A stretch of 64,000 nucleotides of DNA from Gemmatales bacterium (GCA_041640595.1 JBEPZY010000008.1:130773-194772); one strand, 5' to 3'; positions 1-64,000 are shown, counted from the first letter of the stretch. Numbers and translations are program-made. Notes: generated by a model from the sequence alone, not told the origin.

Positions 1-74
1 CTTGAAGTCAGCCGAAGCTTTTCAAAGGCGAAGCGAGAAACTTTCAGCGAGACGGAGATTTCTCGGAGCGATCT

Positions 75-1133
75 ATGCGAGTCGGGATTCTAACCGGAGG
101 TGGTGATTGTCCCGGACTGAACGCGGTGATTCGAGCGGTGGTGCGGAAAATTCATAACGCCGGCGGGGAAGCGGTGGGCATTCTCGAAGGCTGGCGTGGG
201 TTGGTGGAGGACCGCACCCGACCACTTACGGTAGAGGAAACCGATGGCATCATCGGTCAGGGCGGCACCATACTTTTTTCCTCGCGCACCAATCCATTCA
301 AATCGCCAGACAAAGTCGAAAAACTGCGGCAGGTATTCCGGCGACATCAATTCGACGCGCTTGTGGCCATCGGTGGGGAAGATACGCTGGGAGTGGCTCA
401 TCGGCTGCACCGCGAATTCGATTTACCGATCGTAGGCGTGCCGAAAACGATTGATAATGACCTGTCGGCCACGGATTTTACGTTTGGATTCGATACGGCC
501 ATTAATGTCGTCGTCGAAGCTGTGGATCGGTTGCGGACGACGGCGGAGTCCCACCGCCGCATCATGATTGTAGAAACTATGGGCCGACACGCTGGCTGGA
601 TCGCTTGCCTCAGTGGTATCGCCGTAGGAGCGGATTACATTTTGGTTCCGGAAGTGCCGGTCAATCTCGATCATCTCTGCGAAGTGCTGCGACGCCGACG
701 TGAGCAAGGTCGCCCTAGCAGTATTGTCGTCGTCAGTGAAGGCGTTACTCTTCCCGAAGGAACGGTTGTCCAGCAAACGCAGCTGGATGAGTTCGGACAT
801 GTTCGGCTGGGCGGAATAGGAGCCGCGTTGGCTTCGCTCGTCGAAAATCGTCTGGGAATCGAGACCCGCTACGTGATCCTTGGCCACCTGCAGCGTGGCG
901 GACCGCCGACGGCGTACGATCGCGTGCTGGCGACACGCTTCGGCATCAAGGCGGCGGAACTGGTACTGAACGGACAGTTCGGCCAGATGGCAGCCTTGCG
1001 CGGTACCGAAATTGTCGCTGTCCCGCTGGCACAAGCCGTTGCCGAAATCAAAAAGCTCGACCTGCGTTATTACGAGGAAGCCCAGGAGTGGTTCTTCGGG
1101 GCTTATACGCAACCACGCACTTCGCTGACGTAA
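75..1133 (+). CDS. pfkA: 6-phosphofructokinase (group III, likely PPi-dependent or mixed substrate)
   Basis: [37 protein letters not shown] and LGHLQRGG motifs. Confidence 0.95.
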
Positions 1134-1161
1134 ACGTGGCCTTTACCGGCGCGAACCGGGA

Positions 1162-1284
1162 CTGGCCAAGCCCGGACCGAATGCGCTGTGCTCCATGCTA
1201 ACGGCTCCAAGCCGCTTCCCGCATAGTGCGTTTGGTTACGCTGGACAAGCCCAGACCGAATGCGCTGTGCCCATGCCGACGGCT
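1162..1284. repeat. Pair of ~45-bp direct repeats (40/45 identical) separated by 34 bp
   Basis: CTGGCCAAGCCCGGACCGAATGCGCTGTGCTCCATGCTAACGGCT at 1162-1206; variant copy at 1241-1284. Confidence 0.9.
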
Positions 1285-1708
1285 AGCGGAACGCATGTGT
1301 ATGCTTTCCGCAGCCAGATTGCCTGGTAAGAGGGGAACAATCCGATAACCCGATGCTGGGAACAGCCGAGCGAGCGGACGAAAACAAAGGAGAACCGGTG
1401 GCCCGGCAGTAACAAACCAATTTGCCCAGCAACAAGATAATGACCCGATACTGGAAACCCTGCCGTTCACGGCAATCCTGGCTTCGATTCGACCGGTGAC
1501 ACCGGGGGCAAAATTACAACTGGCGAATTTGTCATGCGCTTGCTGCGACCAAAGTTTTGCAGCGGCAGGTTGCGCCCGCGACACCGAGTTTCCGACCAGC
1601 GCTTCGGTCAAGGTGAGGACCGGCACGCGCACGCTGTCTAAAGCGTTGCGCCCGGAGAAGTAAGGTATCCGCCAGTGTTTCGCCGGCAGCAATCAATGGC
1701 CGGACGCA

Positions 1709-2797
1709 TCAGTCGGGTTGGTTTTCGATAGCCTGGACGACAAGGTCGCCGACTTCGCTGGTGGTATAGCCCATTTGTCCCGCGGCCATGCTCTTGAGTT
1801 TGTGAGCGGTTACAAAAGCGACGGCCTGTTCGACCCGTTGCGCGGCCTTTTTCTCGCCCAGAAACTCGAGCATCATTTTCAGGGCCAGGATAGCGGCCAG
1901 GGGATTAATTTTTCCCGTGCCGGTGTATTTCGGTGCGGAACCACCCATCGGTTCGAACATACTCGTGCCATTCGGGTTGATGTTCGCACCAGCGGCCACT
2001 CCCAGGCCACCCTGCAAAATGGCCGCCAAGTCCGTGATGATGTCGCCGAACATGTTTTCGGTAACGATGGTATCGTACCACTCCGGATTTTTGACCATCC
2101 ACATACAGCAAGCGTCCACGTGGTTGTAGTCGGTCTTGATATCGGGATATTGTTGAGCGAGTTCCTGAAACACACGCCACCAAAGATCGTGTGCGTAGGT
2201 GAGCACATTGGTCTTGAGGACGAGGGTGAGTTTTTTCTGGTCGTTACGTTGGCGGCAAAATTCAAAAGCGTACCGCAGACAACGTTCCACTCCTTGCCGG
2301 GTATTGATGAGTTCCTGAGTTGCTACTTCCCAGGGCGTGCCCTTGTGCAGGAATCCGCCGGCACCGCAATAAAGGCCTTCGGTGTTTTCGCGGATGATAA
2401 CGAAGTCAATATCCTCGGGGCCTTTGTTTTTGATGGGCGTTTCCACGCCTGGATAAAGTTTGACCGGTCGGAGGTTGATATACTGCTGAAACTCGAAGCG
2501 AATCCGCAGAAGCAAACCGCGTTCGAGAATTCCCGGAGGCACATCCGGATGGCCAACTGCTCCCAGATAAATGGCTCGGAATTGCCCCAGTTCACGCAGC
2601 ACCGAGTCGGGCAAAACCTCACCGGTTCGCAAATACCGCTCACCACCGAGATCGTATTCGACGGTTTCGTAGGTAAAACCTTCCCGCCGCGCCACCGCTT
2701 GCAAGACCTTCAGGCCTTCGCGCACCACTTCGGGGCCGGTACCGTCGCCACCAATGACTGCAATGCGATAATGCCGCATCTGCTGCGATCCTCCCAT
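1709..2797 (-). CDS. leuB: 3-isopropylmalate dehydrogenase
   Basis: IAVIGGDGTGPEV, NLRPVK, RENTEGLY, NMFGDIITD and FEPMGGSAP motifs; the start may be the second Met (MRHYRIAV). Confidence 0.88.
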   Translation of the reverse strand: MGGSQQMRHYRIAVIGGDGTGPEVVREGLKVLQAVARREGFTYETVEYDLGGERYLRTGEVLPDSVLRELGQFRAIYLGAVGHPDVPPGILERGLLLRIRFEFQQYINLRPVKLYPGVETPIKNKGPEDIDFVIIRENTEGLYCGAGGFLHKGTPWEVATQELINTRQGVERCLRYAFEFCRQRNDQKKLTLVLKTNVLTYAHDLWWRVFQELAQQYPDIKTDYNHVDACCMWMVKNPEWYDTIVTENMFGDIITDLAAILQGGLGVAAGANINPNGTSMFEPMGGSAPKYTGTGKINPLAAILALKMMLEFLGEKKAAQRVEQAVAFVTAHKLKSMAAGQMGYTTSEVGDLVVQAIENQPD

Positions 2798-3010
2798 GCT
2801 CTAAGCCCGATGTTGCCTTGGTCGTGCTGTGCTCAAATTAGCCACCCACAATCTCCGGCAACTGTCCATGCATCACTGGCCACCGCTGACGGCACGATCG
2901 AACCACGCGATTGGCCGCCTATCGCCGAGGGCAGTTCCGGTTGCGTTTGCGCTTGTCTAGCATATTGATAGCATACCACAGGTAGGAATCCGAGCCGAGG
3001 GAATTTCGTT

Positions 3011-4027
3011 ATGATAGCGACAGCAACTGGCACCACAAATAGACGGAATGGGCTGCGCGTAAGTGTGGTGGCATTATTGCTTATTCTTACAGCAGGTTGT
3101 GGACGCGAGCCTGTCTCGCACGAATCGCCAAACGCGACACGCAATTTGTCCGGCCCGACCACCGGTGCCACGATCCAGCAACCCAGAACCGAAGCCCCAC
3201 CAGCGTTCGACATCGAGGCAGTGCTGACCAGCATCCCAGAGGATACGGCAACCCTGCGACAACGGCTCCGGGAAGAACTGGATGTGAACTTTACCTGGTA
3301 CGAGCGGGACGATGGCAAGGTACTGATAGCTTCACTGGGCTTCAACAAATCCCTGCAAGACAAAGACCTGATTGCTCTGGCCGGTCTGGAAGGCCCGCTG
3401 GAAGTTTCGCTAACGAGCACAGCCATTACCGACGCAGGACTGGCTTTGCTGGCGCGGATGCGTGCCACCGAACGACAGGGACGCCCACTCCTGGCCGAGA
3501 TTCACCATCTTTATCTCAACGCCACGCGGATCAGTGACCGTGGCTTGCCTCACCTGGCGGCGTTCGGCACGTTGCGAACACTCGACCTGAGCGATACCCA
3601 GGTCACCGATGCGGGCCTGTCCCATCTGGCGCGATTGTCGCAACTGCAACGATTGTTCCTGTCCCGAACCCGGATGACCGGTTCTGGTTTGGTGCACCTG
3701 CAATCGCTGTCGGCCTTGCGAGAACTGGATTTGACGGGTACTGCTTTAGACGACACAGGCCTGCAACAGTTGCCTTCGCTCCCGAACTTGCGCAAGCTGG
3801 TGCTGCGCAACACTCGCATTACCGATGCTGGCCTGGATCGGCTCAAGGCTTTGCCGGCTCTGGAGGAATTGGACCTCACTGCCACCGGCATTACGGATGG
3901 CTGTGTTGCCAGCATAAAGGAATTGAAACGGCTGCGACGGTTGCGTATCGTGGATAAAACCAAGCTAACCGAGCGTGGCGCCATACAGCTCCGCCTGGCC
4001 CTGCCCGACTACGTTTACATTGACTGA
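3011..4027 (+). CDS. Exported or lipoprotein leucine-rich-repeat protein
   Basis: Hydrophobic N-terminus with LTAGC lipobox-like motif; 24-aa LxxLxLxxTxITDxGLxxL repeats. Confidence 0.85.
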   Translation: MIATATGTTNRRNGLRVSVVALLLILTAGCGREPVSHESPNATRNLSGPTTGATIQQPRTEAPPAFDIEAVLTSIPEDTATLRQRLREELDVNFTWYERDDGKVLIASLGFNKSLQDKDLIALAGLEGPLEVSLTSTAITDAGLALLARMRATERQGRPLLAEIHHLYLNATRISDRGLPHLAAFGTLRTLDLSDTQVTDAGLSHLARLSQLQRLFLSRTRMTGSGLVHLQSLSALRELDLTGTALDDTGLQQLPSLPNLRKLVLRNTRITDAGLDRLKALPALEELDLTATGITDGCVASIKELKRLRRLRIVDKTKLTERGAIQLRLALPDYVYID

Positions 4028-4263
4028 GTGGAGACGACCCGACAGCAGGACTTACCAATTGGCCGGCGATTCTGGTCTTGTCAGATTTCACCGTTCACGT
4101 GCTTGAACAGCTCACACATTGGCATCGGGCGCGAATCTGCAAGCCGAGCCAGCATCACGCCGAAACGTTGCCCGTCACCAGCCAGCCGGGCTAGCGAGAC
4201 GAAATTGCCATCGCTTATCAGGGAAGTCGCGGTCGCTCAGGTTCCGGCTAACTTGTGGCGGTC

Positions 4264-6504
4264 TCAATCTACGTAGAGGAATTCGTTGGTGTTGAACAGA
4301 GCGTGGCAAAACTCGGCAACGGCAGCCAGACGGAGTGGCTGGCTATGCTGGCGTAATCGCGACTCCCAGTCCGTCGGCAGCTTTTGTGTGCTGGCCAGCT
4401 CCGATTCGGTCTGGCTCAGGAAGCGGAGGGCGAGTTCCGATTCCTGCGGCGTAGGTGGTCGTCCGAAAGCCTGGCGCCAGGCATGTTGCACGAGAGCCTG
4501 GGAAGAATCCGGGTAAGCGTGAAGGAGGCGTTCGGCCCAGGCAAGTGCCCGTTGTCTTACAAATTCTCCGTTGAGCAGGCACAGCGCCTGCGGGGCCGTG
4601 GTCGTTTGCGCTCGCCGGGCACAACTGTTGAACAGGTCCGGTTGATCGAAAGCCTCAAAAAGCGGATATTTGCAATTCCTTTTGACATAAACGTAAATAG
4701 ATCGCCGATTGCGTTGTTCCGGCAAGGGATCGGGTTTCCAGGCATAGCGGCTCAGATTGGCGGGTAGTTCGGGCCTGGCGCTGGGGCCAAACATGCGAAA
4801 TTGCAGTTCGCCCGAACAAGCCAGCATGGCATCGCGCAGAGCCTCACCCTGCAACCGCCACCGGGGATAATGCCAGAGCAAGCGATTACTGCGATCGATT
4901 TCCCAGGCCCGTTGATGTTCGGGCCGCGATAAATCTACCTGCGAGCTTTGCCGATACGTCGCGGATGTAACCAGCAGGCGATGAATGTGCTTCAGACTCC
5001 AGCCGTTTTCGACCAACTCCACGGCCAGCCAGTCGAGCAGTGCCGGATGGCTCGGCGGGTCTCCGATCAGACCGAAATCATTTGGCGAAGCGACGATGCC
5101 GCTGCCGAAATGCTGCTGCCATAAGCGGTTCACGATCACCCGTGCTGTCAGCGGATGATCAGGGCGGGTCAACCACCGCGCCAGTGCAGCTCTTCGTCCG
5201 GTGCTGCGTACTCCTGGAGCGACAGCTGTGTCGGGAACTTCCTGCGGCAGGAAATGCGGAAAGCCTGGTTGAACTTGCTCGCGTGGTTTACGCCAGTCGC
5301 CGTTGGCCAGGCGGTAAGTCGGCGGGGCAACCGGGCCCACATCGCACACACCCATGACCGTCGGCAGCGCTGCGGGACGCGGCAGGCGTTGCAACTCGGC
5401 TGCCAGCTGTTGATACTTCTCCCGCAACGGCGGCGGCATTTTCGTCGGGGCCTCGCTCATCGCTCGCTGCAATTGTTTCTCCGCCATGTGGGCAATCTGC
5501 ATCTGGTACGGAGAACGCTTTTCCGGCGGCGTTAGAACCGCTTGCTGAATTTCGGGCCGGAATTTGCCCAGCGCGTGCTTGCGTAGTTCTTCCTTCTTAG
5601 CGGCAACCAGTTCTTCCATCTGCTGCAACATCGGTCGTGCCGACGCTTCCCACGCCCGCATTTCCTGTTCGTAGCGCTGGCGTTCCTGGGCTGTGGCAGC
5701 GGTGAGATCGTCCCGCGGCAACATAGCGGCAAAGAAAGCCTGCAGTCGGTAATAATCTTCCTGAGTGGTCGGGTCGTATTTGTGATCGTGGCAACGGGCA
5801 CATCCCACCGTCAAACCCAGAATGGCCAGTCCGGTCACCTCGGTTACGTCGTCAAGAATCTCCTGCCAGCGTTGCTCGAGATTCGCAGCGTTGTACTCGT
5901 CCGGCCAGAGGCGCAAAAATCCCGTGGCGATGATCGCTTCAGGATTATCCGGTTCAAGCTCATCCCCGGCCAGTTGCTGACGCAGGAAACGGTCATAAGG
6001 CAGGTCCGCATTGAACGCGCGAATCACATAATCACGGTAGCGAAAAGCATCGGGGCGATGGTCGTCGGCTTTGAAACCGTCGGTTTCGGCATAGCGCACC
6101 AGGTCGAGCCAGAACAAAGCCGCACGTTCCCCATAATGCGGGGAAGCAAGCAATCGGTCCACCACCCGTTCCCAGGCTTGCGGTGAATCATCCCGCAGGA
6201 ACGCCTCCTGTTCTTCCACACTCGGGGGCAAACCAGTCAAATCGAGCGTAACTCGCCGCAACCAAGTCAGTTTATCAGCCGGCGGATTCGGACGCAAACC
6301 TTCAGATTCCAGACGCTCCAGAATGAAGTAGTCCACCGGATTGATCGCCCAGTCGGAATGTTTTACCCGTGGCAAGGGAGCCTTTTTCGGGGGAACAAAC
6401 GCCCAGTGTGGCTGCGATGGGCCAACCGCGGGCTTTTCTTCTTCCGCCAACAATGCCATGGCCATGAGCGCGACGACAAGCCAGCATCCCCAAAACCGCA
6501 GCAT
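4264..6504 (-). CDS. DUF1549/DUF1553 (PSD1) planctomycete protein
   Basis: HWAF, LRRVTLDLTGLPP, SPHYGER, CARCHDHKYDP, HPLTARVIVNRLWQ and NTNEFLYVD; start placed at signal-peptide Met 6504. Confidence 0.92.
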   Translation of the reverse strand: MLRFWGCWLVVALMAMALLAEEEKPAVGPSQPHWAFVPPKKAPLPRVKHSDWAINPVDYFILERLESEGLRPNPPADKLTWLRRVTLDLTGLPPSVEEQEAFLRDDSPQAWERVVDRLLASPHYGERAALFWLDLVRYAETDGFKADDHRPDAFRYRDYVIRAFNADLPYDRFLRQQLAGDELEPDNPEAIIATGFLRLWPDEYNAANLEQRWQEILDDVTEVTGLAILGLTVGCARCHDHKYDPTTQEDYYRLQAFFAAMLPRDDLTAATAQERQRYEQEMRAWEASARPMLQQMEELVAAKKEELRKHALGKFRPEIQQAVLTPPEKRSPYQMQIAHMAEKQLQRAMSEAPTKMPPPLREKYQQLAAELQRLPRPAALPTVMGVCDVGPVAPPTYRLANGDWRKPREQVQPGFPHFLPQEVPDTAVAPGVRSTGRRAALARWLTRPDHPLTARVIVNRLWQQHFGSGIVASPNDFGLIGDPPSHPALLDWLAVELVENGWSLKHIHRLLVTSATYRQSSQVDLSRPEHQRAWEIDRSNRLLWHYPRWRLQGEALRDAMLACSGELQFRMFGPSARPELPANLSRYAWKPDPLPEQRNRRSIYVYVKRNCKYPLFEAFDQPDLFNSCARRAQTTTAPQALCLLNGEFVRQRALAWAERLLHAYPDSSQALVQHAWRQAFGRPPTPQESELALRFLSQTESELASTQKLPTDWESRLRQHSQPLRLAAVAEFCHALFNTNEFLYVD

Positions 6505-6728
6505 GGTTACCTCCGGCAGGATGTTTGTTGGCAGGATAATTCGCGGTAAGCTAGCGTGGAGGCCAGAAAGCCCGAAAATACGATCGGCGTTTGTCTCTGG
6601 CCTGCTGGAGTGATCTGGACTTGATATTAGCAACCGCGTCGGTTAGTTTCAACCCCCCGGAATGTAATTTTTGGCGGACTGATTCTTTGTCAGTCTTCAC
6701 CAGCCCCGGTATCCGCAGAGAAGCCAGT

Positions 6729-8081
6729 ATGGGCCGAAAAAAGACCCGATTGCTCCTGCTTCTGCTTGCCGTTACCACGGCCGGGTGGTGCATCTGGACG
6801 TTTCGCTGGGAGGCTCTCGCTTATTATCATGCCTGGTGCTGGTGGTACGGATTCGGTGAAGCTGAATATCACCGTGATCAGCTGGTTGCGCTGGGTGAAT
6901 CAGCCTGGCCAGCTTGGAATTGGTGGTTGCATCGCGCTACACTCGCCAATACGGACACCGCAAGCCAGCTGCTCGTCAACTGGCTTCATGCTGTTGCTGC
7001 AACGGGCCGAACTACCGAACTTCTGCAGCGGGTGGCGGACAGCTGGCCAGGCATGAGCGAGTCCGTACAGGCGTCCATGCTGCAAGCACTGTACGTTTGT
7101 GCCACAAGCAAAGATGCCGCAAGCAGTGATGCCTCGGAGCAGGCTGACGGGGATAAGCAGAACCTGACGCGGAAACCCGATGCAAGTGCGCAAAGAAGTG
7201 CCCATGCACAAACGGACCACGCAAAGCGTGAAACAGATGGTGGCCGGTCAGCCGTGCCGCTCCAGATGCGATTCATCTGCTCCGTCGGCCCGACCAGTGG
7301 CATATCACCCGCAGCAGTGGGTCAGTTTCTTTTGCAAGTGCAACCGCTCGACAATCGTTCCGCGAGACTGGCGGCACTTCAGCTGAGCCGATGGGTTTCA
7401 TTCGCCCAGGAAGAATCGGGCCACGCTGCCCCAGACCCGCACGCTGCTACTGGTACGCAAGCTACTGAAGGGTCGGTGCTTACGTCCAGGTGGTGGCAGT
7501 GGTGTCGGCAGCTGGCGGAAGTGTCGCTCAGTGATGACCGCGAGGAAATTCGCTGCCAAGCCGTGCGACTGGCAGCATTGCCGCAACTGGAGCTAAAAGA
7601 AAAACTGGCACGGCGATTGCTCATCGAGCCGAGCGAACCTGCCGCCTCGGTGCGTGCTCTGTTGCTCATCGCCGTTGGGGATCGGGACTGCGAAGAATTG
7701 GCACCGACGGAATCCCTGGCACGCTGGCTGCACGACGAAAGCCATGAAGTGCGAAAGGTTTGCGAACAGGTGTTGCGCACACGGGGACTGACCCCCCAAC
7801 AGATTCAGCTGGCTCGGATGTGGACCGACCCGGACCCGCTGGTACGTATTCGGGTTCCGCAGATGGTGTATCAAGAGCGGGAAATAGACCCCGTGTTGTG
7901 GCTGGAACGATTGAGCCGGGATACTTCGCCAGCCGTCCGGGCAGCGGTAATTCGCGCGGCAGGGGAACGGATGGAAGTTCGTTTCTCGGCACGACTTGCA
8001 GAAATGGCCCAGCAGGACACCAGTACGACGGTGCGACAGCTGGCCCAGTATTATCAGCGCGAAATGTTTGCCCAGCGTTGA
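6729..8081 (+). CDS. Membrane-anchored HEAT-repeat protein
   Basis: N-terminal TM helix; C-terminal DxxxxVR HEAT-like repeats. Confidence 0.75.
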   Translation: MGRKKTRLLLLLLAVTTAGWCIWTFRWEALAYYHAWCWWYGFGEAEYHRDQLVALGESAWPAWNWWLHRATLANTDTASQLLVNWLHAVAATGRTTELLQRVADSWPGMSESVQASMLQALYVCATSKDAASSDASEQADGDKQNLTRKPDASAQRSAHAQTDHAKRETDGGRSAVPLQMRFICSVGPTSGISPAAVGQFLLQVQPLDNRSARLAALQLSRWVSFAQEESGHAAPDPHAATGTQATEGSVLTSRWWQWCRQLAEVSLSDDREEIRCQAVRLAALPQLELKEKLARRLLIEPSEPAASVRALLLIAVGDRDCEELAPTESLARWLHDESHEVRKVCEQVLRTRGLTPQQIQLARMWTDPDPLVRIRVPQMVYQEREIDPVLWLERLSRDTSPAVRAAVIRAAGERMEVRFSARLAEMAQQDTSTTVRQLAQYYQREMFAQR

Positions 8082-8162
8082 AATCGCGTGCCGATTCTGA
8101 CGCTGGTACGCATTGTGCTAACCGAGCATTTGTCAAAGCGGGGAAAGCTTTGCCGTAAACCC

Positions 8163-8191
8163 TTGACCAGCCAAGCGCAGAGGTATAGAGT
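8163..8191 (+). promoter_or_regulatory. Putative sigma70 promoter of csrA
   Basis: TTGACC-N17-TAGAGT about 195 bp upstream of the csrA start. Confidence 0.5.
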
Positions 8192-8386
8192 TGCATGGAG
8201 ATGAGGTGGAGCGCAGCGGAGGCGCGAGCACCGTACCCAGCCGCAGTGCCGTGCCGACTCGTCGCTTACCGACCTCACCCGCAATGGGTTGACGCGTGAG
8301 GCAGTCACCGACTGGTTCACGCGGCCGCAGATGGGCATCGGTCGGGCGAGCTTCTGGCTCTGCCCCCAGCACAAGGATGAGCGACG

Positions 8387-8602
8387 ATGTTGGTGCTCTC
8401 GCGGAAAAAGAATGAGTCCATCATTATCAACGACGACATCATCATCACCGTCGTCGAAATCCGCGGCGACAAGGTTCGCTTAGGAATCCAAGCGCCGGCC
8501 TCGGTTAGTGTTCACCGCAGGGAAGTTTACGAGGCGATCCACGGACACGCCCCGCAAATTACCCCTGCCAAGAACGAAAATTGTACCAAGCCGGCTGAGT
8601 AA
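8387..8602 (+). CDS. csrA: Carbon storage regulator CsrA
   Basis: [14 protein letters not shown]...[17 protein letters not shown] is the canonical CsrA sequence. Confidence 0.97.
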
Positions 8603-8734
8603 AACCAGCCTTCCGTTACAACCTTGTCGCTTGCGGTGTACAGTCGCGTTGTTATTCCTGGCGGAACTACTCTTTGCCTGCCAAGTTATCGGGTTTGTTG
8701 CCAGCTGCGGATAAAATGTTGGCGATTGCAAACG

Positions 8735-9379
8735 TCATCTCTCTTGTTTGCCAGGGCACAGGAACTCCGTCAGCAGGCCCGCAGTGTCGTCGAAATACTG
8801 CAGCGCGAGCCGGGCCGGCATCGGTCGGCCGGAGAATCGCCAGTGGTCTAATTCTGTGAGCAATGCCTCCAGTCGCTTGAGGTGGCTGAGCCATCGCTTT
8901 TCTTTCGTTACAGGCGAACCAGCTTCGGTGCGTCGGCCGTTTGCAGTTCTTAGCTGCCCAGAAAGAGCTGCAGCCGCTTGACGAGAGGCTGTCGTTGGCG
9001 GTTTCATTTTGCGTGAAGTCCCCAACGATGGTGGCTGCTCCTGCAACACGCAAGCCCGCCATTGCCGAATCGTGTAGATCAATTCGTCCAGCGCTGAACT
9101 GGTCGTTCGCTCAGCCAGCAATTTTGCGAACATGTTGTCTATGCCACTTTCGGTAGCTGTAATTTCGCGCTCCAGCCCCGACCGAAGTCGCAACAGCGAC
9201 AGGATCGCCGCCTGAGTCGGATTGTTCCTGCGCTGCTGCCAGGCCCACAGCATCAGCAGAGCGATCACCGTTGCCAGGACGGGCAGCCAGATCAGGCCGA
9301 ACAAGCTCATGCCACCGGAGTCGGGTAGCATTTCCGGTTCGGGGAACGGTCGCAATTGCTCTGGTGAAACCGGCAGCAT
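8735..9379 (-). CDS. Hypothetical single-TM protein
   Basis: ORF downstream of acs; TM segment LFGLIWLPVLATVIALLMLWAW; start chosen to avoid overlap with acs. Confidence 0.55.
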   Translation of the reverse strand: MLPVSPEQLRPFPEPEMLPDSGGMSLFGLIWLPVLATVIALLMLWAWQQRRNNPTQAAILSLLRLRSGLEREITATESGIDNMFAKLLAERTTSSALDELIYTIRQWRACVLQEQPPSLGTSRKMKPPTTASRQAAAALSGQLRTANGRRTEAGSPVTKEKRWLSHLKRLEALLTELDHWRFSGRPMPARLALQYFDDTAGLLTEFLCPGKQER

Positions 9380-9464
9380 GATTGGCCCGAAGAGGCGAAT
9401 CGCCCGAGCGGGTTTCTTCTTTATACCGAGCGGTTTGGGCGGAAAGACACGGGCTACTTTAGGC

Positions 9465-11429
9465 TTATTCTTCCTCCGCACGCAGGCGGGCCAGGATACT
9501 GTAATCTTCCAGCGTGGTCGTATCGCCAACCGTTTCGCGTCCGGCCGCGATGTCGCGCAACAACCGCCGCATGATTTTGCCCGAACGGGTCTTGGGCAGG
9601 GCATCAGTGAAGCGAATTTCTTCCGGCCTGGCAAAAGCCCCGATTTCTTTCGCTACATACTCACGCAGTTCCCGACGAAGTTCCTCGCTGGGTGCGACGC
9701 CGGCAGCGAGCGTAACAAAGCAAACCAGTGCTTCGCCCTTGATCGGATCAGGGCGCCCGACTGCGGCGGCTTCTACCACTTTGGGATGTCCGACCAGCAC
9801 ACTCTCGACTTCCATGGTGCTCAGGCGATGGCCGGAGACGTTGAGCACGTCGTCCACCCGACCCATGACCCAGAAATAACCATCCTCGTCTTGCCGGGCA
9901 CCATCACCAGTGAAATAGGCATGCGGAACCTGTCCCCAGTACTGCTGACGATACCGTTCGTCATCGCCGAAAAGCGTTCGCAGCATGGCCGGCCAGGGTC
10001 GCCGAATTACCAGATATCCGCCCTGATTCGGTGGCACACGCTGGCCTTGTTTATCCACTACTTCCGCCACCACTCCAGGCAGCGGTAAAGTGCACGATCC
10101 AGGCTTGGTCGGTGTTGCGCCGGGCAATGGCGAGATCAAAATCATCCCGGTTTCCGTCTGCCACCAGGTATCCACGATCGGGCACCGTCCACCGCCGATA
10201 ACTTCGTGATACCACATCCACGCTTCGGGATTGATCGGTTCGCCCACCGTTCCGAGCAACCGCAGACTGGACAGGTCGTGCTGGCGTGGCCAGTGGTCAC
10301 CCCACCGCATAAACGAGCGAATTGCCGTAGGGGCTGTGTAAAAGACACTTACACGATAGCGCTCCACGATTTCCCAGAACCGGTCTTCGCGGGGATAATT
10401 CGGTGCACCTTCGTAGAGGACGACCGTAGTGCCATTGGCCAGCGGCCCGTACACCGAATAACTGTGGCCGGTTACCCAGCCGATGTCGGCCGTGCACCAG
10501 TAAGTGTCTTCATCGCGAATGTCAAACACCCAGCGATGGGTGAGCGTCACACCCACGAGATAACCTCCCGTGGTGTGCAGCACACCTTTTGGTTTGCCCG
10601 TCGAGCCGCTGGTGTAAAGCAGGAAAAGCGGATGTTCGCTATCGAGAGATTCCGCCGGGCATTCGCTGTCCGCGCCGCTCATCAATTCGTGCCACCAGAA
10701 ATCCCGACCGGGAGTCATGGGCACATTCTCGCCGGTACGCTTGACCACAATGACCTTTTCCACCGTCGGCGAGCGTCCGAGTGCCTGGTCAGTGTTGGCT
10801 TTCAATGGAATAATTTTGCCTCGGCGATAACCCCCGTCGGCGGTGATCACGAGCCGCGATTTCGCATCGTTATTGCGATCCGCCAGCGCTTCTGCCGAGA
10901 ACCCGCCGAAAACGACGTTATGCGTTACGCCGATCCGTGCACAGGCCAGCATGGCCACCACCGCTTCAGGAATGAGAGGCAGATAAATAGTCACACGGTC
11001 ATTTGCTTTCAGGCCCAGACGCTTGAGCACGTTGGCAAAGCGACACACCTCACGGTGCAGATCCAGGTAGCGCAGCACTCGTGTATCGCCGGGTTCACCT
11101 TCCCAGATAATCGCCACTTTATTGCGCCGCCAGGTGGCTACATGTCGGTCCACGCAATTCCAGCAAGCATTGAGACGACCACCCACAAACCATTTGGCGA
11201 ACGGCTCGTTCCACTCCAGTACTTTTGTCCACGGTGCAAACCAGTCCACGATTTTGGCCTGTTCCGCCCAGAAACCTTCCGGGTCGTCGTAAGCGCGCTG
11301 CCACAGGGCCCGGTATTCTTCGAGGCTCTTGATATGGGCTTGCCGTGCGAAATCAGCCGGCGGCGGATAGACCCGGCTCTCGCGCAACACGCTTTCAATC
11401 ATCGCACCGGCAGCAGTCGGCACCGACAT
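9465..11429 (-). CDS. acs: Acetyl-CoA synthetase
   Basis: [20 protein letters not shown] and [11 protein letters not shown] motifs; GGGGAGG RBS. Confidence 0.97.
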
Positions 11430-11655
11430 CGCTCTACCTCCCCTCTTTTTGTTTGGTCATCGCTGGGCGACGCTGGCGGAATAATATCTGAATCCGGGCG
11501 AAATTCCGTTCGGCAGGCTGTTTCTTTTCGTTATTGTTCTGAACGGTGCGACTATTGTAAAGACCGTTCGCTTCTCCGCCATACCTTTCCCGCTCGTGCC
11601 TGCATGGGGCAAGCATTTCGCCAGGTGGGACCGGACGCCACTTTTCGCAAACCAG

Positions 11656-12465
11656 CTACCTGTCCACTCCCCGCCAGCTTAGGAGGTCGCCCTCTTGCAG
11701 ATCGGTAACGAACATGTGGCCGGGTTTGTGAGTGATAACCAGTTCGGGTCGGCTCTCGGTAACCACCGCCTGGGGAGTTACGCCACACGCCCAGAATACC
11801 GGCACTTCCCCAGGATAAATGGGAACCGCATCGCCATAATCGGGCCTGCCGAGATCGCGGATACCGATTTCTTCCGGATCGCCAAAGTGCACAGGCGGGC
11901 CGTGGGCGAAACTATAAAGTTCGCAGATTCGTACCGCTCGCAAAACCTGTTGCGGTTTCATCGGCCGCATAGACACTACCAGCGGTCCATGCAATCGGCC
12001 TGCGGGTTGGCAGGCGATGTTGGTTCTATACATCGGCACATTGCAACCACATTCGAGATGCCGCACGGGTATCCCGGCCCGAAGTAAAGCACGCTCAAAG
12101 CTGAATGAACAACCTAACAAAAAAGCCACTAAATCGTCGCGCCAGTAATCGCGGATATCCACCGGTTCCGCTATCAGTCGCCCATGCTCATAGATACAGT
12201 AACGAGGCAAGTCCGTGCGTAAATCCGCTCCTGCTGCACAGTATTTCGGTTCCGGTGAACCTGAGTCGGTAACCTCTAATAGCGGACATGCACGGGGATT
12301 GCGCTGGCAAAAAAGGAGAAAATCAAACGCCCAGCTTTGCGGCACGATCACCAGGTTCGCCTGCACATAGCCTAACGCCAGGCCAGCTGTGGGCCCAGCC
12401 CATCGTTGCTCACGACACAACTGCCGGATTTCTTTTCCTGTTGCTGAGGCTAGCTGCGCAAGCAT
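11656..12465 (-). CDS. Putative hydro-lyase / D-glutamate cyclase family (DUF1445)
   Basis: QANLV, FCQRNP..CPLL, GCSFSFE, NVPMY, VVSMRP, FWACGVTPQ and PGHMFVTD. Confidence 0.9.
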   Translation of the reverse strand: MLAQLASATGKEIRQLCREQRWAGPTAGLALGYVQANLVIVPQSWAFDFLLFCQRNPRACPLLEVTDSGSPEPKYCAAGADLRTDLPRYCIYEHGRLIAEPVDIRDYWRDDLVAFLLGCSFSFERALLRAGIPVRHLECGCNVPMYRTNIACQPAGRLHGPLVVSMRPMKPQQVLRAVRICELYSFAHGPPVHFGDPEEIGIRDLGRPDYGDAVPIYPGEVPVFWACGVTPQAVVTESRPELVITHKPGHMFVTDLQEGDLLSWRGVDR

Positions 12466-12570
12466 GAGACGATTTCCCGCTCACCCTGATCCCACTAATC
12501 ATCCGCTGACCACTCTTTAGAATATAAGTCGCAAGGGCCCATGCCGCTTTATTCTTCGATTGTATTTTGG

Positions 12571-13644
12571 CTATTTCGACGCTGGTTTTAGCTGCTTGAA
12601 TTGCTGGCTATAGATGCGCGTGGTTCGTAACTCCCGGCTACCGTGCTCGACGGAAGGCTCAATTTCCGTGCCCTCATGCCATTCGTTCCAGCTGGTAATA
12701 AGTATCCAATCTGGCCGGGCGTTGATCGCCTCCTGCCATAAGACCTTATAAGTATCTCCGTCAAATCGGCGAGTAATAGGACGGGGTGGTTGGCGTTCCT
12801 TGAGTTTGCTATCATCGTAACCCGGAATGAGAGTCAGGCAACTAATCTTATCGGGTTCCGCTAATCGCACCCAATCTGGGAAATGCCTTTTCGCCCATTG
12901 CTGAATCTGTTGCGGCGTCTTACCAGCGGTGTGTTCCGTGATGTTATAGGTATGAATGCCATCAAAAACACGGGCTGCAGACTTAGATAACCGATCACCG
13001 ATCCAGATAGCTCCAGGCGGCTGGCGTTTCTCTACTTCAGCGATGACCTGTCGCCAGCCGTCCAGGCCAATTTGATCCAGGGCTCGAGCATATACGAATA
13101 GCACAGGCTTATTTCGTACCCGTAACCAGGCCGGATGCTTGCTGTATTTGCTTAGAATATAGGTCGCATAGTCAACGGCTTGATGAACAGTTTTTTGTGG
13201 AACCGTTTCGATATAGGCGGTTATGACCATGCCATGTTTGTTAGCCGTGTCCAGCAACAATGGAAACCCGGCATCGTGGAAATCGCCCGGCCGCCACCAC
13301 GTAGCTATGAAGCCGTCTATACCGGCGTTTCTCGCCTGTTTACAATGGCGCTCAACGATAGCGGGATCGTGGCTATCATAAACACCGGCAGCAGGATAAT
13401 GGGTGGAGTTAGCAATGCGCTGGTGAACGCTATCCACGCCTTCCCAGTGAACCCAGCGTCCACTCTTTTGGGGAATACCATACCAACCGTAATAGAAGGC
13501 TAATACCATTCGCGGCACCCGGCCCGATTCTTTTTGATTATCGGCAAGTGCGAACTTAGCACTTGCCTGGGTGAGAATCAATTGCACGCATGCTAAGAAT
13601 AGAAAGCCGCTAAGAATTATCGTAAGGCCTACGCGATTTTTCAT
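12571..13644 (-). CDS. Secreted glycoside hydrolase, GH99-like
   Basis: Signal peptide; AFYYGWYG, YDSHD, AGIDGF, PGYDD and ITSWNEWHEGTEIEP. Confidence 0.85.
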   Translation of the reverse strand: MKNRVGLTIILSGFLFLACVQLILTQASAKFALADNQKESGRVPRMVLAFYYGWYGIPQKSGRWVHWEGVDSVHQRIANSTHYPAAGVYDSHDPAIVERHCKQARNAGIDGFIATWWRPGDFHDAGFPLLLDTANKHGMVITAYIETVPQKTVHQAVDYATYILSKYSKHPAWLRVRNKPVLFVYARALDQIGLDGWRQVIAEVEKRQPPGAIWIGDRLSKSAARVFDGIHTYNITEHTAGKTPQQIQQWAKRHFPDWVRLAEPDKISCLTLIPGYDDSKLKERQPPRPITRRFDGDTYKVLWQEAINARPDWILITSWNEWHEGTEIEPSVEHGSRELRTTRIYSQQFKQLKPASK

Positions 13645-14795
13645 AAGGCACTGCCTCCTTCTTCCACACCGTGTTTTACGGAAGTCGCGTCCAATCTTAG
13701 AAGGCGGTAAGCGGGGACGTTATCAAGCTCGGCCAGTCGCTGCTGGGTCACGGTGATTGCTTTCCAGGAAGCATCTACACCTATCCAGCGCCGACCTAAA
13801 AGTTCGGCCGCGATCAGTGTAGTGCCGGAACCGGCGAAACAATCCAGCACAATATCACCAGGGCGGGAGGATGTCTCTATGATCGTTTTGAGCAAGTCTA
13901 AGTTTTTCTCGGTAGGATAGCGAGGATAGGCCGGGTCTTTGAATATCCAGACATCCTGGCGTTTTTTACCGTGAGCCGAGACTTCATCGGCATAGATAAT
14001 TTTGCGAGGGTTACCAGAAGCCGACCATTCAATACGACCGAGCTGATCCAGGCGCTCTAATTCTTCCGGCGGATAACGCCAGTGTCTTCCGGGAGGTGGT
14101 TTTCGCCCGCGCCAGCTTTGCCCGGTGGCGCCGTTCTCGGTTTCTCCGGGGGCGTGTAACGGCGTGGTCGTATAACGACGGCCATACTGATCCACCTTCG
14201 GAAACAGTCGGGCTATGTCTTCCGACGACAACGGCTCTCGCGGATCGTTCCAGACGTACTGATTCGTCTTGCTGTAAAAGAGGATCGTGTCCTTAATGTT
14301 GCCGTAAGCACGGCGGGAAAAGTTTTTGGGATTGCACTTGATACGGGTAATATCGTTGATAAAGTGTTCGGCACCGAATATCTCGTCCATTAAGACCTTG
14401 ACATAGTGTCCGATTTTACAGTCTATATGCACATAAATCGAGCCATCCGCAGCAAGCAACTCGCGCAACAATTGCAGGCGTTGCCGCAGGAAATCCAGGT
14501 ATTCTTCGCCGGTCAGGCGATCGTGATAAGCAAGGAGTCCACGACGTGGCCGACTTACCGTAGCCGCGTGGCCGGGTCTATAAATAAAATCCTGGTTAGT
14601 GGCGAAGGGCGGATCTATATAAACGAGCCGAATCCTGCCGCATAATCTTTCCTGCTTGCATAAATAGCGCAAGGCCAGCAGGTTTTCGCCATGAATCAAG
14701 AGGTTTTCCCAGGCAACTAATCCCGGTTGGCTATGCCCGCAATCCCGGTCGGGGCTTAGAGAAACCGTGTTATTAGCGGAGTTTTTTCTCGGCAT
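13641..14795 (-). CDS. Amino (m6A/m4C) DNA methyltransferase, beta class, apparently orphan
   Basis: YIDPPF (motif IV) precedes YPTEK and LDCFAGSGTT (motif I); no adjacent restriction endonuclease. Confidence 0.92.
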   Translation of the reverse strand: MPRKNSANNTVSLSPDRDCGHSQPGLVAWENLLIHGENLLALRYLCKQERLCGRIRLVYIDPPFATNQDFIYRPGHAATVSRPRRGLLAYHDRLTGEEYLDFLRQRLQLLRELLAADGSIYVHIDCKIGHYVKVLMDEIFGAEHFINDITRIKCNPKNFSRRAYGNIKDTILFYSKTNQYVWNDPREPLSSEDIARLFPKVDQYGRRYTTTPLHAPGETENGATGQSWRGRKPPPGRHWRYPPEELERLDQLGRIEWSASGNPRKIIYADEVSAHGKKRQDVWIFKDPAYPRYPTEKNLDLLKTIIETSSRPGDIVLDCFAGSGTTLIAAELLGRRWIGVDASWKAITVTQQRLAELDNVPAYRLLRLDATSVKHGVEEGGSAL

Positions 14796-14861
14796 CGTAA
14801 CTAATGTTTCTGGGCTGGCATATTGCTCGGCGAGATTAGGGCATAGCTATCGTGGTAGCGG

Positions 14862-15992
14862 TCAGGCGGAACAAGCGGGGCTTAGCCAGCGGCCAGGTCG
14901 CCAGCTACCGTTTTCGCGGATGATTTCGCGATACAGAGTATCGCGTTCGACAGGGATGCGGCCGGCCTCTTCGATAAGGCGACGCAGCTCGGCTACCGTG
15001 AGTTCCTGAGGTTCTTTGGAGCCTGCGTCGTGATAGATTTTTTCATGCACAACCGTGCCATCTATATCATCTGCACCGAAACTAAGTGCGATTTGAGCAG
15101 TTTTCACGCCGAGCATAACCCAGTAGGCCTTGATATGTGGAAAGTTGTCCAGCATGAGCCGGCTGATCGCTATGGTCTTGAGATCGGTCAGCACACTGGG
15201 TTTCGGAAGGTGGGCCAGACGGGAATTTTCCGGATGGAACGCTAAAGGAATGAACGTTTGGAACCCGCCTGTTTCGTCCTGCAACTGCCGCAAGCGGATC
15301 AGGTGATCAATGCGGTGCCAGGGCTTTTCAATGTGTCCGTAAAGCATGGTCGCATTGGAACGCAGACCGAGTTCATGGGCTTCACGGTGAATGCGCAGCC
15401 AGGTTTCGGCATCCGCCTTATGCTCACAGATTTGGTCGCGAATTTCGGGGTGAAAAATTTCCGCACCGCCCCCCGGCAAACTTCCCAAGCCCAGCTCTTT
15501 ACACTCGGCTAGCAAATCTTTCGTGGGCCGACCAGTGATTCGGGAAAACCAGTCCCACTCCACGGCTGTATAGGCTTTGAGGTGCAGTTGCGGATAGTGG
15601 CGATGGATCAGCTCGAGGATGTGGCGATACCATTCGTAGGGCATCTGGTGATGCAAGCCACCGACAATGTGCATTTCGGTCGCCCCGCGAGCGTGGGCCT
15701 CGGCAGCGCGTGCTAAGATTTCCTCGTCGGACATGAGATAGCCTTTGGGGCTTTTCAAGTCGGCGCGGAACGCGCAAAACGTACAGCGATACACGCAGAC
15801 ATTGGTCGGGTTGAGGTGCACGTTGACGTTGTAATAGGCATATTTGCCATGCAAACGTTCGCGGACAAGGTTGGCCAGCTGGCCGAGCGTGAAGAGATCG
15901 GCGTGCTCGTAAAGATAGAGGCCTTCCTCAAAAGTCAGGCGCTGGCCATTTTCGACCTTATCGCGGATGGCGTGGAGTTGACGGTCGAGCAT
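14862..15992 (-). CDS. mqnE: Aminofutalosine synthase (radical SAM)
   Basis: NPTNVCVYRCTFCAF, PGGGAEIF, NATMLYGHIE, HIKAYW and VERDTLY. Confidence 0.92.
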   Translation of the reverse strand: MLDRQLHAIRDKVENGQRLTFEEGLYLYEHADLFTLGQLANLVRERLHGKYAYYNVNVHLNPTNVCVYRCTFCAFRADLKSPKGYLMSDEEILARAAEAHARGATEMHIVGGLHHQMPYEWYRHILELIHRHYPQLHLKAYTAVEWDWFSRITGRPTKDLLAECKELGLGSLPGGGAEIFHPEIRDQICEHKADAETWLRIHREAHELGLRSNATMLYGHIEKPWHRIDHLIRLRQLQDETGGFQTFIPLAFHPENSRLAHLPKPSVLTDLKTIAISRLMLDNFPHIKAYWVMLGVKTAQIALSFGADDIDGTVVHEKIYHDAGSKEPQELTVAELRRLIEEAGRIPVERDTLYREIIRENGSWRPGRWLSPACSA

Positions 15993-16028
15993 AAGGGTAT
16001 CTCCGCTTTTGAGCGAGTTTCACGCAAT

Positions 16029-17465
16029 TTATTGTAGCGGAACTGGCATGGAAGGGAGTAATTGCTCGGCGGTTCGCTGAATGAGTTGCCAGGCTTGCTG
16101 GACATGGTGCGGTTCGGTGCGCAGGTTGCCGACGCAGAAACGCAAGGTGAACCGGTCACGCACGCGGGTATGCGTAAGGTAGAGCCGACCGCTGGCATTG
16201 AGGCAGTGAAGCATCTGTTCGTTGGCGATGTCGTCGGCGCGCAGGCGGAAACAGACCAGGTTAAGTGAGACCGGTGCGGCCAGCTCAAAGCGGGAATCAG
16301 AAGCGATCCAGTCGGCAAACTGATGGGCCATGGTTACGTGCCGGCGAACCATTCGGCGAATTCCTTCGGCTCCGAAACTGCGAAGCACGAACCAGAGTTT
16401 CAAAGCGCGAAAACGCCGGCCCAGAGGAATTTGCCAATCGCGGTAATCAATCACTTGGCCCGATTCGCTGGCGGCGTTGCGGAGATATTCCGGCAAAACA
16501 GCCAAGCTGGCGATCAGTGCTTTGCGATCAGCAACGAAAAAACAATCGCAATCGAAATTCACGCCCATCCACTTGTGGGGATTGAAACAGTAACTGTCGG
16601 CCAGTTCGAGTCCGTCGTGAATCCAGCGAAATTCAGGGCAAATGGCCGCGGTACCGGACATGGCGGCGTCCACGTGCAACCAGAGCCCGTAACGGCGGCA
16701 AATTTCGCCAATCGGCCGCAGCGGATCATGGGCTTGAGTCGAAGTGGTGCCGAGCGTGGCGCAAACAAAAAAGGGAACACGACCCGCCTGCCGATCGGCG
16801 AGGATGGCGGCTTCTAAAGCCTGAGGCTGCATGGCGAAGGTATCGTCCACGGCAATACGCCGCAGTGCCGCTGATCCCAGACCGGCAATGCGCAGGGCTT
16901 TCTCGACGGAAGAATGGGCTTCCGTGGATGCGTAGGCAGTGAAGCGCTGAACGATGCCATTGGCGTTCGTGGTACCGTCGGAAGCGCGCTCGCGGGCAGC
17001 CAGAACAGCACAAAGCGTGGCACTGGAAGCGGTGTCCTGAATCACGCCACCACCCTGGCAGCGCGAGGAGAACTTGTCTGGCAAACCGAGCAACTGAACC
17101 AGCCAGTCGAGCACATGCGTTTCCAATTCCGTGCAGGCCGGACTGGTTTGCCAGAGCATGCCCTGCACGCCCAGCCCTGCCGCCAGCAATTCGCCCAGAA
17201 TTGACGGATACGAGTTGTTGGCTGGATAAAACGCAAAAAAGTTTGGCGATTGCCAGTGGGTTATCCCCGGCAAGATGTGCTGCTGAAAATCGGCAAAAAT
17301 ACGAGCAAAGTCCTCAGCTGCTTCTGGTGGCGAGTCTGGTAAGCGCGAACGAACTTCGCCAGGCCGAACCGGCGACAGCACCGGGTAACGTTCGACATTT
17401 TCCAGATACTCGGCAATCCAATCCACCAGGCGATAGCCCCAGTGGCGAAACTCATCGACAGTCAT
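16029..17465 (-). CDS. Group II PLP-dependent (aromatic L-amino-acid) decarboxylase
   Basis: PGITHWQSP, SPACTELE, HVDAA, NPHKW and WQIPLGRRFRALKLW. Confidence 0.93.
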   Translation of the reverse strand: MTVDEFRHWGYRLVDWIAEYLENVERYPVLSPVRPGEVRSRLPDSPPEAAEDFARIFADFQQHILPGITHWQSPNFFAFYPANNSYPSILGELLAAGLGVQGMLWQTSPACTELETHVLDWLVQLLGLPDKFSSRCQGGGVIQDTASSATLCAVLAARERASDGTTNANGIVQRFTAYASTEAHSSVEKALRIAGLGSAALRRIAVDDTFAMQPQALEAAILADRQAGRVPFFVCATLGTTSTQAHDPLRPIGEICRRYGLWLHVDAAMSGTAAICPEFRWIHDGLELADSYCFNPHKWMGVNFDCDCFFVADRKALIASLAVLPEYLRNAASESGQVIDYRDWQIPLGRRFRALKLWFVLRSFGAEGIRRMVRRHVTMAHQFADWIASDSRFELAAPVSLNLVCFRLRADDIANEQMLHCLNASGRLYLTHTRVRDRFTLRFCVGNLRTEPHHVQQAWQLIQRTAEQLLPSMPVPLQ

Positions 17466-17549
17466 GGCAGGTGGCCTTTTTAGTCAGCCGTCAGCAGCAA
17501 TGCAAGACGGGTATGCGAAGCCAGACGATTCCGGAAAGGCCTGTTGCGT

Positions 17550-18824
17550 TCAGGCCGAGGCCAGCACCGGCAAAACGTATGGGCCTTTCGGAATAACAGC
17601 CAGGCGTGCGTTCGGGCCATATTCGTTCAATGCCTCGGCGACGGCTTGTTCGACCGATGCTGCCGGTTCCACATGGCATTGCCGCAACACCTCGGCCGAC
17701 AGGCCATCGCTAACCACTTTCACGCGACAACGCTCCAGCACTTTGGCCAGCTCTTCCAGCTGCCATTGATCGAGCACGAAGTAATCGCGGCCGAGGATAC
17801 GCTGTTTGAACCGGCGAATATCCGGATTTTCGAGAATGAGTCGGTAAAACTCGGGGCTACCCACGCCCTCGCTCAAACTGGCGGCCAGGATGATCGTTCC
17901 ACCACGCTTGACTATCGGCAAAGCTCCCGTCAGGCCCTTGATCGCCTGATACCAGGTGGTATCCAGCGGATAGCCTGCAGCAGTGGTAACAACTACATCC
18001 ACCGGTTCGGGAACGGGAACGCGTACCAGTTGTTCGCAGAACTGCACCCCTTGCTGCCAGGCACGTTCCATATCCCCGGCACCGATCCAGGTGATGCGCC
18101 GCTGGCCGTCTATGCAAACGTTCACGATGAAATCGCAACCTGCCAACCGGGCGATCGCTGTCGCCTCTTCATGCACCGGGTTGCCATCCACTATGCCACA
18201 ATCCGCGCGGGGATGCTCGAGAAAATCAGGCCCGTGCCAGAATTTCACCGTCTCCAACGCCGCCAGACCGGGACAGATCACTTTGCGTCCACCAGAATAT
18301 CCCGCCATCAGGTGAGGTTCAATCAGGCCCGTGGTGATCTTGAGGTCGGCCTCGACATAGCGACGGTCAATGTAAACCGGCACGCCTCGGGGTGAGTAAC
18401 CCAGGAAACTGTGTTCGTGCAGACGTTTGCCATAATGGTTCTCGATGCGGTAGCGGCTAACGATCTCCGCACCGAGCATTTCTTCCAGTTCGGCGCCGAG
18501 ATTTGGCCGATGCAGGCCCGTTGCGATCAGAATGAGGATGTTTTGACGCTGAATGCCAGCTTCTTCTAAGGTTTGCAGGATTGGGGGCAGGAGAATGCGA
18601 TTGGGCACCGGGCGGGTAATATCGCAAACGACTACGCAAGCATTTCGGCGACCGCGAGCCAGTTCCGCCAGCGGAGGCGTGCCAATCGGTTGTCGCAGGG
18701 CTTGCCAGACCGCGGTTTCAGGTTCGCGGATCGGCTCAGCCGTGCGAATTTCGAGTGGCCCGATGGTTTGTTCGGGCAATTCCACTTCCAGGCCAGTGCG
18801 ACCGTAATCCAGCTTGACTCGCAT
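17550..18824 (-). CDS. larA: Nickel-pincer-dependent lactate racemase family protein
   Basis: [33 protein letters not shown] and GYPLD..YQAIKG; start placed at MRVKLDYG. Confidence 0.88.
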
Positions 18825-19138
18825 GTTCTTGCTCCACGGGGATGAGTCTGCTCGCAGGCCTATTTTATTGGTTCGCGGTGAGCCATTTCCATCTGGCCCT
18901 ACCAATGTGTCGCGTCGCAACGCAAGTGGCATCCTGCTTCTGCTGGAAACGGCTTTTGGGCAGGTGTGTTCCGCCCGCAGAATCGGCACGTTCCACTCCA
19001 CTGCCCTATTTGCGACGGGTAACGCTTTCTGGTGCCTGGTATGGTTATCCATAGTCGAAGTTTGATCCTGGCACCTCAAGACGCTAACACCGGTTCACAC
19101 TTGCTCTTCATAGCGAAGGCAAGCTGGCAGGAAAACAG

Positions 19139-20362
19139 TCATACCGAGCATCGGCCGTTGCGGATGGACTGGGTCAGTTCGTCGAGCAAGCGGCGATGCG
19201 GGGCACTCAGGGGAATCGCATACGTTTGCTCCGCGGTGAGCCAGCGGCCGTGTGTGTGCTCCGACGTCAAACGCAGCCGGCCAGTTTCGCAAACGGCAGA
19301 CCAGACCTCCATCGCAAAACGAAATCGGGTAACACCGTAACGGATCCTGGTCAGCACCGTGCCCGGCTGGACTTCAAGCCCTACGAGTTGCCGGCAAATT
19401 CGCGTTGTGGCTTGTTCGGAACGTTCATCGGGCAACAGGTCGGCATGGGGGAATTCCCATAACGAAGGCCAGCGCGATGCCTTGGGACTGCGTTGCAGAA
19501 CCAGCCAGCGCTTACCACGCCGTACTACAACACACACTTCCCGGACTTCGGTTACTCTGCGACGCTCGGTACGAACCGGCAGTTTATCCGCGCAAGACCG
19601 CTGATAGGCCCGACACAGTGCCGATACTGGACACAGCTGGCATTGCGGTTGCCGTACGGAACAAACGGTAGCTCCCAATTCCATCACAGCCTGATTGAAC
19701 AGGCCGGCCCCGTTGGCTGGCACCAGTCGCGCAGCAACTGCCCAGAGCCAGCGCTGCACTCCTGGTCGCTCGATCGGCTCGTGGCATTCCAACAGCCGGG
19801 CATAAACACGAGCGGAGTTCGCCTCGACAATTGGCAATGGCATGTCAAACGCCTGAGACAACACCGCATGAGCTGTGTATCGTCCCACGCCGGGCAAGCG
19901 TAACCAGTCCCGTGGCTGTCGGGGAAACTGACCGCCATGGGACGCCACAATCCTGCGCGCCGCTTCGTGCAAGGCCAGCGCGCGCCGGTAGTAGCCCAGT
20001 CCCTGCCAGAGTTGCAATACCTCTTGCGAAGAAGCCTGAGCCAGTGCCTGCACATTGGGAAACGTCTCCAGGAACCGTTGGAAATACGGCACCACTGTGC
20101 TCGCCTGAGTCTGCTGCAACATAACCTCACTCACCCAGATCGCATACGGATCGCGGGTCTGCCTCCAGGGAAACTCGCGGCGATGCCTTAGAAACCAGTT
20201 CACCAACGCTGTCGCCAGGATGCTTGCATATTCCCGGTTCGGCAACTCAGGAAAACGCGGCAGCTCCAACGAAACAGCAGGCCGAATTCGCCTACCGGCT
20301 GGGTTGCTCACTTTTTGCCTGCTCAAGAAACTTCGACGCTGCATGCCGGCCGGTTTCGCCAC
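19139..20362 (-). CDS. mutY: A/G-specific adenine glycosylase
   Basis: WVSEVMLQQTQ, WQGLGYY, LPGVGRYTA HhH motif, Fe-S motif CxxxxxxCxxCxxxxxC, C-terminal NUDIX-like domain; start uncertain. Confidence 0.92.
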   Translation of the reverse strand: MAKPAGMQRRSFLSRQKVSNPAGRRIRPAVSLELPRFPELPNREYASILATALVNWFLRHRREFPWRQTRDPYAIWVSEVMLQQTQASTVVPYFQRFLETFPNVQALAQASSQEVLQLWQGLGYYRRALALHEAARRIVASHGGQFPRQPRDWLRLPGVGRYTAHAVLSQAFDMPLPIVEANSARVYARLLECHEPIERPGVQRWLWAVAARLVPANGAGLFNQAVMELGATVCSVRQPQCQLCPVSALCRAYQRSCADKLPVRTERRRVTEVREVCVVVRRGKRWLVLQRSPKASRWPSLWEFPHADLLPDERSEQATTRICRQLVGLEVQPGTVLTRIRYGVTRFRFAMEVWSAVCETGRLRLTSEHTHGRWLTAEQTYAIPLSAPHRRLLDELTQSIRNGRCSV

Positions 20363-20365
20363 TGG

Positions 20366-21079
20366 CTAACCGGTGGTGCGTGGCCGACGCAGGTATTTAT
20401 CGAGAATGGCCTTGGCTGCTTCAGCAGTGGCCCGGGCATCATATTGCGGTTTTTTCGGAGGTGATTCCTCTTTTTTCTCCGGAGCAGCGGGATTTTGCAG
20501 GGAGGTATCGCTGCTCTTGGGCAACTCCAGAATGGTGCTACCACCCAGGTCTTCGCTAGAACGCTCGCTGGCGGGAACCGGCTGGCCACTCGTTTTATCC
20601 ACATTCAGCAACAATTCCTGGGCGATCAGGTCTTCCAGGTCACCGCTACTTGCGGATGGTTTTTGCGAACCCGGAGAGGCTTGTCCGGTTTGAGCCAACG
20701 TCTTGGAAGCAGCTGGTTTGGCAGCGGCTTTTTCCGGAGCAGACTCCGAAACCTTGGGCAATTTGGCACTGCTTCCCGTGGATTCCTGCACCAGTTTCAC
20801 CTTGAACACGAGCGGGCCAACTTTAAACTCGTCGCCGTCCGCTAACTCAATTTCCCCCTTGAGCAATCGTCCGTTGTGCAAGGTGCCGTTGGTGCTCTCG
20901 AAATCCTTTAGAAACGCCTTTCCTTCGCGGATAATGATGGCACAATGGCGTTTACTCACCAGTGGACTTACAGGCCGCAGATGGCAGTCCGGATCGCGAC
21001 CGATCAGGAACTGCGGCAATCGAATCGGAATTTCTTGGAAACCGCCCTGAGCACGTTTGACCAGCAGACTCAATTTCAT
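20366..21079 (-). CDS. FHA-domain protein
   Basis: IGRDPDC..VSKRHC..STNGT; low-complexity linker; C-terminal AAKAILDKYLRR. Confidence 0.9.
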   Translation of the reverse strand: MKLSLLVKRAQGGFQEIPIRLPQFLIGRDPDCHLRPVSPLVSKRHCAIIIREGKAFLKDFESTNGTLHNGRLLKGEIELADGDEFKVGPLVFKVKLVQESTGSSAKLPKVSESAPEKAAAKPAASKTLAQTGQASPGSQKPSASSGDLEDLIAQELLLNVDKTSGQPVPASERSSEDLGGSTILELPKSSDTSLQNPAAPEKKEESPPKKPQYDARATAEAAKAILDKYLRRPRTTG

Positions 21080-21362
21080 GGTTTGCTCCCGGCTCGATCT
21101 TGGCACGGGCGAGCTTTTCGCCCCCGGTACTGAACTTCCATGCTGCGTGGGATGCTGTAACATCCCCGCTTATCCATCGCTTCTCTGTTCCTGCAAAAAC
21201 TGTAATTGGGCCTCTTCTGACCTGGGGCATACCTTACAAAGGCGACCAGCAATGCCGGCTCTCTATTTGATTGTATTGACCCAAACTTGTCCTGCAAGGG
21301 TTTTTCCCAACAATTTTTTTGAGGATGCCTCACGACAGAAAAACACCGCCGGGTTAAACACG

Positions 21363-21393
21363 GGAAGCCGGAAGGGGCAAGCTTCCGGCTTCC
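21363..21393 (-). terminator. 12-bp-stem hairpin, probable terminator of the TIGR03000 gene
   Basis: GGAAGCCGGAAG-N7-CTTCCGGCTTCC about 40 bp after the stop; weak U tract. Confidence 0.6.
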
Positions 21394-21431
21394 GCAATCG
21401 GCGAATTGTACGCCCGCTGGGGCGTGCTAAT

Positions 21432-22079
21432 TTACCGGCCGACGGAATACGTCATCATGTCCACTTCGGCAATTTCGCCGGCTCGGAAGCTAATCTGCCG
21501 CTCCATACGCTCGCCATTGGGCAATTCAACAGTCAGCGTGTAATAGAATGCTTTACCAGCTGGCAATTCGGGAGTGATGAAGGAGCGGCGAGATCCGGTC
21601 TGGCTGGTGGCTTGGCCGTCAATGTACAGCTTGGCGTCTTCCGGTACGAGCACGATCAGGCTCGCCTTATTGCCAAGGTCAGCCTTTTTCTCCTGGGGCT
21701 TCACCGGAATCTTTTCCGGCTTTGCTGGCTTAGCCGGTTCTGCTGGCATGGGGTGAGCGCCGACGCAAGCTGCACCGACGCACGCGGCGCGACGATGGTG
21801 TAGCCGGCTCAGCAAGCCACCATGGCAAGCACCGTGGCAAGCGGCCGCGCCATGACAAGCCGCTGCGCCATGGCAGGCACCTAAGCATGCCAGTCGCGCA
21901 TGCAGCCGACTCAGCAGGCCACCGTGACACGCGCCGTGGCACGCGGCAGCCCCGTGGCATGCCGCTGCGCCGTGACATGCTGCTGCACCGTGGCATGCAC
22001 CCGCGCAGGCTCCACCAAAAAGGGTCGCCGGTTGCGCTGTACCTACATTCAGAGCGAGAAGCAAGGTGAGGCTGTACAT
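21432..22079 (-). CDS. TIGR03000-domain protein with Cys-His-Gly repeats
   Basis: MYSLTLLLAL signal; nine CHG motifs; C-terminal VPEDAKLYIDG..T..TGSRRSFITPEL..G..FYY. Confidence 0.88.
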   Translation of the reverse strand: MYSLTLLLALNVGTAQPATLFGGACAGACHGAAACHGAAACHGAAACHGACHGGLLSRLHARLACLGACHGAAACHGAAACHGACHGGLLSRLHHRRAACVGAACVGAHPMPAEPAKPAKPEKIPVKPQEKKADLGNKASLIVLVPEDAKLYIDGQATSQTGSRRSFITPELPAGKAFYYTLTVELPNGERMERQISFRAGEIAEVDMMTYSVGR

Positions 22080-22323
22080 GGTGCTGGACCCTCCTGCTTG
22101 GACCTGGTGTGTTTCTGGAGATTTGCGCCAACCCTCCCAATGAAGGTTGGGAAATCTGCGTTGCTTTGTGAATTCGCCCAGGCTGCAATGATACTAGCGA
22201 ATAGGATGGCCGCCGTCAAGCTCATTTTACGAAAATTTTCCATTTTTGCTCAGTTGAATCTCCACCCTGACCGATACTTTCGCGATTTTTCTTCCCCGTC
22301 TTTCCAACCGTCACGATATCCGC

Positions 22324-22845
22324 CTACCACACTGGCGGTTCGCCCGTGTGGCGTCCCAGCGCCTGGACTAACCAGGCCATCTGGCCAATGTGATTGTTCA
22401 GGTGCGAGGCACACACAACCAGCAGACCAAATTGCGTGGCAATGGGATGGCGATCGGGAAAGTCCACGGGCTTGAGCATGGCTGACTCGTCCATGCTTTC
22501 GATAGTGCGCACCACCAGGTCAATCGCCTCGCGGAATCGCTGCAGTATCTGCTCCCTCGGATAACGGTTCGGGTCAGTGAACTCCAGCGGTCGGTTGCGC
22601 ACATAGCCAGTCCCCGCGATTCCTGCCCCGATGTAATGATTCAGGTTACCTGTCAGGTGCAGAACCAGGTGCCCCAGGCTGTTTCCAAATGGGAAAGGCT
22701 TGTCCCAAAGCTGTTCTTCGGGCACTGCTCGCACGTGTCGTTCGACGCGCTCTGCCAGATGGCGAAAGTATGCGACCAGTTCCGATTTGACCGTGGTGAG
22801 CAAGCTGACGTTACTGCCAGCGGCAGACAACTCGGCCTTGGTCAT
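22324..22845 (-). CDS. DinB/DUF1572-family protein
   Basis: NSLGHLVLHLTGNL, RNRPLEF and H...HIGQ. Confidence 0.85.
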   Translation of the reverse strand: MTKAELSAAGSNVSLLTTVKSELVAYFRHLAERVERHVRAVPEEQLWDKPFPFGNSLGHLVLHLTGNLNHYIGAGIAGTGYVRNRPLEFTDPNRYPREQILQRFREAIDLVVRTIESMDESAMLKPVDFPDRHPIATQFGLLVVCASHLNNHIGQMAWLVQALGRHTGEPPVW

Positions 22846-23184
22846 TGTTTCAGCCTCCAGCAAATGGGTCGGTTAGCATTGTGGCGATAAAGCCGGAAAG
22901 TGCCTGCCCCTTCGTCAGGCTCCAGCAAATGGCAGCTGTTTCTTTCGCTTCCCCGGTGCTACGACCGATCCTTGTCGCGTTCGCTGCCCCCACGCCGTGG
23001 GCGAGTGTGGCCTTGGAAGAAGAGGTACCACGTGTTGAACCAATGTCTGTCGTGTTCGCCGCCCGCACAGCCCGCTGTGTATGCGGTTTGCCCGGATTCT
23101 CAGCAATGCCCACCGCGACGCCCGCATGAAGCCTGTGATTTCTGTCATAAAAACCGTAAGCACTGCCGATAGTTACAACTGGGC

Positions 23185-23214
23185 TTGCATCGGCACGCTA
23201 GTTTGGCATATAAT
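23185..23214 (+). promoter_or_regulatory. Putative sigma70 promoter
   Basis: TTGCAT-N18-TATAAT (perfect -10). Confidence 0.6.
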
Positions 23215-23220
23215 TTTCTG

Positions 23221-23410
23221 GCTACGGATCAAGAGGCAGATCGGCGAGGGCTTCCCGCAGGCTCAGGAGGAGCCTGATTGGGCTACGGAGGGCCGAACCG
23301 GAACAGGGTGGGAGCCCCTGGCCCGCCTGGAAGCGGTCATTTCCTAGGGAATCCTACCTGTCAGGATTTGAGGCCGGTCGGCCTGAGTATCCCCTCACGG
23401 AAGAACGGAC
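23221..23410 (+). ncRNA. Candidate CsrB/Rsm-like GGA-hairpin RNA or CsrA-regulated leader
   Basis: 11 GGA motifs in 184 nt, several in hairpin loops, immediately after a TATAAT box; no clear terminator. Confidence 0.4.
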
Positions 23411-23500
23411 GATCCTTACTGCACTCTGATTCTGCGCCTGGTGTCGGCGGCCCGCGTGCCGTAGGGGACACGGGCGCGCGAACCCGTGGAGGGTTTGGCC

Positions 23501-24034
23501 ATGTTCGAACTTCCGTTCCTGGTCAGTTGGGTCTGGCTCTCGAATTCTATCGAGAGCGGGTGGTGGATTTCTCAACTCGGCCATTCGCAGTATCCCATCC
23601 GAGTTGCTGCTCATCGCCGGCTAGCCCAGCGTTTAGCCGATTCCGACGGTGTTCTTACCGTACATCTTCTTGAGGAAGCGCTGCAATCTTCGCATCCGGA
23701 AGTGATACGGCGAGCGCGGGATTTACTGGCACAATTTTACTCCCTCGAACCGAGCAACTATGCTGTCATGCCCTGGATCGATCAACTTCCGGAGCACTGG
23801 CCTGACCGTAAGGCTATCGTCGAAACTTACCTTTACCGTGCCCGGCAGCTGCTCGACAACGGTTACTATCAATCCGATTGGCCTGATTACCGGCTCGCTA
23901 CCTCTTTGTACGTTTTCGACCTGTTGCGTCAGGGCATGCCCCGCCAGGCCGTGCTGCAAATGCTCGACACGATGGTCGAGCGAGAAAAAGAATATCGCCG
24001 CAGCCGGGGCATGAAAGAATTAGTGCGCGAGTAA
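23501..24034 (+). CDS. Hypothetical protein with HEAT-like helical N-terminal region
   Basis: GGAGGG RBS, ATG at 23501; LG...Y..R..A..RL and PEVIRRA motifs. Confidence 0.7.
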   Translation: MFELPFLVSWVWLSNSIESGWWISQLGHSQYPIRVAAHRRLAQRLADSDGVLTVHLLEEALQSSHPEVIRRARDLLAQFYSLEPSNYAVMPWIDQLPEHWPDRKAIVETYLYRARQLLDNGYYQSDWPDYRLATSLYVFDLLRQGMPRQAVLQMLDTMVEREKEYRRSRGMKELVRE

Positions 24035-24113
24035 CGAAGATTTCCCCGACAGTTCGCCGGTCGTGTGGATTATTGATTACACGCGCCAGCCGTTGCCGTT
24101 TTCCAGCGTAGGC

Positions 24114-25238
24114 CTACTTTTTCGGCTTGCAATAACTAAGCGCCAGCAAAGCGTAAGCGGTCACCAGGTTGGCATCGCCTTCCATCCAGCGATCTGCCGG
24201 ATTGACCCAGCTGCCGTCAGGCCGCTGCCGCTTCGCCAGAGCCTCGGTAATGTCTTTCCGCCAGTCGTGTTTCTGTCCCTGGGCATCTTCCACGTAATCC
24301 ACGCCCAGGGCATCCAGGCACTTGGCCATCGTGTGGTAGTAATAGTACAGCCCCAGCTGATCCCGACCGGGCGGAAAGCCAGGGTTGCGCTCCACCGTGT
24401 AATTTCGGCGAATCCACTCCCAGGCTGCCTGAACGCGCTTGTCGTCTTTGCTGACGCCGGCATAGATCAGACTCTTGACGCCGGCATAAGTCATACTGCC
24501 GTAGCTGCGCAGGTCGTCACCGGCCTTGCTTTCCGGATCGCCGGCGCAGGTGTAAATGAAACCGCCATCGTTGATCTTCCCAGCCCATGGTTGGTCGTTG
24601 AATTCGCTTTTGAGGTTCTGGCAGCGGCTGACGAAAATGATAGCCTTCTGATACGCGGGATCGCTGGACGGCACTCCAGCCGCTTTCAACGCATCAATGA
24701 AGAACTGCGTGTTCGATAGATCGGGCCGGGATTTGCTGTCATAGCCTGCGCCACCGTAGCGGTTATCCTGCCTCAGAATCTCTTCTCCTTCGTCCCACTG
24801 CAGCATCTTCAGGTAGCGAGCTCCGTCCTGGACAATTTTGTTGTACCGGCCATCTTTATTCGCCTCGGCAAATGCCATCACGTTTACCGAGGTAACGTAA
24901 TTCTTGAGCTGGTCTCGTGGATTTTCGCCGGCGATATGGCCTTCGCGGGGATTGACCAGCGATTCCAGAAACCGCAACCCGCGAACGATGGTTACGTCGT
25001 TATCCGGTAGCTTTCCCGTTCGCAAAAGCGCGGTCATCACCACGCCGCTGATACCCAAACTTCGCTCCTTGCTCCAGCTGCCATCGGCAGCCTGAGTGCT
25101 GCGGAGATAAGCCACGCCTTTGCTGACCAGTTGATCCCACAGTTTTTCGTCGGGCCCGACCGCTCGGCTAACGTGCGAGAGCCCGAGCAGTAATATCGCT
25201 AGCCCAGCAGCGATCCACCCGAACATCTGCTTCCGCAT
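24114..25238 (-). CDS. Prenyltransferase/squalene-oxidase-repeat (terpene-cyclase-like) protein
   Basis: Signal peptide; QW-like repeats YLRSTQAADGSW and QRPDGSW; RPDLSNT and SYGSMTYAG. Confidence 0.85.
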   Translation of the reverse strand: MRKQMFGWIAAGLAILLLGLSHVSRAVGPDEKLWDQLVSKGVAYLRSTQAADGSWSKERSLGISGVVMTALLRTGKLPDNDVTIVRGLRFLESLVNPREGHIAGENPRDQLKNYVTSVNVMAFAEANKDGRYNKIVQDGARYLKMLQWDEGEEILRQDNRYGGAGYDSKSRPDLSNTQFFIDALKAAGVPSSDPAYQKAIIFVSRCQNLKSEFNDQPWAGKINDGGFIYTCAGDPESKAGDDLRSYGSMTYAGVKSLIYAGVSKDDKRVQAAWEWIRRNYTVERNPGFPPGRDQLGLYYYYHTMAKCLDALGVDYVEDAQGQKHDWRKDITEALAKRQRPDGSWVNPADRWMEGDANLVTAYALLALSYCKPKK

Positions 25239-25417
25239 CGCCTCTCTCCTTTTTGTCGTTATTGTCCAGCCACCGCAGCGCATCTTCATTCTACACAAAA
25301 CCTTGACGAGGCCACGCCCGGTTTCTAACTACCGCTTTAGACACCATGAAATTTCCAGCCTGGGTGCCCCACCTAACCTGGTCGAGTCCCGCCACCGAAC
25401 GAAATAGGAGTAGTCCA

Positions 25418-27313
25418 ATGCACCGCCTCGCCTTTTCCTGGCTCCTGGTCGTGTCCATGCCGTTCACCGTTTTCGCTGGCAATTCCAACAGCCTCCTGGA
25501 CGTTAGTCCGGACGGGAAAAACCTGTTAGTGGCCAACACGGATAGCGGCACTGTAAGCCTTGTGGATCTGGCAACCAGGCAGTTGCTCGCGGAAATCCCT
25601 GTTGGAGAAAAACCGGAGGGAGTTACCTGGATCGATACTGGCCCACTTGCAGCAGCAACCGTGAACTGGACGGATGAGGTTGTCTTCATTGACACCGCCC
25701 AGCGTCAGGTGATTGACCGAATCAAGGTCGCCAATGAACCTTATGGTATTGTCTCCAGCAAAGATGGCCGCAAACTCTGGGTCACCCACGATTACTGGGG
25801 TACGGTCAGCGAAATAGACACGTCCACACGCAAGGTTATTCGTGAAATCCCCGTGGTGCGATTCATCCGCGGTGTTGCCATTTCCCCCGACGAAAAACGA
25901 CTCTATGTCACGGGCTCTTACAATGCTGACCTGTACGTAATTGACCTAAGCACCGGCCAGATATGCGACCATTTTCCCGGGCATGAGCAGTATAACCTCG
26001 CCCGTAATGTCGTCCTTCACCCCCACCGACCGAAAGCCTATATCCCCCACATTCGCACACGCACCCACATTGCCGACAGCGCTGGTTCTATCTTTCCGGA
26101 GCTTAGCATAGTTCACCTCGACCGGCCTAAGCAGGCAAAGCGCCGCACGGTGATTGCTATGGATACGTTCAACAACCTGGCCGTCCCTACCAATCCCTGG
26201 GAATGCGCACTTTCGCCCGATGGCAGGACCTTTTACGTTGTTTATGCGGGAACTGACGACATGAATCTGTGCAATGTACTCGATGACGACTATCAGGAGA
26301 TTGAACGACGTGGCAATACCAGTCTAATTCCAGTCGGCACGCATCCCCGAGCGGTGCGTGTTAGTCCCGATGGCAAGGAAGTATATATCTATAACACCCT
26401 TGATTTTCAGGTAGGCGTTTACGACGCTAACAATATGCGGCCTTTAGCGCGGATTACAGTAACTAAGCCACCGAAAAGTCCGGAATGGGTTCGCGGGAAA
26501 ATCCTTTTCAATACCGCCAAACCACCGATGACCAGCCGACGCTGGATCGCTTGTGCTTCCTGTCATCCGGACGGTCACCATGACGGCCGGGTCTGGCAAA
26601 ATCCAGAAGGGCTGAGACGTACACCCCAGCTTTTCGGTCTCGCTCACACGCACCCGCTCCACTGGTCTGCCGATCGCGACGAGGTTCAAGATTTCGAGTA
26701 CACCATTCGCGGCCGCCTGATGTTAGGTCGCGGATTATTACCCGGACCTATCAAGCCGAAAATAGGATTCGAACCGGTCGAGCTGGACGAAAAACTTGCC
26801 GGTCGCTCGCCAGACCTCGATGCCCTGGCTGTTTATACCAACTCGTTTGAGTTCCGCCTCAGTCCTTACATTCCAGCGCCCGGTAAGCTAAGCCCGGCTG
26901 CCGAACGGGGAAAAGCAATCTTTTTTAGAGCTGATACCGCTTGTGCTACCTGCCATCGCGGTCCTTATTACACCGATAGCTCCCTCAAACGGCCATTCCT
27001 GGTTCATGATGTCGGCACGGGTGAGGACGATCCCACGGAAAAAATGGGGCCGAAATACGATACCCCCACTTTACTCGGTATCTATCGCAACACCTCTTAT
27101 TTACATCATGGCAAGGCGAAGAATCTTTACGAGGTGCTAACCACCTATAATCGCCACGATAAGCATGGCAAAACCAGTCACCTTAGCAAGCAGGAATTGG
27201 ACGATTTAGTCGCCTTTCTAATGTCCCTGCCTTATGAAATCCCGCCCGACCAGACCGAAAACACCGTCCCTTACCGTTTTCGATCAGGAGCGAGAAGCTC
27301 GCCTAATAAATGA
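25418..27313 (+). CDS. YVTN beta-propeller fused to a di-heme cytochrome c (peroxidase-like) domain
   Basis: SPDGK..V.N propeller repeats; CASCH and CATCH heme motifs; DTPTLLG..YLHHG; AGGAG RBS. Confidence 0.88.
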   Translation: MHRLAFSWLLVVSMPFTVFAGNSNSLLDVSPDGKNLLVANTDSGTVSLVDLATRQLLAEIPVGEKPEGVTWIDTGPLAAATVNWTDEVVFIDTAQRQVIDRIKVANEPYGIVSSKDGRKLWVTHDYWGTVSEIDTSTRKVIREIPVVRFIRGVAISPDEKRLYVTGSYNADLYVIDLSTGQICDHFPGHEQYNLARNVVLHPHRPKAYIPHIRTRTHIADSAGSIFPELSIVHLDRPKQAKRRTVIAMDTFNNLAVPTNPWECALSPDGRTFYVVYAGTDDMNLCNVLDDDYQEIERRGNTSLIPVGTHPRAVRVSPDGKEVYIYNTLDFQVGVYDANNMRPLARITVTKPPKSPEWVRGKILFNTAKPPMTSRRWIACASCHPDGHHDGRVWQNPEGLRRTPQLFGLAHTHPLHWSADRDEVQDFEYTIRGRLMLGRGLLPGPIKPKIGFEPVELDEKLAGRSPDLDALAVYTNSFEFRLSPYIPAPGKLSPAAERGKAIFFRADTACATCHRGPYYTDSSLKRPFLVHDVGTGEDDPTEKMGPKYDTPTLLGIYRNTSYLHHGKAKNLYEVLTTYNRHDKHGKTSHLSKQELDDLVAFLMSLPYEIPPDQTENTVPYRFRSGARSSPNK

Positions 27314-27315
27314 CG

Positions 27316-29136
27316 CTATTTCGCTTGAAGCTGCCGTACATACAGCCTCTTGATCGCCGCAATTTCTTGCCGTCTTTGCTCGATGCTTTGCAGCACATTG
27401 GATAGCTGCTCCAATATTTGCTTCAGGGCATTCACTTCGTTATTGCGATCGCTTTCTATGCGGCTTAATTGACTCCCGTAGATTTGCCAGAGCGCTGAGG
27501 ATGCTCCGCGACGCAAGCCTTGAATTACATGACTTGTAAACTCTCGCCAGTCGTGTGGCGACAGACGATATGCCAGGAAATAACTGAGGACTTCTACTAA
27601 AAACCACGGTACCAGGAAATAAAGAACGTCACCGAAACCTGGATTGTATGGAGCGGCGGCGAAAAACATTCTGTACAAAAGCACGCTAAGTCCCAAAAAT
27701 CCCGCAAGCCAGCTTAAACGCCCCGGCATCCACTTTACCGCTCGATGCAACCAGCTGCGCCAGCCGTGCCCTTGCCAGACCCCTTGATGTGCATGTCTTA
27801 GTGCTTCCCGGAGTTGTTCCTTCCAGAAACCGTTCCAGTCTCCGGGACTAATCTGTCGCAGCGATTCTTCTAAAAAACTCGCCGGCAACCCGTGATTGGC
27901 CGCCTGCTCCAGCAACTGATTAGTCAGGTGCTCTCCCCAATGGCGCAGGTAGCTATCACCCAGACTCGGCAGTAAGTCGCACACTAAGTCCGTTAAATGC
28001 GTGGTAAGATAGGAAGGAATACTCGAGTCTGGCGCGGGCGCTGCCCGAGATACTCTCCAACCACGCCACCACTTGACTATACTGGATAACCAGCCAGGGA
28101 TTTGCTTCGTCGCTTGCTCCCGAAGGTAATCGTCCAACCGTTTGTGCTGCTGGTAAAAATAAGATTCGCACCGTTCAATAAACTGCTGAACGGCTCTTTC
28201 CAGAACGGCTTTCCAAGCATGTTCGAGGGACGGAAGATTTATTGATGTTAGTCCCCGCAGAAGTTGCTCTAAATGCTCCGCGCACTTTCGCAATGTTTCC
28301 ACTAAGTTTTTTTCCCGGATCGCTAAAAGTTCCTTTTCACCCAGTTCGGCTTCTAACCACTGGCGTAATTCCTGAAATTGATCGCCTGGTGGTGGGACAG
28401 CAGTTGTCAACTTTTCAGAGCTTGTCCAATACCGGGCGCTGGTGCGAAAGAGTAACGGGTGTTCGTATCCTTCCCGCTCTAAGTCGCGCAGCCAGTCTAA
28501 ATCCGGCCTCTCTCCGGTTTGTTCCCTTCCGACGCATTCATCCCAGCGATTCAGTACGAAGGCAAATGCTTTGCGCCCGCTGAACTCGCGAAACAATTCC
28601 CAGCCAATGCGGTCATGATATTTCTCCGACGAACCAATATAGAGGACTATGTCTGCATAAGGCAAAATACTTCGCAGCCGCCGATAATTTTCGGTTTCTC
28701 TGCTATCCAGGTCGGGGGCGTCCACGATCACCTTATTGTGCAGTATATCCTGATCATGCCGGACAGCTTGCTCTAATAACTGGGCGGGTAAAATATCGCC
28801 TGGCAGGCTTGTGTGGATATAAGCAAGTACCTGCCGGGTAGTTGGTCGCAACAGGCCTGTTCTGGCGATAGGCTGCCCGGCCAGGGCATTTAGCAATGTA
28901 GATTTGCCCACACCAGTGCCTCCCATCAGCACAATCACAACGTACACCTTCCCCGCTTTGAGTCTCTGAACCTCATGCTTCAAGAGCCCAAGAAGTTGCT
29001 GGAGCTGTTGTAACAGGGTGGGATCGAAGGGCCATTTATGTTCCGCACTAATCCACTGCTCTAACTTTTCCGCCACTAATTCCAGTTCTCTTGCCAGGCG
29101 TGAGGAAAAGCTGTGTTCCAGGACACTGGACGACAT
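27316..29136 (-). CDS. TRAFAC/dynamin-like GTPase with C-terminal TM hairpin
   Basis: G1 GGTGVGKST, G2 PTT, G3 DAPD, G4 NRWD; two TM helices near the C-terminus. Confidence 0.85.
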   Translation of the reverse strand: MSSSVLEHSFSSRLARELELVAEKLEQWISAEHKWPFDPTLLQQLQQLLGLLKHEVQRLKAGKVYVVIVLMGGTGVGKSTLLNALAGQPIARTGLLRPTTRQVLAYIHTSLPGDILPAQLLEQAVRHDQDILHNKVIVDAPDLDSRETENYRRLRSILPYADIVLYIGSSEKYHDRIGWELFREFSGRKAFAFVLNRWDECVGREQTGERPDLDWLRDLEREGYEHPLLFRTSARYWTSSEKLTTAVPPPGDQFQELRQWLEAELGEKELLAIREKNLVETLRKCAEHLEQLLRGLTSINLPSLEHAWKAVLERAVQQFIERCESYFYQQHKRLDDYLREQATKQIPGWLSSIVKWWRGWRVSRAAPAPDSSIPSYLTTHLTDLVCDLLPSLGDSYLRHWGEHLTNQLLEQAANHGLPASFLEESLRQISPGDWNGFWKEQLREALRHAHQGVWQGHGWRSWLHRAVKWMPGRLSWLAGFLGLSVLLYRMFFAAAPYNPGFGDVLYFLVPWFLVEVLSYFLAYRLSPHDWREFTSHVIQGLRRGASSALWQIYGSQLSRIESDRNNEVNALKQILEQLSNVLQSIEQRRQEIAAIKRLYVRQLQAK

Positions 29137-29168
29137 GAGTGCAAGACCCCCGGCATATAAAAATCTGT

Positions 29169-30944
29169 TCAGCTGGCCTTGAGATTCTCATAAATGCCCC
29201 TGCTAAACTTCTCCCGCAGAAGGGGCAACTTAGATAAAGTCTGCTCAAGCTCCCACCAGTCCTGAGTCGGCTGGCAAGACCCAAGCTGTCGCCATAATGG
29301 ATCGAGGAGCGACCTTTCTAATATGGCCAGTTGAGCATTCCTCGCTTCAGCCCGACGAGTTTCCACATATTGCTGGCCCAGGTATTCGGTCAATGCCTGG
29401 ACGAGGGAAGCTGCTAGCGGCAACCAGACGACGTCCCAGATGTTAAGTCCACCCGTAAGCAAAATCCCGCCGATACTCCCCAGCTCAACGGTAAGCTTAG
29501 TTGCCCGCAGTGTGTTCAAAATAACTGGACTCGCTTGCAGATCGCGATAAATAGCGCAGGCGATGGACTCCACGCAATCACGCCGTGCCTGTTCATAATC
29601 GGACAAGAGCTTCTCGGCGTCATGGCGGATCTGCTGGCGGAATGCTGAAGCTACGCTTAGATGTTCGCTCAGCCTCTTCCAGGCCGGATCTTGTTGGCTA
29701 CGTTGTTCTGCTTTGTGCCAGAGGCCTGTCAGAGCCATATCTATCGCCTGCAAGATAACGCTCCGCTCGGACTGCAAAGCGGGACTAGCATTTCCGCTAC
29801 CGGTCAGGGACTGCCAGAGCATTTTTACTCCGCGCCAGGGCAAACGCAGGATATTCAGTGCCGTGCTTAGATAACTACCTATACCGGGCACTTCTAACAA
29901 TTCCAGCAAGCGCACCATTGCTTCGTCAAAGATAGGTAAACGTTCCTGCTCAAGGAATTCGCGGCGATAGCGGTTAAGCACGAGGTTACGCTGATCGGAA
30001 AGGCATTGCCGCCACTCGACGAGGTTCCGAAGAAGTGGCGAGGCCAGTTGTGACCAGTGCGATTCACATTGTTGCAGGTATTCTAAACCTCGAGTGATGA
30101 TCTGGCGCCGCGTGTCCAGTCCCCGCGACACTAAGTCATGAATATGTCCCAGCAATTGCTGACGAACATCGGCCATAGATAGCGGATCGTGTAACTCAGC
30201 CAGTGATTTTTCAGGAACGATTATGCAGGGTATTGTCCCGGACCGGGGAAGATTCTTGAGCACTTCCTCGGAAAAATGACGCCGAATCAGATCGCTTTCA
30301 GATTCCGGGACCTTGGTAAGGCAGGCGATTACGGGTTTACCGGCAGCCGCTAACATACGCAGATACTCAGAGGGCACGCGGTCATTATAACGCTGAACCG
30401 ACGCAACATAAATAAGGATATCGGCCAGACCTAAGACTTCTAATAATCGAGCGATATAGTTCCCGGCGTGGATGGTGGTCATATCGGGATTGTCCCAGAT
30501 AACCAGGCTGGGTGGCAGATCGATTGAACCTTTCACTGAACGCACATCGAATATGTCTTCATCTATGTTTCCGGGCACCGGTTGCAAAACGCAGCGAAGT
30601 TGTGGCAAAGCGTTGGTGACCAGCGAGACGTTTAGACAAAATGCAGTAGGATGGCGTGTGTAGCCGGACTGCGGATTAGCTTCTGCGAGAGGTTGTCCGA
30701 GCAAAATGTTGACGACCGTACTCTTCCCCGCACCCCCGCCGCCAACCACAGCAACATGCCAGGCGTCGGAAAGATTGCCAGTCCAGTATCGCAGGTAATA
30801 ATTACGTATAAGTGCCTGGCTGAACCGGATCTCTTCGAGAACCAAGTGCCGCCCATCGCTCGCTGGCAGAATTCGGGCCAGACAATCAAGACCGGCAACG
30901 TATTGCTGCGCGGCTTCTTTCGGTTCGGGATTTACTATGCTCAT
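29169..30944 (-). CDS. TRAFAC/dynamin-like GTPase with C-terminal hydrophobic segment
   Basis: G1 GGGGAGKST, G2 YTRH, G3 DNPD, G4 TKV; hydrophobic C-terminal region. Confidence 0.85.
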   Translation of the reverse strand: MSIVNPEPKEAAQQYVAGLDCLARILPASDGRHLVLEEIRFSQALIRNYYLRYWTGNLSDAWHVAVVGGGGAGKSTVVNILLGQPLAEANPQSGYTRHPTAFCLNVSLVTNALPQLRCVLQPVPGNIDEDIFDVRSVKGSIDLPPSLVIWDNPDMTTIHAGNYIARLLEVLGLADILIYVASVQRYNDRVPSEYLRMLAAAGKPVIACLTKVPESESDLIRRHFSEEVLKNLPRSGTIPCIIVPEKSLAELHDPLSMADVRQQLLGHIHDLVSRGLDTRRQIITRGLEYLQQCESHWSQLASPLLRNLVEWRQCLSDQRNLVLNRYRREFLEQERLPIFDEAMVRLLELLEVPGIGSYLSTALNILRLPWRGVKMLWQSLTGSGNASPALQSERSVILQAIDMALTGLWHKAEQRSQQDPAWKRLSEHLSVASAFRQQIRHDAEKLLSDYEQARRDCVESIACAIYRDLQASPVILNTLRATKLTVELGSIGGILLTGGLNIWDVVWLPLAASLVQALTEYLGQQYVETRRAEARNAQLAILERSLLDPLWRQLGSCQPTQDWWELEQTLSKLPLLREKFSRGIYENLKAS

Positions 30945-31107
30945 GGTGAAAGTCGTTCATAACATGTGTGCTCAAGGTCACATGCTAAGCCCTGGAAGTG
31001 CGGCCATGCCGTTACCGTACCTGCTTAGAGGCAATAAATCGGGACTAAATGCCGGGCCTTTTGTTGTACTGCCACCCATGCCATTATACCTTGTTTGCGG
31101 ACCATAG

Positions 31108-32229
31108 CTAAACGGCCAGTCTTTCGACTGCGAACGCCTCGATGGGAACACTTAGTGGTAGGCCGAGGATTAATTCCATAAGCACCTGGGCCGTGCCTGG
31201 CGAGAGAGTAATCCCTGATCGGAAATGCCCGCTGGCGATATAGAGATTGCGGTAATTAGGAACGCTGCCAATGAATGGACGTCCATCGGGGTTACCTGGA
31301 CGCAGACCCGCCCAGCATCGCTCGACCTCAGCGTGGCTCAAGGCGGGAACCCAACGGCAAGCAGTGGCGAGAAGATGAGCTATTGCTTCCGCGGTGGTAC
31401 GCTTATCATAGCCTGCATCTTCAACCGTGGAACCAACTAAGATACGCCCATCCGGCCTGGGCACAAGATATTCATCGCCACCCATAATAATATGGCGGAG
31501 TATCGGCATCGAACACCGTAACAGTACAATTTGACCACGCATAGGACGGATACCGAAAGACAGTCCTAAGGATCGCAGGAGACGGTCGGTCCAGGCTCCA
31601 GCGCACACGATAAACTTATCTGCAACCAACCTTTCTTGGGGAGTCCAGACCCCGACGATCTGTTCACCTTCACGCACTAACTCCACCACGGGATCGTAAG
31701 GGCGTAAGTTAACTTTATATAACTGGCAGGCGGCCACCAGGGCTCGAATATGCCAGGGATTGCGAACCTGCGCCATCTCAGGAAAATAAACCGCGCCAGG
31801 TAAATCCTCAGCTATGCCAGGTTGGCGCTGGCGAAGCTGCTCGCCATCTAATACTTCGCAAGATGCTCCTTCTCCCTGTTCCTCGCGCAGGAGGTTTTCG
31901 ATACGCTGTTTTTCTAAGGCATCCGCAGAACGGCGAAGCTCTAAGCCCCCGCAAACCCAGTAACCATTATGTACACCGGTCTTCTCGAGTAACTCCTGAG
32001 ATAGCTGTGGAAACAAACTGGCACTCAGGGCGCGGAGTCTTCCCAGAGCCGAGCGGGCACGCCGGGGATGACCCGGGGAAAGAATCCCCGCACCGGCCCA
32101 ACTGGACTCCCGACCAAAGTCTCCGGCGTCGGTTACGGTAACGCTTATACCTTGCCTGGCCAGGAAGTAAGCCGTCGTCAGGCCGATGACACCACCACCT
32201 ATTATCAGCACATCGCAGGGTTTAGCCAT
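31108..32229 (-). CDS. thiO: Glycine oxidase
   Basis: GGGVIG, SWAGAGIL, RGQ, YLVPR.DG, WAGLRP and GHFRSGITL. Confidence 0.88.
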   Translation of the reverse strand: MAKPCDVLIIGGGVIGLTTAYFLARQGISVTVTDAGDFGRESSWAGAGILSPGHPRRARSALGRLRALSASLFPQLSQELLEKTGVHNGYWVCGGLELRRSADALEKQRIENLLREEQGEGASCEVLDGEQLRQRQPGIAEDLPGAVYFPEMAQVRNPWHIRALVAACQLYKVNLRPYDPVVELVREGEQIVGVWTPQERLVADKFIVCAGAWTDRLLRSLGLSFGIRPMRGQIVLLRCSMPILRHIIMGGDEYLVPRPDGRILVGSTVEDAGYDKRTTAEAIAHLLATACRWVPALSHAEVERCWAGLRPGNPDGRPFIGSVPNYRNLYIASGHFRSGITLSPGTAQVLMELILGLPLSVPIEAFAVERLAV

Positions 32230-32352
32230 ACTGCTGACCTCACACTCAAGCGAGGCTGCTTTATTCGCGGACGACGATCACTGTCGGGGCAAGTTTTTGA
32301 AATTTGGCCACTGCCTGATCGGGAATTTTGCAGCCCTGGATATAAACCGCCT

Positions 32353-33684
32353 TTAGAGAGAGGAGATCTCCGCAGCTTGTAATAGACCAGCCGGTGTGAG
32401 CGGAGTTTGCTGCAAGTGCAACTCCTCCAGATACTGCAAGCCGGCCAATTCACGTAAGTCCTTGCCAGATATTTTCGTGCCTGCCAGACTAAGCCGGCGT
32501 AGCTGGGTCAGCCCGGAAAGATACTTTAGTGCACTATCGCCAATACCGGTGTTAGATAAATCCAGGTGTTGTAAATGCGTATAGTTCTTGATGTGTTCCA
32601 GGGCGGATGTGCTGAGCGGAGTATATGAGAGATTGAGAAAGGTGAGGGTGCTGGCGGCCTGAAGGTGAGCAAGACCGTCGCCCTTGATTTGTGTCCCGGC
32701 CAGGCCGAGGTGTTTGAGCGAGGTCATGTTTTTCAAGTGCCGGAGACCCTGATCGGTAATCTTGCAACCGCTAAGCTCCAGAATCTCCATCTCGCTCAAC
32801 TTCGCCAGGCTGGCCAGACCACGGTCACTTATGCGGGTCATGTGCAGGTATAGAGTGCGAAGTTTAGTTTTGTCCGCCAGCGCTTGTAAAGTAACATCGC
32901 CGATGGCGGTGTTGCCAAGACTTAGTTGCTGAAGGTCAGGCATGGAGCGCAGAATAACGGCGCCGGTGTCGGTGAGTTTAGGCAGGTTTTCCAGCCACAA
33001 CGAGTCCAATTTAGTGAGTGTTGTCAGCAAGCGAACGCCTGCATCAGTGAAACGGGTTCCACCGAGGTCCAGTTGTTTGAGTTGTGCGAGTGCGGCGAGA
33101 GCGCGGGCAGCTTTATCAGTTACGGCGGTCTCACCGATATAGAGGGCTTCCAGTTCCGGCCACCATTGGGGTATCTGCATAACCAGGTCATCGTCAATCC
33201 TGGTCTTACGCAGCATAAGCCGCTTGATGGTTTTGATGTTCTTGAGTTCGGCGAGACCTTTCGAGGTAATGCGTGTATTAGCTGCGAAAAGTGTGTGCAG
33301 TTCGTTGTGGTCTTTGAGATACTGCAAACCTGTATCTTGCAGGGGAGTGTCGTTGAGATTGAGAGCCTGAAGATGGCGGGCATTTTTCAAGTATTTGAGG
33401 CCCTCGCCGTGAATCTCGCACTGAGCCAGGTCGGCGAAATGCAGGAGGGGAAATGCCGCGAGAGGTTCGAGGTCGCTGTCTTTGACAGTGGACTTATTGA
33501 GAATCACGCCGATTACCGGCTGGTCAGGAAGCTGGTCGGCGCGGCGTATCTGAGCACCGAGGTCAGTGAGCCGACGGATTGCCTCTTCAGTATCCATCGG
33601 CTTATCGGCAGCGCTGACCAGGCTGGCATACAGAAAGGCCAGGACAAGCAGCACGTTGCGAAGTGGGCAAGCTGTGGCGGTCAC
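32353..33684 (-). CDS. Exported leucine-rich-repeat protein
   Basis: Many 24-aa LRRs; signal-like segment after GTG 33684 (start uncertain). Confidence 0.85.
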   Translation of the reverse strand: MTATACPLRNVLLVLAFLYASLVSAADKPMDTEEAIRRLTDLGAQIRRADQLPDQPVIGVILNKSTVKDSDLEPLAAFPLLHFADLAQCEIHGEGLKYLKNARHLQALNLNDTPLQDTGLQYLKDHNELHTLFAANTRITSKGLAELKNIKTIKRLMLRKTRIDDDLVMQIPQWWPELEALYIGETAVTDKAARALAALAQLKQLDLGGTRFTDAGVRLLTTLTKLDSLWLENLPKLTDTGAVILRSMPDLQQLSLGNTAIGDVTLQALADKTKLRTLYLHMTRISDRGLASLAKLSEMEILELSGCKITDQGLRHLKNMTSLKHLGLAGTQIKGDGLAHLQAASTLTFLNLSYTPLSTSALEHIKNYTHLQHLDLSNTGIGDSALKYLSGLTQLRRLSLAGTKISGKDLRELAGLQYLEELHLQQTPLTPAGLLQAAEISSL

Positions 33685-33826
33685 GGGTTTACTCTCTGCG
33701 TGAAAGTTCGTGTTTGCCCGACCAGCATGGCCAGGCTGGTGGGGAAGCTGACCCAAGTCATTGTAGGGGAATCGGCAGCGATAGCGAGCACTGGCACGGG
33801 TCAGTGCGGATGCTAAGTTACAGAGT

Positions 33827-35542
33827 ATGCGAAGCAAAGGCTGGCTGAGGATCGCTGCTTTCGGGATGAGTGCTGCCCTGAGCGGATTTGCGACGATAGC
33901 GGCGACGCAAAAGCTTGCCGATTTCGAGTTGCATCGCCTTGGCTGGATTCTGGTAGTGGCGGGGACAGTTCTGTTGGTGGGATTAGGCCGACTGCTCACC
34001 GGTTACAGCGTTCGTCACTGGGCGATGGTGGCGATACCGTTTGTTCAGGCCCTGTTCCTTACGGGTATCGTAACGGGGAGGATTGGCGTGCCGGTTAGCT
34101 GGCTGGGCTATGGTTACTGGGTGTTGGAGTGCCTGAACTGGACGATTCGTTTGAGCCGATGCGGGGCGGCTGCGCGAGAGGTAGATCGGTATCCAGGGCT
34201 GGTGGTGGCAATCGTGGTGATAGCGTGGTCGGCAGGCGGGCTGCTGTCAGTGCTTAGCGACGGTGTCGTGGTGGTGGCTGTAGGCGGTCTGTTGCTGGCC
34301 GGGTTTTTGTCCAGTTGGGTGCGATGGGCGCACGAAACGGCTGGACCGGAGGCTTTACCTGCCTGGCCTGCCCGCTGGCAGCGGATAGTCCCGTCCTTGC
34401 GGCTAGCTTCGCGGCGCGATGCTGCGGAGGCGGCAATGCTGCTGGTCATGCTTGCGGGTGTTTGTCTGGCGGGTGGCGAAGGCGTGTTAGCTGGCCGCGA
34501 AGTGTCGCCAGCCGAGGTTTTACCGGCGATGGCAATTGGCATGGTGCCGCTAGTGGTCGGAAACCACCCTTACCGTGTGGCAGGCTGGCTACCTTACGCC
34601 GCGTGGGCCATGCTGGTGGCAATTGCCAGCCGGGACCCCCATCTCGCTGAGCAGCGGCAAGCCTGGTCGGTTTTTCTCACGGGAGCACAGACTTGCGCCG
34701 CAATGGCGATCTGCTCACGGCTGGTGGCGATATGTCCGCCGGCCAGCTTTGCGGGTTGGGCTGGGCTGGCGAGTCTGGTGGCGGGACTGGCGTTTGTGAG
34801 TGTTGGACGGAGTCCGGAATGGGTTGTCGCGGGTAATACCTGGCCCGGCTGGTTGATGCTTGGTCTTGGTGTAGCGGCACAGGTGTACTGGTTGCGCGAG
34901 TGGTTAGAACTGACCGCAGCGTTACCGGCGTTTTTTCTGTATCGGATTCGGCATGGCGGGCCAGGACGTGCCTGGGTACCGTGGCGTGGACCGCTGCTGG
35001 TTATTGCCAATCATGCCGCGTGGTTCGATCCGCTCTGGTTGGGCAAGGTGATCCCCCGGCGATTGACGCCGATGATGACCAGCGATTTTTATGACCTCCC
35101 TGGTCTGTACTGGCTGATGCGATACGTGCTGCGAGTCATTCGCGTGGAGGAGGCGCATGCTCGTCGGGAAGCGCCGGAACTGGACGAGGCGGTGAAGCGA
35201 CTGGCTGCTGGGGAATGCGTGGTAATTTTTCCGGAGGGCAGATTACGCCGCGAGGAAGACCGCATGCTGGCCCCGTTTCAGCGGGGTATCTGGTACATAC
35301 TCCAGAAAAGCCCGGATACGCCGGTGGTGCCGTGCTGGATTGAAGGGAACTGGGGAAGTTATTTTTCCTGGAAAGATGGCCCACCTATGAAGAACAAGCC
35401 ATTCGACTGGTGCCGACGCATCACCATTGTTGTCGGTCATCCACGAGTGCTGTCCGGTGAAGTGCTCGCAGATCATCGCACCACGCGACGTTTTCTGGAG
35501 CAATTGGTACTGGAGCAGCGCCAGTATCTGCACCAAAAATAG
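33827..35542 (+). CDS. Multi-TM membrane protein fused to a PlsC-type acyltransferase
   Basis: Polytopic N-terminus; NHAAWFD and IFPEG acyltransferase motifs. Confidence 0.88.
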   Translation: MRSKGWLRIAAFGMSAALSGFATIAATQKLADFELHRLGWILVVAGTVLLVGLGRLLTGYSVRHWAMVAIPFVQALFLTGIVTGRIGVPVSWLGYGYWVLECLNWTIRLSRCGAAAREVDRYPGLVVAIVVIAWSAGGLLSVLSDGVVVVAVGGLLLAGFLSSWVRWAHETAGPEALPAWPARWQRIVPSLRLASRRDAAEAAMLLVMLAGVCLAGGEGVLAGREVSPAEVLPAMAIGMVPLVVGNHPYRVAGWLPYAAWAMLVAIASRDPHLAEQRQAWSVFLTGAQTCAAMAICSRLVAICPPASFAGWAGLASLVAGLAFVSVGRSPEWVVAGNTWPGWLMLGLGVAAQVYWLREWLELTAALPAFFLYRIRHGGPGRAWVPWRGPLLVIANHAAWFDPLWLGKVIPRRLTPMMTSDFYDLPGLYWLMRYVLRVIRVEEAHARREAPELDEAVKRLAAGECVVIFPEGRLRREEDRMLAPFQRGIWYILQKSPDTPVVPCWIEGNWGSYFSWKDGPPMKNKPFDWCRRITIVVGHPRVLSGEVLADHRTTRRFLEQLVLEQRQYLHQK

Positions 35543-35711
35543 TCGTGCTCTTGAAAGCAGTGGCCGATTTTGTAGATTGACATCCGAAGCCTACCCGCCA
35601 GGAACCAGCCCGATGACGACTCAGCGGCCAGTGGTCGGAGGGCTTGGGACTACCCTGCCGGAACTGCAAGCCGAGATGTTTCGCGTCCTCACCAGCCAAC
35701 GGAAGTCCGCC

Positions 35712-38234
35712 ATGCGAATCAGGTTGGCGCATCGAGCCGTGCGACTCTGGGGCAAAATGGTCAGCGCTATTTTCGTCGTCGCGCTCGTCGGAGCCGTAAC
35801 CGTTTGCCCGCTTTGCTCCGCGGGAGACAAGCCCACTCAGCTCGCGGCGGTGGATTATCTCAGCCAGATCAAACCGGTTTTTCGGCAGCACTGTTACAGT
35901 TGCCACGGGTTGCGTTCCCAGAAAGGCGGCTTGCGGGTGGATACCGTGGCCCATTTGTTGAAAGGAGGTAGTCGCGGTCCGGCTATCGTTCCCGGCAAAA
36001 GCCAGGCGAGCTTGTTGCTTCGGGTGTTGCGAGGTCAGGAAGAAGATCCGCCGCGGATGCCCCTGGGTAAAGAGCCGCTGTCGGCCGAACAGATTGCGTT
36101 AATCGCTCGCTGGATCGATCAGGGAGCACCATTTCCGAAGGATGAGACCCCGGACGATGGTCGCAGCCACTGGGCATTTCGGCCACCGGTTCGGCCCCCT
36201 ATACCGAGCGTGCGTGATCCGCTGTGGGTGCGGAATCCGATAGATGCGTTTATCCTGGCACGGTTGGAAGCGGAAGGGATCAGTCCTTCCCCGCCAGCGG
36301 ATAAGGTTACCCTGATCCGTCGCGTGTACCTGGACTTGATCGGTCTGCCACCCAGCCCGGGAGAAGTGGATGCCTTTGTCGCCGACAACCGGCCTGATGC
36401 TTATGAGCAACTCGTCGAGCGATTGCTGTCCTCGCCGCATTACGGTGAACGCTGGGCACGCCACTGGCTCGACGTGGCCCGTTATGCCGATACGCACGGT
36501 TACACGATTGACGGTCCGCGGGAGATGTGGAAATACCGCGATTGGGTTATCGAGGCATTCAACCGCGATATGCCCTATGACCAGTTCCTGACCGAGCAGA
36601 TGGCGGGCGATTTGCTGCCGGACGCCACGGTGGAACAAAAGATAGCCACCGGCTTCCACCGCAACACCATGATCAATCAGGAAGGCGGCATTGATCCGGA
36701 GCAATTTCGCGTCGAAGCGGTAGCCGACCGCATTCACACTATCGGCGTGGGAATTCTCGGCCTGACGCTCAATTGTGCCCGCTGCCACGATCACAAGTAC
36801 GACCCCATTTCGCAGCGGGAGTATTTCCAGCTCTTCGCATTTTTCAACAATCAGGACGAACCGACCATCACCCTCGCAGAACCGGAACTGGTGGCAAAGC
36901 AACAAGCCATTCAGGCGAAACTCCGTGAAGCTGTCCAGCAAGCCGAAGCGGCTCAGAAAGCCTGGTTAAAACGCCTCAGCGACAGCGAACGGGAAAAACT
37001 GCCGCGCAATATCCAGGTCATCCTCAACCTCGGTTTCGAGCAACGCGACCGAAGACAGAAGGAAACCCTGCTCCAATTCGTCCGCGACCGGGATGAAGCG
37101 TTTTATCGAGCGTTGGTAACGCTGGCCGAACTGGAAGCTCAAATGCCGAAACTGCCCACGGCCATGATTCTGCAAGAGCGCAAAACGCCGCGCGAGACCC
37201 GCATCCACATTCAGGGCGATTTCACCCGTCCCGGTGAGCGCGTGGAACCGGGAGTGCCGAAAGTGCTCAACCCGTTGCCCGACTCACCCCGTCTGCGTGC
37301 CGGCAAACCGAACCGGCTCGATTTCGCTGCCTGGCTCGTCGCTGCCGACAATCCGCTCACCGCACGGGTGATGGTCAATCGAATCTGGCAGCACTACTTC
37401 GGCAAAGGGCTGGTCGAAACCGAAAATGATTTCGGTCTGCAGGGTTCACCCCCGTCGCATCCGGAATTGCTCGATTGGCTGGCTGTCGAGTTTCGTGAGT
37501 CGGGCTGGCGTCTGAAGCACCTGCACCGGCTCATTGTAACATCGGCGACGTATCGGCAATCGTCCCAGGCCAGACCGGAACTGGCCGAGAAAGATCCCAA
37601 CAATCGGCTGCTGGCCCGGCAAAATCGCCTGCGACTGGAAGCGGAATACATCCGCGACAGTGCCTTGGCGGTCAGCGGCAAACTCGAGCGTCGCATCGGT
37701 GGTCCCAGCGTTTATCCGCCCCAACCGGATGGGGTGTACAGCTTCACGCAGGTTCCCCGGCAATGGCCCACCAGCAGCGGTCCGGATCGCTTCCGCCGGG
37801 GGCTTTACACCTGGTTGCAGCGATCGGCCCCGTACCCGGCATTGATTGTTTTCGACGCCCCGGACGGCACCAGCAGTTGCACGCGACGCGTGCGCTCCAA
37901 TACGCCTTTGCAAGCCCTGACGCTGCTCAACGACCCTGCTTACTTCGAATTGGCCCAGGCGTTCGGCGAACGGATCGTGCGGGAAGCCCCAGCGGAGGAC
38001 GACAAACGCATTGCTTACGCTTTCCGTCTGGCCCTGTGTCGCTCACCGAGCGATGCGGAAATGCGTCTGCTCCGCGATTTTGTGGGCAAGCAGCGGGCGG
38101 CGTTGCGAAACCAGGTGCAGGAGATTCGCCGACTGGCACCGCATGCTCCCGCCGAACTCGCTGTGGATCAGGCTGTCTTCACGCTCCTGGGTCGGGCACT
38201 GATGAATCTCGACGAATTCATCACCCGCGAATGA
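35712..38234 (+). CDS. Planctomycete cytochrome c + DUF1549/DUF1553 protein
   Basis: CYSCH, WIDQGA, HWAF, CARCHDHKYDP and NLDEFITRE; start uncertain (35712 or 35757). Confidence 0.92.
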   Translation: MRIRLAHRAVRLWGKMVSAIFVVALVGAVTVCPLCSAGDKPTQLAAVDYLSQIKPVFRQHCYSCHGLRSQKGGLRVDTVAHLLKGGSRGPAIVPGKSQASLLLRVLRGQEEDPPRMPLGKEPLSAEQIALIARWIDQGAPFPKDETPDDGRSHWAFRPPVRPPIPSVRDPLWVRNPIDAFILARLEAEGISPSPPADKVTLIRRVYLDLIGLPPSPGEVDAFVADNRPDAYEQLVERLLSSPHYGERWARHWLDVARYADTHGYTIDGPREMWKYRDWVIEAFNRDMPYDQFLTEQMAGDLLPDATVEQKIATGFHRNTMINQEGGIDPEQFRVEAVADRIHTIGVGILGLTLNCARCHDHKYDPISQREYFQLFAFFNNQDEPTITLAEPELVAKQQAIQAKLREAVQQAEAAQKAWLKRLSDSEREKLPRNIQVILNLGFEQRDRRQKETLLQFVRDRDEAFYRALVTLAELEAQMPKLPTAMILQERKTPRETRIHIQGDFTRPGERVEPGVPKVLNPLPDSPRLRAGKPNRLDFAAWLVAADNPLTARVMVNRIWQHYFGKGLVETENDFGLQGSPPSHPELLDWLAVEFRESGWRLKHLHRLIVTSATYRQSSQARPELAEKDPNNRLLARQNRLRLEAEYIRDSALAVSGKLERRIGGPSVYPPQPDGVYSFTQVPRQWPTSSGPDRFRRGLYTWLQRSAPYPALIVFDAPDGTSSCTRRVRSNTPLQALTLLNDPAYFELAQAFGERIVREAPAEDDKRIAYAFRLALCRSPSDAEMRLLRDFVGKQRAALRNQVQEIRRLAPHAPAELAVDQAVFTLLGRALMNLDEFITRE

Positions 38235-38278
38235 ACTGCTTGGCACGCTCGCAGTGAGCCGCCTTCGGGAGGCAGGTC

Positions 38279-39754
38279 ATGAATCCTCAAACGTACCAGG
38301 AACAGGCTTACCAGGAATGGTTACGTCAGCGGACGCGGCGGCATTTCTTCCGCGATTGCGGTGTCGGGCTGGGCAAAATCGCGCTGGCGTCGCTGTTGTG
38401 CGAAACCCTGGCCGATTCCGGTTCCGCACAAACCTCGCGCAATCCACTGGCCCCGAAACCGCCGCATTTCCCTGCCAGAGCACGAAGCGTCATTTACTTG
38501 TTCATGGCAGGCGGTCCGAGCCAGCTGGAATTGTTCGATTACAAACCGGCCCTGCATCAGTACGACGGTCAGCCTATCCCCGACTCATTTCTGCAAGGCA
38601 GGCGGTTTGCTTTCATGGATTCGTTTACCAGGGAAAAACCCCGTTTGCTGGCCGCCCGCCGAAAATTTTTCCGTGCTGGTCAATGCGGCGCCTGGATCTC
38701 GGAGTTGCTGCCGCAGATCGCCCAAGTCGTGGACGAACTGGCCATTATCAAGACCGTGCAGACTGAGGTGTTCAACCACGGCCCGGCCAAGCTGTTTGTC
38801 AATACCGGCACAGCGCAGTTCGGTCGGCCCAGCATGGGGAGCTGGATTACTTACGGACTGGGAAGCGAAGCGAACGATCTGCCCGGCTTTGTTGTGCTGC
38901 AATCCGGTCCCCGGGGGCCACGCGGTGGTGCGACGCTCTGGAGTAGCGGGTTTTTGCCTACCGCCTATCAAGGTGTGCCGTTTCGCAGCGTCGGTGAGCC
39001 TGTGCTGAACCTCAATAACCCGCCCGGCATCTCAGCGGCTCGACAAGCCGACACGATCGAACTCATCCGTGCTCTCAATGCCACCCGCCTGGGCGCGGCA
39101 GGCGATCCGGAGATCGCTACCCGTATTGCTGCCTATGAAACAGCCTTCCGCATGCAAACCAGCGCTCCGGAACTGATAGACGTTTCCCGCGAATCAGCCG
39201 AAACTCTGCGCCTGTACGGTGTCGAACCGGGCAAACCGAGTTTCGCCTACAACTGCTTGCTGGCTCGCCGACTGGTGGAGCGGGGCGTTCGCTTCGTGCA
39301 ACTGTACCATACCGACTGGGATCATCACGGCGGACCGGGAGCCGACCTGGGCGCGGCTTTAGAGAAGGTCTGCCGCGAGGTGGACCGCCCCATCTATGCC
39401 CTCATCACCGACCTGAAGCGCCGCGGCTTGCTCGACTCCACGCTGGTGATCTGGGGCGGTGAGTTTGGCCGCACTCCGATGGGCGAAAAACGCGAAACCG
39501 TCGGCCGCAACCACCACATCGAAGCCTTCACGATGTTCCTGGCGGGTGGCGGCGTGAAAGGCGGTATCACTCTGGGCGAGACGGACGAATTCGGCTTCGC
39601 TCCCGTTCGGGATCCCGTCCACGTCCATGACATCCAGGCCACCGTCCTGCACCTGCTCGGCCTGGATCATAAACGTCTGACTTTCCGATTCCAGGGCCGC
39701 GAGCATCGCCTCACCGACATCGGTGGCCGCGTTCTGAACGCCGTGCTCGCTTAG
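38279..39754 (+). CDS. DUF1501 protein (Tat-like RR motif)
   Basis: TRRHFF, FMAGGPSQLELFD, LLARRLVERGVRFVQL, WDHH and GEFGRTP. Confidence 0.93.
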   Translation: MNPQTYQEQAYQEWLRQRTRRHFFRDCGVGLGKIALASLLCETLADSGSAQTSRNPLAPKPPHFPARARSVIYLFMAGGPSQLELFDYKPALHQYDGQPIPDSFLQGRRFAFMDSFTREKPRLLAARRKFFRAGQCGAWISELLPQIAQVVDELAIIKTVQTEVFNHGPAKLFVNTGTAQFGRPSMGSWITYGLGSEANDLPGFVVLQSGPRGPRGGATLWSSGFLPTAYQGVPFRSVGEPVLNLNNPPGISAARQADTIELIRALNATRLGAAGDPEIATRIAAYETAFRMQTSAPELIDVSRESAETLRLYGVEPGKPSFAYNCLLARRLVERGVRFVQLYHTDWDHHGGPGADLGAALEKVCREVDRPIYALITDLKRRGLLDSTLVIWGGEFGRTPMGEKRETVGRNHHIEAFTMFLAGGGVKGGITLGETDEFGFAPVRDPVHVHDIQATVLHLLGLDHKRLTFRFQGREHRLTDIGGRVLNAVLA

Positions 39755-39855
39755 TGCATCGTCCAGCGATACTTACCCGCGCACATACTTCGGCCTGACA
39801 ACTCTCCGGACTCTGGGGTGCTCCCTTAGTGCATCGTCCAGCGATGCCCGCCCGC
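39743..39855. repeat. 38-bp direct-repeat pair (33/38) with 37-bp spacer, duplicating the DUF1501 stop codon
   Basis: 39743-39780 versus 39818-39855; 28-bp core GTGCTCSCTTAGTGCATCGTCCAGCGAT. Confidence 0.9.
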
Positions 39856-40033
39856 TGCTCATTCACCGCCTCGCCTGGCCTCCTGCCCGAACCAGCGGAG
39901 GCGGTAACATTCTCACCGCCCGTCATGGTGAGCCAGTCCTGGCCAATTATGGCGATAATTAAAACGCCACTGTCCTGAGCTGAGCCGGTCTTTCATACAA
40001 AAACCGCGGCCGGGCCATTAGCGGGGTTGAGCA

Positions 40034-40288
40034 ATGATTGCATGTGACATCGCGCTGCTTGCCGACATGATCGCTCTGCTGGCTATCACACGTGGGCGTT
40101 CGGAAGCAAGGGTGGTTGTTGAGACGATCTTGGGAGCCCTCATAGGAGCGTTAGTAGCCTTCTTCCTCGCTAAGGAACAATCTGACAGCACTGCGGTTCG
40201 CCTGGTGGCACTGGTTTCAGGTGCCCTGGTCGGGGGCATAATCGGTTTGATCTTTGGCTTGCCAAGATCTCGTTATCTCCTGCGCTAG
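40034..40288 (+). CDS. Small membrane protein
   Basis: 84 aa with two to three Gly-rich hydrophobic segments. Confidence 0.5.
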   Translation: MIACDIALLADMIALLAITRGRSEARVVVETILGALIGALVAFFLAKEQSDSTAVRLVALVSGALVGGIIGLIFGLPRSRYLLR

Positions 40289-40519
40289 CAAAGCCATGTT
40301 CTGTCAAAAAGCGTTTCGGCGAACACGCCCGCGCTGTTCATTGCAACCGGCCGGGCGACGGTAGCTGTTGCGGTTCAGTCAACTGGGGCAGAATTGGTGA
40401 ACGGGAAGTTTCCTTGCCGCGTGGGGTTCAGCGTTTGCTGCTGTCCGGTTAGACAACTGGTGTATCGTCGAGCCAGAAAGCGGGCAATTTAATAACGGCG
40501 ATCATCTCCGGAGAGAGCC

Positions 40520-41971
40520 ATGAGCGACAACAACCAGACGACGTTGTTGCCGTATTTGCTACTTCAGGGGGCCAGCTTACCGGAGTGGCAGAACCGCACT
40601 GATGCCGAACTGCTGACAGAATACGCCAGACAGGGCAGTGAGCTAGCATTTGCGGCTCTGGTGCACCGGCACGGACCAATGGTCTGGCGAATTTGCTGGC
40701 ACCGGCTTCGCCATTATCAGGATGCTGAGGATGCCTTTCAGGCCACGTTTCTGGTGCTGGCCCGACGTGCCGCGGACATTCGCCCGCCCGAAATGCTGGC
40801 GAACTGGCTGTATGGCGTAGCTCGACAAACTGCACACAAGGCCAGTCTCATGGCAGCCCGACGCCGACACAAAGAAACCTCTCTGACCCAACAGACCGAC
40901 TCTGCCGCAGCAGCGGTAAAACCGGAGGAAGAGTGCCTCCTCGATTGCCTGTACGAAGAGGTGGCGCATTTGCCGGAGAAATTTCGGGCAGTCGTGGTGC
41001 TGTGCGATTTGGAAGGATTATCCCGCAAGGAGGCAGGGCGGCAACTCGGTGTCCCCGAAGGGACGGTAGCCGGCTGGCTGGCACGAGCCCGCCAATTGTT
41101 ACACAAACGTCTGGCCCGACGCGGCATCACGCTGTCGCTGGCTGCCGGACTCGCCACGCTGCAGGCAAACGCTTCCGCTGCTCCATACCGGGCTGTGCTG
41201 GCTTCGGTGCGTGTCGCTTCGCTACTGAAAGCTGGCGAATCCCTGGCTGCGGCTGTCCCGGCAAAGGTGACCATACTGGCACATGCGGTGATGCGGAGCC
41301 TTTCGACCGGTTCGCTTGCGGTAACGCTGGGTGGAACCATTATCCTCTCGCTGGCCCTTGCCTGGTGGCAGGGATGGAACAGCTTCCCCGTGCGACAGTT
41401 TTCTCCCCAGGATCATCAGGCTTACGATTCCACCGAATTATCCGACTCGCGGACATCATCTACAGTCACGTTTGAATCGCCGCAGGTCAGTGCAGAGCGC
41501 GGGCGGCAGGATGGTCATGCATCTTCAGCGCAACTGGACTCGCCTGCCATCGAGTTATCCCGAAAGCCGAAAACTAAGTCAGCGGTTACCCGGACGGCAA
41601 CTCCCACTTCGGGGGACAAGCTGGAATCGCACAAGGTCAAAAAACCGGCACAGAAAAAAGAAGAAGACGATGATGATGACGCAGATGACCGCTTCCGGGA
41701 TGAAGACACGTACACGGTGCACGGCCTGGTTTGCGAATTAGATGCGGAGCAACAGACGCTCAGTATCACCTGCTGGCAAAAGGTAACTCCGCACCTGAAA
41801 ACCTTCCGCCTGGCTCGCGGTGTCCGTGTTTGGAACCGGGGCCGCCATGATGATCTTTCCGTCCTGCAGCAAGGCATGTGGGTGCAACTGGAAGTCTGCC
41901 CGGACAATCACTGTGTCGTTCGGGTCAAGCTCAAGCCAAAACCTAAATGGCTGGAAGAACGCAAAACCTGA
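40520..41971 (+). CDS. ECF sigma factor with TM helix and C-terminal extension (planctomycete type)
   Basis: AFAALVHRHGPMV, DAEDAFQATFLVL and LGVPEGTV..LARAR; TM segment near aa 270. Confidence 0.9.
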   Translation: MSDNNQTTLLPYLLLQGASLPEWQNRTDAELLTEYARQGSELAFAALVHRHGPMVWRICWHRLRHYQDAEDAFQATFLVLARRAADIRPPEMLANWLYGVARQTAHKASLMAARRRHKETSLTQQTDSAAAAVKPEEECLLDCLYEEVAHLPEKFRAVVVLCDLEGLSRKEAGRQLGVPEGTVAGWLARARQLLHKRLARRGITLSLAAGLATLQANASAAPYRAVLASVRVASLLKAGESLAAAVPAKVTILAHAVMRSLSTGSLAVTLGGTIILSLALAWWQGWNSFPVRQFSPQDHQAYDSTELSDSRTSSTVTFESPQVSAERGRQDGHASSAQLDSPAIELSRKPKTKSAVTRTATPTSGDKLESHKVKKPAQKKEEDDDDDADDRFRDEDTYTVHGLVCELDAEQQTLSITCWQKVTPHLKTFRLARGVRVWNRGRHDDLSVLQQGMWVQLEVCPDNHCVVRVKLKPKPKWLEERKT

Positions 41972-42079
41972 TGCTCCCGAGTCAGCCCAAAACTTGCTGG
42001 AACAAGCGCTCAAAGAAACGCTGACACGCCTGGCACCGGCGTGCGGCAAAAACCACGGTGCCGAACAGGAGGATGAACC

Positions 42080-42640
42080 ATGCTCCGAAACGCCTTTCGC
42101 CTTTGCGTATTGAGTGTAGCAGTGGTATGGCTGTGGGTCGGCCTGGCCCACGCCGACGACAAGAAAGCTGGCGATAAGCCGAAAGACGGCAAAATCGTAC
42201 TGGTGATTGACGCCAGTAAATTGCCGCCCGGCTTGCTCAAACAATTGTTGCCATACGCGGAGCGACCTTCTACGGAGAAGGCCGAAGGCAAACCCAAGCA
42301 CCCCGAAACGAAAGCTAAGCCACCCGCCAAAGCTGCCGTCGCAGAAGCGAAAAAGCCCAACATTGTTCAGGTGGACCTGAACAAACTCTCCCCGGATCTG
42401 GCCAAACGTCTCAAGGCCGAACTGTCGCTTGGCAAACCGAAAAAAGATGACGACGATGACGACGACCGCGGCGGCAAGGGGAAAGCGAAAAAGGACGACG
42501 ATCGGCCCGGAGCAGGTGCGAAGGGGAAAAAGCACTCTGATGATGACGATGATGACAAGGGTAAAGCTCGGGGCAGAAAAGACAAGAAGGACAAGGATGA
42601 CGGCGAGGGCAAACGCAGCCAGAAGCGCGACGATGATTAG
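42080..42640 (+). CDS. Secreted Lys/Asp-rich low-complexity protein
   Basis: GGAGG RBS; signal peptide ending AHA; poly-Asp tracts. Confidence 0.8.
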   Translation: MLRNAFRLCVLSVAVVWLWVGLAHADDKKAGDKPKDGKIVLVIDASKLPPGLLKQLLPYAERPSTEKAEGKPKHPETKAKPPAKAAVAEAKKPNIVQVDLNKLSPDLAKRLKAELSLGKPKKDDDDDDDRGGKGKAKKDDDRPGAGAKGKKHSDDDDDDKGKARGRKDKKDKDDGEGKRSQKRDDD

Positions 42641-42727
42641 CGTGCCACGAATTGCAGCTTTGACGGCATGACCGCTGACTGGTCTCTGATTTGAGTTGCT
42701 TGGCTCCTTTCCTACTGTGGAAGCCAG

Positions 42728-42760
42728 CAGGCCAGGTTGCTGCCTGGCCTGTTTTTGTTT
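42728..42760 (+). terminator. Rho-independent terminator
   Basis: CAGGCCAGG-N6-CCTGGCCTG followed by TTTTTGTTT. Confidence 0.8.
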
Positions 42761-42936
42761 GGAAAGATGAGCCAGTGCAAACGGGCCGCGTTCACGCCGG
42801 ACAATAAGCCCTGCGTAAAAATGCCTGGTCGGGCGCATTTCTGGCTTGATGCCGTTTGTGCGGAGGTATTGTTCGGTCGGTCGACTTGAGACGGACGGGA
42901 TTCGTTGCCGAAATGGTTAGGCGGGGGAAGTGTGCT

Positions 42937-43866
42937 ATGCGCAGCGAGTCGGAAAAGACGATGGGCTGGGAACGTCTGGCGGCGGAGATACGAGCATTTT
43001 GTGCGTATTTAGCCCAGGAACGCGGACTTTCGCAAAATACCGTACAGGCCTACCGCCGCGATCTGGAACATTTTTGCCGGTGGGTAACGGAGTTTGGCCT
43101 GGCCGACTGGCATACGTTGCCCTTGAGCCGCTGGAGTGAATATTTGCGTTATTTGCGGGAATCGGGGTTAGCCTCGCCGAGCATCGCCCGGAACCTGGTC
43201 GCGGTGAAAATGTTTTTCCGCTTCCTGCATCTGGAAGGTAAAGTCGCCCAGCGCACGGTGGAGCTGTTATCCTCGCCGCGACTGTGGCAGCGCATTCCGT
43301 TCGTGCTGAGTCCGGAGGCGGTGGAGAAACTCCTGACGGCTCCGCAAGCGGACGACCGGATGTTTTTCCGTGACCGGGCCATTCTGGAAATGCTCTACGC
43401 CACCGGTGCACGCGCTTCCGAGGTGGCACGCTTACGACTCGAAGATGTGTTTCTCGATCACGGTTTCTGTCGCTGTCTGGGCAAAGGTAACAAACAGCGG
43501 ATCGTGCCGCTGGGTCGGCAAGCGATCGCGGCCCTGCAAGCGTATTTACAGGAACAACGCCCGATCTTATGCCGAACCCACCCCGACTCGCCGTGGCTTT
43601 TCGTCAGCCGTACCGGCAAACCGCTAAGCCGGGCCTGTGTCTGGCACATCGTCAAAAAATACGCCCGTCGTGCTGGTCTAACCGGTAAAATCAGCCCGCA
43701 CACGCTGCGGCACTCGTTTGCCACGCATCTTCTCGAAGGTGGAGCCGATCTGCGCAGTGTGCAGGAGATGCTTGGCCATGCCAGCTTACGTACCACACAA
43801 ATCTACACTCATGTTGACCGCCAGCGCCTGCGGATGATCCATCAAAAGTTCCATCCTCGCGCCTGA
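42937..43866 (+). CDS. xerD: Site-specific tyrosine recombinase XerD
   Basis: RGLSQNT..AYRRDL, RDRAILEMLYATGAR, GKGNKQR, HTLRHSFATHLL, LGH..TTQIYTHV and FHPRA. Confidence 0.88.
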   Translation: MRSESEKTMGWERLAAEIRAFCAYLAQERGLSQNTVQAYRRDLEHFCRWVTEFGLADWHTLPLSRWSEYLRYLRESGLASPSIARNLVAVKMFFRFLHLEGKVAQRTVELLSSPRLWQRIPFVLSPEAVEKLLTAPQADDRMFFRDRAILEMLYATGARASEVARLRLEDVFLDHGFCRCLGKGNKQRIVPLGRQAIAALQAYLQEQRPILCRTHPDSPWLFVSRTGKPLSRACVWHIVKKYARRAGLTGKISPHTLRHSFATHLLEGGADLRSVQEMLGHASLRTTQIYTHVDRQRLRMIHQKFHPRA

Positions 43867-43894
43867 CCGACTTTCCCATTCAAATCCTTTTCGA

Positions 43895-44050
43895 GCAACC
43901 GACCACCAGCCACTGGCCACCGACCACTCCATAATCTACCAGCAACCGGCCACCAGCCACTGGCCACTCCATAATCCTCGAGCAACTGGCCACTAGCCAC
44001 TGACCACTGACCACTGTAAGTCGGGCCACTGATCACCGGCCACCCGTCAC
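43895..44050. repeat. Heptamer (CCACTGG/CCACTGA/CCACCGG) tandem array A
   Basis: Runs such as GGCCACTAGCCACTGACCACTGACCACTG; repeated CCACTCCATAATC unit. Confidence 0.9.
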
Positions 44051-44067
44051 TAACTGCTGAACGCTGC

Positions 44068-44523
44068 TCAGGCGCTCTGGCGATAGCGTTCGACTTCGTT
44101 GAAGTAACTCAGCGCTCGTTCCAGGGGGCGCTGTTCCTGGCGGCTGTTCAATAACGCTTTGATCCTGAGCACCAGTTCCGCTTTGTGAATCGGCTTGGTC
44201 AGGAAATCATCGGTGCCTGCTTCGACGGCCCGTTCCACATCGCTGGGCTGATCCAACGCGGTGATCATGATAATCGGGATGTTCTGGGTCTTCGGATTAT
44301 GCCGCAATCGCTTGCACACTTCAAAGCCGCTGACCCGCGGCATCATAATGTCGAGCAAAAGCAAGTCCGGCTGCCACGATTCAACCAGCCGCAGAGTTTC
44401 TTCCCCATCCGTGGCGATGCGGATGTCGCAATCAAAATCCGCTAAATACGCCTCGAGCAACTCCGCCCCCTGCGGATTGTCCTCAGCAATGAGAATTTTC
44501 GTTCGCTCTGAGCCTTGGGTCAT
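44068..44523 (-). CDS. Single-domain response regulator
   Basis: ILIAEDN, LLLDIMMP, ITA and KP. Confidence 0.92.
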   Translation of the reverse strand: MTQGSERTKILIAEDNPQGAELLEAYLADFDCDIRIATDGEETLRLVESWQPDLLLLDIMMPRVSGFEVCKRLRHNPKTQNIPIIMITALDQPSDVERAVEAGTDDFLTKPIHKAELVLRIKALLNSRQEQRPLERALSYFNEVERYRQSA

Positions 44524-44786
44524 GGGTCATCTCACTGTTTTGGATCTCGTCATGTTGCAGGATGTTCCTCAGCACAAACGCATGTATTTCTGGACTTCTA
44601 TTTTGCTGTCGTGGAATTCGCCGTGCCGGCACAGGCATACTCTTGTAACCCGCACCGTGCCAACCGATTATAGCCCAAACTATAGCTTTGTGAATGCGAA
44701 CCGCATTTCACTTCCACAGTTTTTAGCAAAGCGGGCTACGTCATAGCACCTCGCCAGTAAATGGTATATGGAAGGTTCTAACTTTC

Positions 44787-45090
44787 CTGAGTTATCCCCA
44801 GTTTTGACGGGAGCTCCACTGGACGTAAGGCATCGGGACAATAACGGTTACGTCGGATGGCCTGTTTTTCCGGGAGCACTTGGAACACGCAAGGCCTGCC
44901 TGTGCTTCCTTAGGTTTTGGCAAAGGGCCGCCGACCGCTAAGCACGCAGTTGGCTGGAGTCGGCTTGGCTGCACGCTGCAATGATGTGAGCGTCCGGTGC
45001 GTGAGGCCGGAAAAATAGGAGTTTTCGTAAGCTCTTGTCTGGGCGTGTGTTGCGAAATCCCTGCCCTTACCAAAACTGGGGATGGGTCAG
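44787..45090. mobile_element. 304-bp non-autonomous IS4-family (IS10-like) element (MITE)
   Basis: Terminal IRs CTGAGTTATCCCCAGTTTTG / CTGACCCATCCCCAGTTTTG (17/20); flanking 9-bp direct repeat CTAACTTTC (44778-44786) / CTAATTTTC (45091-45099); no transposase. Confidence 0.78.
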
Positions 45091-45634
45091 CTAATTTTCG
45101 GCCCGAAGCGTTGGCAGTCCGCATCATTTCGGAATGCGGCCAGCAGAACTGCGGTCAATCGTCTGGCTTGGCGGTCAGCAGTTTTTTGCCAGCCCCAAAG
45201 AAACAAAAAGGCCGTTCTTCCACACTCCAGTTGCCTCCGAAGAACAGACCATCGGAAGTAACCCCCAGCAGCGCACGGCCTCGCGTCTAGCCGTGTCCCT
45301 GTCAGAACTGGAAATGAGCAGTCTTGAGCCTGTTTTGCAGTGGTGATGGAGGCGGTTCGTGGGGCCGAATTCCGAACAGGCCACACTGCGTGGTTACGCT
45401 CGCCCTGTAAATAAACGCTTTGGGTCTAAGTATCTGCCGCAAAGGAGGACACTGCGCAAGGCGGGAGATGCGCCCTCAAGGTAAATAAACGCTTATCTGC
45501 CGCAAAGGGGAGTGCGAAAGAAACCGCTGCGGCAGGGGGAGAATGCGGGAGGAAGCGCTTGGCGTCACGGAGGCAGTTTAGCGCATGTGTTCCGAGCGGC
45601 GTCGGCAGGAGTTCGAAAACTCAATATGCCGGGT

Positions 45635-46471
45635 TCACGAACCGCGATGCGGTTTTGGTTGTTCTTCAACTAGCCGGAGCAAGCGTGGGCGAAGCTGAAC
45701 CAGAGCTTGGCCGTGGAGGTCGGGATTGGCGGCAATCAAACCGACAATGGGTTGGGATGGGTCGTGGTAGTGGATGGGGCGTCCCAGACCATCCGTCACG
45801 ACACCGCCTGCTTCGAGGATGAGCACGTGGCCAGCGCACACGTCCCAGGCGTGAAAACCACGAAACAAACTGGCGTACACATCGGCCTGGCCTCGTGCCA
45901 CCATGGCCAGCTTGCGGCCTGCTGAGTAGGTGTAAATCTCGCGTGGAGTCGGCAGGAGCGGATGCGGGCCCGATTTTTGTTCCGCCCGACTGCGTACCAG
46001 CGTGGCCTGGGATAGCTGCGTTTGTTGGGAGACGTGGCAGCGTACCGGCATCTGGTCTGGCTGTTCGACCCAGCAACCCTGTCCACGCACTGCCCAGGTC
46101 AAACGATTTTCCACCGGCTCCAGTACCAGTCCGAGTCGGGCTTCGCCCTGTTCCACCAGGCCGATCATGATGGCAAATTCACCATTTTTCATCACAAACC
46201 CGCGGGTTCCATCAATGGGGTCCACGATCCAGAGCCTGTCCGCGCGATGCCGAAACTGCTCGGTGAAGTCCGTGCGTTCCTCGCCGAGAAAAGCATCGTC
46301 GGGGAAGTGCTCGGCCAGTATCCGAAAGATGACTTCCTGGGCCCGGCGATCGGCGTCGGTAGTAACGTTGGCCGGTGCAAACTCGGCCGGCGTCAGACGT
46401 GCGTAATAGTCCAGCACCAGTTGAGCGGCCGCAGTTGCGGCTGCCCGGGCCGCTTCCAGTTCCTTCGTCAT
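45635..46471 (-). CDS. cysQ: 3'(2'),5'-bisphosphate nucleotidase / inositol monophosphatase family
   Basis: VTTDAD, LGEE, WIVDPIDGTRGF and WDVCAG. Confidence 0.8.
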   Translation of the reverse strand: MTKELEAARAAATAAAQLVLDYYARLTPAEFAPANVTTDADRRAQEVIFRILAEHFPDDAFLGEERTDFTEQFRHRADRLWIVDPIDGTRGFVMKNGEFAIMIGLVEQGEARLGLVLEPVENRLTWAVRGQGCWVEQPDQMPVRCHVSQQTQLSQATLVRSRAEQKSGPHPLLPTPREIYTYSAGRKLAMVARGQADVYASLFRGFHAWDVCAGHVLILEAGGVVTDGLGRPIHYHDPSQPIVGLIAANPDLHGQALVQLRPRLLRLVEEQPKPHRGS

Positions 46472-46474
46472 AGA

Positions 46475-46662
46475 GTGGCCAGTGGTCAGTGGTCAGTGGC
46501 CGGTTACTCGGGAATCATAGTGGCAAGTGGCTGGTGGTCAGTGGCCAGTTACTCGGGAATCATAGTGGCCAGTGGCCGGATATTACAGTGGCAAGTGGTT
46601 AGTGGTCAGTGGCCGGTTACTCGGGAATCATAGTGGCCGGTGGTGAGTGACTAGTGGCCAGT
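46475..46662. repeat. Heptamer array B with three GTTACTCGGGAATCATAGTGGC units
   Basis: GTGGCCAGTGGTCAGTGGTCAGTGGCC runs abutting the cysQ start codon. Confidence 0.9.
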
Positions 46663-46731
46663 TGCTCGATAATCGCAGCCTCATTTATTGGGCGGTTGCT
46701 GGAGGGCATGGGTGGCTCGTCGGCTGGCATT

Positions 46732-48753
46732 TTAGCCCAAAGTTACCGGAGGCACCTCTGCCTCAGCCAGCAGATGGAACTCCACATAGCACACCTGTCG
46801 GTAGAGTTCGTGGCTATGGAGCAATTCGCGGTGGGTGCCTGCTCCTTCCAGTCGCCCCTGATGGAAAAAGAGCACCAGATTCGACGAACGCAGCGTCGTG
46901 AAACGATGCGGGAGGAAAAAGACCGTGCGTCCTGGCAGAAAACGGGCATAGGTGTCCTCGAGTAGCGACTTCTCTTCGTCGCTGAGGTGAATAGCCGGCT
47001 CCTCGATAAAGACGATGGCCGGTTCGCGGACAATCGCGCGGGCCAGGGCGATGCAGAATTGCTGGAACGGCGTCAACGGATGACCGAGCCCGCCGATGCG
47101 GGTGTCGTATCCTTGAGGGAGTTCTTGAATGAACTGATGAGCATGGGCAATTTTCGCGGCTTCGATGACTCGAGGTAATTTGTAGGCAGGGTCGCCACAC
47201 GAAATGTTATTGGCTACGGTATCATTGAAGACCAGACTTTGCTGCAACACCAGCGCCACCTGGGCACGCACGCTCTCCAGGGTAAAGCGACGAATATTGT
47301 GCCCGTCAATGCGGATGGTTCCTTCGTCGGGATCGTCGAAGCGTGCCAGCAGATTGGCAATCGCATAGAGGGTGGACCGGTCGGTACTGACCAGGGCCAC
47401 GCGTTGTCCTGCCGAGACTTTGAAACTGACGCGATCCAGCAAGCGGCGTTCCTCACCAGGGGCTCGCAGTGTAACCTCCTCAAATTCCAACTCCTGCCGC
47501 ATCGGTTCCAGGAAGCGGGCCGAGACCGATTCCGTTACCTCTCCTGGTCGGTCGAGATAAGCGAAAAGCTTGGTCGCAGACTCCCTGGCCAGGCGAAATT
47601 GCTGCCGTTGCCTCAACATCCGCGATACCGGGAAATACATACTGCCCAGGGTCAGGATGAGGGTGAGAATGCTGGCCAGGCCAGCCTGATTCTGTAGGAT
47701 GTTCCATCCGGCAACGAACAACAAAACCACCAGCGCCACCAGAGCCAGAAAGACCAGCACCTGCCGGTAAACCACCTCCCCAACCATCCGCCGCTGCAGG
47801 GAACGCTGATAGTCGGCCAGTTGCCTTTCGAGTCGGGCCTGGGCGAACGATTCCATCAGGTATCCCTTGACCAGGCGCATCATCTGCAAACTTTCCTGCA
47901 GGAGCGAGAGTTGCTCTGCCGCTTGCTGATTCCAGAGTTGCTCACGCTGTCGGAACCAGACGAGCAGCTGGCCACTGATGGCCCACACCAGACCGGCAAA
48001 ACATGCGAAAGCCAGAGTCAACCACGGAAAGCCCCCAGTCGCTCCAATTTCCACCAGGGGAGCAAACACGACCAGCAAGCCTAACCGCACCGGTTCTCGA
48101 TAGCGGGAAGTCAGCCACAGGTACAGCCCTTCCTGTACTGCTTCGACATGGCGGGTAAACATACTGACCGCTTCGGTCAGCCCCTGGCGCTTCAAAAGCA
48201 GGCTGCCCAGTCGGTAGGTTTGCAAATAAACGGCCCGACGCAGCCGCGTGCTCGCTTCGAGGGTAGCCTGCGCTGCCGACCAGTGTACCAGCGTTTGCAG
48301 AGCGCAGCGGGCCAGCGCGATCAACAGGCCGAACAGTAACAGTCCCAGCGTCAGCGAGTAATTGTCGTGGGTCCAGGGCCACCAGCGGATGATCGCTTCC
48401 AGAAACGGACGCCAGATACTGTTGCGTTGTCTTGCTGCCCAGGCCAGCGCTACCAGTCCGACCCCTTGCCGCTGCTCGGTACGTTGCAACAACGCCTCGC
48501 GGTCCTCCGGGTCCAGCACCGTCTCAAGCCATTGCCGCTGTTCCGACCCATTCTGGAGAAAGGCCTGGCGATCCTCCTCGTCGAGCTGACCGCGACTGAC
48601 CAGCACTGCCGTGAAAAGCCCCGCCAGCCCCAGCAGGACAATAATGAGAAACGCCAGCAGCACCGAACCGACTAATGCCGTCCAGGCATGCACCCGCCGA
48701 TATTGCAGGAAGCGCAGCGCTCGTGCAAAACCTTCGTGTTCGTTGCCGTTCAC
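46732..48753 (-). CDS. ABC exporter (TMD-NBD fusion) with degenerate NBD motifs
   Basis: Multi-TM domain plus NBD fold (RIDG, VLQQ, AKIAHAHQFI..LPQGYDT, ALARA, HR); Walker A and signature motifs lost. Confidence 0.85.
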   Translation of the reverse strand: MNGNEHEGFARALRFLQYRRVHAWTALVGSVLLAFLIIVLLGLAGLFTAVLVSRGQLDEEDRQAFLQNGSEQRQWLETVLDPEDREALLQRTEQRQGVGLVALAWAARQRNSIWRPFLEAIIRWWPWTHDNYSLTLGLLLFGLLIALARCALQTLVHWSAAQATLEASTRLRRAVYLQTYRLGSLLLKRQGLTEAVSMFTRHVEAVQEGLYLWLTSRYREPVRLGLLVVFAPLVEIGATGGFPWLTLAFACFAGLVWAISGQLLVWFRQREQLWNQQAAEQLSLLQESLQMMRLVKGYLMESFAQARLERQLADYQRSLQRRMVGEVVYRQVLVFLALVALVVLLFVAGWNILQNQAGLASILTLILTLGSMYFPVSRMLRQRQQFRLARESATKLFAYLDRPGEVTESVSARFLEPMRQELEFEEVTLRAPGEERRLLDRVSFKVSAGQRVALVSTDRSTLYAIANLLARFDDPDEGTIRIDGHNIRRFTLESVRAQVALVLQQSLVFNDTVANNISCGDPAYKLPRVIEAAKIAHAHQFIQELPQGYDTRIGGLGHPLTPFQQFCIALARAIVREPAIVFIEEPAIHLSDEEKSLLEDTYARFLPGRTVFFLPHRFTTLRSSNLVLFFHQGRLEGAGTHRELLHSHELYRQVCYVEFHLLAEAEVPPVTLG

Positions 48754-48832
48754 GGACAGTTCTCCAGCCAGCCCAGCACCGTTTATGCCAAGATGACCTC
48801 ATGCAGACGGAAAGCAGCACCGCCCGGCAGTC

Positions 48833-49810
48833 TCAGGCAACGTCGCGGTCCTCGAAAAGGATCAGTCCAAAGAGCAAAGCGATGGCCGTGTACACCGCCG
48901 CATGCGCCGCGACATGCAGCACATAGTCGCCCCACGGGACCTCGATGCCGCTGACCACCGCATCGGTCATGTCGAAATAGTTGAAGCCGGGCAACACCGT
49001 AGAAAACACCTGGGCCATCACGTGCACCAGCGGATTGCCGCCACGCTGCGGATCCGACTGGTACACCAGGATGTGGGAAAGCCTGCCCAAAATGAACACC
49101 GTCAAGCAAATCACCAGATTGACCACCACCGGCAAGCGTGTAGCCAGGGCCACCGCCAAACCGGTCAAAATCATCACCTGAAACAAGTTACACACCACGC
49201 CGGGCGCCAAAAGAGCCATTTCGTGTCCGATATAGACCAGATAGCGCAATCCGCCCAAAATCACTTCGGGCAAGAATCCCAGTGCGGTTTCCAGTTGCTG
49301 AATCTCAGCCAGTTGCGGACGCGGTTCTTCCTGGTCAATTTCGTTGCGGTAGTAAACAGTCATGGCCATGACCACACTCAGCAACACCGCCAGCAGCACA
49401 GCGGCAAGGAAAAACCCGACGAATTTGCCCAGCAGAAACGCCCGCCGCGACATCGGTTTGCTCAACACGGTCACCGCCGTTCGACCTTCGATCTCCTCCG
49501 AAATGGTTACGCCCGCGGTGAACACGGTCAGGATCAACGTCGCCAGTAAAATGGCACTGAGGTTGATGCCTTTCATCATCTTGATTTCTTCCTGGAAAGT
49601 GAAGTACGGCAGGTACACGCTCAGCAGCATAAACACGGTCGCCAACGCCAGCAGCAACCAGAACAACGGCTGGCGTACCGATTCTCGATACGCCGCCTGC
49701 GCGACGGCCAACCATTTTCCCGGCAGCGTAAGAGACGGAAACAGACTCAGCCCAATCAGCAGCAGCACCGTTACCAGTAAAGTCGTCCAGATCATCACAG
49801 CCTCCGACAC
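48833..49810 (-). CDS. ABC-2 type permease
   Basis: ISEEIEGRTAVTVLSKPMSRRAFLLGKF; C-terminal FEDRD. Confidence 0.85.
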   Translation of the reverse strand: MSEAVMIWTTLLVTVLLLIGLSLFPSLTLPGKWLAVAQAAYRESVRQPLFWLLLALATVFMLLSVYLPYFTFQEEIKMMKGINLSAILLATLILTVFTAGVTISEEIEGRTAVTVLSKPMSRRAFLLGKFVGFFLAAVLLAVLLSVVMAMTVYYRNEIDQEEPRPQLAEIQQLETALGFLPEVILGGLRYLVYIGHEMALLAPGVVCNLFQVMILTGLAVALATRLPVVVNLVICLTVFILGRLSHILVYQSDPQRGGNPLVHVMAQVFSTVLPGFNYFDMTDAVVSGIEVPWGDYVLHVAAHAAVYTAIALLFGLILFEDRDVA

Positions 49811-49846
49811 AGCCAGACTGTTAGCGCTCCTCGCCGCCAGACCCCC

Positions 49847-50140
49847 CTAGTACGCGATGCGAAAATGAGTAAGCCCTTCCGGTGTTTCGTCACGCTGTTC
49901 CTGGTGGGTAATGTACCCGGCCATGCTGCGGGCCACATCGCTCAAAAAGGCTTCCACTTCCGCCGGTTCACCTTCCGCCACAAGTTCGACACGACCATCA
50001 CGCAAGTTGCGAACAAATCCGCCCACACGGTAACGCTGGGCCAAACGCTGTGCGGTGTAGCGAAAACCCACACCCTGCACGTGGCCGGAGTACCAGACAT
50101 GCTTTCGCACCGTAGCAGTTTGCCGTTGCACCTCGGCCAT
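49847..50140 (-). CDS. acyP: Acylphosphatase
   Basis: GHVQGVGFR and GFVRNLRDGRVE. Confidence 0.95.
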   Translation of the reverse strand: MAEVQRQTATVRKHVWYSGHVQGVGFRYTAQRLAQRYRVGGFVRNLRDGRVELVAEGEPAEVEAFLSDVARSMAGYITHQEQRDETPEGLTHFRIAY

Positions 50141-50265
50141 ATCTTGCCTGCACCCTGGCTATCTCTCAAGCCGCACACTTGCAATCTGTGCTTATTTCTT
50201 CCGTGGACTCCACGGCTGCACCCGGGCTACCTCTCAAGCATACGCCCGCAGCTCCCCTTCCCTGT

Positions 50266-50466
50266 CTACTGGCCGCTGCACACGGGCCACTGATAAGCGC
50301 CCACCGATTCCCGGCCATTAATCGCTGACCACTAGTCCCTGGCCACTGGCCGCTGATCACCGTCCACCGGTCACCGACCACCGCCTGTCAGCCAGCGATC
50401 ACCTTTCACCGATTCCCGGCCACTGTTCACTGACCACTGGCCACTAGCCACTGATCACTGGCCACT
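50266..50466. repeat. Heptamer array C
   Basis: CACTGACCACTGGCCACTAGCCACTGATCACTGGCCACTG at the right end, degenerate units leftward. Confidence 0.85.
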
Positions 50467-50793
50467 GCATGATTGGCGGTGTTGCCCGCCGTGCTGTGCC
50501 AGGCTTGTCGCCGTTCCGCTCAGAGGATTCCCCATTGATTGATTATATGACACCCGCACATTGGCTCGCTACAATGGCTTCAGGGGAATGGTATTTCATC
50601 GCGGTTAGCCAAAGCATCACGCACCAGGCTGACCGACTGCCTGAGCAATTGCGGGTCAGCAAGATGCGCTAATGGTCGCTGAGGCGAACGTCGGCCCACA
50701 GCGGAAGTGGCATCTCTCAACCAACGTGGCTGCGGGAGGAGTCGCGTAACGCTGTGGGTGTCAAAAACGGATAGAGTTGCCGGAGGGGGAGCG

Positions 50794-52854
50794 ATGATGG
50801 GGCGAAGTGCGGGCGAGAATACGGTAAACGAAACGGCGGGCACCGGGCCAACCGTGTCCGATCCCGGCGATGGCAGTGCGATGGTCGGAAATGCGTCAGG
50901 AGCAAACCCGCAGGTATCGCCTCCAGTAAATGTGCCACCGGCAAACGCAGACGGTTCGCCGTGTTCCGATGCAAGCACGGCAACTCTCAGCAGCGCTGCA
51001 GATGCGAGGCAATCCGCTACCGACTCGACCGGAAGTTCCGATGCAAGCACAACCGCTCCTGGCAACGCCGCTGCTGGACCGGAAGCGTGGGTTTCGCCGG
51101 CACGCTCGGGTTCGGGGTGGGGCGAATCGTCTTCGTCGGCAGGTGGGCACAGTGGTGCCGAGTCCGCAACGTGGGGCCATTCAACCGGCGGCGAGTCACG
51201 TCCGCAATCACCGATGCACGCTGTGGCGCGAACGCTCGCGTCGGCGACCGGGGTGTCTGCAACTTTCGGAATCGGCCAGACGAACGCCCTTGCCGTGAGT
51301 CCCGGCGTCGGTTCCAGTCAGGCCAATGTCGGCTCGGCTGCTGTGCAAGCGTGGAGGCGCTGGCGGTGGTTTGTTGTGCTGGGCATTATCGGGCTGACGA
51401 TTGCGGTGCCCGCGTTCCCATTGGTTTGGGTAGTGATGATGGGGAAGGCGGAACTGGCCCGCGCCATTGCCGAAACCGACGCCCTCGATCCCAACTGGCG
51501 CTGGGAAGATATTCGGGCTGCTTATTCTCAAATTCCGCGGGACCCAAACGGCTGGCCTTTGATTGAAGAAATCTACCGGCGCTTTGACCAAAAGTTTGTA
51601 ACTCACTTGGGACACCTCATCAACGGCCACAGATCAGAGATTCGAGTGGTTCGCGGTTTATCTCCAATCTTTTTCGATATTTTCCCGCCAAGGGATGAGC
51701 CGCTCACCGAGCAGTGGCACGGCCAGCTGAAGTCATATCTCGAAGCGGACCTTGGAATCTGGGACTTGCTACGCCAGCTACCTCGATATGAGCACATAAG
51801 CCCTCCCCTCGTTGACACTCCTACAGACCGCTGGTGGCTTGAATTCGAAAAATTTCTCGCCGCTGCGAATGCTGTCGCGTTTTTCCATGAGTATTTCCTG
51901 CACGAGCGAAAATCGGACCTTGCCGAGGAGTGCCTGCTTATTTTGACCCATTCTGCGAATACCAGCGAAAGAGCAATTCATGACGCACACGGCCCGTGCA
52001 CCGTCGGCGATAATCCTTGGCTGGTTATGTTTGACTGGCGCAATGCTTTTGTCGCTCGGATAAGGCGCCATCTAGCGCTGACCGAGGTTTCTGCCGAGAC
52101 ATTGGAGAAGTGCCAGCGGCACACGGAGAGGTTGCTGGCCCAGAACGCACTGACACCTCTGGTTCGCTTCCATCGTGCAGCCTTGCACGAAATTTACAGC
52201 TCGGTGAAAGCTGGCAAAATGGACTGGTTTAAGCAGATGCCGGAATCCAACCCTCTCCGGTGTGTTCCAGATCCCCTGGACTTTAGCATCTGGGAAGTGT
52301 CAAAATATCACCTCCGCCGGGGAGTGAAAGTTTTCCTGGACAAAGTGGAACGCAGCACAGCGCCCCTGTTTGCCGACCGCCATCATGCCGAACTCCTGAG
52401 GCAATTGAACCAGCTGCATCGCTTGGCGATTGCATCTCCGGAAGAACAACTGGCCGTATTCAAGTCAGACAGTTTGGCGCCATGTGGGACTGAGCAATGG
52501 TGGGCCGGATATTTCCTGCCCCAACCGCCCCGGAGTGACGAGTTAAAGGACTTATTGTGGTGGCGAGCGGAGTTGCAGACGTTGCGAGTGGCGATAGCGG
52601 CGGAGCGGTATCGGTTGAAGTATGGCCAGTGGCCGGACAAGCTGGAAACCCTGGTGCCGGAATTTCTCGCCGAAGTTCCGGGCGATCCGTTCGACTTGCC
52701 CAATCCGCTCCGGCTGGTGCGTACTGTGGACGGTTTGGTCGTTTACTCCATCGGTCTGAATCTACGAGACGATGGTGGGGATGTATTACTTGATATCGTG
52801 GTGCGGCTTTCCGACCCTTCGCGGCGTGGTCTGACCAGTATGACCCCACCGTAA
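50794..52854 (+). CDS. Hypothetical membrane-anchored protein (Ser/Ala/Gly-rich N-terminus, TM helix, GspG-like C-terminal motif)
   Basis: AAERYRLKYGQWPDKL..LVPEFL..VP.DPF...VYSIG...DDGG; GGAGG RBS before ATG 50794. Confidence 0.75.
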   Translation: MMGRSAGENTVNETAGTGPTVSDPGDGSAMVGNASGANPQVSPPVNVPPANADGSPCSDASTATLSSAADARQSATDSTGSSDASTTAPGNAAAGPEAWVSPARSGSGWGESSSSAGGHSGAESATWGHSTGGESRPQSPMHAVARTLASATGVSATFGIGQTNALAVSPGVGSSQANVGSAAVQAWRRWRWFVVLGIIGLTIAVPAFPLVWVVMMGKAELARAIAETDALDPNWRWEDIRAAYSQIPRDPNGWPLIEEIYRRFDQKFVTHLGHLINGHRSEIRVVRGLSPIFFDIFPPRDEPLTEQWHGQLKSYLEADLGIWDLLRQLPRYEHISPPLVDTPTDRWWLEFEKFLAAANAVAFFHEYFLHERKSDLAEECLLILTHSANTSERAIHDAHGPCTVGDNPWLVMFDWRNAFVARIRRHLALTEVSAETLEKCQRHTERLLAQNALTPLVRFHRAALHEIYSSVKAGKMDWFKQMPESNPLRCVPDPLDFSIWEVSKYHLRRGVKVFLDKVERSTAPLFADRHHAELLRQLNQLHRLAIASPEEQLAVFKSDSLAPCGTEQWWAGYFLPQPPRSDELKDLLWWRAELQTLRVAIAAERYRLKYGQWPDKLETLVPEFLAEVPGDPFDLPNPLRLVRTVDGLVVYSIGLNLRDDGGDVLLDIVVRLSDPSRRGLTSMTPP

Positions 52855-53391
52855 AGCCGTGCAATTCGGTTACCCACGCCCGGCCGACGAATGGTCACAC
52901 CTGGCGGCGGGCAAGGACCCAACGTCGAACCGCAAAGTTCCGTTACCCACGCCCGGCACGGGTTACCTGACAAGCCATCGGTCGAGCGAGCAGAGCCGAC
53001 CAGGGGTTAGTATCGCTCAGCCAGTCGTAATGGAACCGGGTGATGTTCCGCGACAGCCACGTTGAACATGGTTCGGTACCGCCCAGCCAGGGCCATAGCA
53101 TCTCGGCGATCGGTCGAGCCAGGAGAGCCAACGGCGGAACCAAAGTTCGTCCGGTGTGGGTTGCGGCAACCGGAGCTGGGATTGCTCGGCCTGGAGCGGT
53201 GGAGGCAAGGATGCAGTTGCAATATCGGGCGTGGGTTGCGGCAACCGGAGCTGGGCGGCTGCTCTGTGCTGGCGGGTTCTGGCGACATGATGGCCGAAAG
53301 CGGTGAGGGCTTGCCTGAGCGCATCTGACTGGCTGGCAGGAACTGACGCGGTTCAGGCGAACGTCGCCGAGAACAGGCGGGGCTTGCCTGA
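52850..53391. repeat. Three consecutive, mutually unrelated direct-repeat pairs (periods 73, 75, 73 bp)
   Basis: GTTACCCACGCCCGGC at 52869 and 52942; GTGGGTTGCGGCAACCGGAGCTGGG at 53156 and 53231; GGGCTTGCCTGA at 53307 and 53380. Confidence 0.88.
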
Positions 53392-53605
53392 AGGGGCTTA
53401 GTTTTTTACAAAGTGGACGACTCCAATCGCATTTGCGGTCCCGGCTGTAAAAGGTGCAATCCACACCGTCAGCGTCGCACCAGGTAATGCTTCGGGCCAA
53501 GAAAAGTCGGCTGGGAGCAAGTGCTACGCGGGCGGTGCAGGTCGTGCCTGTCAGTCCGGCGATGGGATTCGTCGGCCGATAGACCTCTGGTAGGAGAAAC
53601 TTCCG

Positions 53606-54337
53606 ATGCGAAACTTGCTGGCACCGTGTCTGGCGGAACTGGTCGGTGTATTTTTCCTGACCTTTCTGGGAGGTGGAGCAATTTGCGTGAACGAATTGCT
53701 TCCGGAAGGGCAGAAGATCGGCTTGATCGGTATTGCCCTGGCACACGGGCTGGCGCTATCCATCGGCGTAAGTGCCAGCATGAACGTTTCCGGCGGGCAC
53801 CTCAACCCGGCGGTAACCATCACGATGTGGGTGTACGGGCAAATTGACACCATGCGAGCAGTGTACTATGTGATTTTCCAGCTACTGGGAGCCTTGCTGG
53901 CTGGGGCATTGCTGGCGCTGGTGTTCGGCTGGTCGGCAGCGTTGACCCAGGCCGGACTTGGTACGCCGCACGTCGGTTTGCACAATCTTTTCAACGTCGG
54001 GGGCTGGCAGGAATACCTGATGGCGACAGCCATTGAGATTGTGCTGACCGCGCTGCTGGTGGCGAGCATTTTCGGAACGGCGGTGGATCCGCGGGCACCC
54101 AAAATCGGTGGCTTCGGCATTGGGTTGACGGTGATGGCGGACATCCTGGTCGGCGGACCGCTCACCGGAGCGGCGATGAATCCCGCGCGAGCACTCGGCA
54201 CCGCAGTTTGGGAAGCAGCTCTGAAACCGGGCTTCGGTGTGCTCGCCGATCACTGGGTTTACTGGGTCGGCCCGATTATCGGGGGGATTCTCGCGGGTGG
54301 TATCTATATCAACTACATTCTGCCGGAAAAAAGCTGA
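53606..54337 (+). CDS. Aquaporin (MIP family)
   Basis: SGGHLNPAVT and GAAMNPAR NPA boxes; HWVYWVGP. Confidence 0.95.
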   Translation: MRNLLAPCLAELVGVFFLTFLGGGAICVNELLPEGQKIGLIGIALAHGLALSIGVSASMNVSGGHLNPAVTITMWVYGQIDTMRAVYYVIFQLLGALLAGALLALVFGWSAALTQAGLGTPHVGLHNLFNVGGWQEYLMATAIEIVLTALLVASIFGTAVDPRAPKIGGFGIGLTVMADILVGGPLTGAAMNPARALGTAVWEAALKPGFGVLADHWVYWVGPIIGGILAGGIYINYILPEKS

Positions 54338-54342
54338 AACCG

Positions 54343-54457
54343 CCGGCCACGAATCAGTGAACACTGGCACCGCTCGCCGACCATTCGCTACGTATCACGA
54401 GTGCCTGGCTACCGGCCACTGACCACTACCCACTAATTACTGGCCACTGACCACTGA
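54343..54457. repeat. Heptamer array D
   Basis: CCGGCCACTGACCACTACCCACTA...CTGGCCACTGACCACTGA. Confidence 0.8.
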
Positions 54458-54490
54458 ACGCGGGCCATCGGATAGCGCTCGACGCCCACT

Positions 54491-57400
54491 ATGAACAGAA
54501 GTCCCTCGGTGTTGGCGGAAAAAAACGATGCAGGGGAGGTTGTTTTGACCCCCGAACGTTTGGCCGGGGAAAACGCTACCCACGACCGCGTGATCTGGGT
54601 GCTGGCAGTGCTGAGTCTGGCGGTGGTGTCGGCGTATCCGGTGGGACCGGGCAATCCGGATGCCCGGCTCTACCTGGCTGCCGGTCGGCTCATCGTGCAG
54701 GGCGAATATCGTTATGGGAGCGACCCGTTCGCTTACGGCGAACACGCACCGCAAGGCTGGGCGAGTCTGCAACGTTTTCTGGGCTTGCTGGGGCTGGGGC
54801 CGAAACAACTCGACTGGGTCAACAGCGGCTGGCTGGCCGAGGTGTTTCTGTATGCCTGGTACGTTGCTGGCGGGGGAGCCGGACTGGTTGCGTTGCGGGT
54901 CGCCCTGGTGCTGGTCATTAGCCTGCTGGTATGGCGAATGTGCGAGCGACAGGCGGAGTTGCAACAACAGTCGCCCGCGGCGCCGCGTGGCGGTCCCGGA
55001 CCCGCCACGCCAGCGGCCAAACGCCTGGTCGCGGTACGTCGCTTCGCTGCCTGGTGGACGGTGGGCCTGTTGCTGGCCGGACTGGTCTGGTCTGTCGGTT
55101 TGCACATTCGGCCGGAATCGCTGGGCGTGTTGTATCTGGCGGTGGCATTAGCGTTGTTGGCTCAAGGGCCGGTGAGCAGTGGCCCCTGGTCAATGGCCGA
55201 GTCGGAGTCGCGGTGGAGACGGTGGTGGTATGCGGCACTGCGTTGGTCGCGCGGACGCTTGTGGTTTCTGCTACCGCCTTTGTTTGCACTCTGGGCCAAC
55301 TGCGACAGCAGCGTTTTGCTCGGACTGGCCGCGCTGCTGCTGTACTGGTTGGGTCAGCATTTACAGGTCATGTGGGGGCCGGACCGCTACGCACGGGATG
55401 TTTTGCTTCACGAGGATCGGCGATTGCTGGGGCGTGTGATCGGTTGGTGTATAGTGGCCATAATGGTCAATCCGTTCCATTTGCACATTTTCGATCCCTC
55501 GCCGCTGGGATTTCCTGAGGCAGCCGAACTGCTTTATCGCGGCAGTCGGCAGGCGGTCCGGCTGGGAGTTTCGCCGTTCACTGCCGCGTATTTTACCGGA
55601 GCGGATGGGCGATGGGTGGGTTTGAGTCTCGCGGAGTGGGCTTATTACGTGTTAGTGGTGTTCACGGCTGCGGGAATGTGGCTGGGACGGGCCCACTGGC
55701 GGTGGTCCTGGTTTTTGCTGGCGCTAGTGGGATTGATTTTGTCATGTTACTGGTCGCGGTATCTGCCCTGGTTTGCTCTGCTGGCGTTGCCGGCCAGTTT
55801 ACCGGGCTGGCACCACTATCTGGCCCAGCGTTTGGGAGTTTTTCCCACTACCAAACGCCGATCGGTGCTGCTGGGACAACTGGGTCGGCTGGCCGTAGCG
55901 GCGACGGTGCTGGGTTTGATGGTGGCGACACTCTGGCCGCAACCGACCACAGGGACAGCTGCGGGGAGCATCACCCGCCGTGGCTGGGGATTCTCCCTGT
56001 TCGAGGATGCCAGCCTGGAAGCAGCAGCACAAACGACGGCCCACTGGTGGCACAGCGGTAAGCTGCCGGGGCGTGGCTTACACCTGGACTGGCTGAATAC
56101 TTCTGCGTACTGGGCAAACGCCCACCGTTCACAACCTGCCGTCTGGCTCGATATCCGCGCTGGGCTTTTTACGCCGCAAACGGTTCGTGATTTCCTCGAC
56201 GTCGTCGAGGCTCTGGAGAAAACCGGCACCTCGGAAGGGCAGCAACGCCGACTTCGCTTGAACGAACTGCTCCGCAAGTACGACATCAGCTACCTCGTCG
56301 TGGACAGAGACCATCTGGTAGTCCGTTACGATAATCGCGGGAATCAAATGCGTTTCACGCTGTTGCCCTTCCTGCTGGCTGAACGCGATGAGAAAGGGCA
56401 GCCGGTCTGGCAAATGCTCGACTACCTGGATGGAGAAACGTTCTTGCTGGCCTGGACAGGTTCGCCGCATTGGGAGCATCTTCGCACACTGCAATTTTCT
56501 CCGTTGCGGTGCTGGCAACGGGAGGCAGGCTCGGATAACCCGGCCACATCTCCGCCATTCGCGATCAACTCTGTCGGACGAACAGTGGAACCCTGGCGAA
56601 CGTTGCGGCATTACTTCACCGGCCAGCCTCCGCCTGTGCCACTTCCGACCTCTGCGGCTCGCTTTCTTCTGGAAGCATTCCAGCAAACGCGCGAGCCCCG
56701 GTATGTGCAGTTGCGGCAGCAAGCGGAGGCACAAATGCTCTGGGCTGCCCTCATCGCCAATACGGCCATGTTGCCGATGGGCGGAGTTACCCCAGCACTG
56801 GCCCAGCTGGGTACCATCTTCACGGAAGGCTGGCCGGGAGTACCCCGCCTTCCACTTTTTGCTTACCAGCGCGATGCCTTGCTGTGGCTGGCCTGGCGCT
56901 GGTCGAGACAGGGGATTCTGGCCGAACCGCAACAGCCATTCGCCTGGGCGGTATGTTACGATGTCGGTAATCTTCTCGACGCCCATGAAAGTCAGCACAG
57001 CGAGGGGGCTCACCACGAGAGTCGCCTGCTGGCACGAATGTTCTTGTTGCGGCAACTGGCTCGATTACAGCCAGGCATGGCCAATGTGCATCTGGAATTG
57101 GCGCGGCGATTCCTCGAACGCGGTTGCGATGATCTTGCTCTCGCTTCTGCCGAGCAATTCCTGCAACTCTCCGCCGGGTTGGAAGGCGACCAGAGTCAGC
57201 AGCCCGCTTCACGTCTGCAGGAACATCTCGGTTTATCCCTGGAACAACTCCGCAGCCGCGTGCAGGAAGCCCAGGGACGGTTTCAAACCTGGATCGCACT
57301 GCTGGCGCAACCCGGTTGGGTGCAATCCAACCCAGGCGAAGCGTTGTTCCGTGCACGGGAAATGTGGCAGTCGCGGCTGGCCAACACCACGATTACCGTC

Positions 57401-57943
57401 CTGCAGCAGCTCACCCGATCACTTTTGCCACGCCAGGCTGAATTCGCTGATGCAGTTCGGCTTCTCGCCGATGTCTATGTCCAGACCGGCGACGCTGTCG
57501 GTTTACAACGATTGCTCCAGCAAAACTGGGCGGAAGCTGTGTTCGGACGGCAGCGCTACGAATTTCTGCAAGCGCTGGCCGCCGGGGCACTCGGTGACGC
57601 TGCTCAGGAGGCCCGACGCCGGGCCGTCCTCGAAGACCTGCTGCAAAAGCAGGCGGCTGAGCTGTTCCTGCGTGGCGGCATAGCCATGACGCTGGGCAGT
57701 GATCTTGGCCCGGCCGGTAGCGGTTTTTATGGTCTGATGCAGCAGCACCAGGCACTGATGCGTAGCCGCGAACGCATTTACAACCTGCTGGCCATTGCTT
57801 CCGCTGCACTGGAAGACGGCAACATAGCTCAAGCTCGCCAGGCATTCGAGCGGGTTCGCATGATTGCCCCGAAGGAACCGCTGGCAGTCCTCGCCGAACA
57901 TTACCTGCGCGTTCTGCCGGAGACAAGCGGCAATACCCGATAG
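54491..57943 (+). CDS. Large polytopic membrane protein with TPR-like helical C-terminus (GT-C-like N-terminal region possible)
   Basis: D...LAAGR..., DPF, W.N..WL, IRPE, LWAN and NPF motifs; many TM segments; helical repeats. Confidence 0.7.
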   Translation: MNRSPSVLAEKNDAGEVVLTPERLAGENATHDRVIWVLAVLSLAVVSAYPVGPGNPDARLYLAAGRLIVQGEYRYGSDPFAYGEHAPQGWASLQRFLGLLGLGPKQLDWVNSGWLAEVFLYAWYVAGGGAGLVALRVALVLVISLLVWRMCERQAELQQQSPAAPRGGPGPATPAAKRLVAVRRFAAWWTVGLLLAGLVWSVGLHIRPESLGVLYLAVALALLAQGPVSSGPWSMAESESRWRRWWYAALRWSRGRLWFLLPPLFALWANCDSSVLLGLAALLLYWLGQHLQVMWGPDRYARDVLLHEDRRLLGRVIGWCIVAIMVNPFHLHIFDPSPLGFPEAAELLYRGSRQAVRLGVSPFTAAYFTGADGRWVGLSLAEWAYYVLVVFTAAGMWLGRAHWRWSWFLLALVGLILSCYWSRYLPWFALLALPASLPGWHHYLAQRLGVFPTTKRRSVLLGQLGRLAVAATVLGLMVATLWPQPTTGTAAGSITRRGWGFSLFEDASLEAAAQTTAHWWHSGKLPGRGLHLDWLNTSAYWANAHRSQPAVWLDIRAGLFTPQTVRDFLDVVEALEKTGTSEGQQRRLRLNELLRKYDISYLVVDRDHLVVRYDNRGNQMRFTLLPFLLAERDEKGQPVWQMLDYLDGETFLLAWTGSPHWEHLRTLQFSPLRCWQREAGSDNPATSPPFAINSVGRTVEPWRTLRHYFTGQPPPVPLPTSAARFLLEAFQQTREPRYVQLRQQAEAQMLWAALIANTAMLPMGGVTPALAQLGTIFTEGWPGVPRLPLFAYQRDALLWLAWRWSRQGILAEPQQPFAWAVCYDVGNLLDAHESQHSEGAHHESRLLARMFLLRQLARLQPGMANVHLELARRFLERGCDDLALASAEQFLQLSAGLEGDQSQQPASRLQEHLGLSLEQLRSRVQEAQGRFQTWIALLAQPGWVQSNPGEALFRAREMWQSRLANTTITVLQQLTRSLLPRQAEFADAVRLLADVYVQTGDAVGLQRLLQQNWAEAVFGRQRYEFLQALAAGALGDAAQEARRRAVLEDLLQKQAAELFLRGGIAMTLGSDLGPAGSGFYGLMQQHQALMRSRERIYNLLAIASAALEDGNIAQARQAFERVRMIAPKEPLAVLAEHYLRVLPETSGNTR

Positions 57944-58020
57944 TGCCCGGCTGACTGAACGGTCCGTCCAATTTTTCTGATACCGGGTCGCTTCTCCCAA
58001 CTGCCGTGGAGGCTGATGCC

Positions 58021-59007
58021 ATGGACTGGCAAAGCCTTGGGCAAACGCTGTCCTGGCCGGAAGATGTCCTGGTGTGGGCAAGTATTGGCGTTATCGTTGT
58101 GGCACTGGCGTTGCGCGTGGTAGCGCGGTTGTGGCTTCGCTACCGGCCGGATTCCGGCATTTGGGGAGCGGCCCTATTACGGCTGGCTTCCTGGACTGTG
58201 TTGCTGTTGATGCTGGCGATAGTCGGACGGTCCGTGCCTGTCCCGGCGCCGCTGCAAGACTTTCTTGGGCCGGCACTGATTGCATTGTTGATTTTTCTGA
58301 CGGCCCGCACCACCGTCCAGCTGGTCGGTGTCGCACTTCGCCGACAATGGGCCCGCTGGTGGCCCCAACTGCCTCCGGTCACGCTGGCCGACTTCCTGGT
58401 GGCGTTCATCGTGTACACCCTGGCCGAGCTGATGATTTTGCACCAGTTCGGTCTGGCCATCACGCCGCTACTTACCGCTCTGGGAGTTGGTGGACTTGCC
58501 GTAGCCCTCGGTGTGCAGGACACGCTCGCTAATCTTTTTGCCGGGCTGGGCATCACCCTGGCGCGAACGATCCGCCCAGGAGATTATCTGCGCCTGGAAA
58601 ACGGCCTGGAAGGACAGGTGCATGACATCGGCTGGCGCTACGTTACCTTGCGAACTCCGCAGCATACCCTGGTGATTATTCCCAATCTCCGCATGGGCCA
58701 GCTGATCATCACCAATTTCTCGCTTCCTGAGCCACGCATCCTGTGCCCCATTCCCATCACCGTGACTCCAACCGACGCCCCTCAACTGCTGATAGCACGA
58801 ATCGAGCAAACTCTTCTCCAGGCGGCGCAGCAAATTCCCGACGCTCTTCTCGACCCTCCGCCCCGGTGTCGCATCGTCGGCGTCACCGACAAGGGCATGC
58901 TCCAGTTGCAGCTGGAACTCTGGTTACGCACGCCGCAGGCTTACCACGAAGCCGTTCACACTGTTTATCAACACCTCTGCGAAGCTGGTTTTCATTGCCG
59001 GGCGTAA
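58021..59007 (+). CDS. mscS: Small-conductance mechanosensitive channel
   Basis: LGVGGLAVALGVQDTLANLFAG, GD, G.V.DIGWR and IPN. Confidence 0.92.
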   Translation: MDWQSLGQTLSWPEDVLVWASIGVIVVALALRVVARLWLRYRPDSGIWGAALLRLASWTVLLLMLAIVGRSVPVPAPLQDFLGPALIALLIFLTARTTVQLVGVALRRQWARWWPQLPPVTLADFLVAFIVYTLAELMILHQFGLAITPLLTALGVGGLAVALGVQDTLANLFAGLGITLARTIRPGDYLRLENGLEGQVHDIGWRYVTLRTPQHTLVIIPNLRMGQLIITNFSLPEPRILCPIPITVTPTDAPQLLIARIEQTLLQAAQQIPDALLDPPPRCRIVGVTDKGMLQLQLELWLRTPQAYHEAVHTVYQHLCEAGFHCRA

Positions 59008-59065
59008 GCGAATGGCCTGGCAGCGCTCATTCGTCGAGGGAATCGGTGGCGCACGGTGTGTTGCT

Positions 59066-59272
59066 AGTGGCCAGCAACTAGTGGCCGGTGACCAGTGGCC
59101 AGTTGTTGGAGAGTCAGTTAGTGGCCGGTGACTGGTGGCCAGTGGTCAGTTGCCGGAGAGTCAGTTAGTGGCCGGTGAACAGTGGCCGGTGGTTAGTTGC
59201 AGGAGAATCCATCAGTGGATGGTGATCATTGGCTGGTTACCAGTGACGGGTAGTCAGTGGCTGGGAAGTGCT
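59066..59272. repeat. Heptamer array E (GTGGCCA orientation)
   Basis: GTGGCCAG/GTGGCCGG/GTGGTCAG runs; GGAGAGTCAGTTAGTGGCCGGTGA twice. Confidence 0.88.
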
Positions 59273-59345
59273 CGTGGGCAGGGGCTGGAGGTCTGCTGGC
59301 GGAAATCGTTACGGTGAGCGGTCGGATGGTTAAAGTGCGGGGCAG

Positions 59346-59658
59346 GTGTGTACCAGTTGTGCCGATTTTGCGGATTCTGCGACGGGGGTTCAATCCTGGT
59401 TCCACCACGTCTCCCGAACGTGCGTATGCCAGTTGTGCCGATTTTGCAGATTCTGCGGCGTATGCTATATACGAGTAGGCACTCGTTGTGTGCAGGCATC
59501 ACCACCAGGGGAGATTGCCACCTGGAACGTGAATCGGCACGGCGGAGCGTGTCTCGGGACGACACGGCTGCCGGACTTGAGCACAATTGGGCTGGCCTGG
59601 GATTGTCCCCCCCACGCAAAGTGGGAATCGGCACAATACGGCAGCTGGACTTGAGCAC
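59346..59658. repeat. Two direct-repeat pairs (periods 76 and 74 bp)
   Basis: 32-bp core 30/32 at 59353 and 59429; 31-bp 26/31 at 59554 and 59628. Confidence 0.88.
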
Positions 59659-59759
59659 CCTGGCTGCCCTGGTCACCGCCGGGCTGCTACCTGGAGTGTG
59701 AATCGCCAGGACACGGCAGCACAGCCGCGAACAATCTCCGGCCCGCTAAGTGATTTCGA

Positions 59760-59882
59760 GCCACTAGCCACCAGCCACTGACCACTAACCACTGATCACT
59801 GGCCACTAACCACTGGCCACCGACCACCAACGACAACGATGTCTCCGGCAACCGGCCACTGGTCACTGACCACTGGCCACTA
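59760..59882. repeat. Heptamer array F (CCACTGG orientation) abutting the RBS of the cyclase gene
   Basis: CCACTAGCCACCAGCCACTGACCACTAACCACTGATCACTGGCCACTAACCACTGGCCAC. Confidence 0.9.
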
Positions 59883-59890
59883 TCAAGGAG

Positions 59891-60976
59891 ATGAGCGTGA
59901 GCGAACCGGTCACCAGATTCAGCGTCCTGGTCGTAGATGATGACCCGCTGGTTTTGGCCACCGTTGGCGCTATGCTGAGCCGGGAGTTTGAAGTCCTGGC
60001 TGCCGCTAGTGCGGATGAAGCGGAGCAAATTCTCAGCCAGCGGGAAGTGGATGTACTCGTCAGCGATCTCAAAATGCCAGGGCGATCGGGATTGGAATTG
60101 CTCGACTGGGCCAGAACTCACTTTCCCAAAACCATGCGGATTCTGGTCAGTGGCTATGCCGAGTTGGAGGATGTTCTCAGCGCCATCAACCGCTGTCAGG
60201 TGTTCCGCTATCTTCTCAAGCCCTGGCAACCGGAGGAATTGCTGCAAGCGGTTCGGGATGCCGCCCGTGTCATCGCCTTGGAACGCAGCCACGAACAACT
60301 CTTGCAGCAAAATTATCAGCTCATTTCCGAACTCGAAAAGCGGGTTCAGGAACGCACTCAGGAATTGGAACGGGCCAACCGATTGCTGGAGGCGGCCAAC
60401 CGGCAATTGCAACAGACCAACGCCATGCTCGAAAAGCTGGCCCTGACCGACGAACTAACCGGCTTACCGAACCGCCGAGCCATCGAACAACTCCTCCAGG
60501 CAGAGCTTCGTCGTCGCGCTCGCTACCCCAGTCCGCTGGCGCTCGGCATGCTCGATGTGGATCATTTTCGCAACATCAACGCTCGCTATCTGCATACCGG
60601 CGGCGATCAGGTGCTGGTGTCACTGGCGCGACTGTTGACCAGCTGTATCCGCAGTACCGATAGCGTCGGCCGATGGGGCGGCGAGGAATTTCTCATCGTC
60701 GCGCCCATTACCGAACTGCACGGCGCAACCGTGCTCGCCGAACGCATTCGCAGCGCTGTCGAGAGCACCCCGGTTCTTTACGACGGCTCCGAGATTCGCT
60801 TCACCGCCAGCCTCGGATTCGTCGCCGTTAACCATGACACTCTCGTTTCGTCTGACACACTGGTTTATCAGGCGGCGGCGGCTCTCAAGGAAGCCAAAGC
60901 ACGGGGTCGCAATTGTTGTGTGGTCGTGCCCCTGGCCACCCAGGCAGGACTGCCGGTCGTCGGTGCCGCGTCATAA
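59891..60976 (+). CDS. REC-coiled coil-GGDEF diguanylate cyclase
   Basis: REC domain (VVDDD, SDLKMP, KPW); DELTGLPNRR; RSTD I-site; GGEEF. Confidence 0.95.
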   Translation: MSVSEPVTRFSVLVVDDDPLVLATVGAMLSREFEVLAAASADEAEQILSQREVDVLVSDLKMPGRSGLELLDWARTHFPKTMRILVSGYAELEDVLSAINRCQVFRYLLKPWQPEELLQAVRDAARVIALERSHEQLLQQNYQLISELEKRVQERTQELERANRLLEAANRQLQQTNAMLEKLALTDELTGLPNRRAIEQLLQAELRRRARYPSPLALGMLDVDHFRNINARYLHTGGDQVLVSLARLLTSCIRSTDSVGRWGGEEFLIVAPITELHGATVLAERIRSAVESTPVLYDGSEIRFTASLGFVAVNHDTLVSSDTLVYQAAAALKEAKARGRNCCVVVPLATQAGLPVVGAAS

Positions 60977-61472
60977 CTTCGTTCTTGTCCCCATCACGCG
61001 GGACTTCACTGCAAGCCGCGCTCGCCAGGGAAACCTGTGTTTATGCACCGCCAACGTCTTTTTTCGGCCGACCGTCACTGTTCAACCAGGAGCGGCTGGG
61101 GTAAGCCAGCGGTGGGGCGTGAGCGTACCCGTCCGGTGAAAAACGCTCTCGATTGCAAGTACGTTTCTTTTGCCCGGCGGGCTGACACCCGCCGCTCCTG
61201 ATCAGGACACTTGCCACGCGCGACGAGTTCGGTTCCCCTTGCCAGCAACCTGCACCCGTGCACGGCGGGTTGATTCCGTCGCTCTGTTTTGCCGATTCAG
61301 TAGTCGCCTGACAGTGCTCGATTCTGGTGGGATAGCGTCGTATCACGCAGCACGGCCTGATTCGTCCGCCATTTTGACTGGCCGGGTGCTTCGAAACAGG
61401 CGGCCCCACCAAAATTGGAAATGGGCCAGATACTGCCCGATCAAAAATTGAGGCAGCGGTGGCGTTCGCCGC

Positions 61473-61506
61473 TTGTCTGCAAGCGGAAGGTCAAGTATGT
61501 TACAAT
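61473..61506 (+). promoter_or_regulatory. Putative sigma70 promoter of the GTPase-GAP1 operon
   Basis: TTGTCT-N17-TATGTT overlapping extended -10 TGTTACAAT. Confidence 0.45.
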
Positions 61507-61544
61507 TATGTACCGTTAGCGATTCACTTTCAGGAGCGTCGCCC

Positions 61545-62828
61545 GTGCTGGCCAAAAGCTGCTGTCCTTACTGCTGGGAAGAGTTTGACACGGCCGATGT
61601 GCTGTGGGTGTCTGCTCACGAATCGTTGTTGGGCGATCCGCTCCTGGGACCGGACAAGCCGTTGCGATTTCTGCCGAGTGTGTTCACGCTGAGCGGAGAG
61701 GCCGTGGATTTGATGGGTATGGTTTGCCGGTACCTGGCTTGTCCGCATTGTCATCTCGGTTTGCCGCGAGCAGCGCTGGAGATGGCACCCCTTTACTTTT
61801 CGGTGCTGGGGACGCCGGCTTCTGGCAAATCGTTTTACCTGGCCGCTCTCACCTGGCAATTACGCCGACTGCTGCCTGCACAATTTGCCCTGGACTTCGC
61901 CGATGCCGAACCCGCACTCAATCTCGCCCTGGCCGAGTACGAGCAAACTCTTTTCCTGCATCCGCAGGGAGACCGCTTTATTCCGCTGGCCAATCTAATC
62001 CGCAAGACGGAAACGGTCGGGGCGATGTATGAGTCGGTGAATTATGGCGAACACAGTGTGCGGTATTCGAAGCCGTTTCTCTTTGTGTTGCGGCCAAATC
62101 CACGCCATCCGGCTTATAAACGGGCGGACGAAGTGCAGCGCATGCTCTGCCTGTACGACAATGCGGGGGAGCATTTCCTGCCCGGTCAGGACGATCCCCA
62201 GGCTCCGGTGACCTGGCACCTGGCGCGATCGCAGGTGTGGATTTACGTTTTCGATATGACGGCGGACCCGCGTTTCCGCACGGAGTTGCTGAAGTTGTAC
62301 CAGCGGCAAAATGGTCAGGTGGGGATTGATTACGTTTTCTCGCAGCGACCAGAACGGCAGGATTTGGTGCTGGCCGAAGCAGTCGCGCGAGTGCGGCGGT
62401 TGACCCAGCTTCCCTCCACACAGATGTTCGACAAACTGCTGGTTGTGGCCGCCAGCAAGGCGGATGTCTGGTATCCACTCATCCGTGAAGACCGATTGAA
62501 CGAGGAGCCGTGGGGAGTGGTACGCGGCCTGGCCGGGCTCGACTCTGACCGCATCGTTCGCCGATCGCAGTTGCTGGAGCAGCTCCTGCAACAGCATTGT
62601 CCGGAGGTTGTGGGTGCTGCACGGTCGAATTTTACCCGGGTGGTTTTTGTGCCAGTGAGTGCCCTGGGCAGGTTGCCGCATCCAGTCCGCACTGGCGATG
62701 GGCGAATTGTACCTGCTGTCCAACCGCGATCCGTACAACCTTGGGGAGTGGTGGTGCCGTTCCTGCTCGGTTTGATGCATACGCTACCGGGCGCTGTGCT
62801 TTCGCTGCGCAGAGTCGAGAAACTCTAA
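61545..62828 (+). CDS. Zn-ribbon + TRAFAC GTPase (double-GTPase 2 type)
   Basis: CPYC and CPHC zinc knuckles; G1 GTPASGKS; G3 DNAGE; G4 SKAD; G5 VSALG; AGGAG RBS before GTG 61545. Confidence 0.8.
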   Translation: MLAKSCCPYCWEEFDTADVLWVSAHESLLGDPLLGPDKPLRFLPSVFTLSGEAVDLMGMVCRYLACPHCHLGLPRAALEMAPLYFSVLGTPASGKSFYLAALTWQLRRLLPAQFALDFADAEPALNLALAEYEQTLFLHPQGDRFIPLANLIRKTETVGAMYESVNYGEHSVRYSKPFLFVLRPNPRHPAYKRADEVQRMLCLYDNAGEHFLPGQDDPQAPVTWHLARSQVWIYVFDMTADPRFRTELLKLYQRQNGQVGIDYVFSQRPERQDLVLAEAVARVRRLTQLPSTQMFDKLLVVAASKADVWYPLIREDRLNEEPWGVVRGLAGLDSDRIVRRSQLLEQLLQQHCPEVVGAARSNFTRVVFVPVSALGRLPHPVRTGDGRIVPAVQPRSVQPWGVVVPFLLGLMHTLPGAVLSLRRVEKL

Positions 62829-62936
62829 CCGCCAGCCTCGCCCTGCAACCTGTGGCGGGCGGCACCGTCTCCCTCAGCGCCATGTCTGGTGCGCTCCATC
62901 AGCGAGACACCGAAAAATTGCAGAAAGGAAACCGTC

Positions 62937-64000
62937 ATGGTGCACGAATTGTTTTACACCTCGGCCGAACGGGGTCTTGAGCTGGGCACAAGCGGTTTTT
63001 GCACCGTAGCTCGCACACGCGGTTTGCCCAAACGCCTGGAACGCCTTTTGCACGGCCTGAGTGTGTACAAATGGGATCTGCGTTCCGGCCATAATCCGGT
63101 GGTGTACATGTACACGCGAGCCAATCTGGACGGGCAGAGCCTTTTCATCGTGTCGCGTGTTGCACCTGCACCTGCCGATTACTCTGGCCGCAGTAACTAC
63201 TTTGCCCATCATGTCGTGCTGACTGCGAGCGAACTACCCCAGGCCGGGCCGGTCTGGCTAATGCGTCAGCCTGGTTTTCTGGAGCAACAATGGGACGGGC
63301 AGGTGCGGGAACTGGACAGGGGCCGGCCGGTTCCCCAGGGCAATGTTCAACCGCGACGTTGTACCACCTGGGAACGTGTCACCGGCGACGCTGGTTGGGC
63401 CGGACTGCTGCTCAAATATGTCTCCGAGAATCCAACGGCTCCGGTTTACCTGATCGCCGATGATTCGCTTCCCATCCTCGACTTGCTGGACGAAGTGATC
63501 GCGTTGTTGCCGATAGAGAAACGGTGGCAGGCAACCTTTACGACACGCTATATTCAGTTGCCCGGCGAGGTGAGTTGCAGCGTGCGCGTGGTATCGCCCG
63601 GTAGCGAAAAGTTTGCCGAGGCAAAAGCCAGTCCACGCAAAGTGGACCTGACCGCCCTGCGGGGCCACAAGCCTGCCGACGATCCGTACACAGAAGCGGC
63701 TCGCCTGGGTCAGACGGTAACCATCAGCGAACCGCAATATGTGGTGGCCCAGGATGAACCGTTTTTGCCGCCCGGATCGGCCGCATTTGCACAGATGTCC
63801 GGCGGTATGCCACCACCCCGAGCGTCGGCCGTCAGTGCGAACCCATCTCCCGCAGTTGCACCCATGCAGCCGCCCCATCCGCCTCCCATTGTCCCGCGCT
63901 CGCACACTCCTTTCTGGCTCGTGCTGCTCGTGCTGCTCGTGCTGCTGAACCTGCTGCTCGTCGCGGCCCTCGGTGCACTCTTCGCCATCCAGCAGCAAAA
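62937..64000 (+). CDS. GAP1-N2/GAP1-M-like GTPase-associated protein with Pro-rich linker and TM helix (runs off the window end)
   Basis: Manual translation MVHELFYTSAERGL..GTSGFCTVART...DYSGRSNYFAHHVVL...WERVTGDAGWAG...WQATFTT...FWLVLLVLLVLL; AAAGGA RBS; absent from the ORF track because there is no stop in the window. Confidence 0.82.
   Translation, partial: MVHELFYTSAERGLELGTSGFCTVARTRGLPKRLERLLHGLSVYKWDLRSGHNPVVYMYTRANLDGQSLFIVSRVAPAPADYSGRSNYFAHHVVLTASELPQAGPVWLMRQPGFLEQQWDGQVRELDRGRPVPQGNVQPRRCTTWERVTGDAGWAGLLLKYVSENPTAPVYLIADDSLPILDLLDEVIALLPIEKRWQATFTTRYIQLPGEVSCSVRVVSPGSEKFAEAKASPRKVDLTALRGHKPADDPYTEAARLGQTVTISEPQYVVAQDEPFLPPGSAAFAQMSGGMPPPRASAVSANPSPAVAPMQPPHPPPIVPRSHTPFWLVLLVLLVLLNLLLVAALGALFAIQQQ

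What the first reader, a model, noticed from the sequence alone, without database searches (positions are those of the whole stretch)
1162..59658. Window-wide family of repeat-spacer-repeat micro-units with a ~75-bp period but a different repeat each time: possible natural off-target spacer-integration scars
Seen: about ten intergenic direct-repeat pairs with offsets of 79 (1162), 75 (39743), 74-76 (40364), 74 (45407), 68 (50148), 73 (52850), 75 (53156), 73 (53293), 76 (59353) and 74 (59554). The best-preserved extend to ~35-45 bp around a unique ~32-38 bp insert. The repeats are unrelated to one another, many mismatches are transitions (ageing copies), and two duplicate a gene's stop codon. 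Established: Cas1-Cas2 inserts a ~30-40 bp spacer and duplicates a repeat-length target, and non-canonical off-target integration has been shown experimentally in E. coli. Inference: a ruler-based integrase has repeatedly inserted short DNA into chromosomal intergenic sites, leaving one-spacer 'neo-arrays'. Alternatives are protein-binding sites phased by seven helical turns (~73.5 bp) or a fixed-length duplication process. No cas gene is in this window.
Basis: partly seen in the sequence, partly recalled or inferred. Interest (0 to 1): 0.8.

Follow-up and report, generated by a model that had tools for sequence, protein, structure and literature searches.

The report
Misplaced CRISPR spacer insertion scars
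The scattered repeat-insert-repeat units are scars left when this hot-spring bacterium's two CRISPR spacer-inserting enzymes pasted spacers into ordinary DNA instead of the CRISPR arrays, an error known from laboratory E. coli but fixed here more than two hundred times.

Summary
Of the ten listed pairs, seven are robust repeat-insert-repeat units. Two are marginal (40364, 53293). One (45407) is a tandem-like duplication of another kind.

Outside the real arrays, the genome (4.45 Mb) holds 225 such two-copy units. They fall into two sharp classes, with offsets of 65-68 and 72-76 bp and duplications of 30-31 and 37-38 bp. These figures match the genome's two giant CRISPR arrays:
- a 30-nt repeat with period 66, next to type I-B cas1-cas2-cas4;
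- a 37-nt repeat with period 74, next to cas2-RT-cas1.

Further support:
- The duplicated segments are unrelated to the canonical repeats, but their edges start with G or GT.
- Insert GC content equals that of the real spacers.
- Some inserts trace to the 23S rRNA gene, to a chromosomal locus, and to a small contig that array B targets more than 30 times.
- Seven units have paralogous empty sites with a single copy of the target.

Caveats:
- The units are old. Only 15 of 232 have perfect copies.
- All window units are conserved in strains 1-2% diverged, so no empty site was seen for them.
- 133 kb of a same-genus genome has none.

This scan reached the same reading before, on other windows of this genome and in other genomes.

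The parts
1162..1284 (.). Repeat-insert-repeat unit just behind the phosphofructokinase gene (75-1133). Copies are 1162-1206 and 1241-1284, and the insert is 1207-1240 (34 nt). It is atypical: a 45-nt duplication and an offset of 79.
   Evidence: z 21. The gene is identified by Pfam PF00365. The offset lies outside the 70-77 range of array A, so assignment to the class is probable, not sure.
39743..39862 (.). A-class scar. Copies are 39743-39780 and 39818-39855 (38 nt, 5 mismatches), and the insert is 39781-39817 (37 nt). The first copy holds the stop codon TAG (39752-39754) of the DUF1501 gene, and the second copy repeats it.
   Evidence: Gene. An X5 contig spanning 39700-43937 without gaps carries the unit.
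40364..40460 (.). Marginal pair (23 and 21 nt, two indels, offset 76) upstream of an ECF sigma factor gene (40520-41971).
   Evidence: score 22 against a best shuffle of 20, z 4.1. Not found by the strict scan.
45401..45520 (.). Tandem-like duplication, not a scar of this kind. Copies of 60 and 50 nt lie 10 nt apart and differ by an 11-nt indel.
   Evidence: z 7.6. The architecture is A-B-A-B, not repeat-insert-repeat.
50148..50239 (.). B-class scar, offset 68. The preserved copies are 50148-50171 and 50216-50239 (24 nt, 2 mismatches). It is intergenic, between an ABC-2 permease gene and ORF 50707-52854.
   Evidence: (z 9.4).
52845..52957 (.). A-class scar, offset 73. Copies are 52845-52884 and 52918-52957, with a 33-nt insert. 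The first copy holds the stop codon TAA (52852-52854) of ORF 50707-52854.
   Evidence: z 8.8. An X5 contig spanning 51456-54346 carries it.
53150..53255 (.). A-class scar, offset 75. The preserved copies are 53150-53180 and 53225-53255 (31 nt, 2 mismatches). It lies in the 750-bp spacer before the MIP aquaporin gene (53606-54337).
   Evidence: (z 13.4).
53278..53391 (.). Marginal pair, offset 73-75 (26-nt core 53293-53318 and 53366-53391).
   Evidence: score equal to the best of 300 shuffles, z 5.1. One search gives 77% identity.
59346..59460 (.). A-class scar, offset 76. Copies are 59348-59384 and 59424-59460 (37 nt, 4 mismatches), with a 39-nt insert. It starts with GT.
   Evidence: z 20.5. 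It is intergenic between the MscS and GGDEF genes.
59554..59672 (.). A-class scar, offset 74. Copies are 59554-59584 and 59628-59658 (31 nt, 5 mismatches; 47 nt if two indels are allowed).
   Evidence: z 12.2.
44785..45092 (.). One copy of a roughly 308-nt dispersed element (about 10-12 copies in the genome). This copy is an EMPTY site: its 44896-44926 is present once. The copy at C9:75166 has that stretch twice around a 36-nt insert (B class, offset 67).
   Evidence: In one search table 5c, a contig of run X5 laid on this copy goes back from 44926 to 44896 with 36 other letters between.

Best explanation
The units are scars of off-target (non-canonical) spacer integration by the genome's own two adaptation modules.

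Proposed mechanism:
1. A Cas1-Cas2 complex loaded with a 33-40 nt prespacer attacks two phosphodiester bonds on opposite strands of ordinary chromosomal DNA.
2. The two cuts lie a fixed distance apart. The distance is 30 bp for the type I-B module (cas1-cas2-cas4 beside array B, on this same contig about 108 kb before the window). It is 37 bp for the cas2-RT-cas1 module beside array A.
3. Each cut falls preferentially 5' of a G, often GT, as at the ends of the true repeats.
4. Gap repair copies the single-stranded target on each side of the spacer, giving target-insert-target with a period of 66 or 74.
5. Insertions in genes are purged. Those in intergenic DNA or over gene 3' ends survive and drift, mostly by transitions.
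6. Some neo-repeats were used again and grew to 3-4 repeats.

Shown here: the geometry, the match to both arrays, the presence of cas1 and cas2, the edge preference, foreign and self sources of inserts, and filled-versus-empty paralogues.

Inferred: which enzyme did it, the chemistry, and the order of events.
For: Geometry:
- Two offset classes, 65-68 (102 loci) and 72-76 (117 loci), stand over a background below 1 locus per offset.
- Their shapes mirror the arrays' period counts.
- Refined duplication lengths peak at 30-31 (32 of 107) and 37-38 (27 of 125). The canonical repeats are 30 and 37 nt.
- Array spacers measure 35-40 nt (mode 36) and 33-40 nt (mode 37).

Machinery:
- cas1 and cas2 lie beside both arrays, with cas4, cas3, cas5, cas7 and cmr1-6 at array B and a reverse transcriptase at array A.

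Targets and inserts:
- The unit repeats are unrelated to the canonical repeats: mean best identity 14.6 of 37 and 12.2 of 30, equal to random DNA. They are therefore native targets.
- Edges of sharply bounded units begin with G in 38 of 70 (A) and 46 of 78 (B), against a background of 0.29. They begin with GT in 15 of 70 and 19 of 78, against 0.054, with p from 7e-6 to 3e-8.
- Inserts share no sequence with each other, except for 2 pairs of duplicated whole units.
- B-class insert GC is 0.545, real spacers 0.551, flanks 0.588 (p 7e-7). A-class insert GC is 0.578, against 0.570 for real spacers.

Insert-only matches elsewhere in the genome:
- C3:484583 matches the 23S rRNA gene at 33 of 34.
- C3:554031 matches the 23S rRNA gene over 27 nt.
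- C3:643266 matches C1:732923-732955 at 33 of 33.
- C2:407699 matches contig C15 at 31 of 35. At least 30 leader-proximal spacers of array B also hit C15.

Insertion shown directly:
- 7 of 225 units have paralogous empty sites whose gap equals the offset to within 1 bp, with a single 26-41-nt copy of the target (20 nt in one of the two examples for C2:26707). One example is C3:417921 against C8:38078-38570, at 97.5% identity.

Selection, growth and controls:
- 90 of 225 units are fully intergenic, against 7.6% of random placements.
- Neo-arrays of 3-4 repeats carry distinct spacers.
- The units are real DNA: contigs of four other metagenome runs carry the window units.
- Method control: 133 kb of a same-genus genome gives no unit outside its own array.
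Against: - Only 15 of 232 units have identical copies. The mode is 2-3 mismatches, which fits old events or a past burst better than a steady process.
- No empty site was seen for any unit of this window. Strains 1-2% diverged carry them all. Fifteen joints were listed and 10 more were not shown.
- Duplication lengths spread well beyond 30 and 37. The window unit at 1162 has 45-nt copies and an offset of 79.
- The PAM of array B is spacer followed by HGG: G at +2 in 29 of 32 and at +3 in 28 of 32. Two of the three traced B-class protospacers fit it only after a one-base shift, and the third not at all.
- A same-genus genome that has the RT-linked cas1 shows 0 units in 133 kb, where about 6.7 are expected at this genome's density. 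The behaviour is therefore lineage-specific and its cause is unknown.
- Density varies 10-fold between contigs without explanation.
- No experiment links the enzymes to the scars.
Confidence: 0.9

Rival explanations
1. A fixed-length tandem duplication or replication-slippage process makes ~66- and ~74-bp duplications, and the second half of each then decays.
For: One listed pair (45407) does look like a tandem duplication with indels. Some loci elsewhere show whole-period duplications, for example C2:173992 with 116 nt matched at offset 74. Those can be unequal crossing-over of an existing unit.
Against: In the units only 30 or 37 nt is duplicated, and the rest falls to background identity at once. 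Empty paralogues lack both the insert and one copy of the target. Inserts match distant loci such as the 23S rRNA gene, C1:732923 and C15.
Confidence: 0.02
2. The pairs are functional paired binding sites or regulatory repeats phased by about seven helical turns.
For: They lie in intergenic DNA and at gene ends.
Against: Every pair has a different sequence. Two discrete spacings equal the two CRISPR periods. The copies decay by neutral-looking, symmetric transitions. Paralogues do without the second copy.
Confidence: 0.01
3. Another mobile element or integrase (a MITE with a long target duplication, a casposon-like element, or a retroelement) made the insertions.
For: Target duplication around an insert is the mark of transposition in general. 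A stand-alone reverse transcriptase is encoded beside array A.
Against: The inserts share no sequence or terminal repeats. The insert lengths equal the spacer lengths and the duplications equal the repeat lengths of both arrays at once. No other integrase is known to measure 30 and 37 bp (this last point is from recall).
Confidence: 0.03
4. The units are decayed fragments of true CRISPR arrays, or mini-arrays brought in by mobile elements.
For: A few canonical-like repeats do lie outside the arrays: C3:328836 and C3:328903 (67 bp apart), C3:427281, and a variant array on contig C20.
Against: The unit repeats are no more like the canonical repeats than random DNA. Each locus has its own repeat. 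In 7 units the repeat is demonstrably the local target, present once in paralogues.
Confidence: 0.02

Closest known systems
Non-canonical (off-target) spacer integration giving 'neo-CRISPR' loci in E. coli over-producing type I-E Cas1-Cas2 (Nivala, Shipman and Church 2018, Nat Microbiol). The paper itself could not be read. It is known here from passages in 10.1101/148544, PMC7054753, PMC6698737 and PMC11788318, and from recall.
   Same: A spacer-sized insert sits between two copies of a repeat-length stretch of ordinary DNA. The repeats differ at every site. The units can seed new arrays.
   Different: In this genome the events are natural and fixed. There are 225 two-copy units plus multi-repeat loci. 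They were made by two other kinds of module at once (type I-B with cas4, and an RT-linked module). Most are old. The preprint read says natural evidence was only circumstantial, in two other species.
In vitro off-target integration by Pyrococcus furiosus Cas1-Cas2 (PMC6698737; passages read).
   Same: Integration occurs at non-CRISPR sites about a repeat length apart, with preferred G and C bases at the repeat borders. Here G is enriched at both edges.
   Different: That study worked with plasmid DNA in vitro, and its sites shared several features with the repeat. Here no overall likeness to the repeat was found. Only the first one to three bases show a preference.
Ectopic spacer acquisition inside CRISPR arrays of Streptococcus thermophilus (PMC7999890; search listing and abstract start only).
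   Same: Integration away from the leader-proximal repeat.
   Different: That integration is still at canonical repeats inside the array. Here it is at unrelated chromosomal sequence.
RT-associated adaptation modules that take spacers from RNA
   Same: A cas2-RT-cas1 module lies beside a 247-repeat array. One A-class insert matches the sense strand of the 23S rRNA gene.
   Different: Off-target chromosomal insertion by such a module was not found in print in my searches. An RNA origin for the insert is not shown here.

Membership tests
Off-target Cas1-Cas2 spacer-integration scars (neo-CRISPR units) | The duplicated target has the length of the genome's canonical CRISPR repeat. | tested here: met
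   Length modes are 30-31 nt (B class, 32 of 107) and 37-38 nt (A class, 27 of 125). The canonical repeats are 30 and 37 nt. In the empty paralogues the single shared target measures 26-41 nt, and 20 nt in one example. The spread is wide. The window unit at 1162 does not meet this feature (45 nt).
Off-target Cas1-Cas2 spacer-integration scars (neo-CRISPR units) | The insert has spacer length, so the period equals the array period. | tested here: met
   Offset counts of the units mirror the period counts of arrays A and B. Spacer lengths are 33-40 and 35-40 nt.
Off-target Cas1-Cas2 spacer-integration scars (neo-CRISPR units) | The genome encodes cas1 and cas2. | tested here: met
   Two cas1 genes: C8:22581-23348 and C1:358631-359470 (NCBIfam). 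cas2 by Pfam PF09827 at L013:1160-1447 and L014:16212-16526.
Off-target Cas1-Cas2 spacer-integration scars (neo-CRISPR units) | The repeat is local target sequence, not the canonical repeat, and is present once before insertion. | tested here: met
   The unit repeats are no more like the canonical repeats than random DNA. Empty paralogous sites exist for 7 of 225 units. No orthologous empty site was obtained for the window units.
Off-target Cas1-Cas2 spacer-integration scars (neo-CRISPR units) | The inserts come from the same pool as spacers (foreign or self protospacers, with the system's PAM). | tested here: inconclusive
   Sources were found for 5 events: 23S rRNA twice, C1:732923, contig C15, and a partial match inside cas1. 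Insert GC equals spacer GC. The PAM fits only after a one-base shift in 2 of 3 traced B-class cases.
Off-target Cas1-Cas2 spacer-integration scars (neo-CRISPR units) | Integration depends on Cas1-Cas2 activity. | not testable with these tools
   This needs an in vitro or in vivo integration assay.
Canonical CRISPR array | One conserved repeat is shared by all units, beside a leader, usually with three or more repeats. | tested here: not met
   Each unit has its own repeat. Most have two copies only. A minority have 3-4.
Tandem duplication / minisatellite | The whole period is repeated head to tail. | tested here: not met
   Identity drops to background beyond the 30 or 37-nt copy. This feature is met only by the pair at 45407.
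Transposable element with target-site duplication (IS or MITE) | The inserts belong to a sequence family with defined ends. | tested here: not met
   Comparing all inserts against each other gave 7 non-self hit rows. Four are the two pairs of duplicated whole units in both directions, and three are 12-nt chance matches.

The most novel reading that the evidence does not exclude
In this lineage both integrases work without a leader at any G(T)-bounded site of 30 or 37 bp in permissive DNA, and a neo-repeat can become an acceptor again. The neo-arrays with 3-4 repeats and distinct spacers point to this. On that reading the genome is a natural record of CRISPR arrays being born. The RT-linked module may also have written copies of cellular RNA, such as 23S rRNA, into the chromosome. 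That would be a natural retro-insertion route by a CRISPR integrase.
Probability: 0.3. Interest if true: 0.8.

Novelty: new member of a known kind. Interest (0 to 1): 0.62.

Why it matters
Off-target spacer integration is documented mainly for over-expressed E. coli Cas1-Cas2. According to the text I could read, natural evidence was only circumstantial. My four literature searches found no paper describing a wild genome with hundreds of such scars.

This genome offers several things:
- More than 200 natural integration sites for two different adaptation modules side by side. This gives their rulers (30 and 37 bp) and their edge preference (G, GT) without an experiment.
- Evidence that CRISPR adaptation is a real, if mostly purged, source of insertion mutations in intergenic DNA and at gene ends.
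- Neo-arrays of 3-4 repeats, which bear on how CRISPR arrays arise.
- Filled and empty target pairs ready for biochemical tests.

Tried and rejected
- Likeness of the unit repeats to the canonical repeats: none. Observed means 14.6 and 12.2 equal the null means 14.6 and 12.2.
- A single-strand deamination signature in the gapped intermediate. The prediction was an excess of (A,G) and (C,T) copy1/copy2 mismatches. The counts were 260 against 227, which is essentially symmetric.
- PAM at traced protospacers: ambiguous.
- Orthologous empty sites. Same-genus genomes match only coding DNA, at 72-79% identity, so the intergenic sites cannot be aligned.
- Reads of four other metagenome runs laid on window 39700-59699. 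No joint skipping 65-79 bp at any unit appeared among the 15 joints listed (10 more were not shown). The skips of 40 and 69 bp lie in heptad-repeat DNA.
- Inserts against real array spacers: only 12-16-nt matches at chance level.
- Rfam on the whole window: 0 matches.
- PHROGs on 9 ORFs of contig C15: 0 families.
- The Nivala et al. paper could not be read.
- Not tried: searching the window's inserts against phage or plasmid collections. A 36-nt aged query has too little power there.
- Relatives were only sampled: 133 kb of G002, and 176 kb of G004, which gave two weak candidates at offsets 74 and 71.

Full report
**1. The observation**

I printed each locus in rows of one period. Two similar copies flank an unrelated insert, and the row after the second copy shows only background matches. 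The structure is therefore repeat-insert-repeat, not a two-copy tandem repeat.

A local alignment of each pair against 300 shuffles sorts the ten pairs as follows.
- Seven are robust: 1162, 39743, 50148, 52845, 53150, 59348 and 59554 (z 8.8 to 21).
- Two are marginal: 40364 (z 4.1) and 53293 (z 5.1), with scores at or just above the best shuffle.
- One is of another kind: 45407 has 60- and 50-nt copies 10 nt apart and is tandem-like.

The units at 39743 and 52845 include the stop codons of ORFs 38279-39754 and 50707-52854. Pfam places all ten in intergenic DNA or over gene 3' ends. The flanking genes are phosphofructokinase, a DUF1501 protein, an ECF sigma factor, inositol monophosphatase, an ABC-2 permease, a MIP channel, MscS and a GGDEF regulator.

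**2. The whole genome**

The window is C8:130773-194772 of a 4.45-Mb assembly in 42 contigs. A 12-mer autocorrelation showed strong peaks at 65-68 and 72-76 with multiples. Most of that signal comes from two very large CRISPR arrays.

| | Array A | Array B |
|---|---|---|
| Place | C1:359751-377937 | C8:1-21080, plus 27 repeats at the end of C10 |
| Repeats | 247 | 317 on C8 |
| Repeat length | 37 nt | 30 nt |
| Period counts | 74:99, 73:81, 75:37, 72:12, 76:10 | 66:153, 67:95, 65:36, 68:25 |
| Spacer length | 33-40 nt (mode 37) | 35-40 nt (mode 36) |

Array A's repeat is CTCGCAACTTAGACCCCAACCAATAGGGGATTGAAAC. Array B's repeat is GTTTCAATCCCACCGTGGTTCGATTAGTAC as read on the + strand. Read in the sense of the crRNA, both repeats end in ATTGAAAC.

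I then scanned every offset from 15 to 400 for stretches with at least 21 of 24 matches and masked the arrays. That left 3,890 segments in 644 clusters, and I kept the 376 clusters with one offset class. The offset histogram has two sharp peaks:
- 15, 48, 28 and 11 loci at offsets 65-68;
- 8, 36, 36, 29 and 8 loci at offsets 72-76.

Background is 15 loci over offsets 40-64 and 42 over offsets 80-129. The two peaks have the shapes of the two arrays' period distributions.

Of 247 events with offsets 60-82, 232 fall in the two classes (offsets 64-69 and 71-78). After dropping 7 with refined copies longer than 55 nt, 225 units remain: 119 'A' and 106 'B'.

Refined copy lengths peak at 30-31 nt (B) and 37-38 nt (A). 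These are the canonical repeat lengths.

**3. The machinery**

cas1 lies beside both arrays.
- At array B: cas2, a type I-B cas1, cas4, cas3, cas5 and cas7, followed by cmr1-6.
- At array A: cas2, a group-II-intron-like reverse transcriptase, and cas1.

Still, the I-B locus is on the same contig, about 108 kb before the window.

Array B is or was recently active. More than 30 of its spacers hit the 9.6-kb contig C15, nearly all of them at the cas-proximal end. The protospacers are followed by HGG, with G at +2 in 29 of 32 and at +3 in 28 of 32.

**4. What the units are made of**

- The duplicated segments are no more like the canonical repeats than random genomic DNA. They are local sequence.
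- Their edges are not random. Among units with sharp bounds, the first base entering the copy is G in 38 of 70 (A) and 46 of 78 (B) edges, against a background of 0.29. GT occurs in 15 of 70 and 19 of 78, against 0.054. The true repeats end in GTTTC on the lower strand, and array B's repeat also begins with GT. The P. furiosus in vitro study likewise reports preferred G and C at repeat borders (PMC6698737, passages).
- The inserts share nothing with one another, apart from two pairs of duplicated whole units.
- Insert GC content matches the real spacers of the corresponding array: B 0.545 against 0.551, and A 0.578 against 0.570. For B it is below the flanks (0.588, p 7e-7).
- Some inserts match other places over the insert only:
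  - C3:484583 matches the 23S rRNA gene (C5:166219-170885) at 33 of 34.
  - C3:554031 also matches the 23S rRNA gene.
  - C3:643266 matches C1:732923-732955 at 33 of 33.
  - C2:407699 and its copy C3:561426 match contig C15 at 31 of 35. C15 is the element that array B targets.
  - C9:139927 matches part of the I-B cas1 gene at 23 of 24.

**5. Insertion shown directly**

Some units lie in dispersed repeated elements, so other copies of those elements can serve as empty sites. I compared each unit with 250-nt flanks against the genome.

Seven of the 225 units (six events) have paralogues in which the two flanks meet over a single copy of the target. The missing length equals the unit's offset to within one base.
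- The best case is C3:417921 (A class) against C8:38078-38570. The flanks are 97.5% identical, and the 38-nt target is present once.
- C9:75166 (B class, offset 67) has five empty paralogues. One lies in this window, at 44787-45090.
- Independently, the read-laying tool showed a contig of run X5 that goes back from 44926 to 44896 on the window copy, with 36 other letters between (table 5c). That is the filled paralogue seen as a 31-nt duplication plus a 36-nt insert.

**6. Fate and age**

- By a crude ORF map (86% coding), 90 of 225 units are fully intergenic, against 7.6% of random placements. Another 58 overlap an ORF end (36 the 3' end, 21 the 5' end), and 77 lie inside a called ORF, against 80% of random placements.
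- Copies differ by 2-3 mismatches at the mode, and only 15 of 232 are identical. Transitions make up 487 of 826 differences and are symmetric between the copies.
- Contigs from four other metagenome runs, 1-2% diverged, cover the window units without gaps of 65-79 bp. Run X5 spans 39700-43937, 45599-50373, 51456-54346 and 54355-59699.
- The window's units are therefore real DNA, fixed, and older than the split of those strains. No empty site was seen for them.
- Loci with 3-4 copies of a neo-repeat and distinct spacers exist, for example C1:328961, C1:11696, C2:183877 and C2:184206.

**7. Controls and limits**

- The same scan on 133 kb of a same-genus genome (G002:C115, which has the RT-linked cas1 and an array at its end) found no unit outside that array. 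About 6.7 would be expected at this genome's density.
- 176 kb of a genome of another genus in the family (G004) gave two weak candidates.
- The method therefore does not invent units. The load also looks specific to this lineage, though the samples are small.
- Scar density varies from about 0 to 15 per 100 kb between contigs and follows GC content (rho 0.64). I cannot explain this.
- The unit at 1162 is off-size (45-nt copies, offset 79), and I assign it to the class only tentatively.

**8. Comparison with what is known**

The closest known phenomenon is non-canonical spacer integration giving neo-CRISPR loci in E. coli (Nivala et al. 2018). I could not read that paper. I rely on passages in papers that cite it and on recall.

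The preprint read says it is unclear whether such loci arise commonly in nature, and that evidence in two other species was circumstantial. Four full-text searches found no report of a wild genome with hundreds of such scars, and none for type I-B or RT-linked modules in vivo. Supplements were not consulted.

Earlier notes of this scan reach the same reading on other windows of this genome, and by their titles on other genomes. I formed my reading before opening them. The label 'planctomycete' comes from those notes only. 'Hot springs metagenome' is the label of the runs.

**9. Verdict**

The mechanism is a known one, seen here in nature at unusual scale and for two modules at once.

Noticed in passing
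window 43894-44051, 46471-46674, 50272-50465, 54410-54455, 59081-59221, 59746-59886: Intergenic runs of 7-nt units of the form NNNCCAC (TGGCCAC, TGACCAC, CGGCCAC and others). By a strict rule (at least 4 units) the genome has 25 such runs, 7 of them in this window, against 0 in shuffled DNA. Other strains show length changes of 40 and 69 bp there. Two scars elsewhere (C9:62879, C9:139927) used such runs as targets.
   Followed up: partly
window 44785-45092: A roughly 308-nt dispersed element with sharp ends, about 10-12 copies at 70-90% identity and 2-4 times the read depth in metagenomes. It has no Pfam or Rfam match. Several copies carry scars (C9:75166, C2:26707, C4:199447).
   Followed up: partly
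G000 contig C15 (locus L017, 1-9585): A 9.6-kb contig of 49.8% GC is hit by more than 30 spacers of array B, nearly all at its cas-proximal end and mostly on one strand. The PAM reads HGG after the spacer (5'-CCD in crRNA sense). None of its 9 ORFs matches a PHROG family. It is probably an unknown virus or plasmid undergoing primed adaptation.
   Followed up: partly
G000 C3:328729-328960: Two degenerate copies of the canonical array-B repeat, 67 bp apart, sit between copies of a neo-repeat. A canonical-like repeat-spacer-repeat appears nested in a scar.
   Followed up: no
G000 C20:1208-1580: A third, small array of 6 repeats (period 67-70) with a variant of the array-B repeat, on a 4.7-kb contig.
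   Followed up: no
G000 C5:166219-170885 (locus L016 6220-10886): The 23S rRNA gene spans 4,667 nt against a 2,925-position model, so it carries long insertions.
   Followed up: no
whole genome, 100-kb bins: Scar density is very uneven. It is 7-15 per 100 kb on C2, C3, C4 and C9, and about 0 on C1:500-900 kb, C6 and C7. It correlates with GC content (rho 0.64) and only weakly with the intergenic share.
   Followed up: partly
window 21799-22002: Repeats with 18-nt and 102-nt periods (GCNCCGTGGCA-like units) inside overlapping ORFs. Probably a coding repeat.
   Followed up: no
G000 C12:15259, C3:358501, C3:148268, C2:380408: A minor recurrent offset of 88-93 bp between direct repeats at several loci. 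It is unrelated to either CRISPR period.
   Followed up: no
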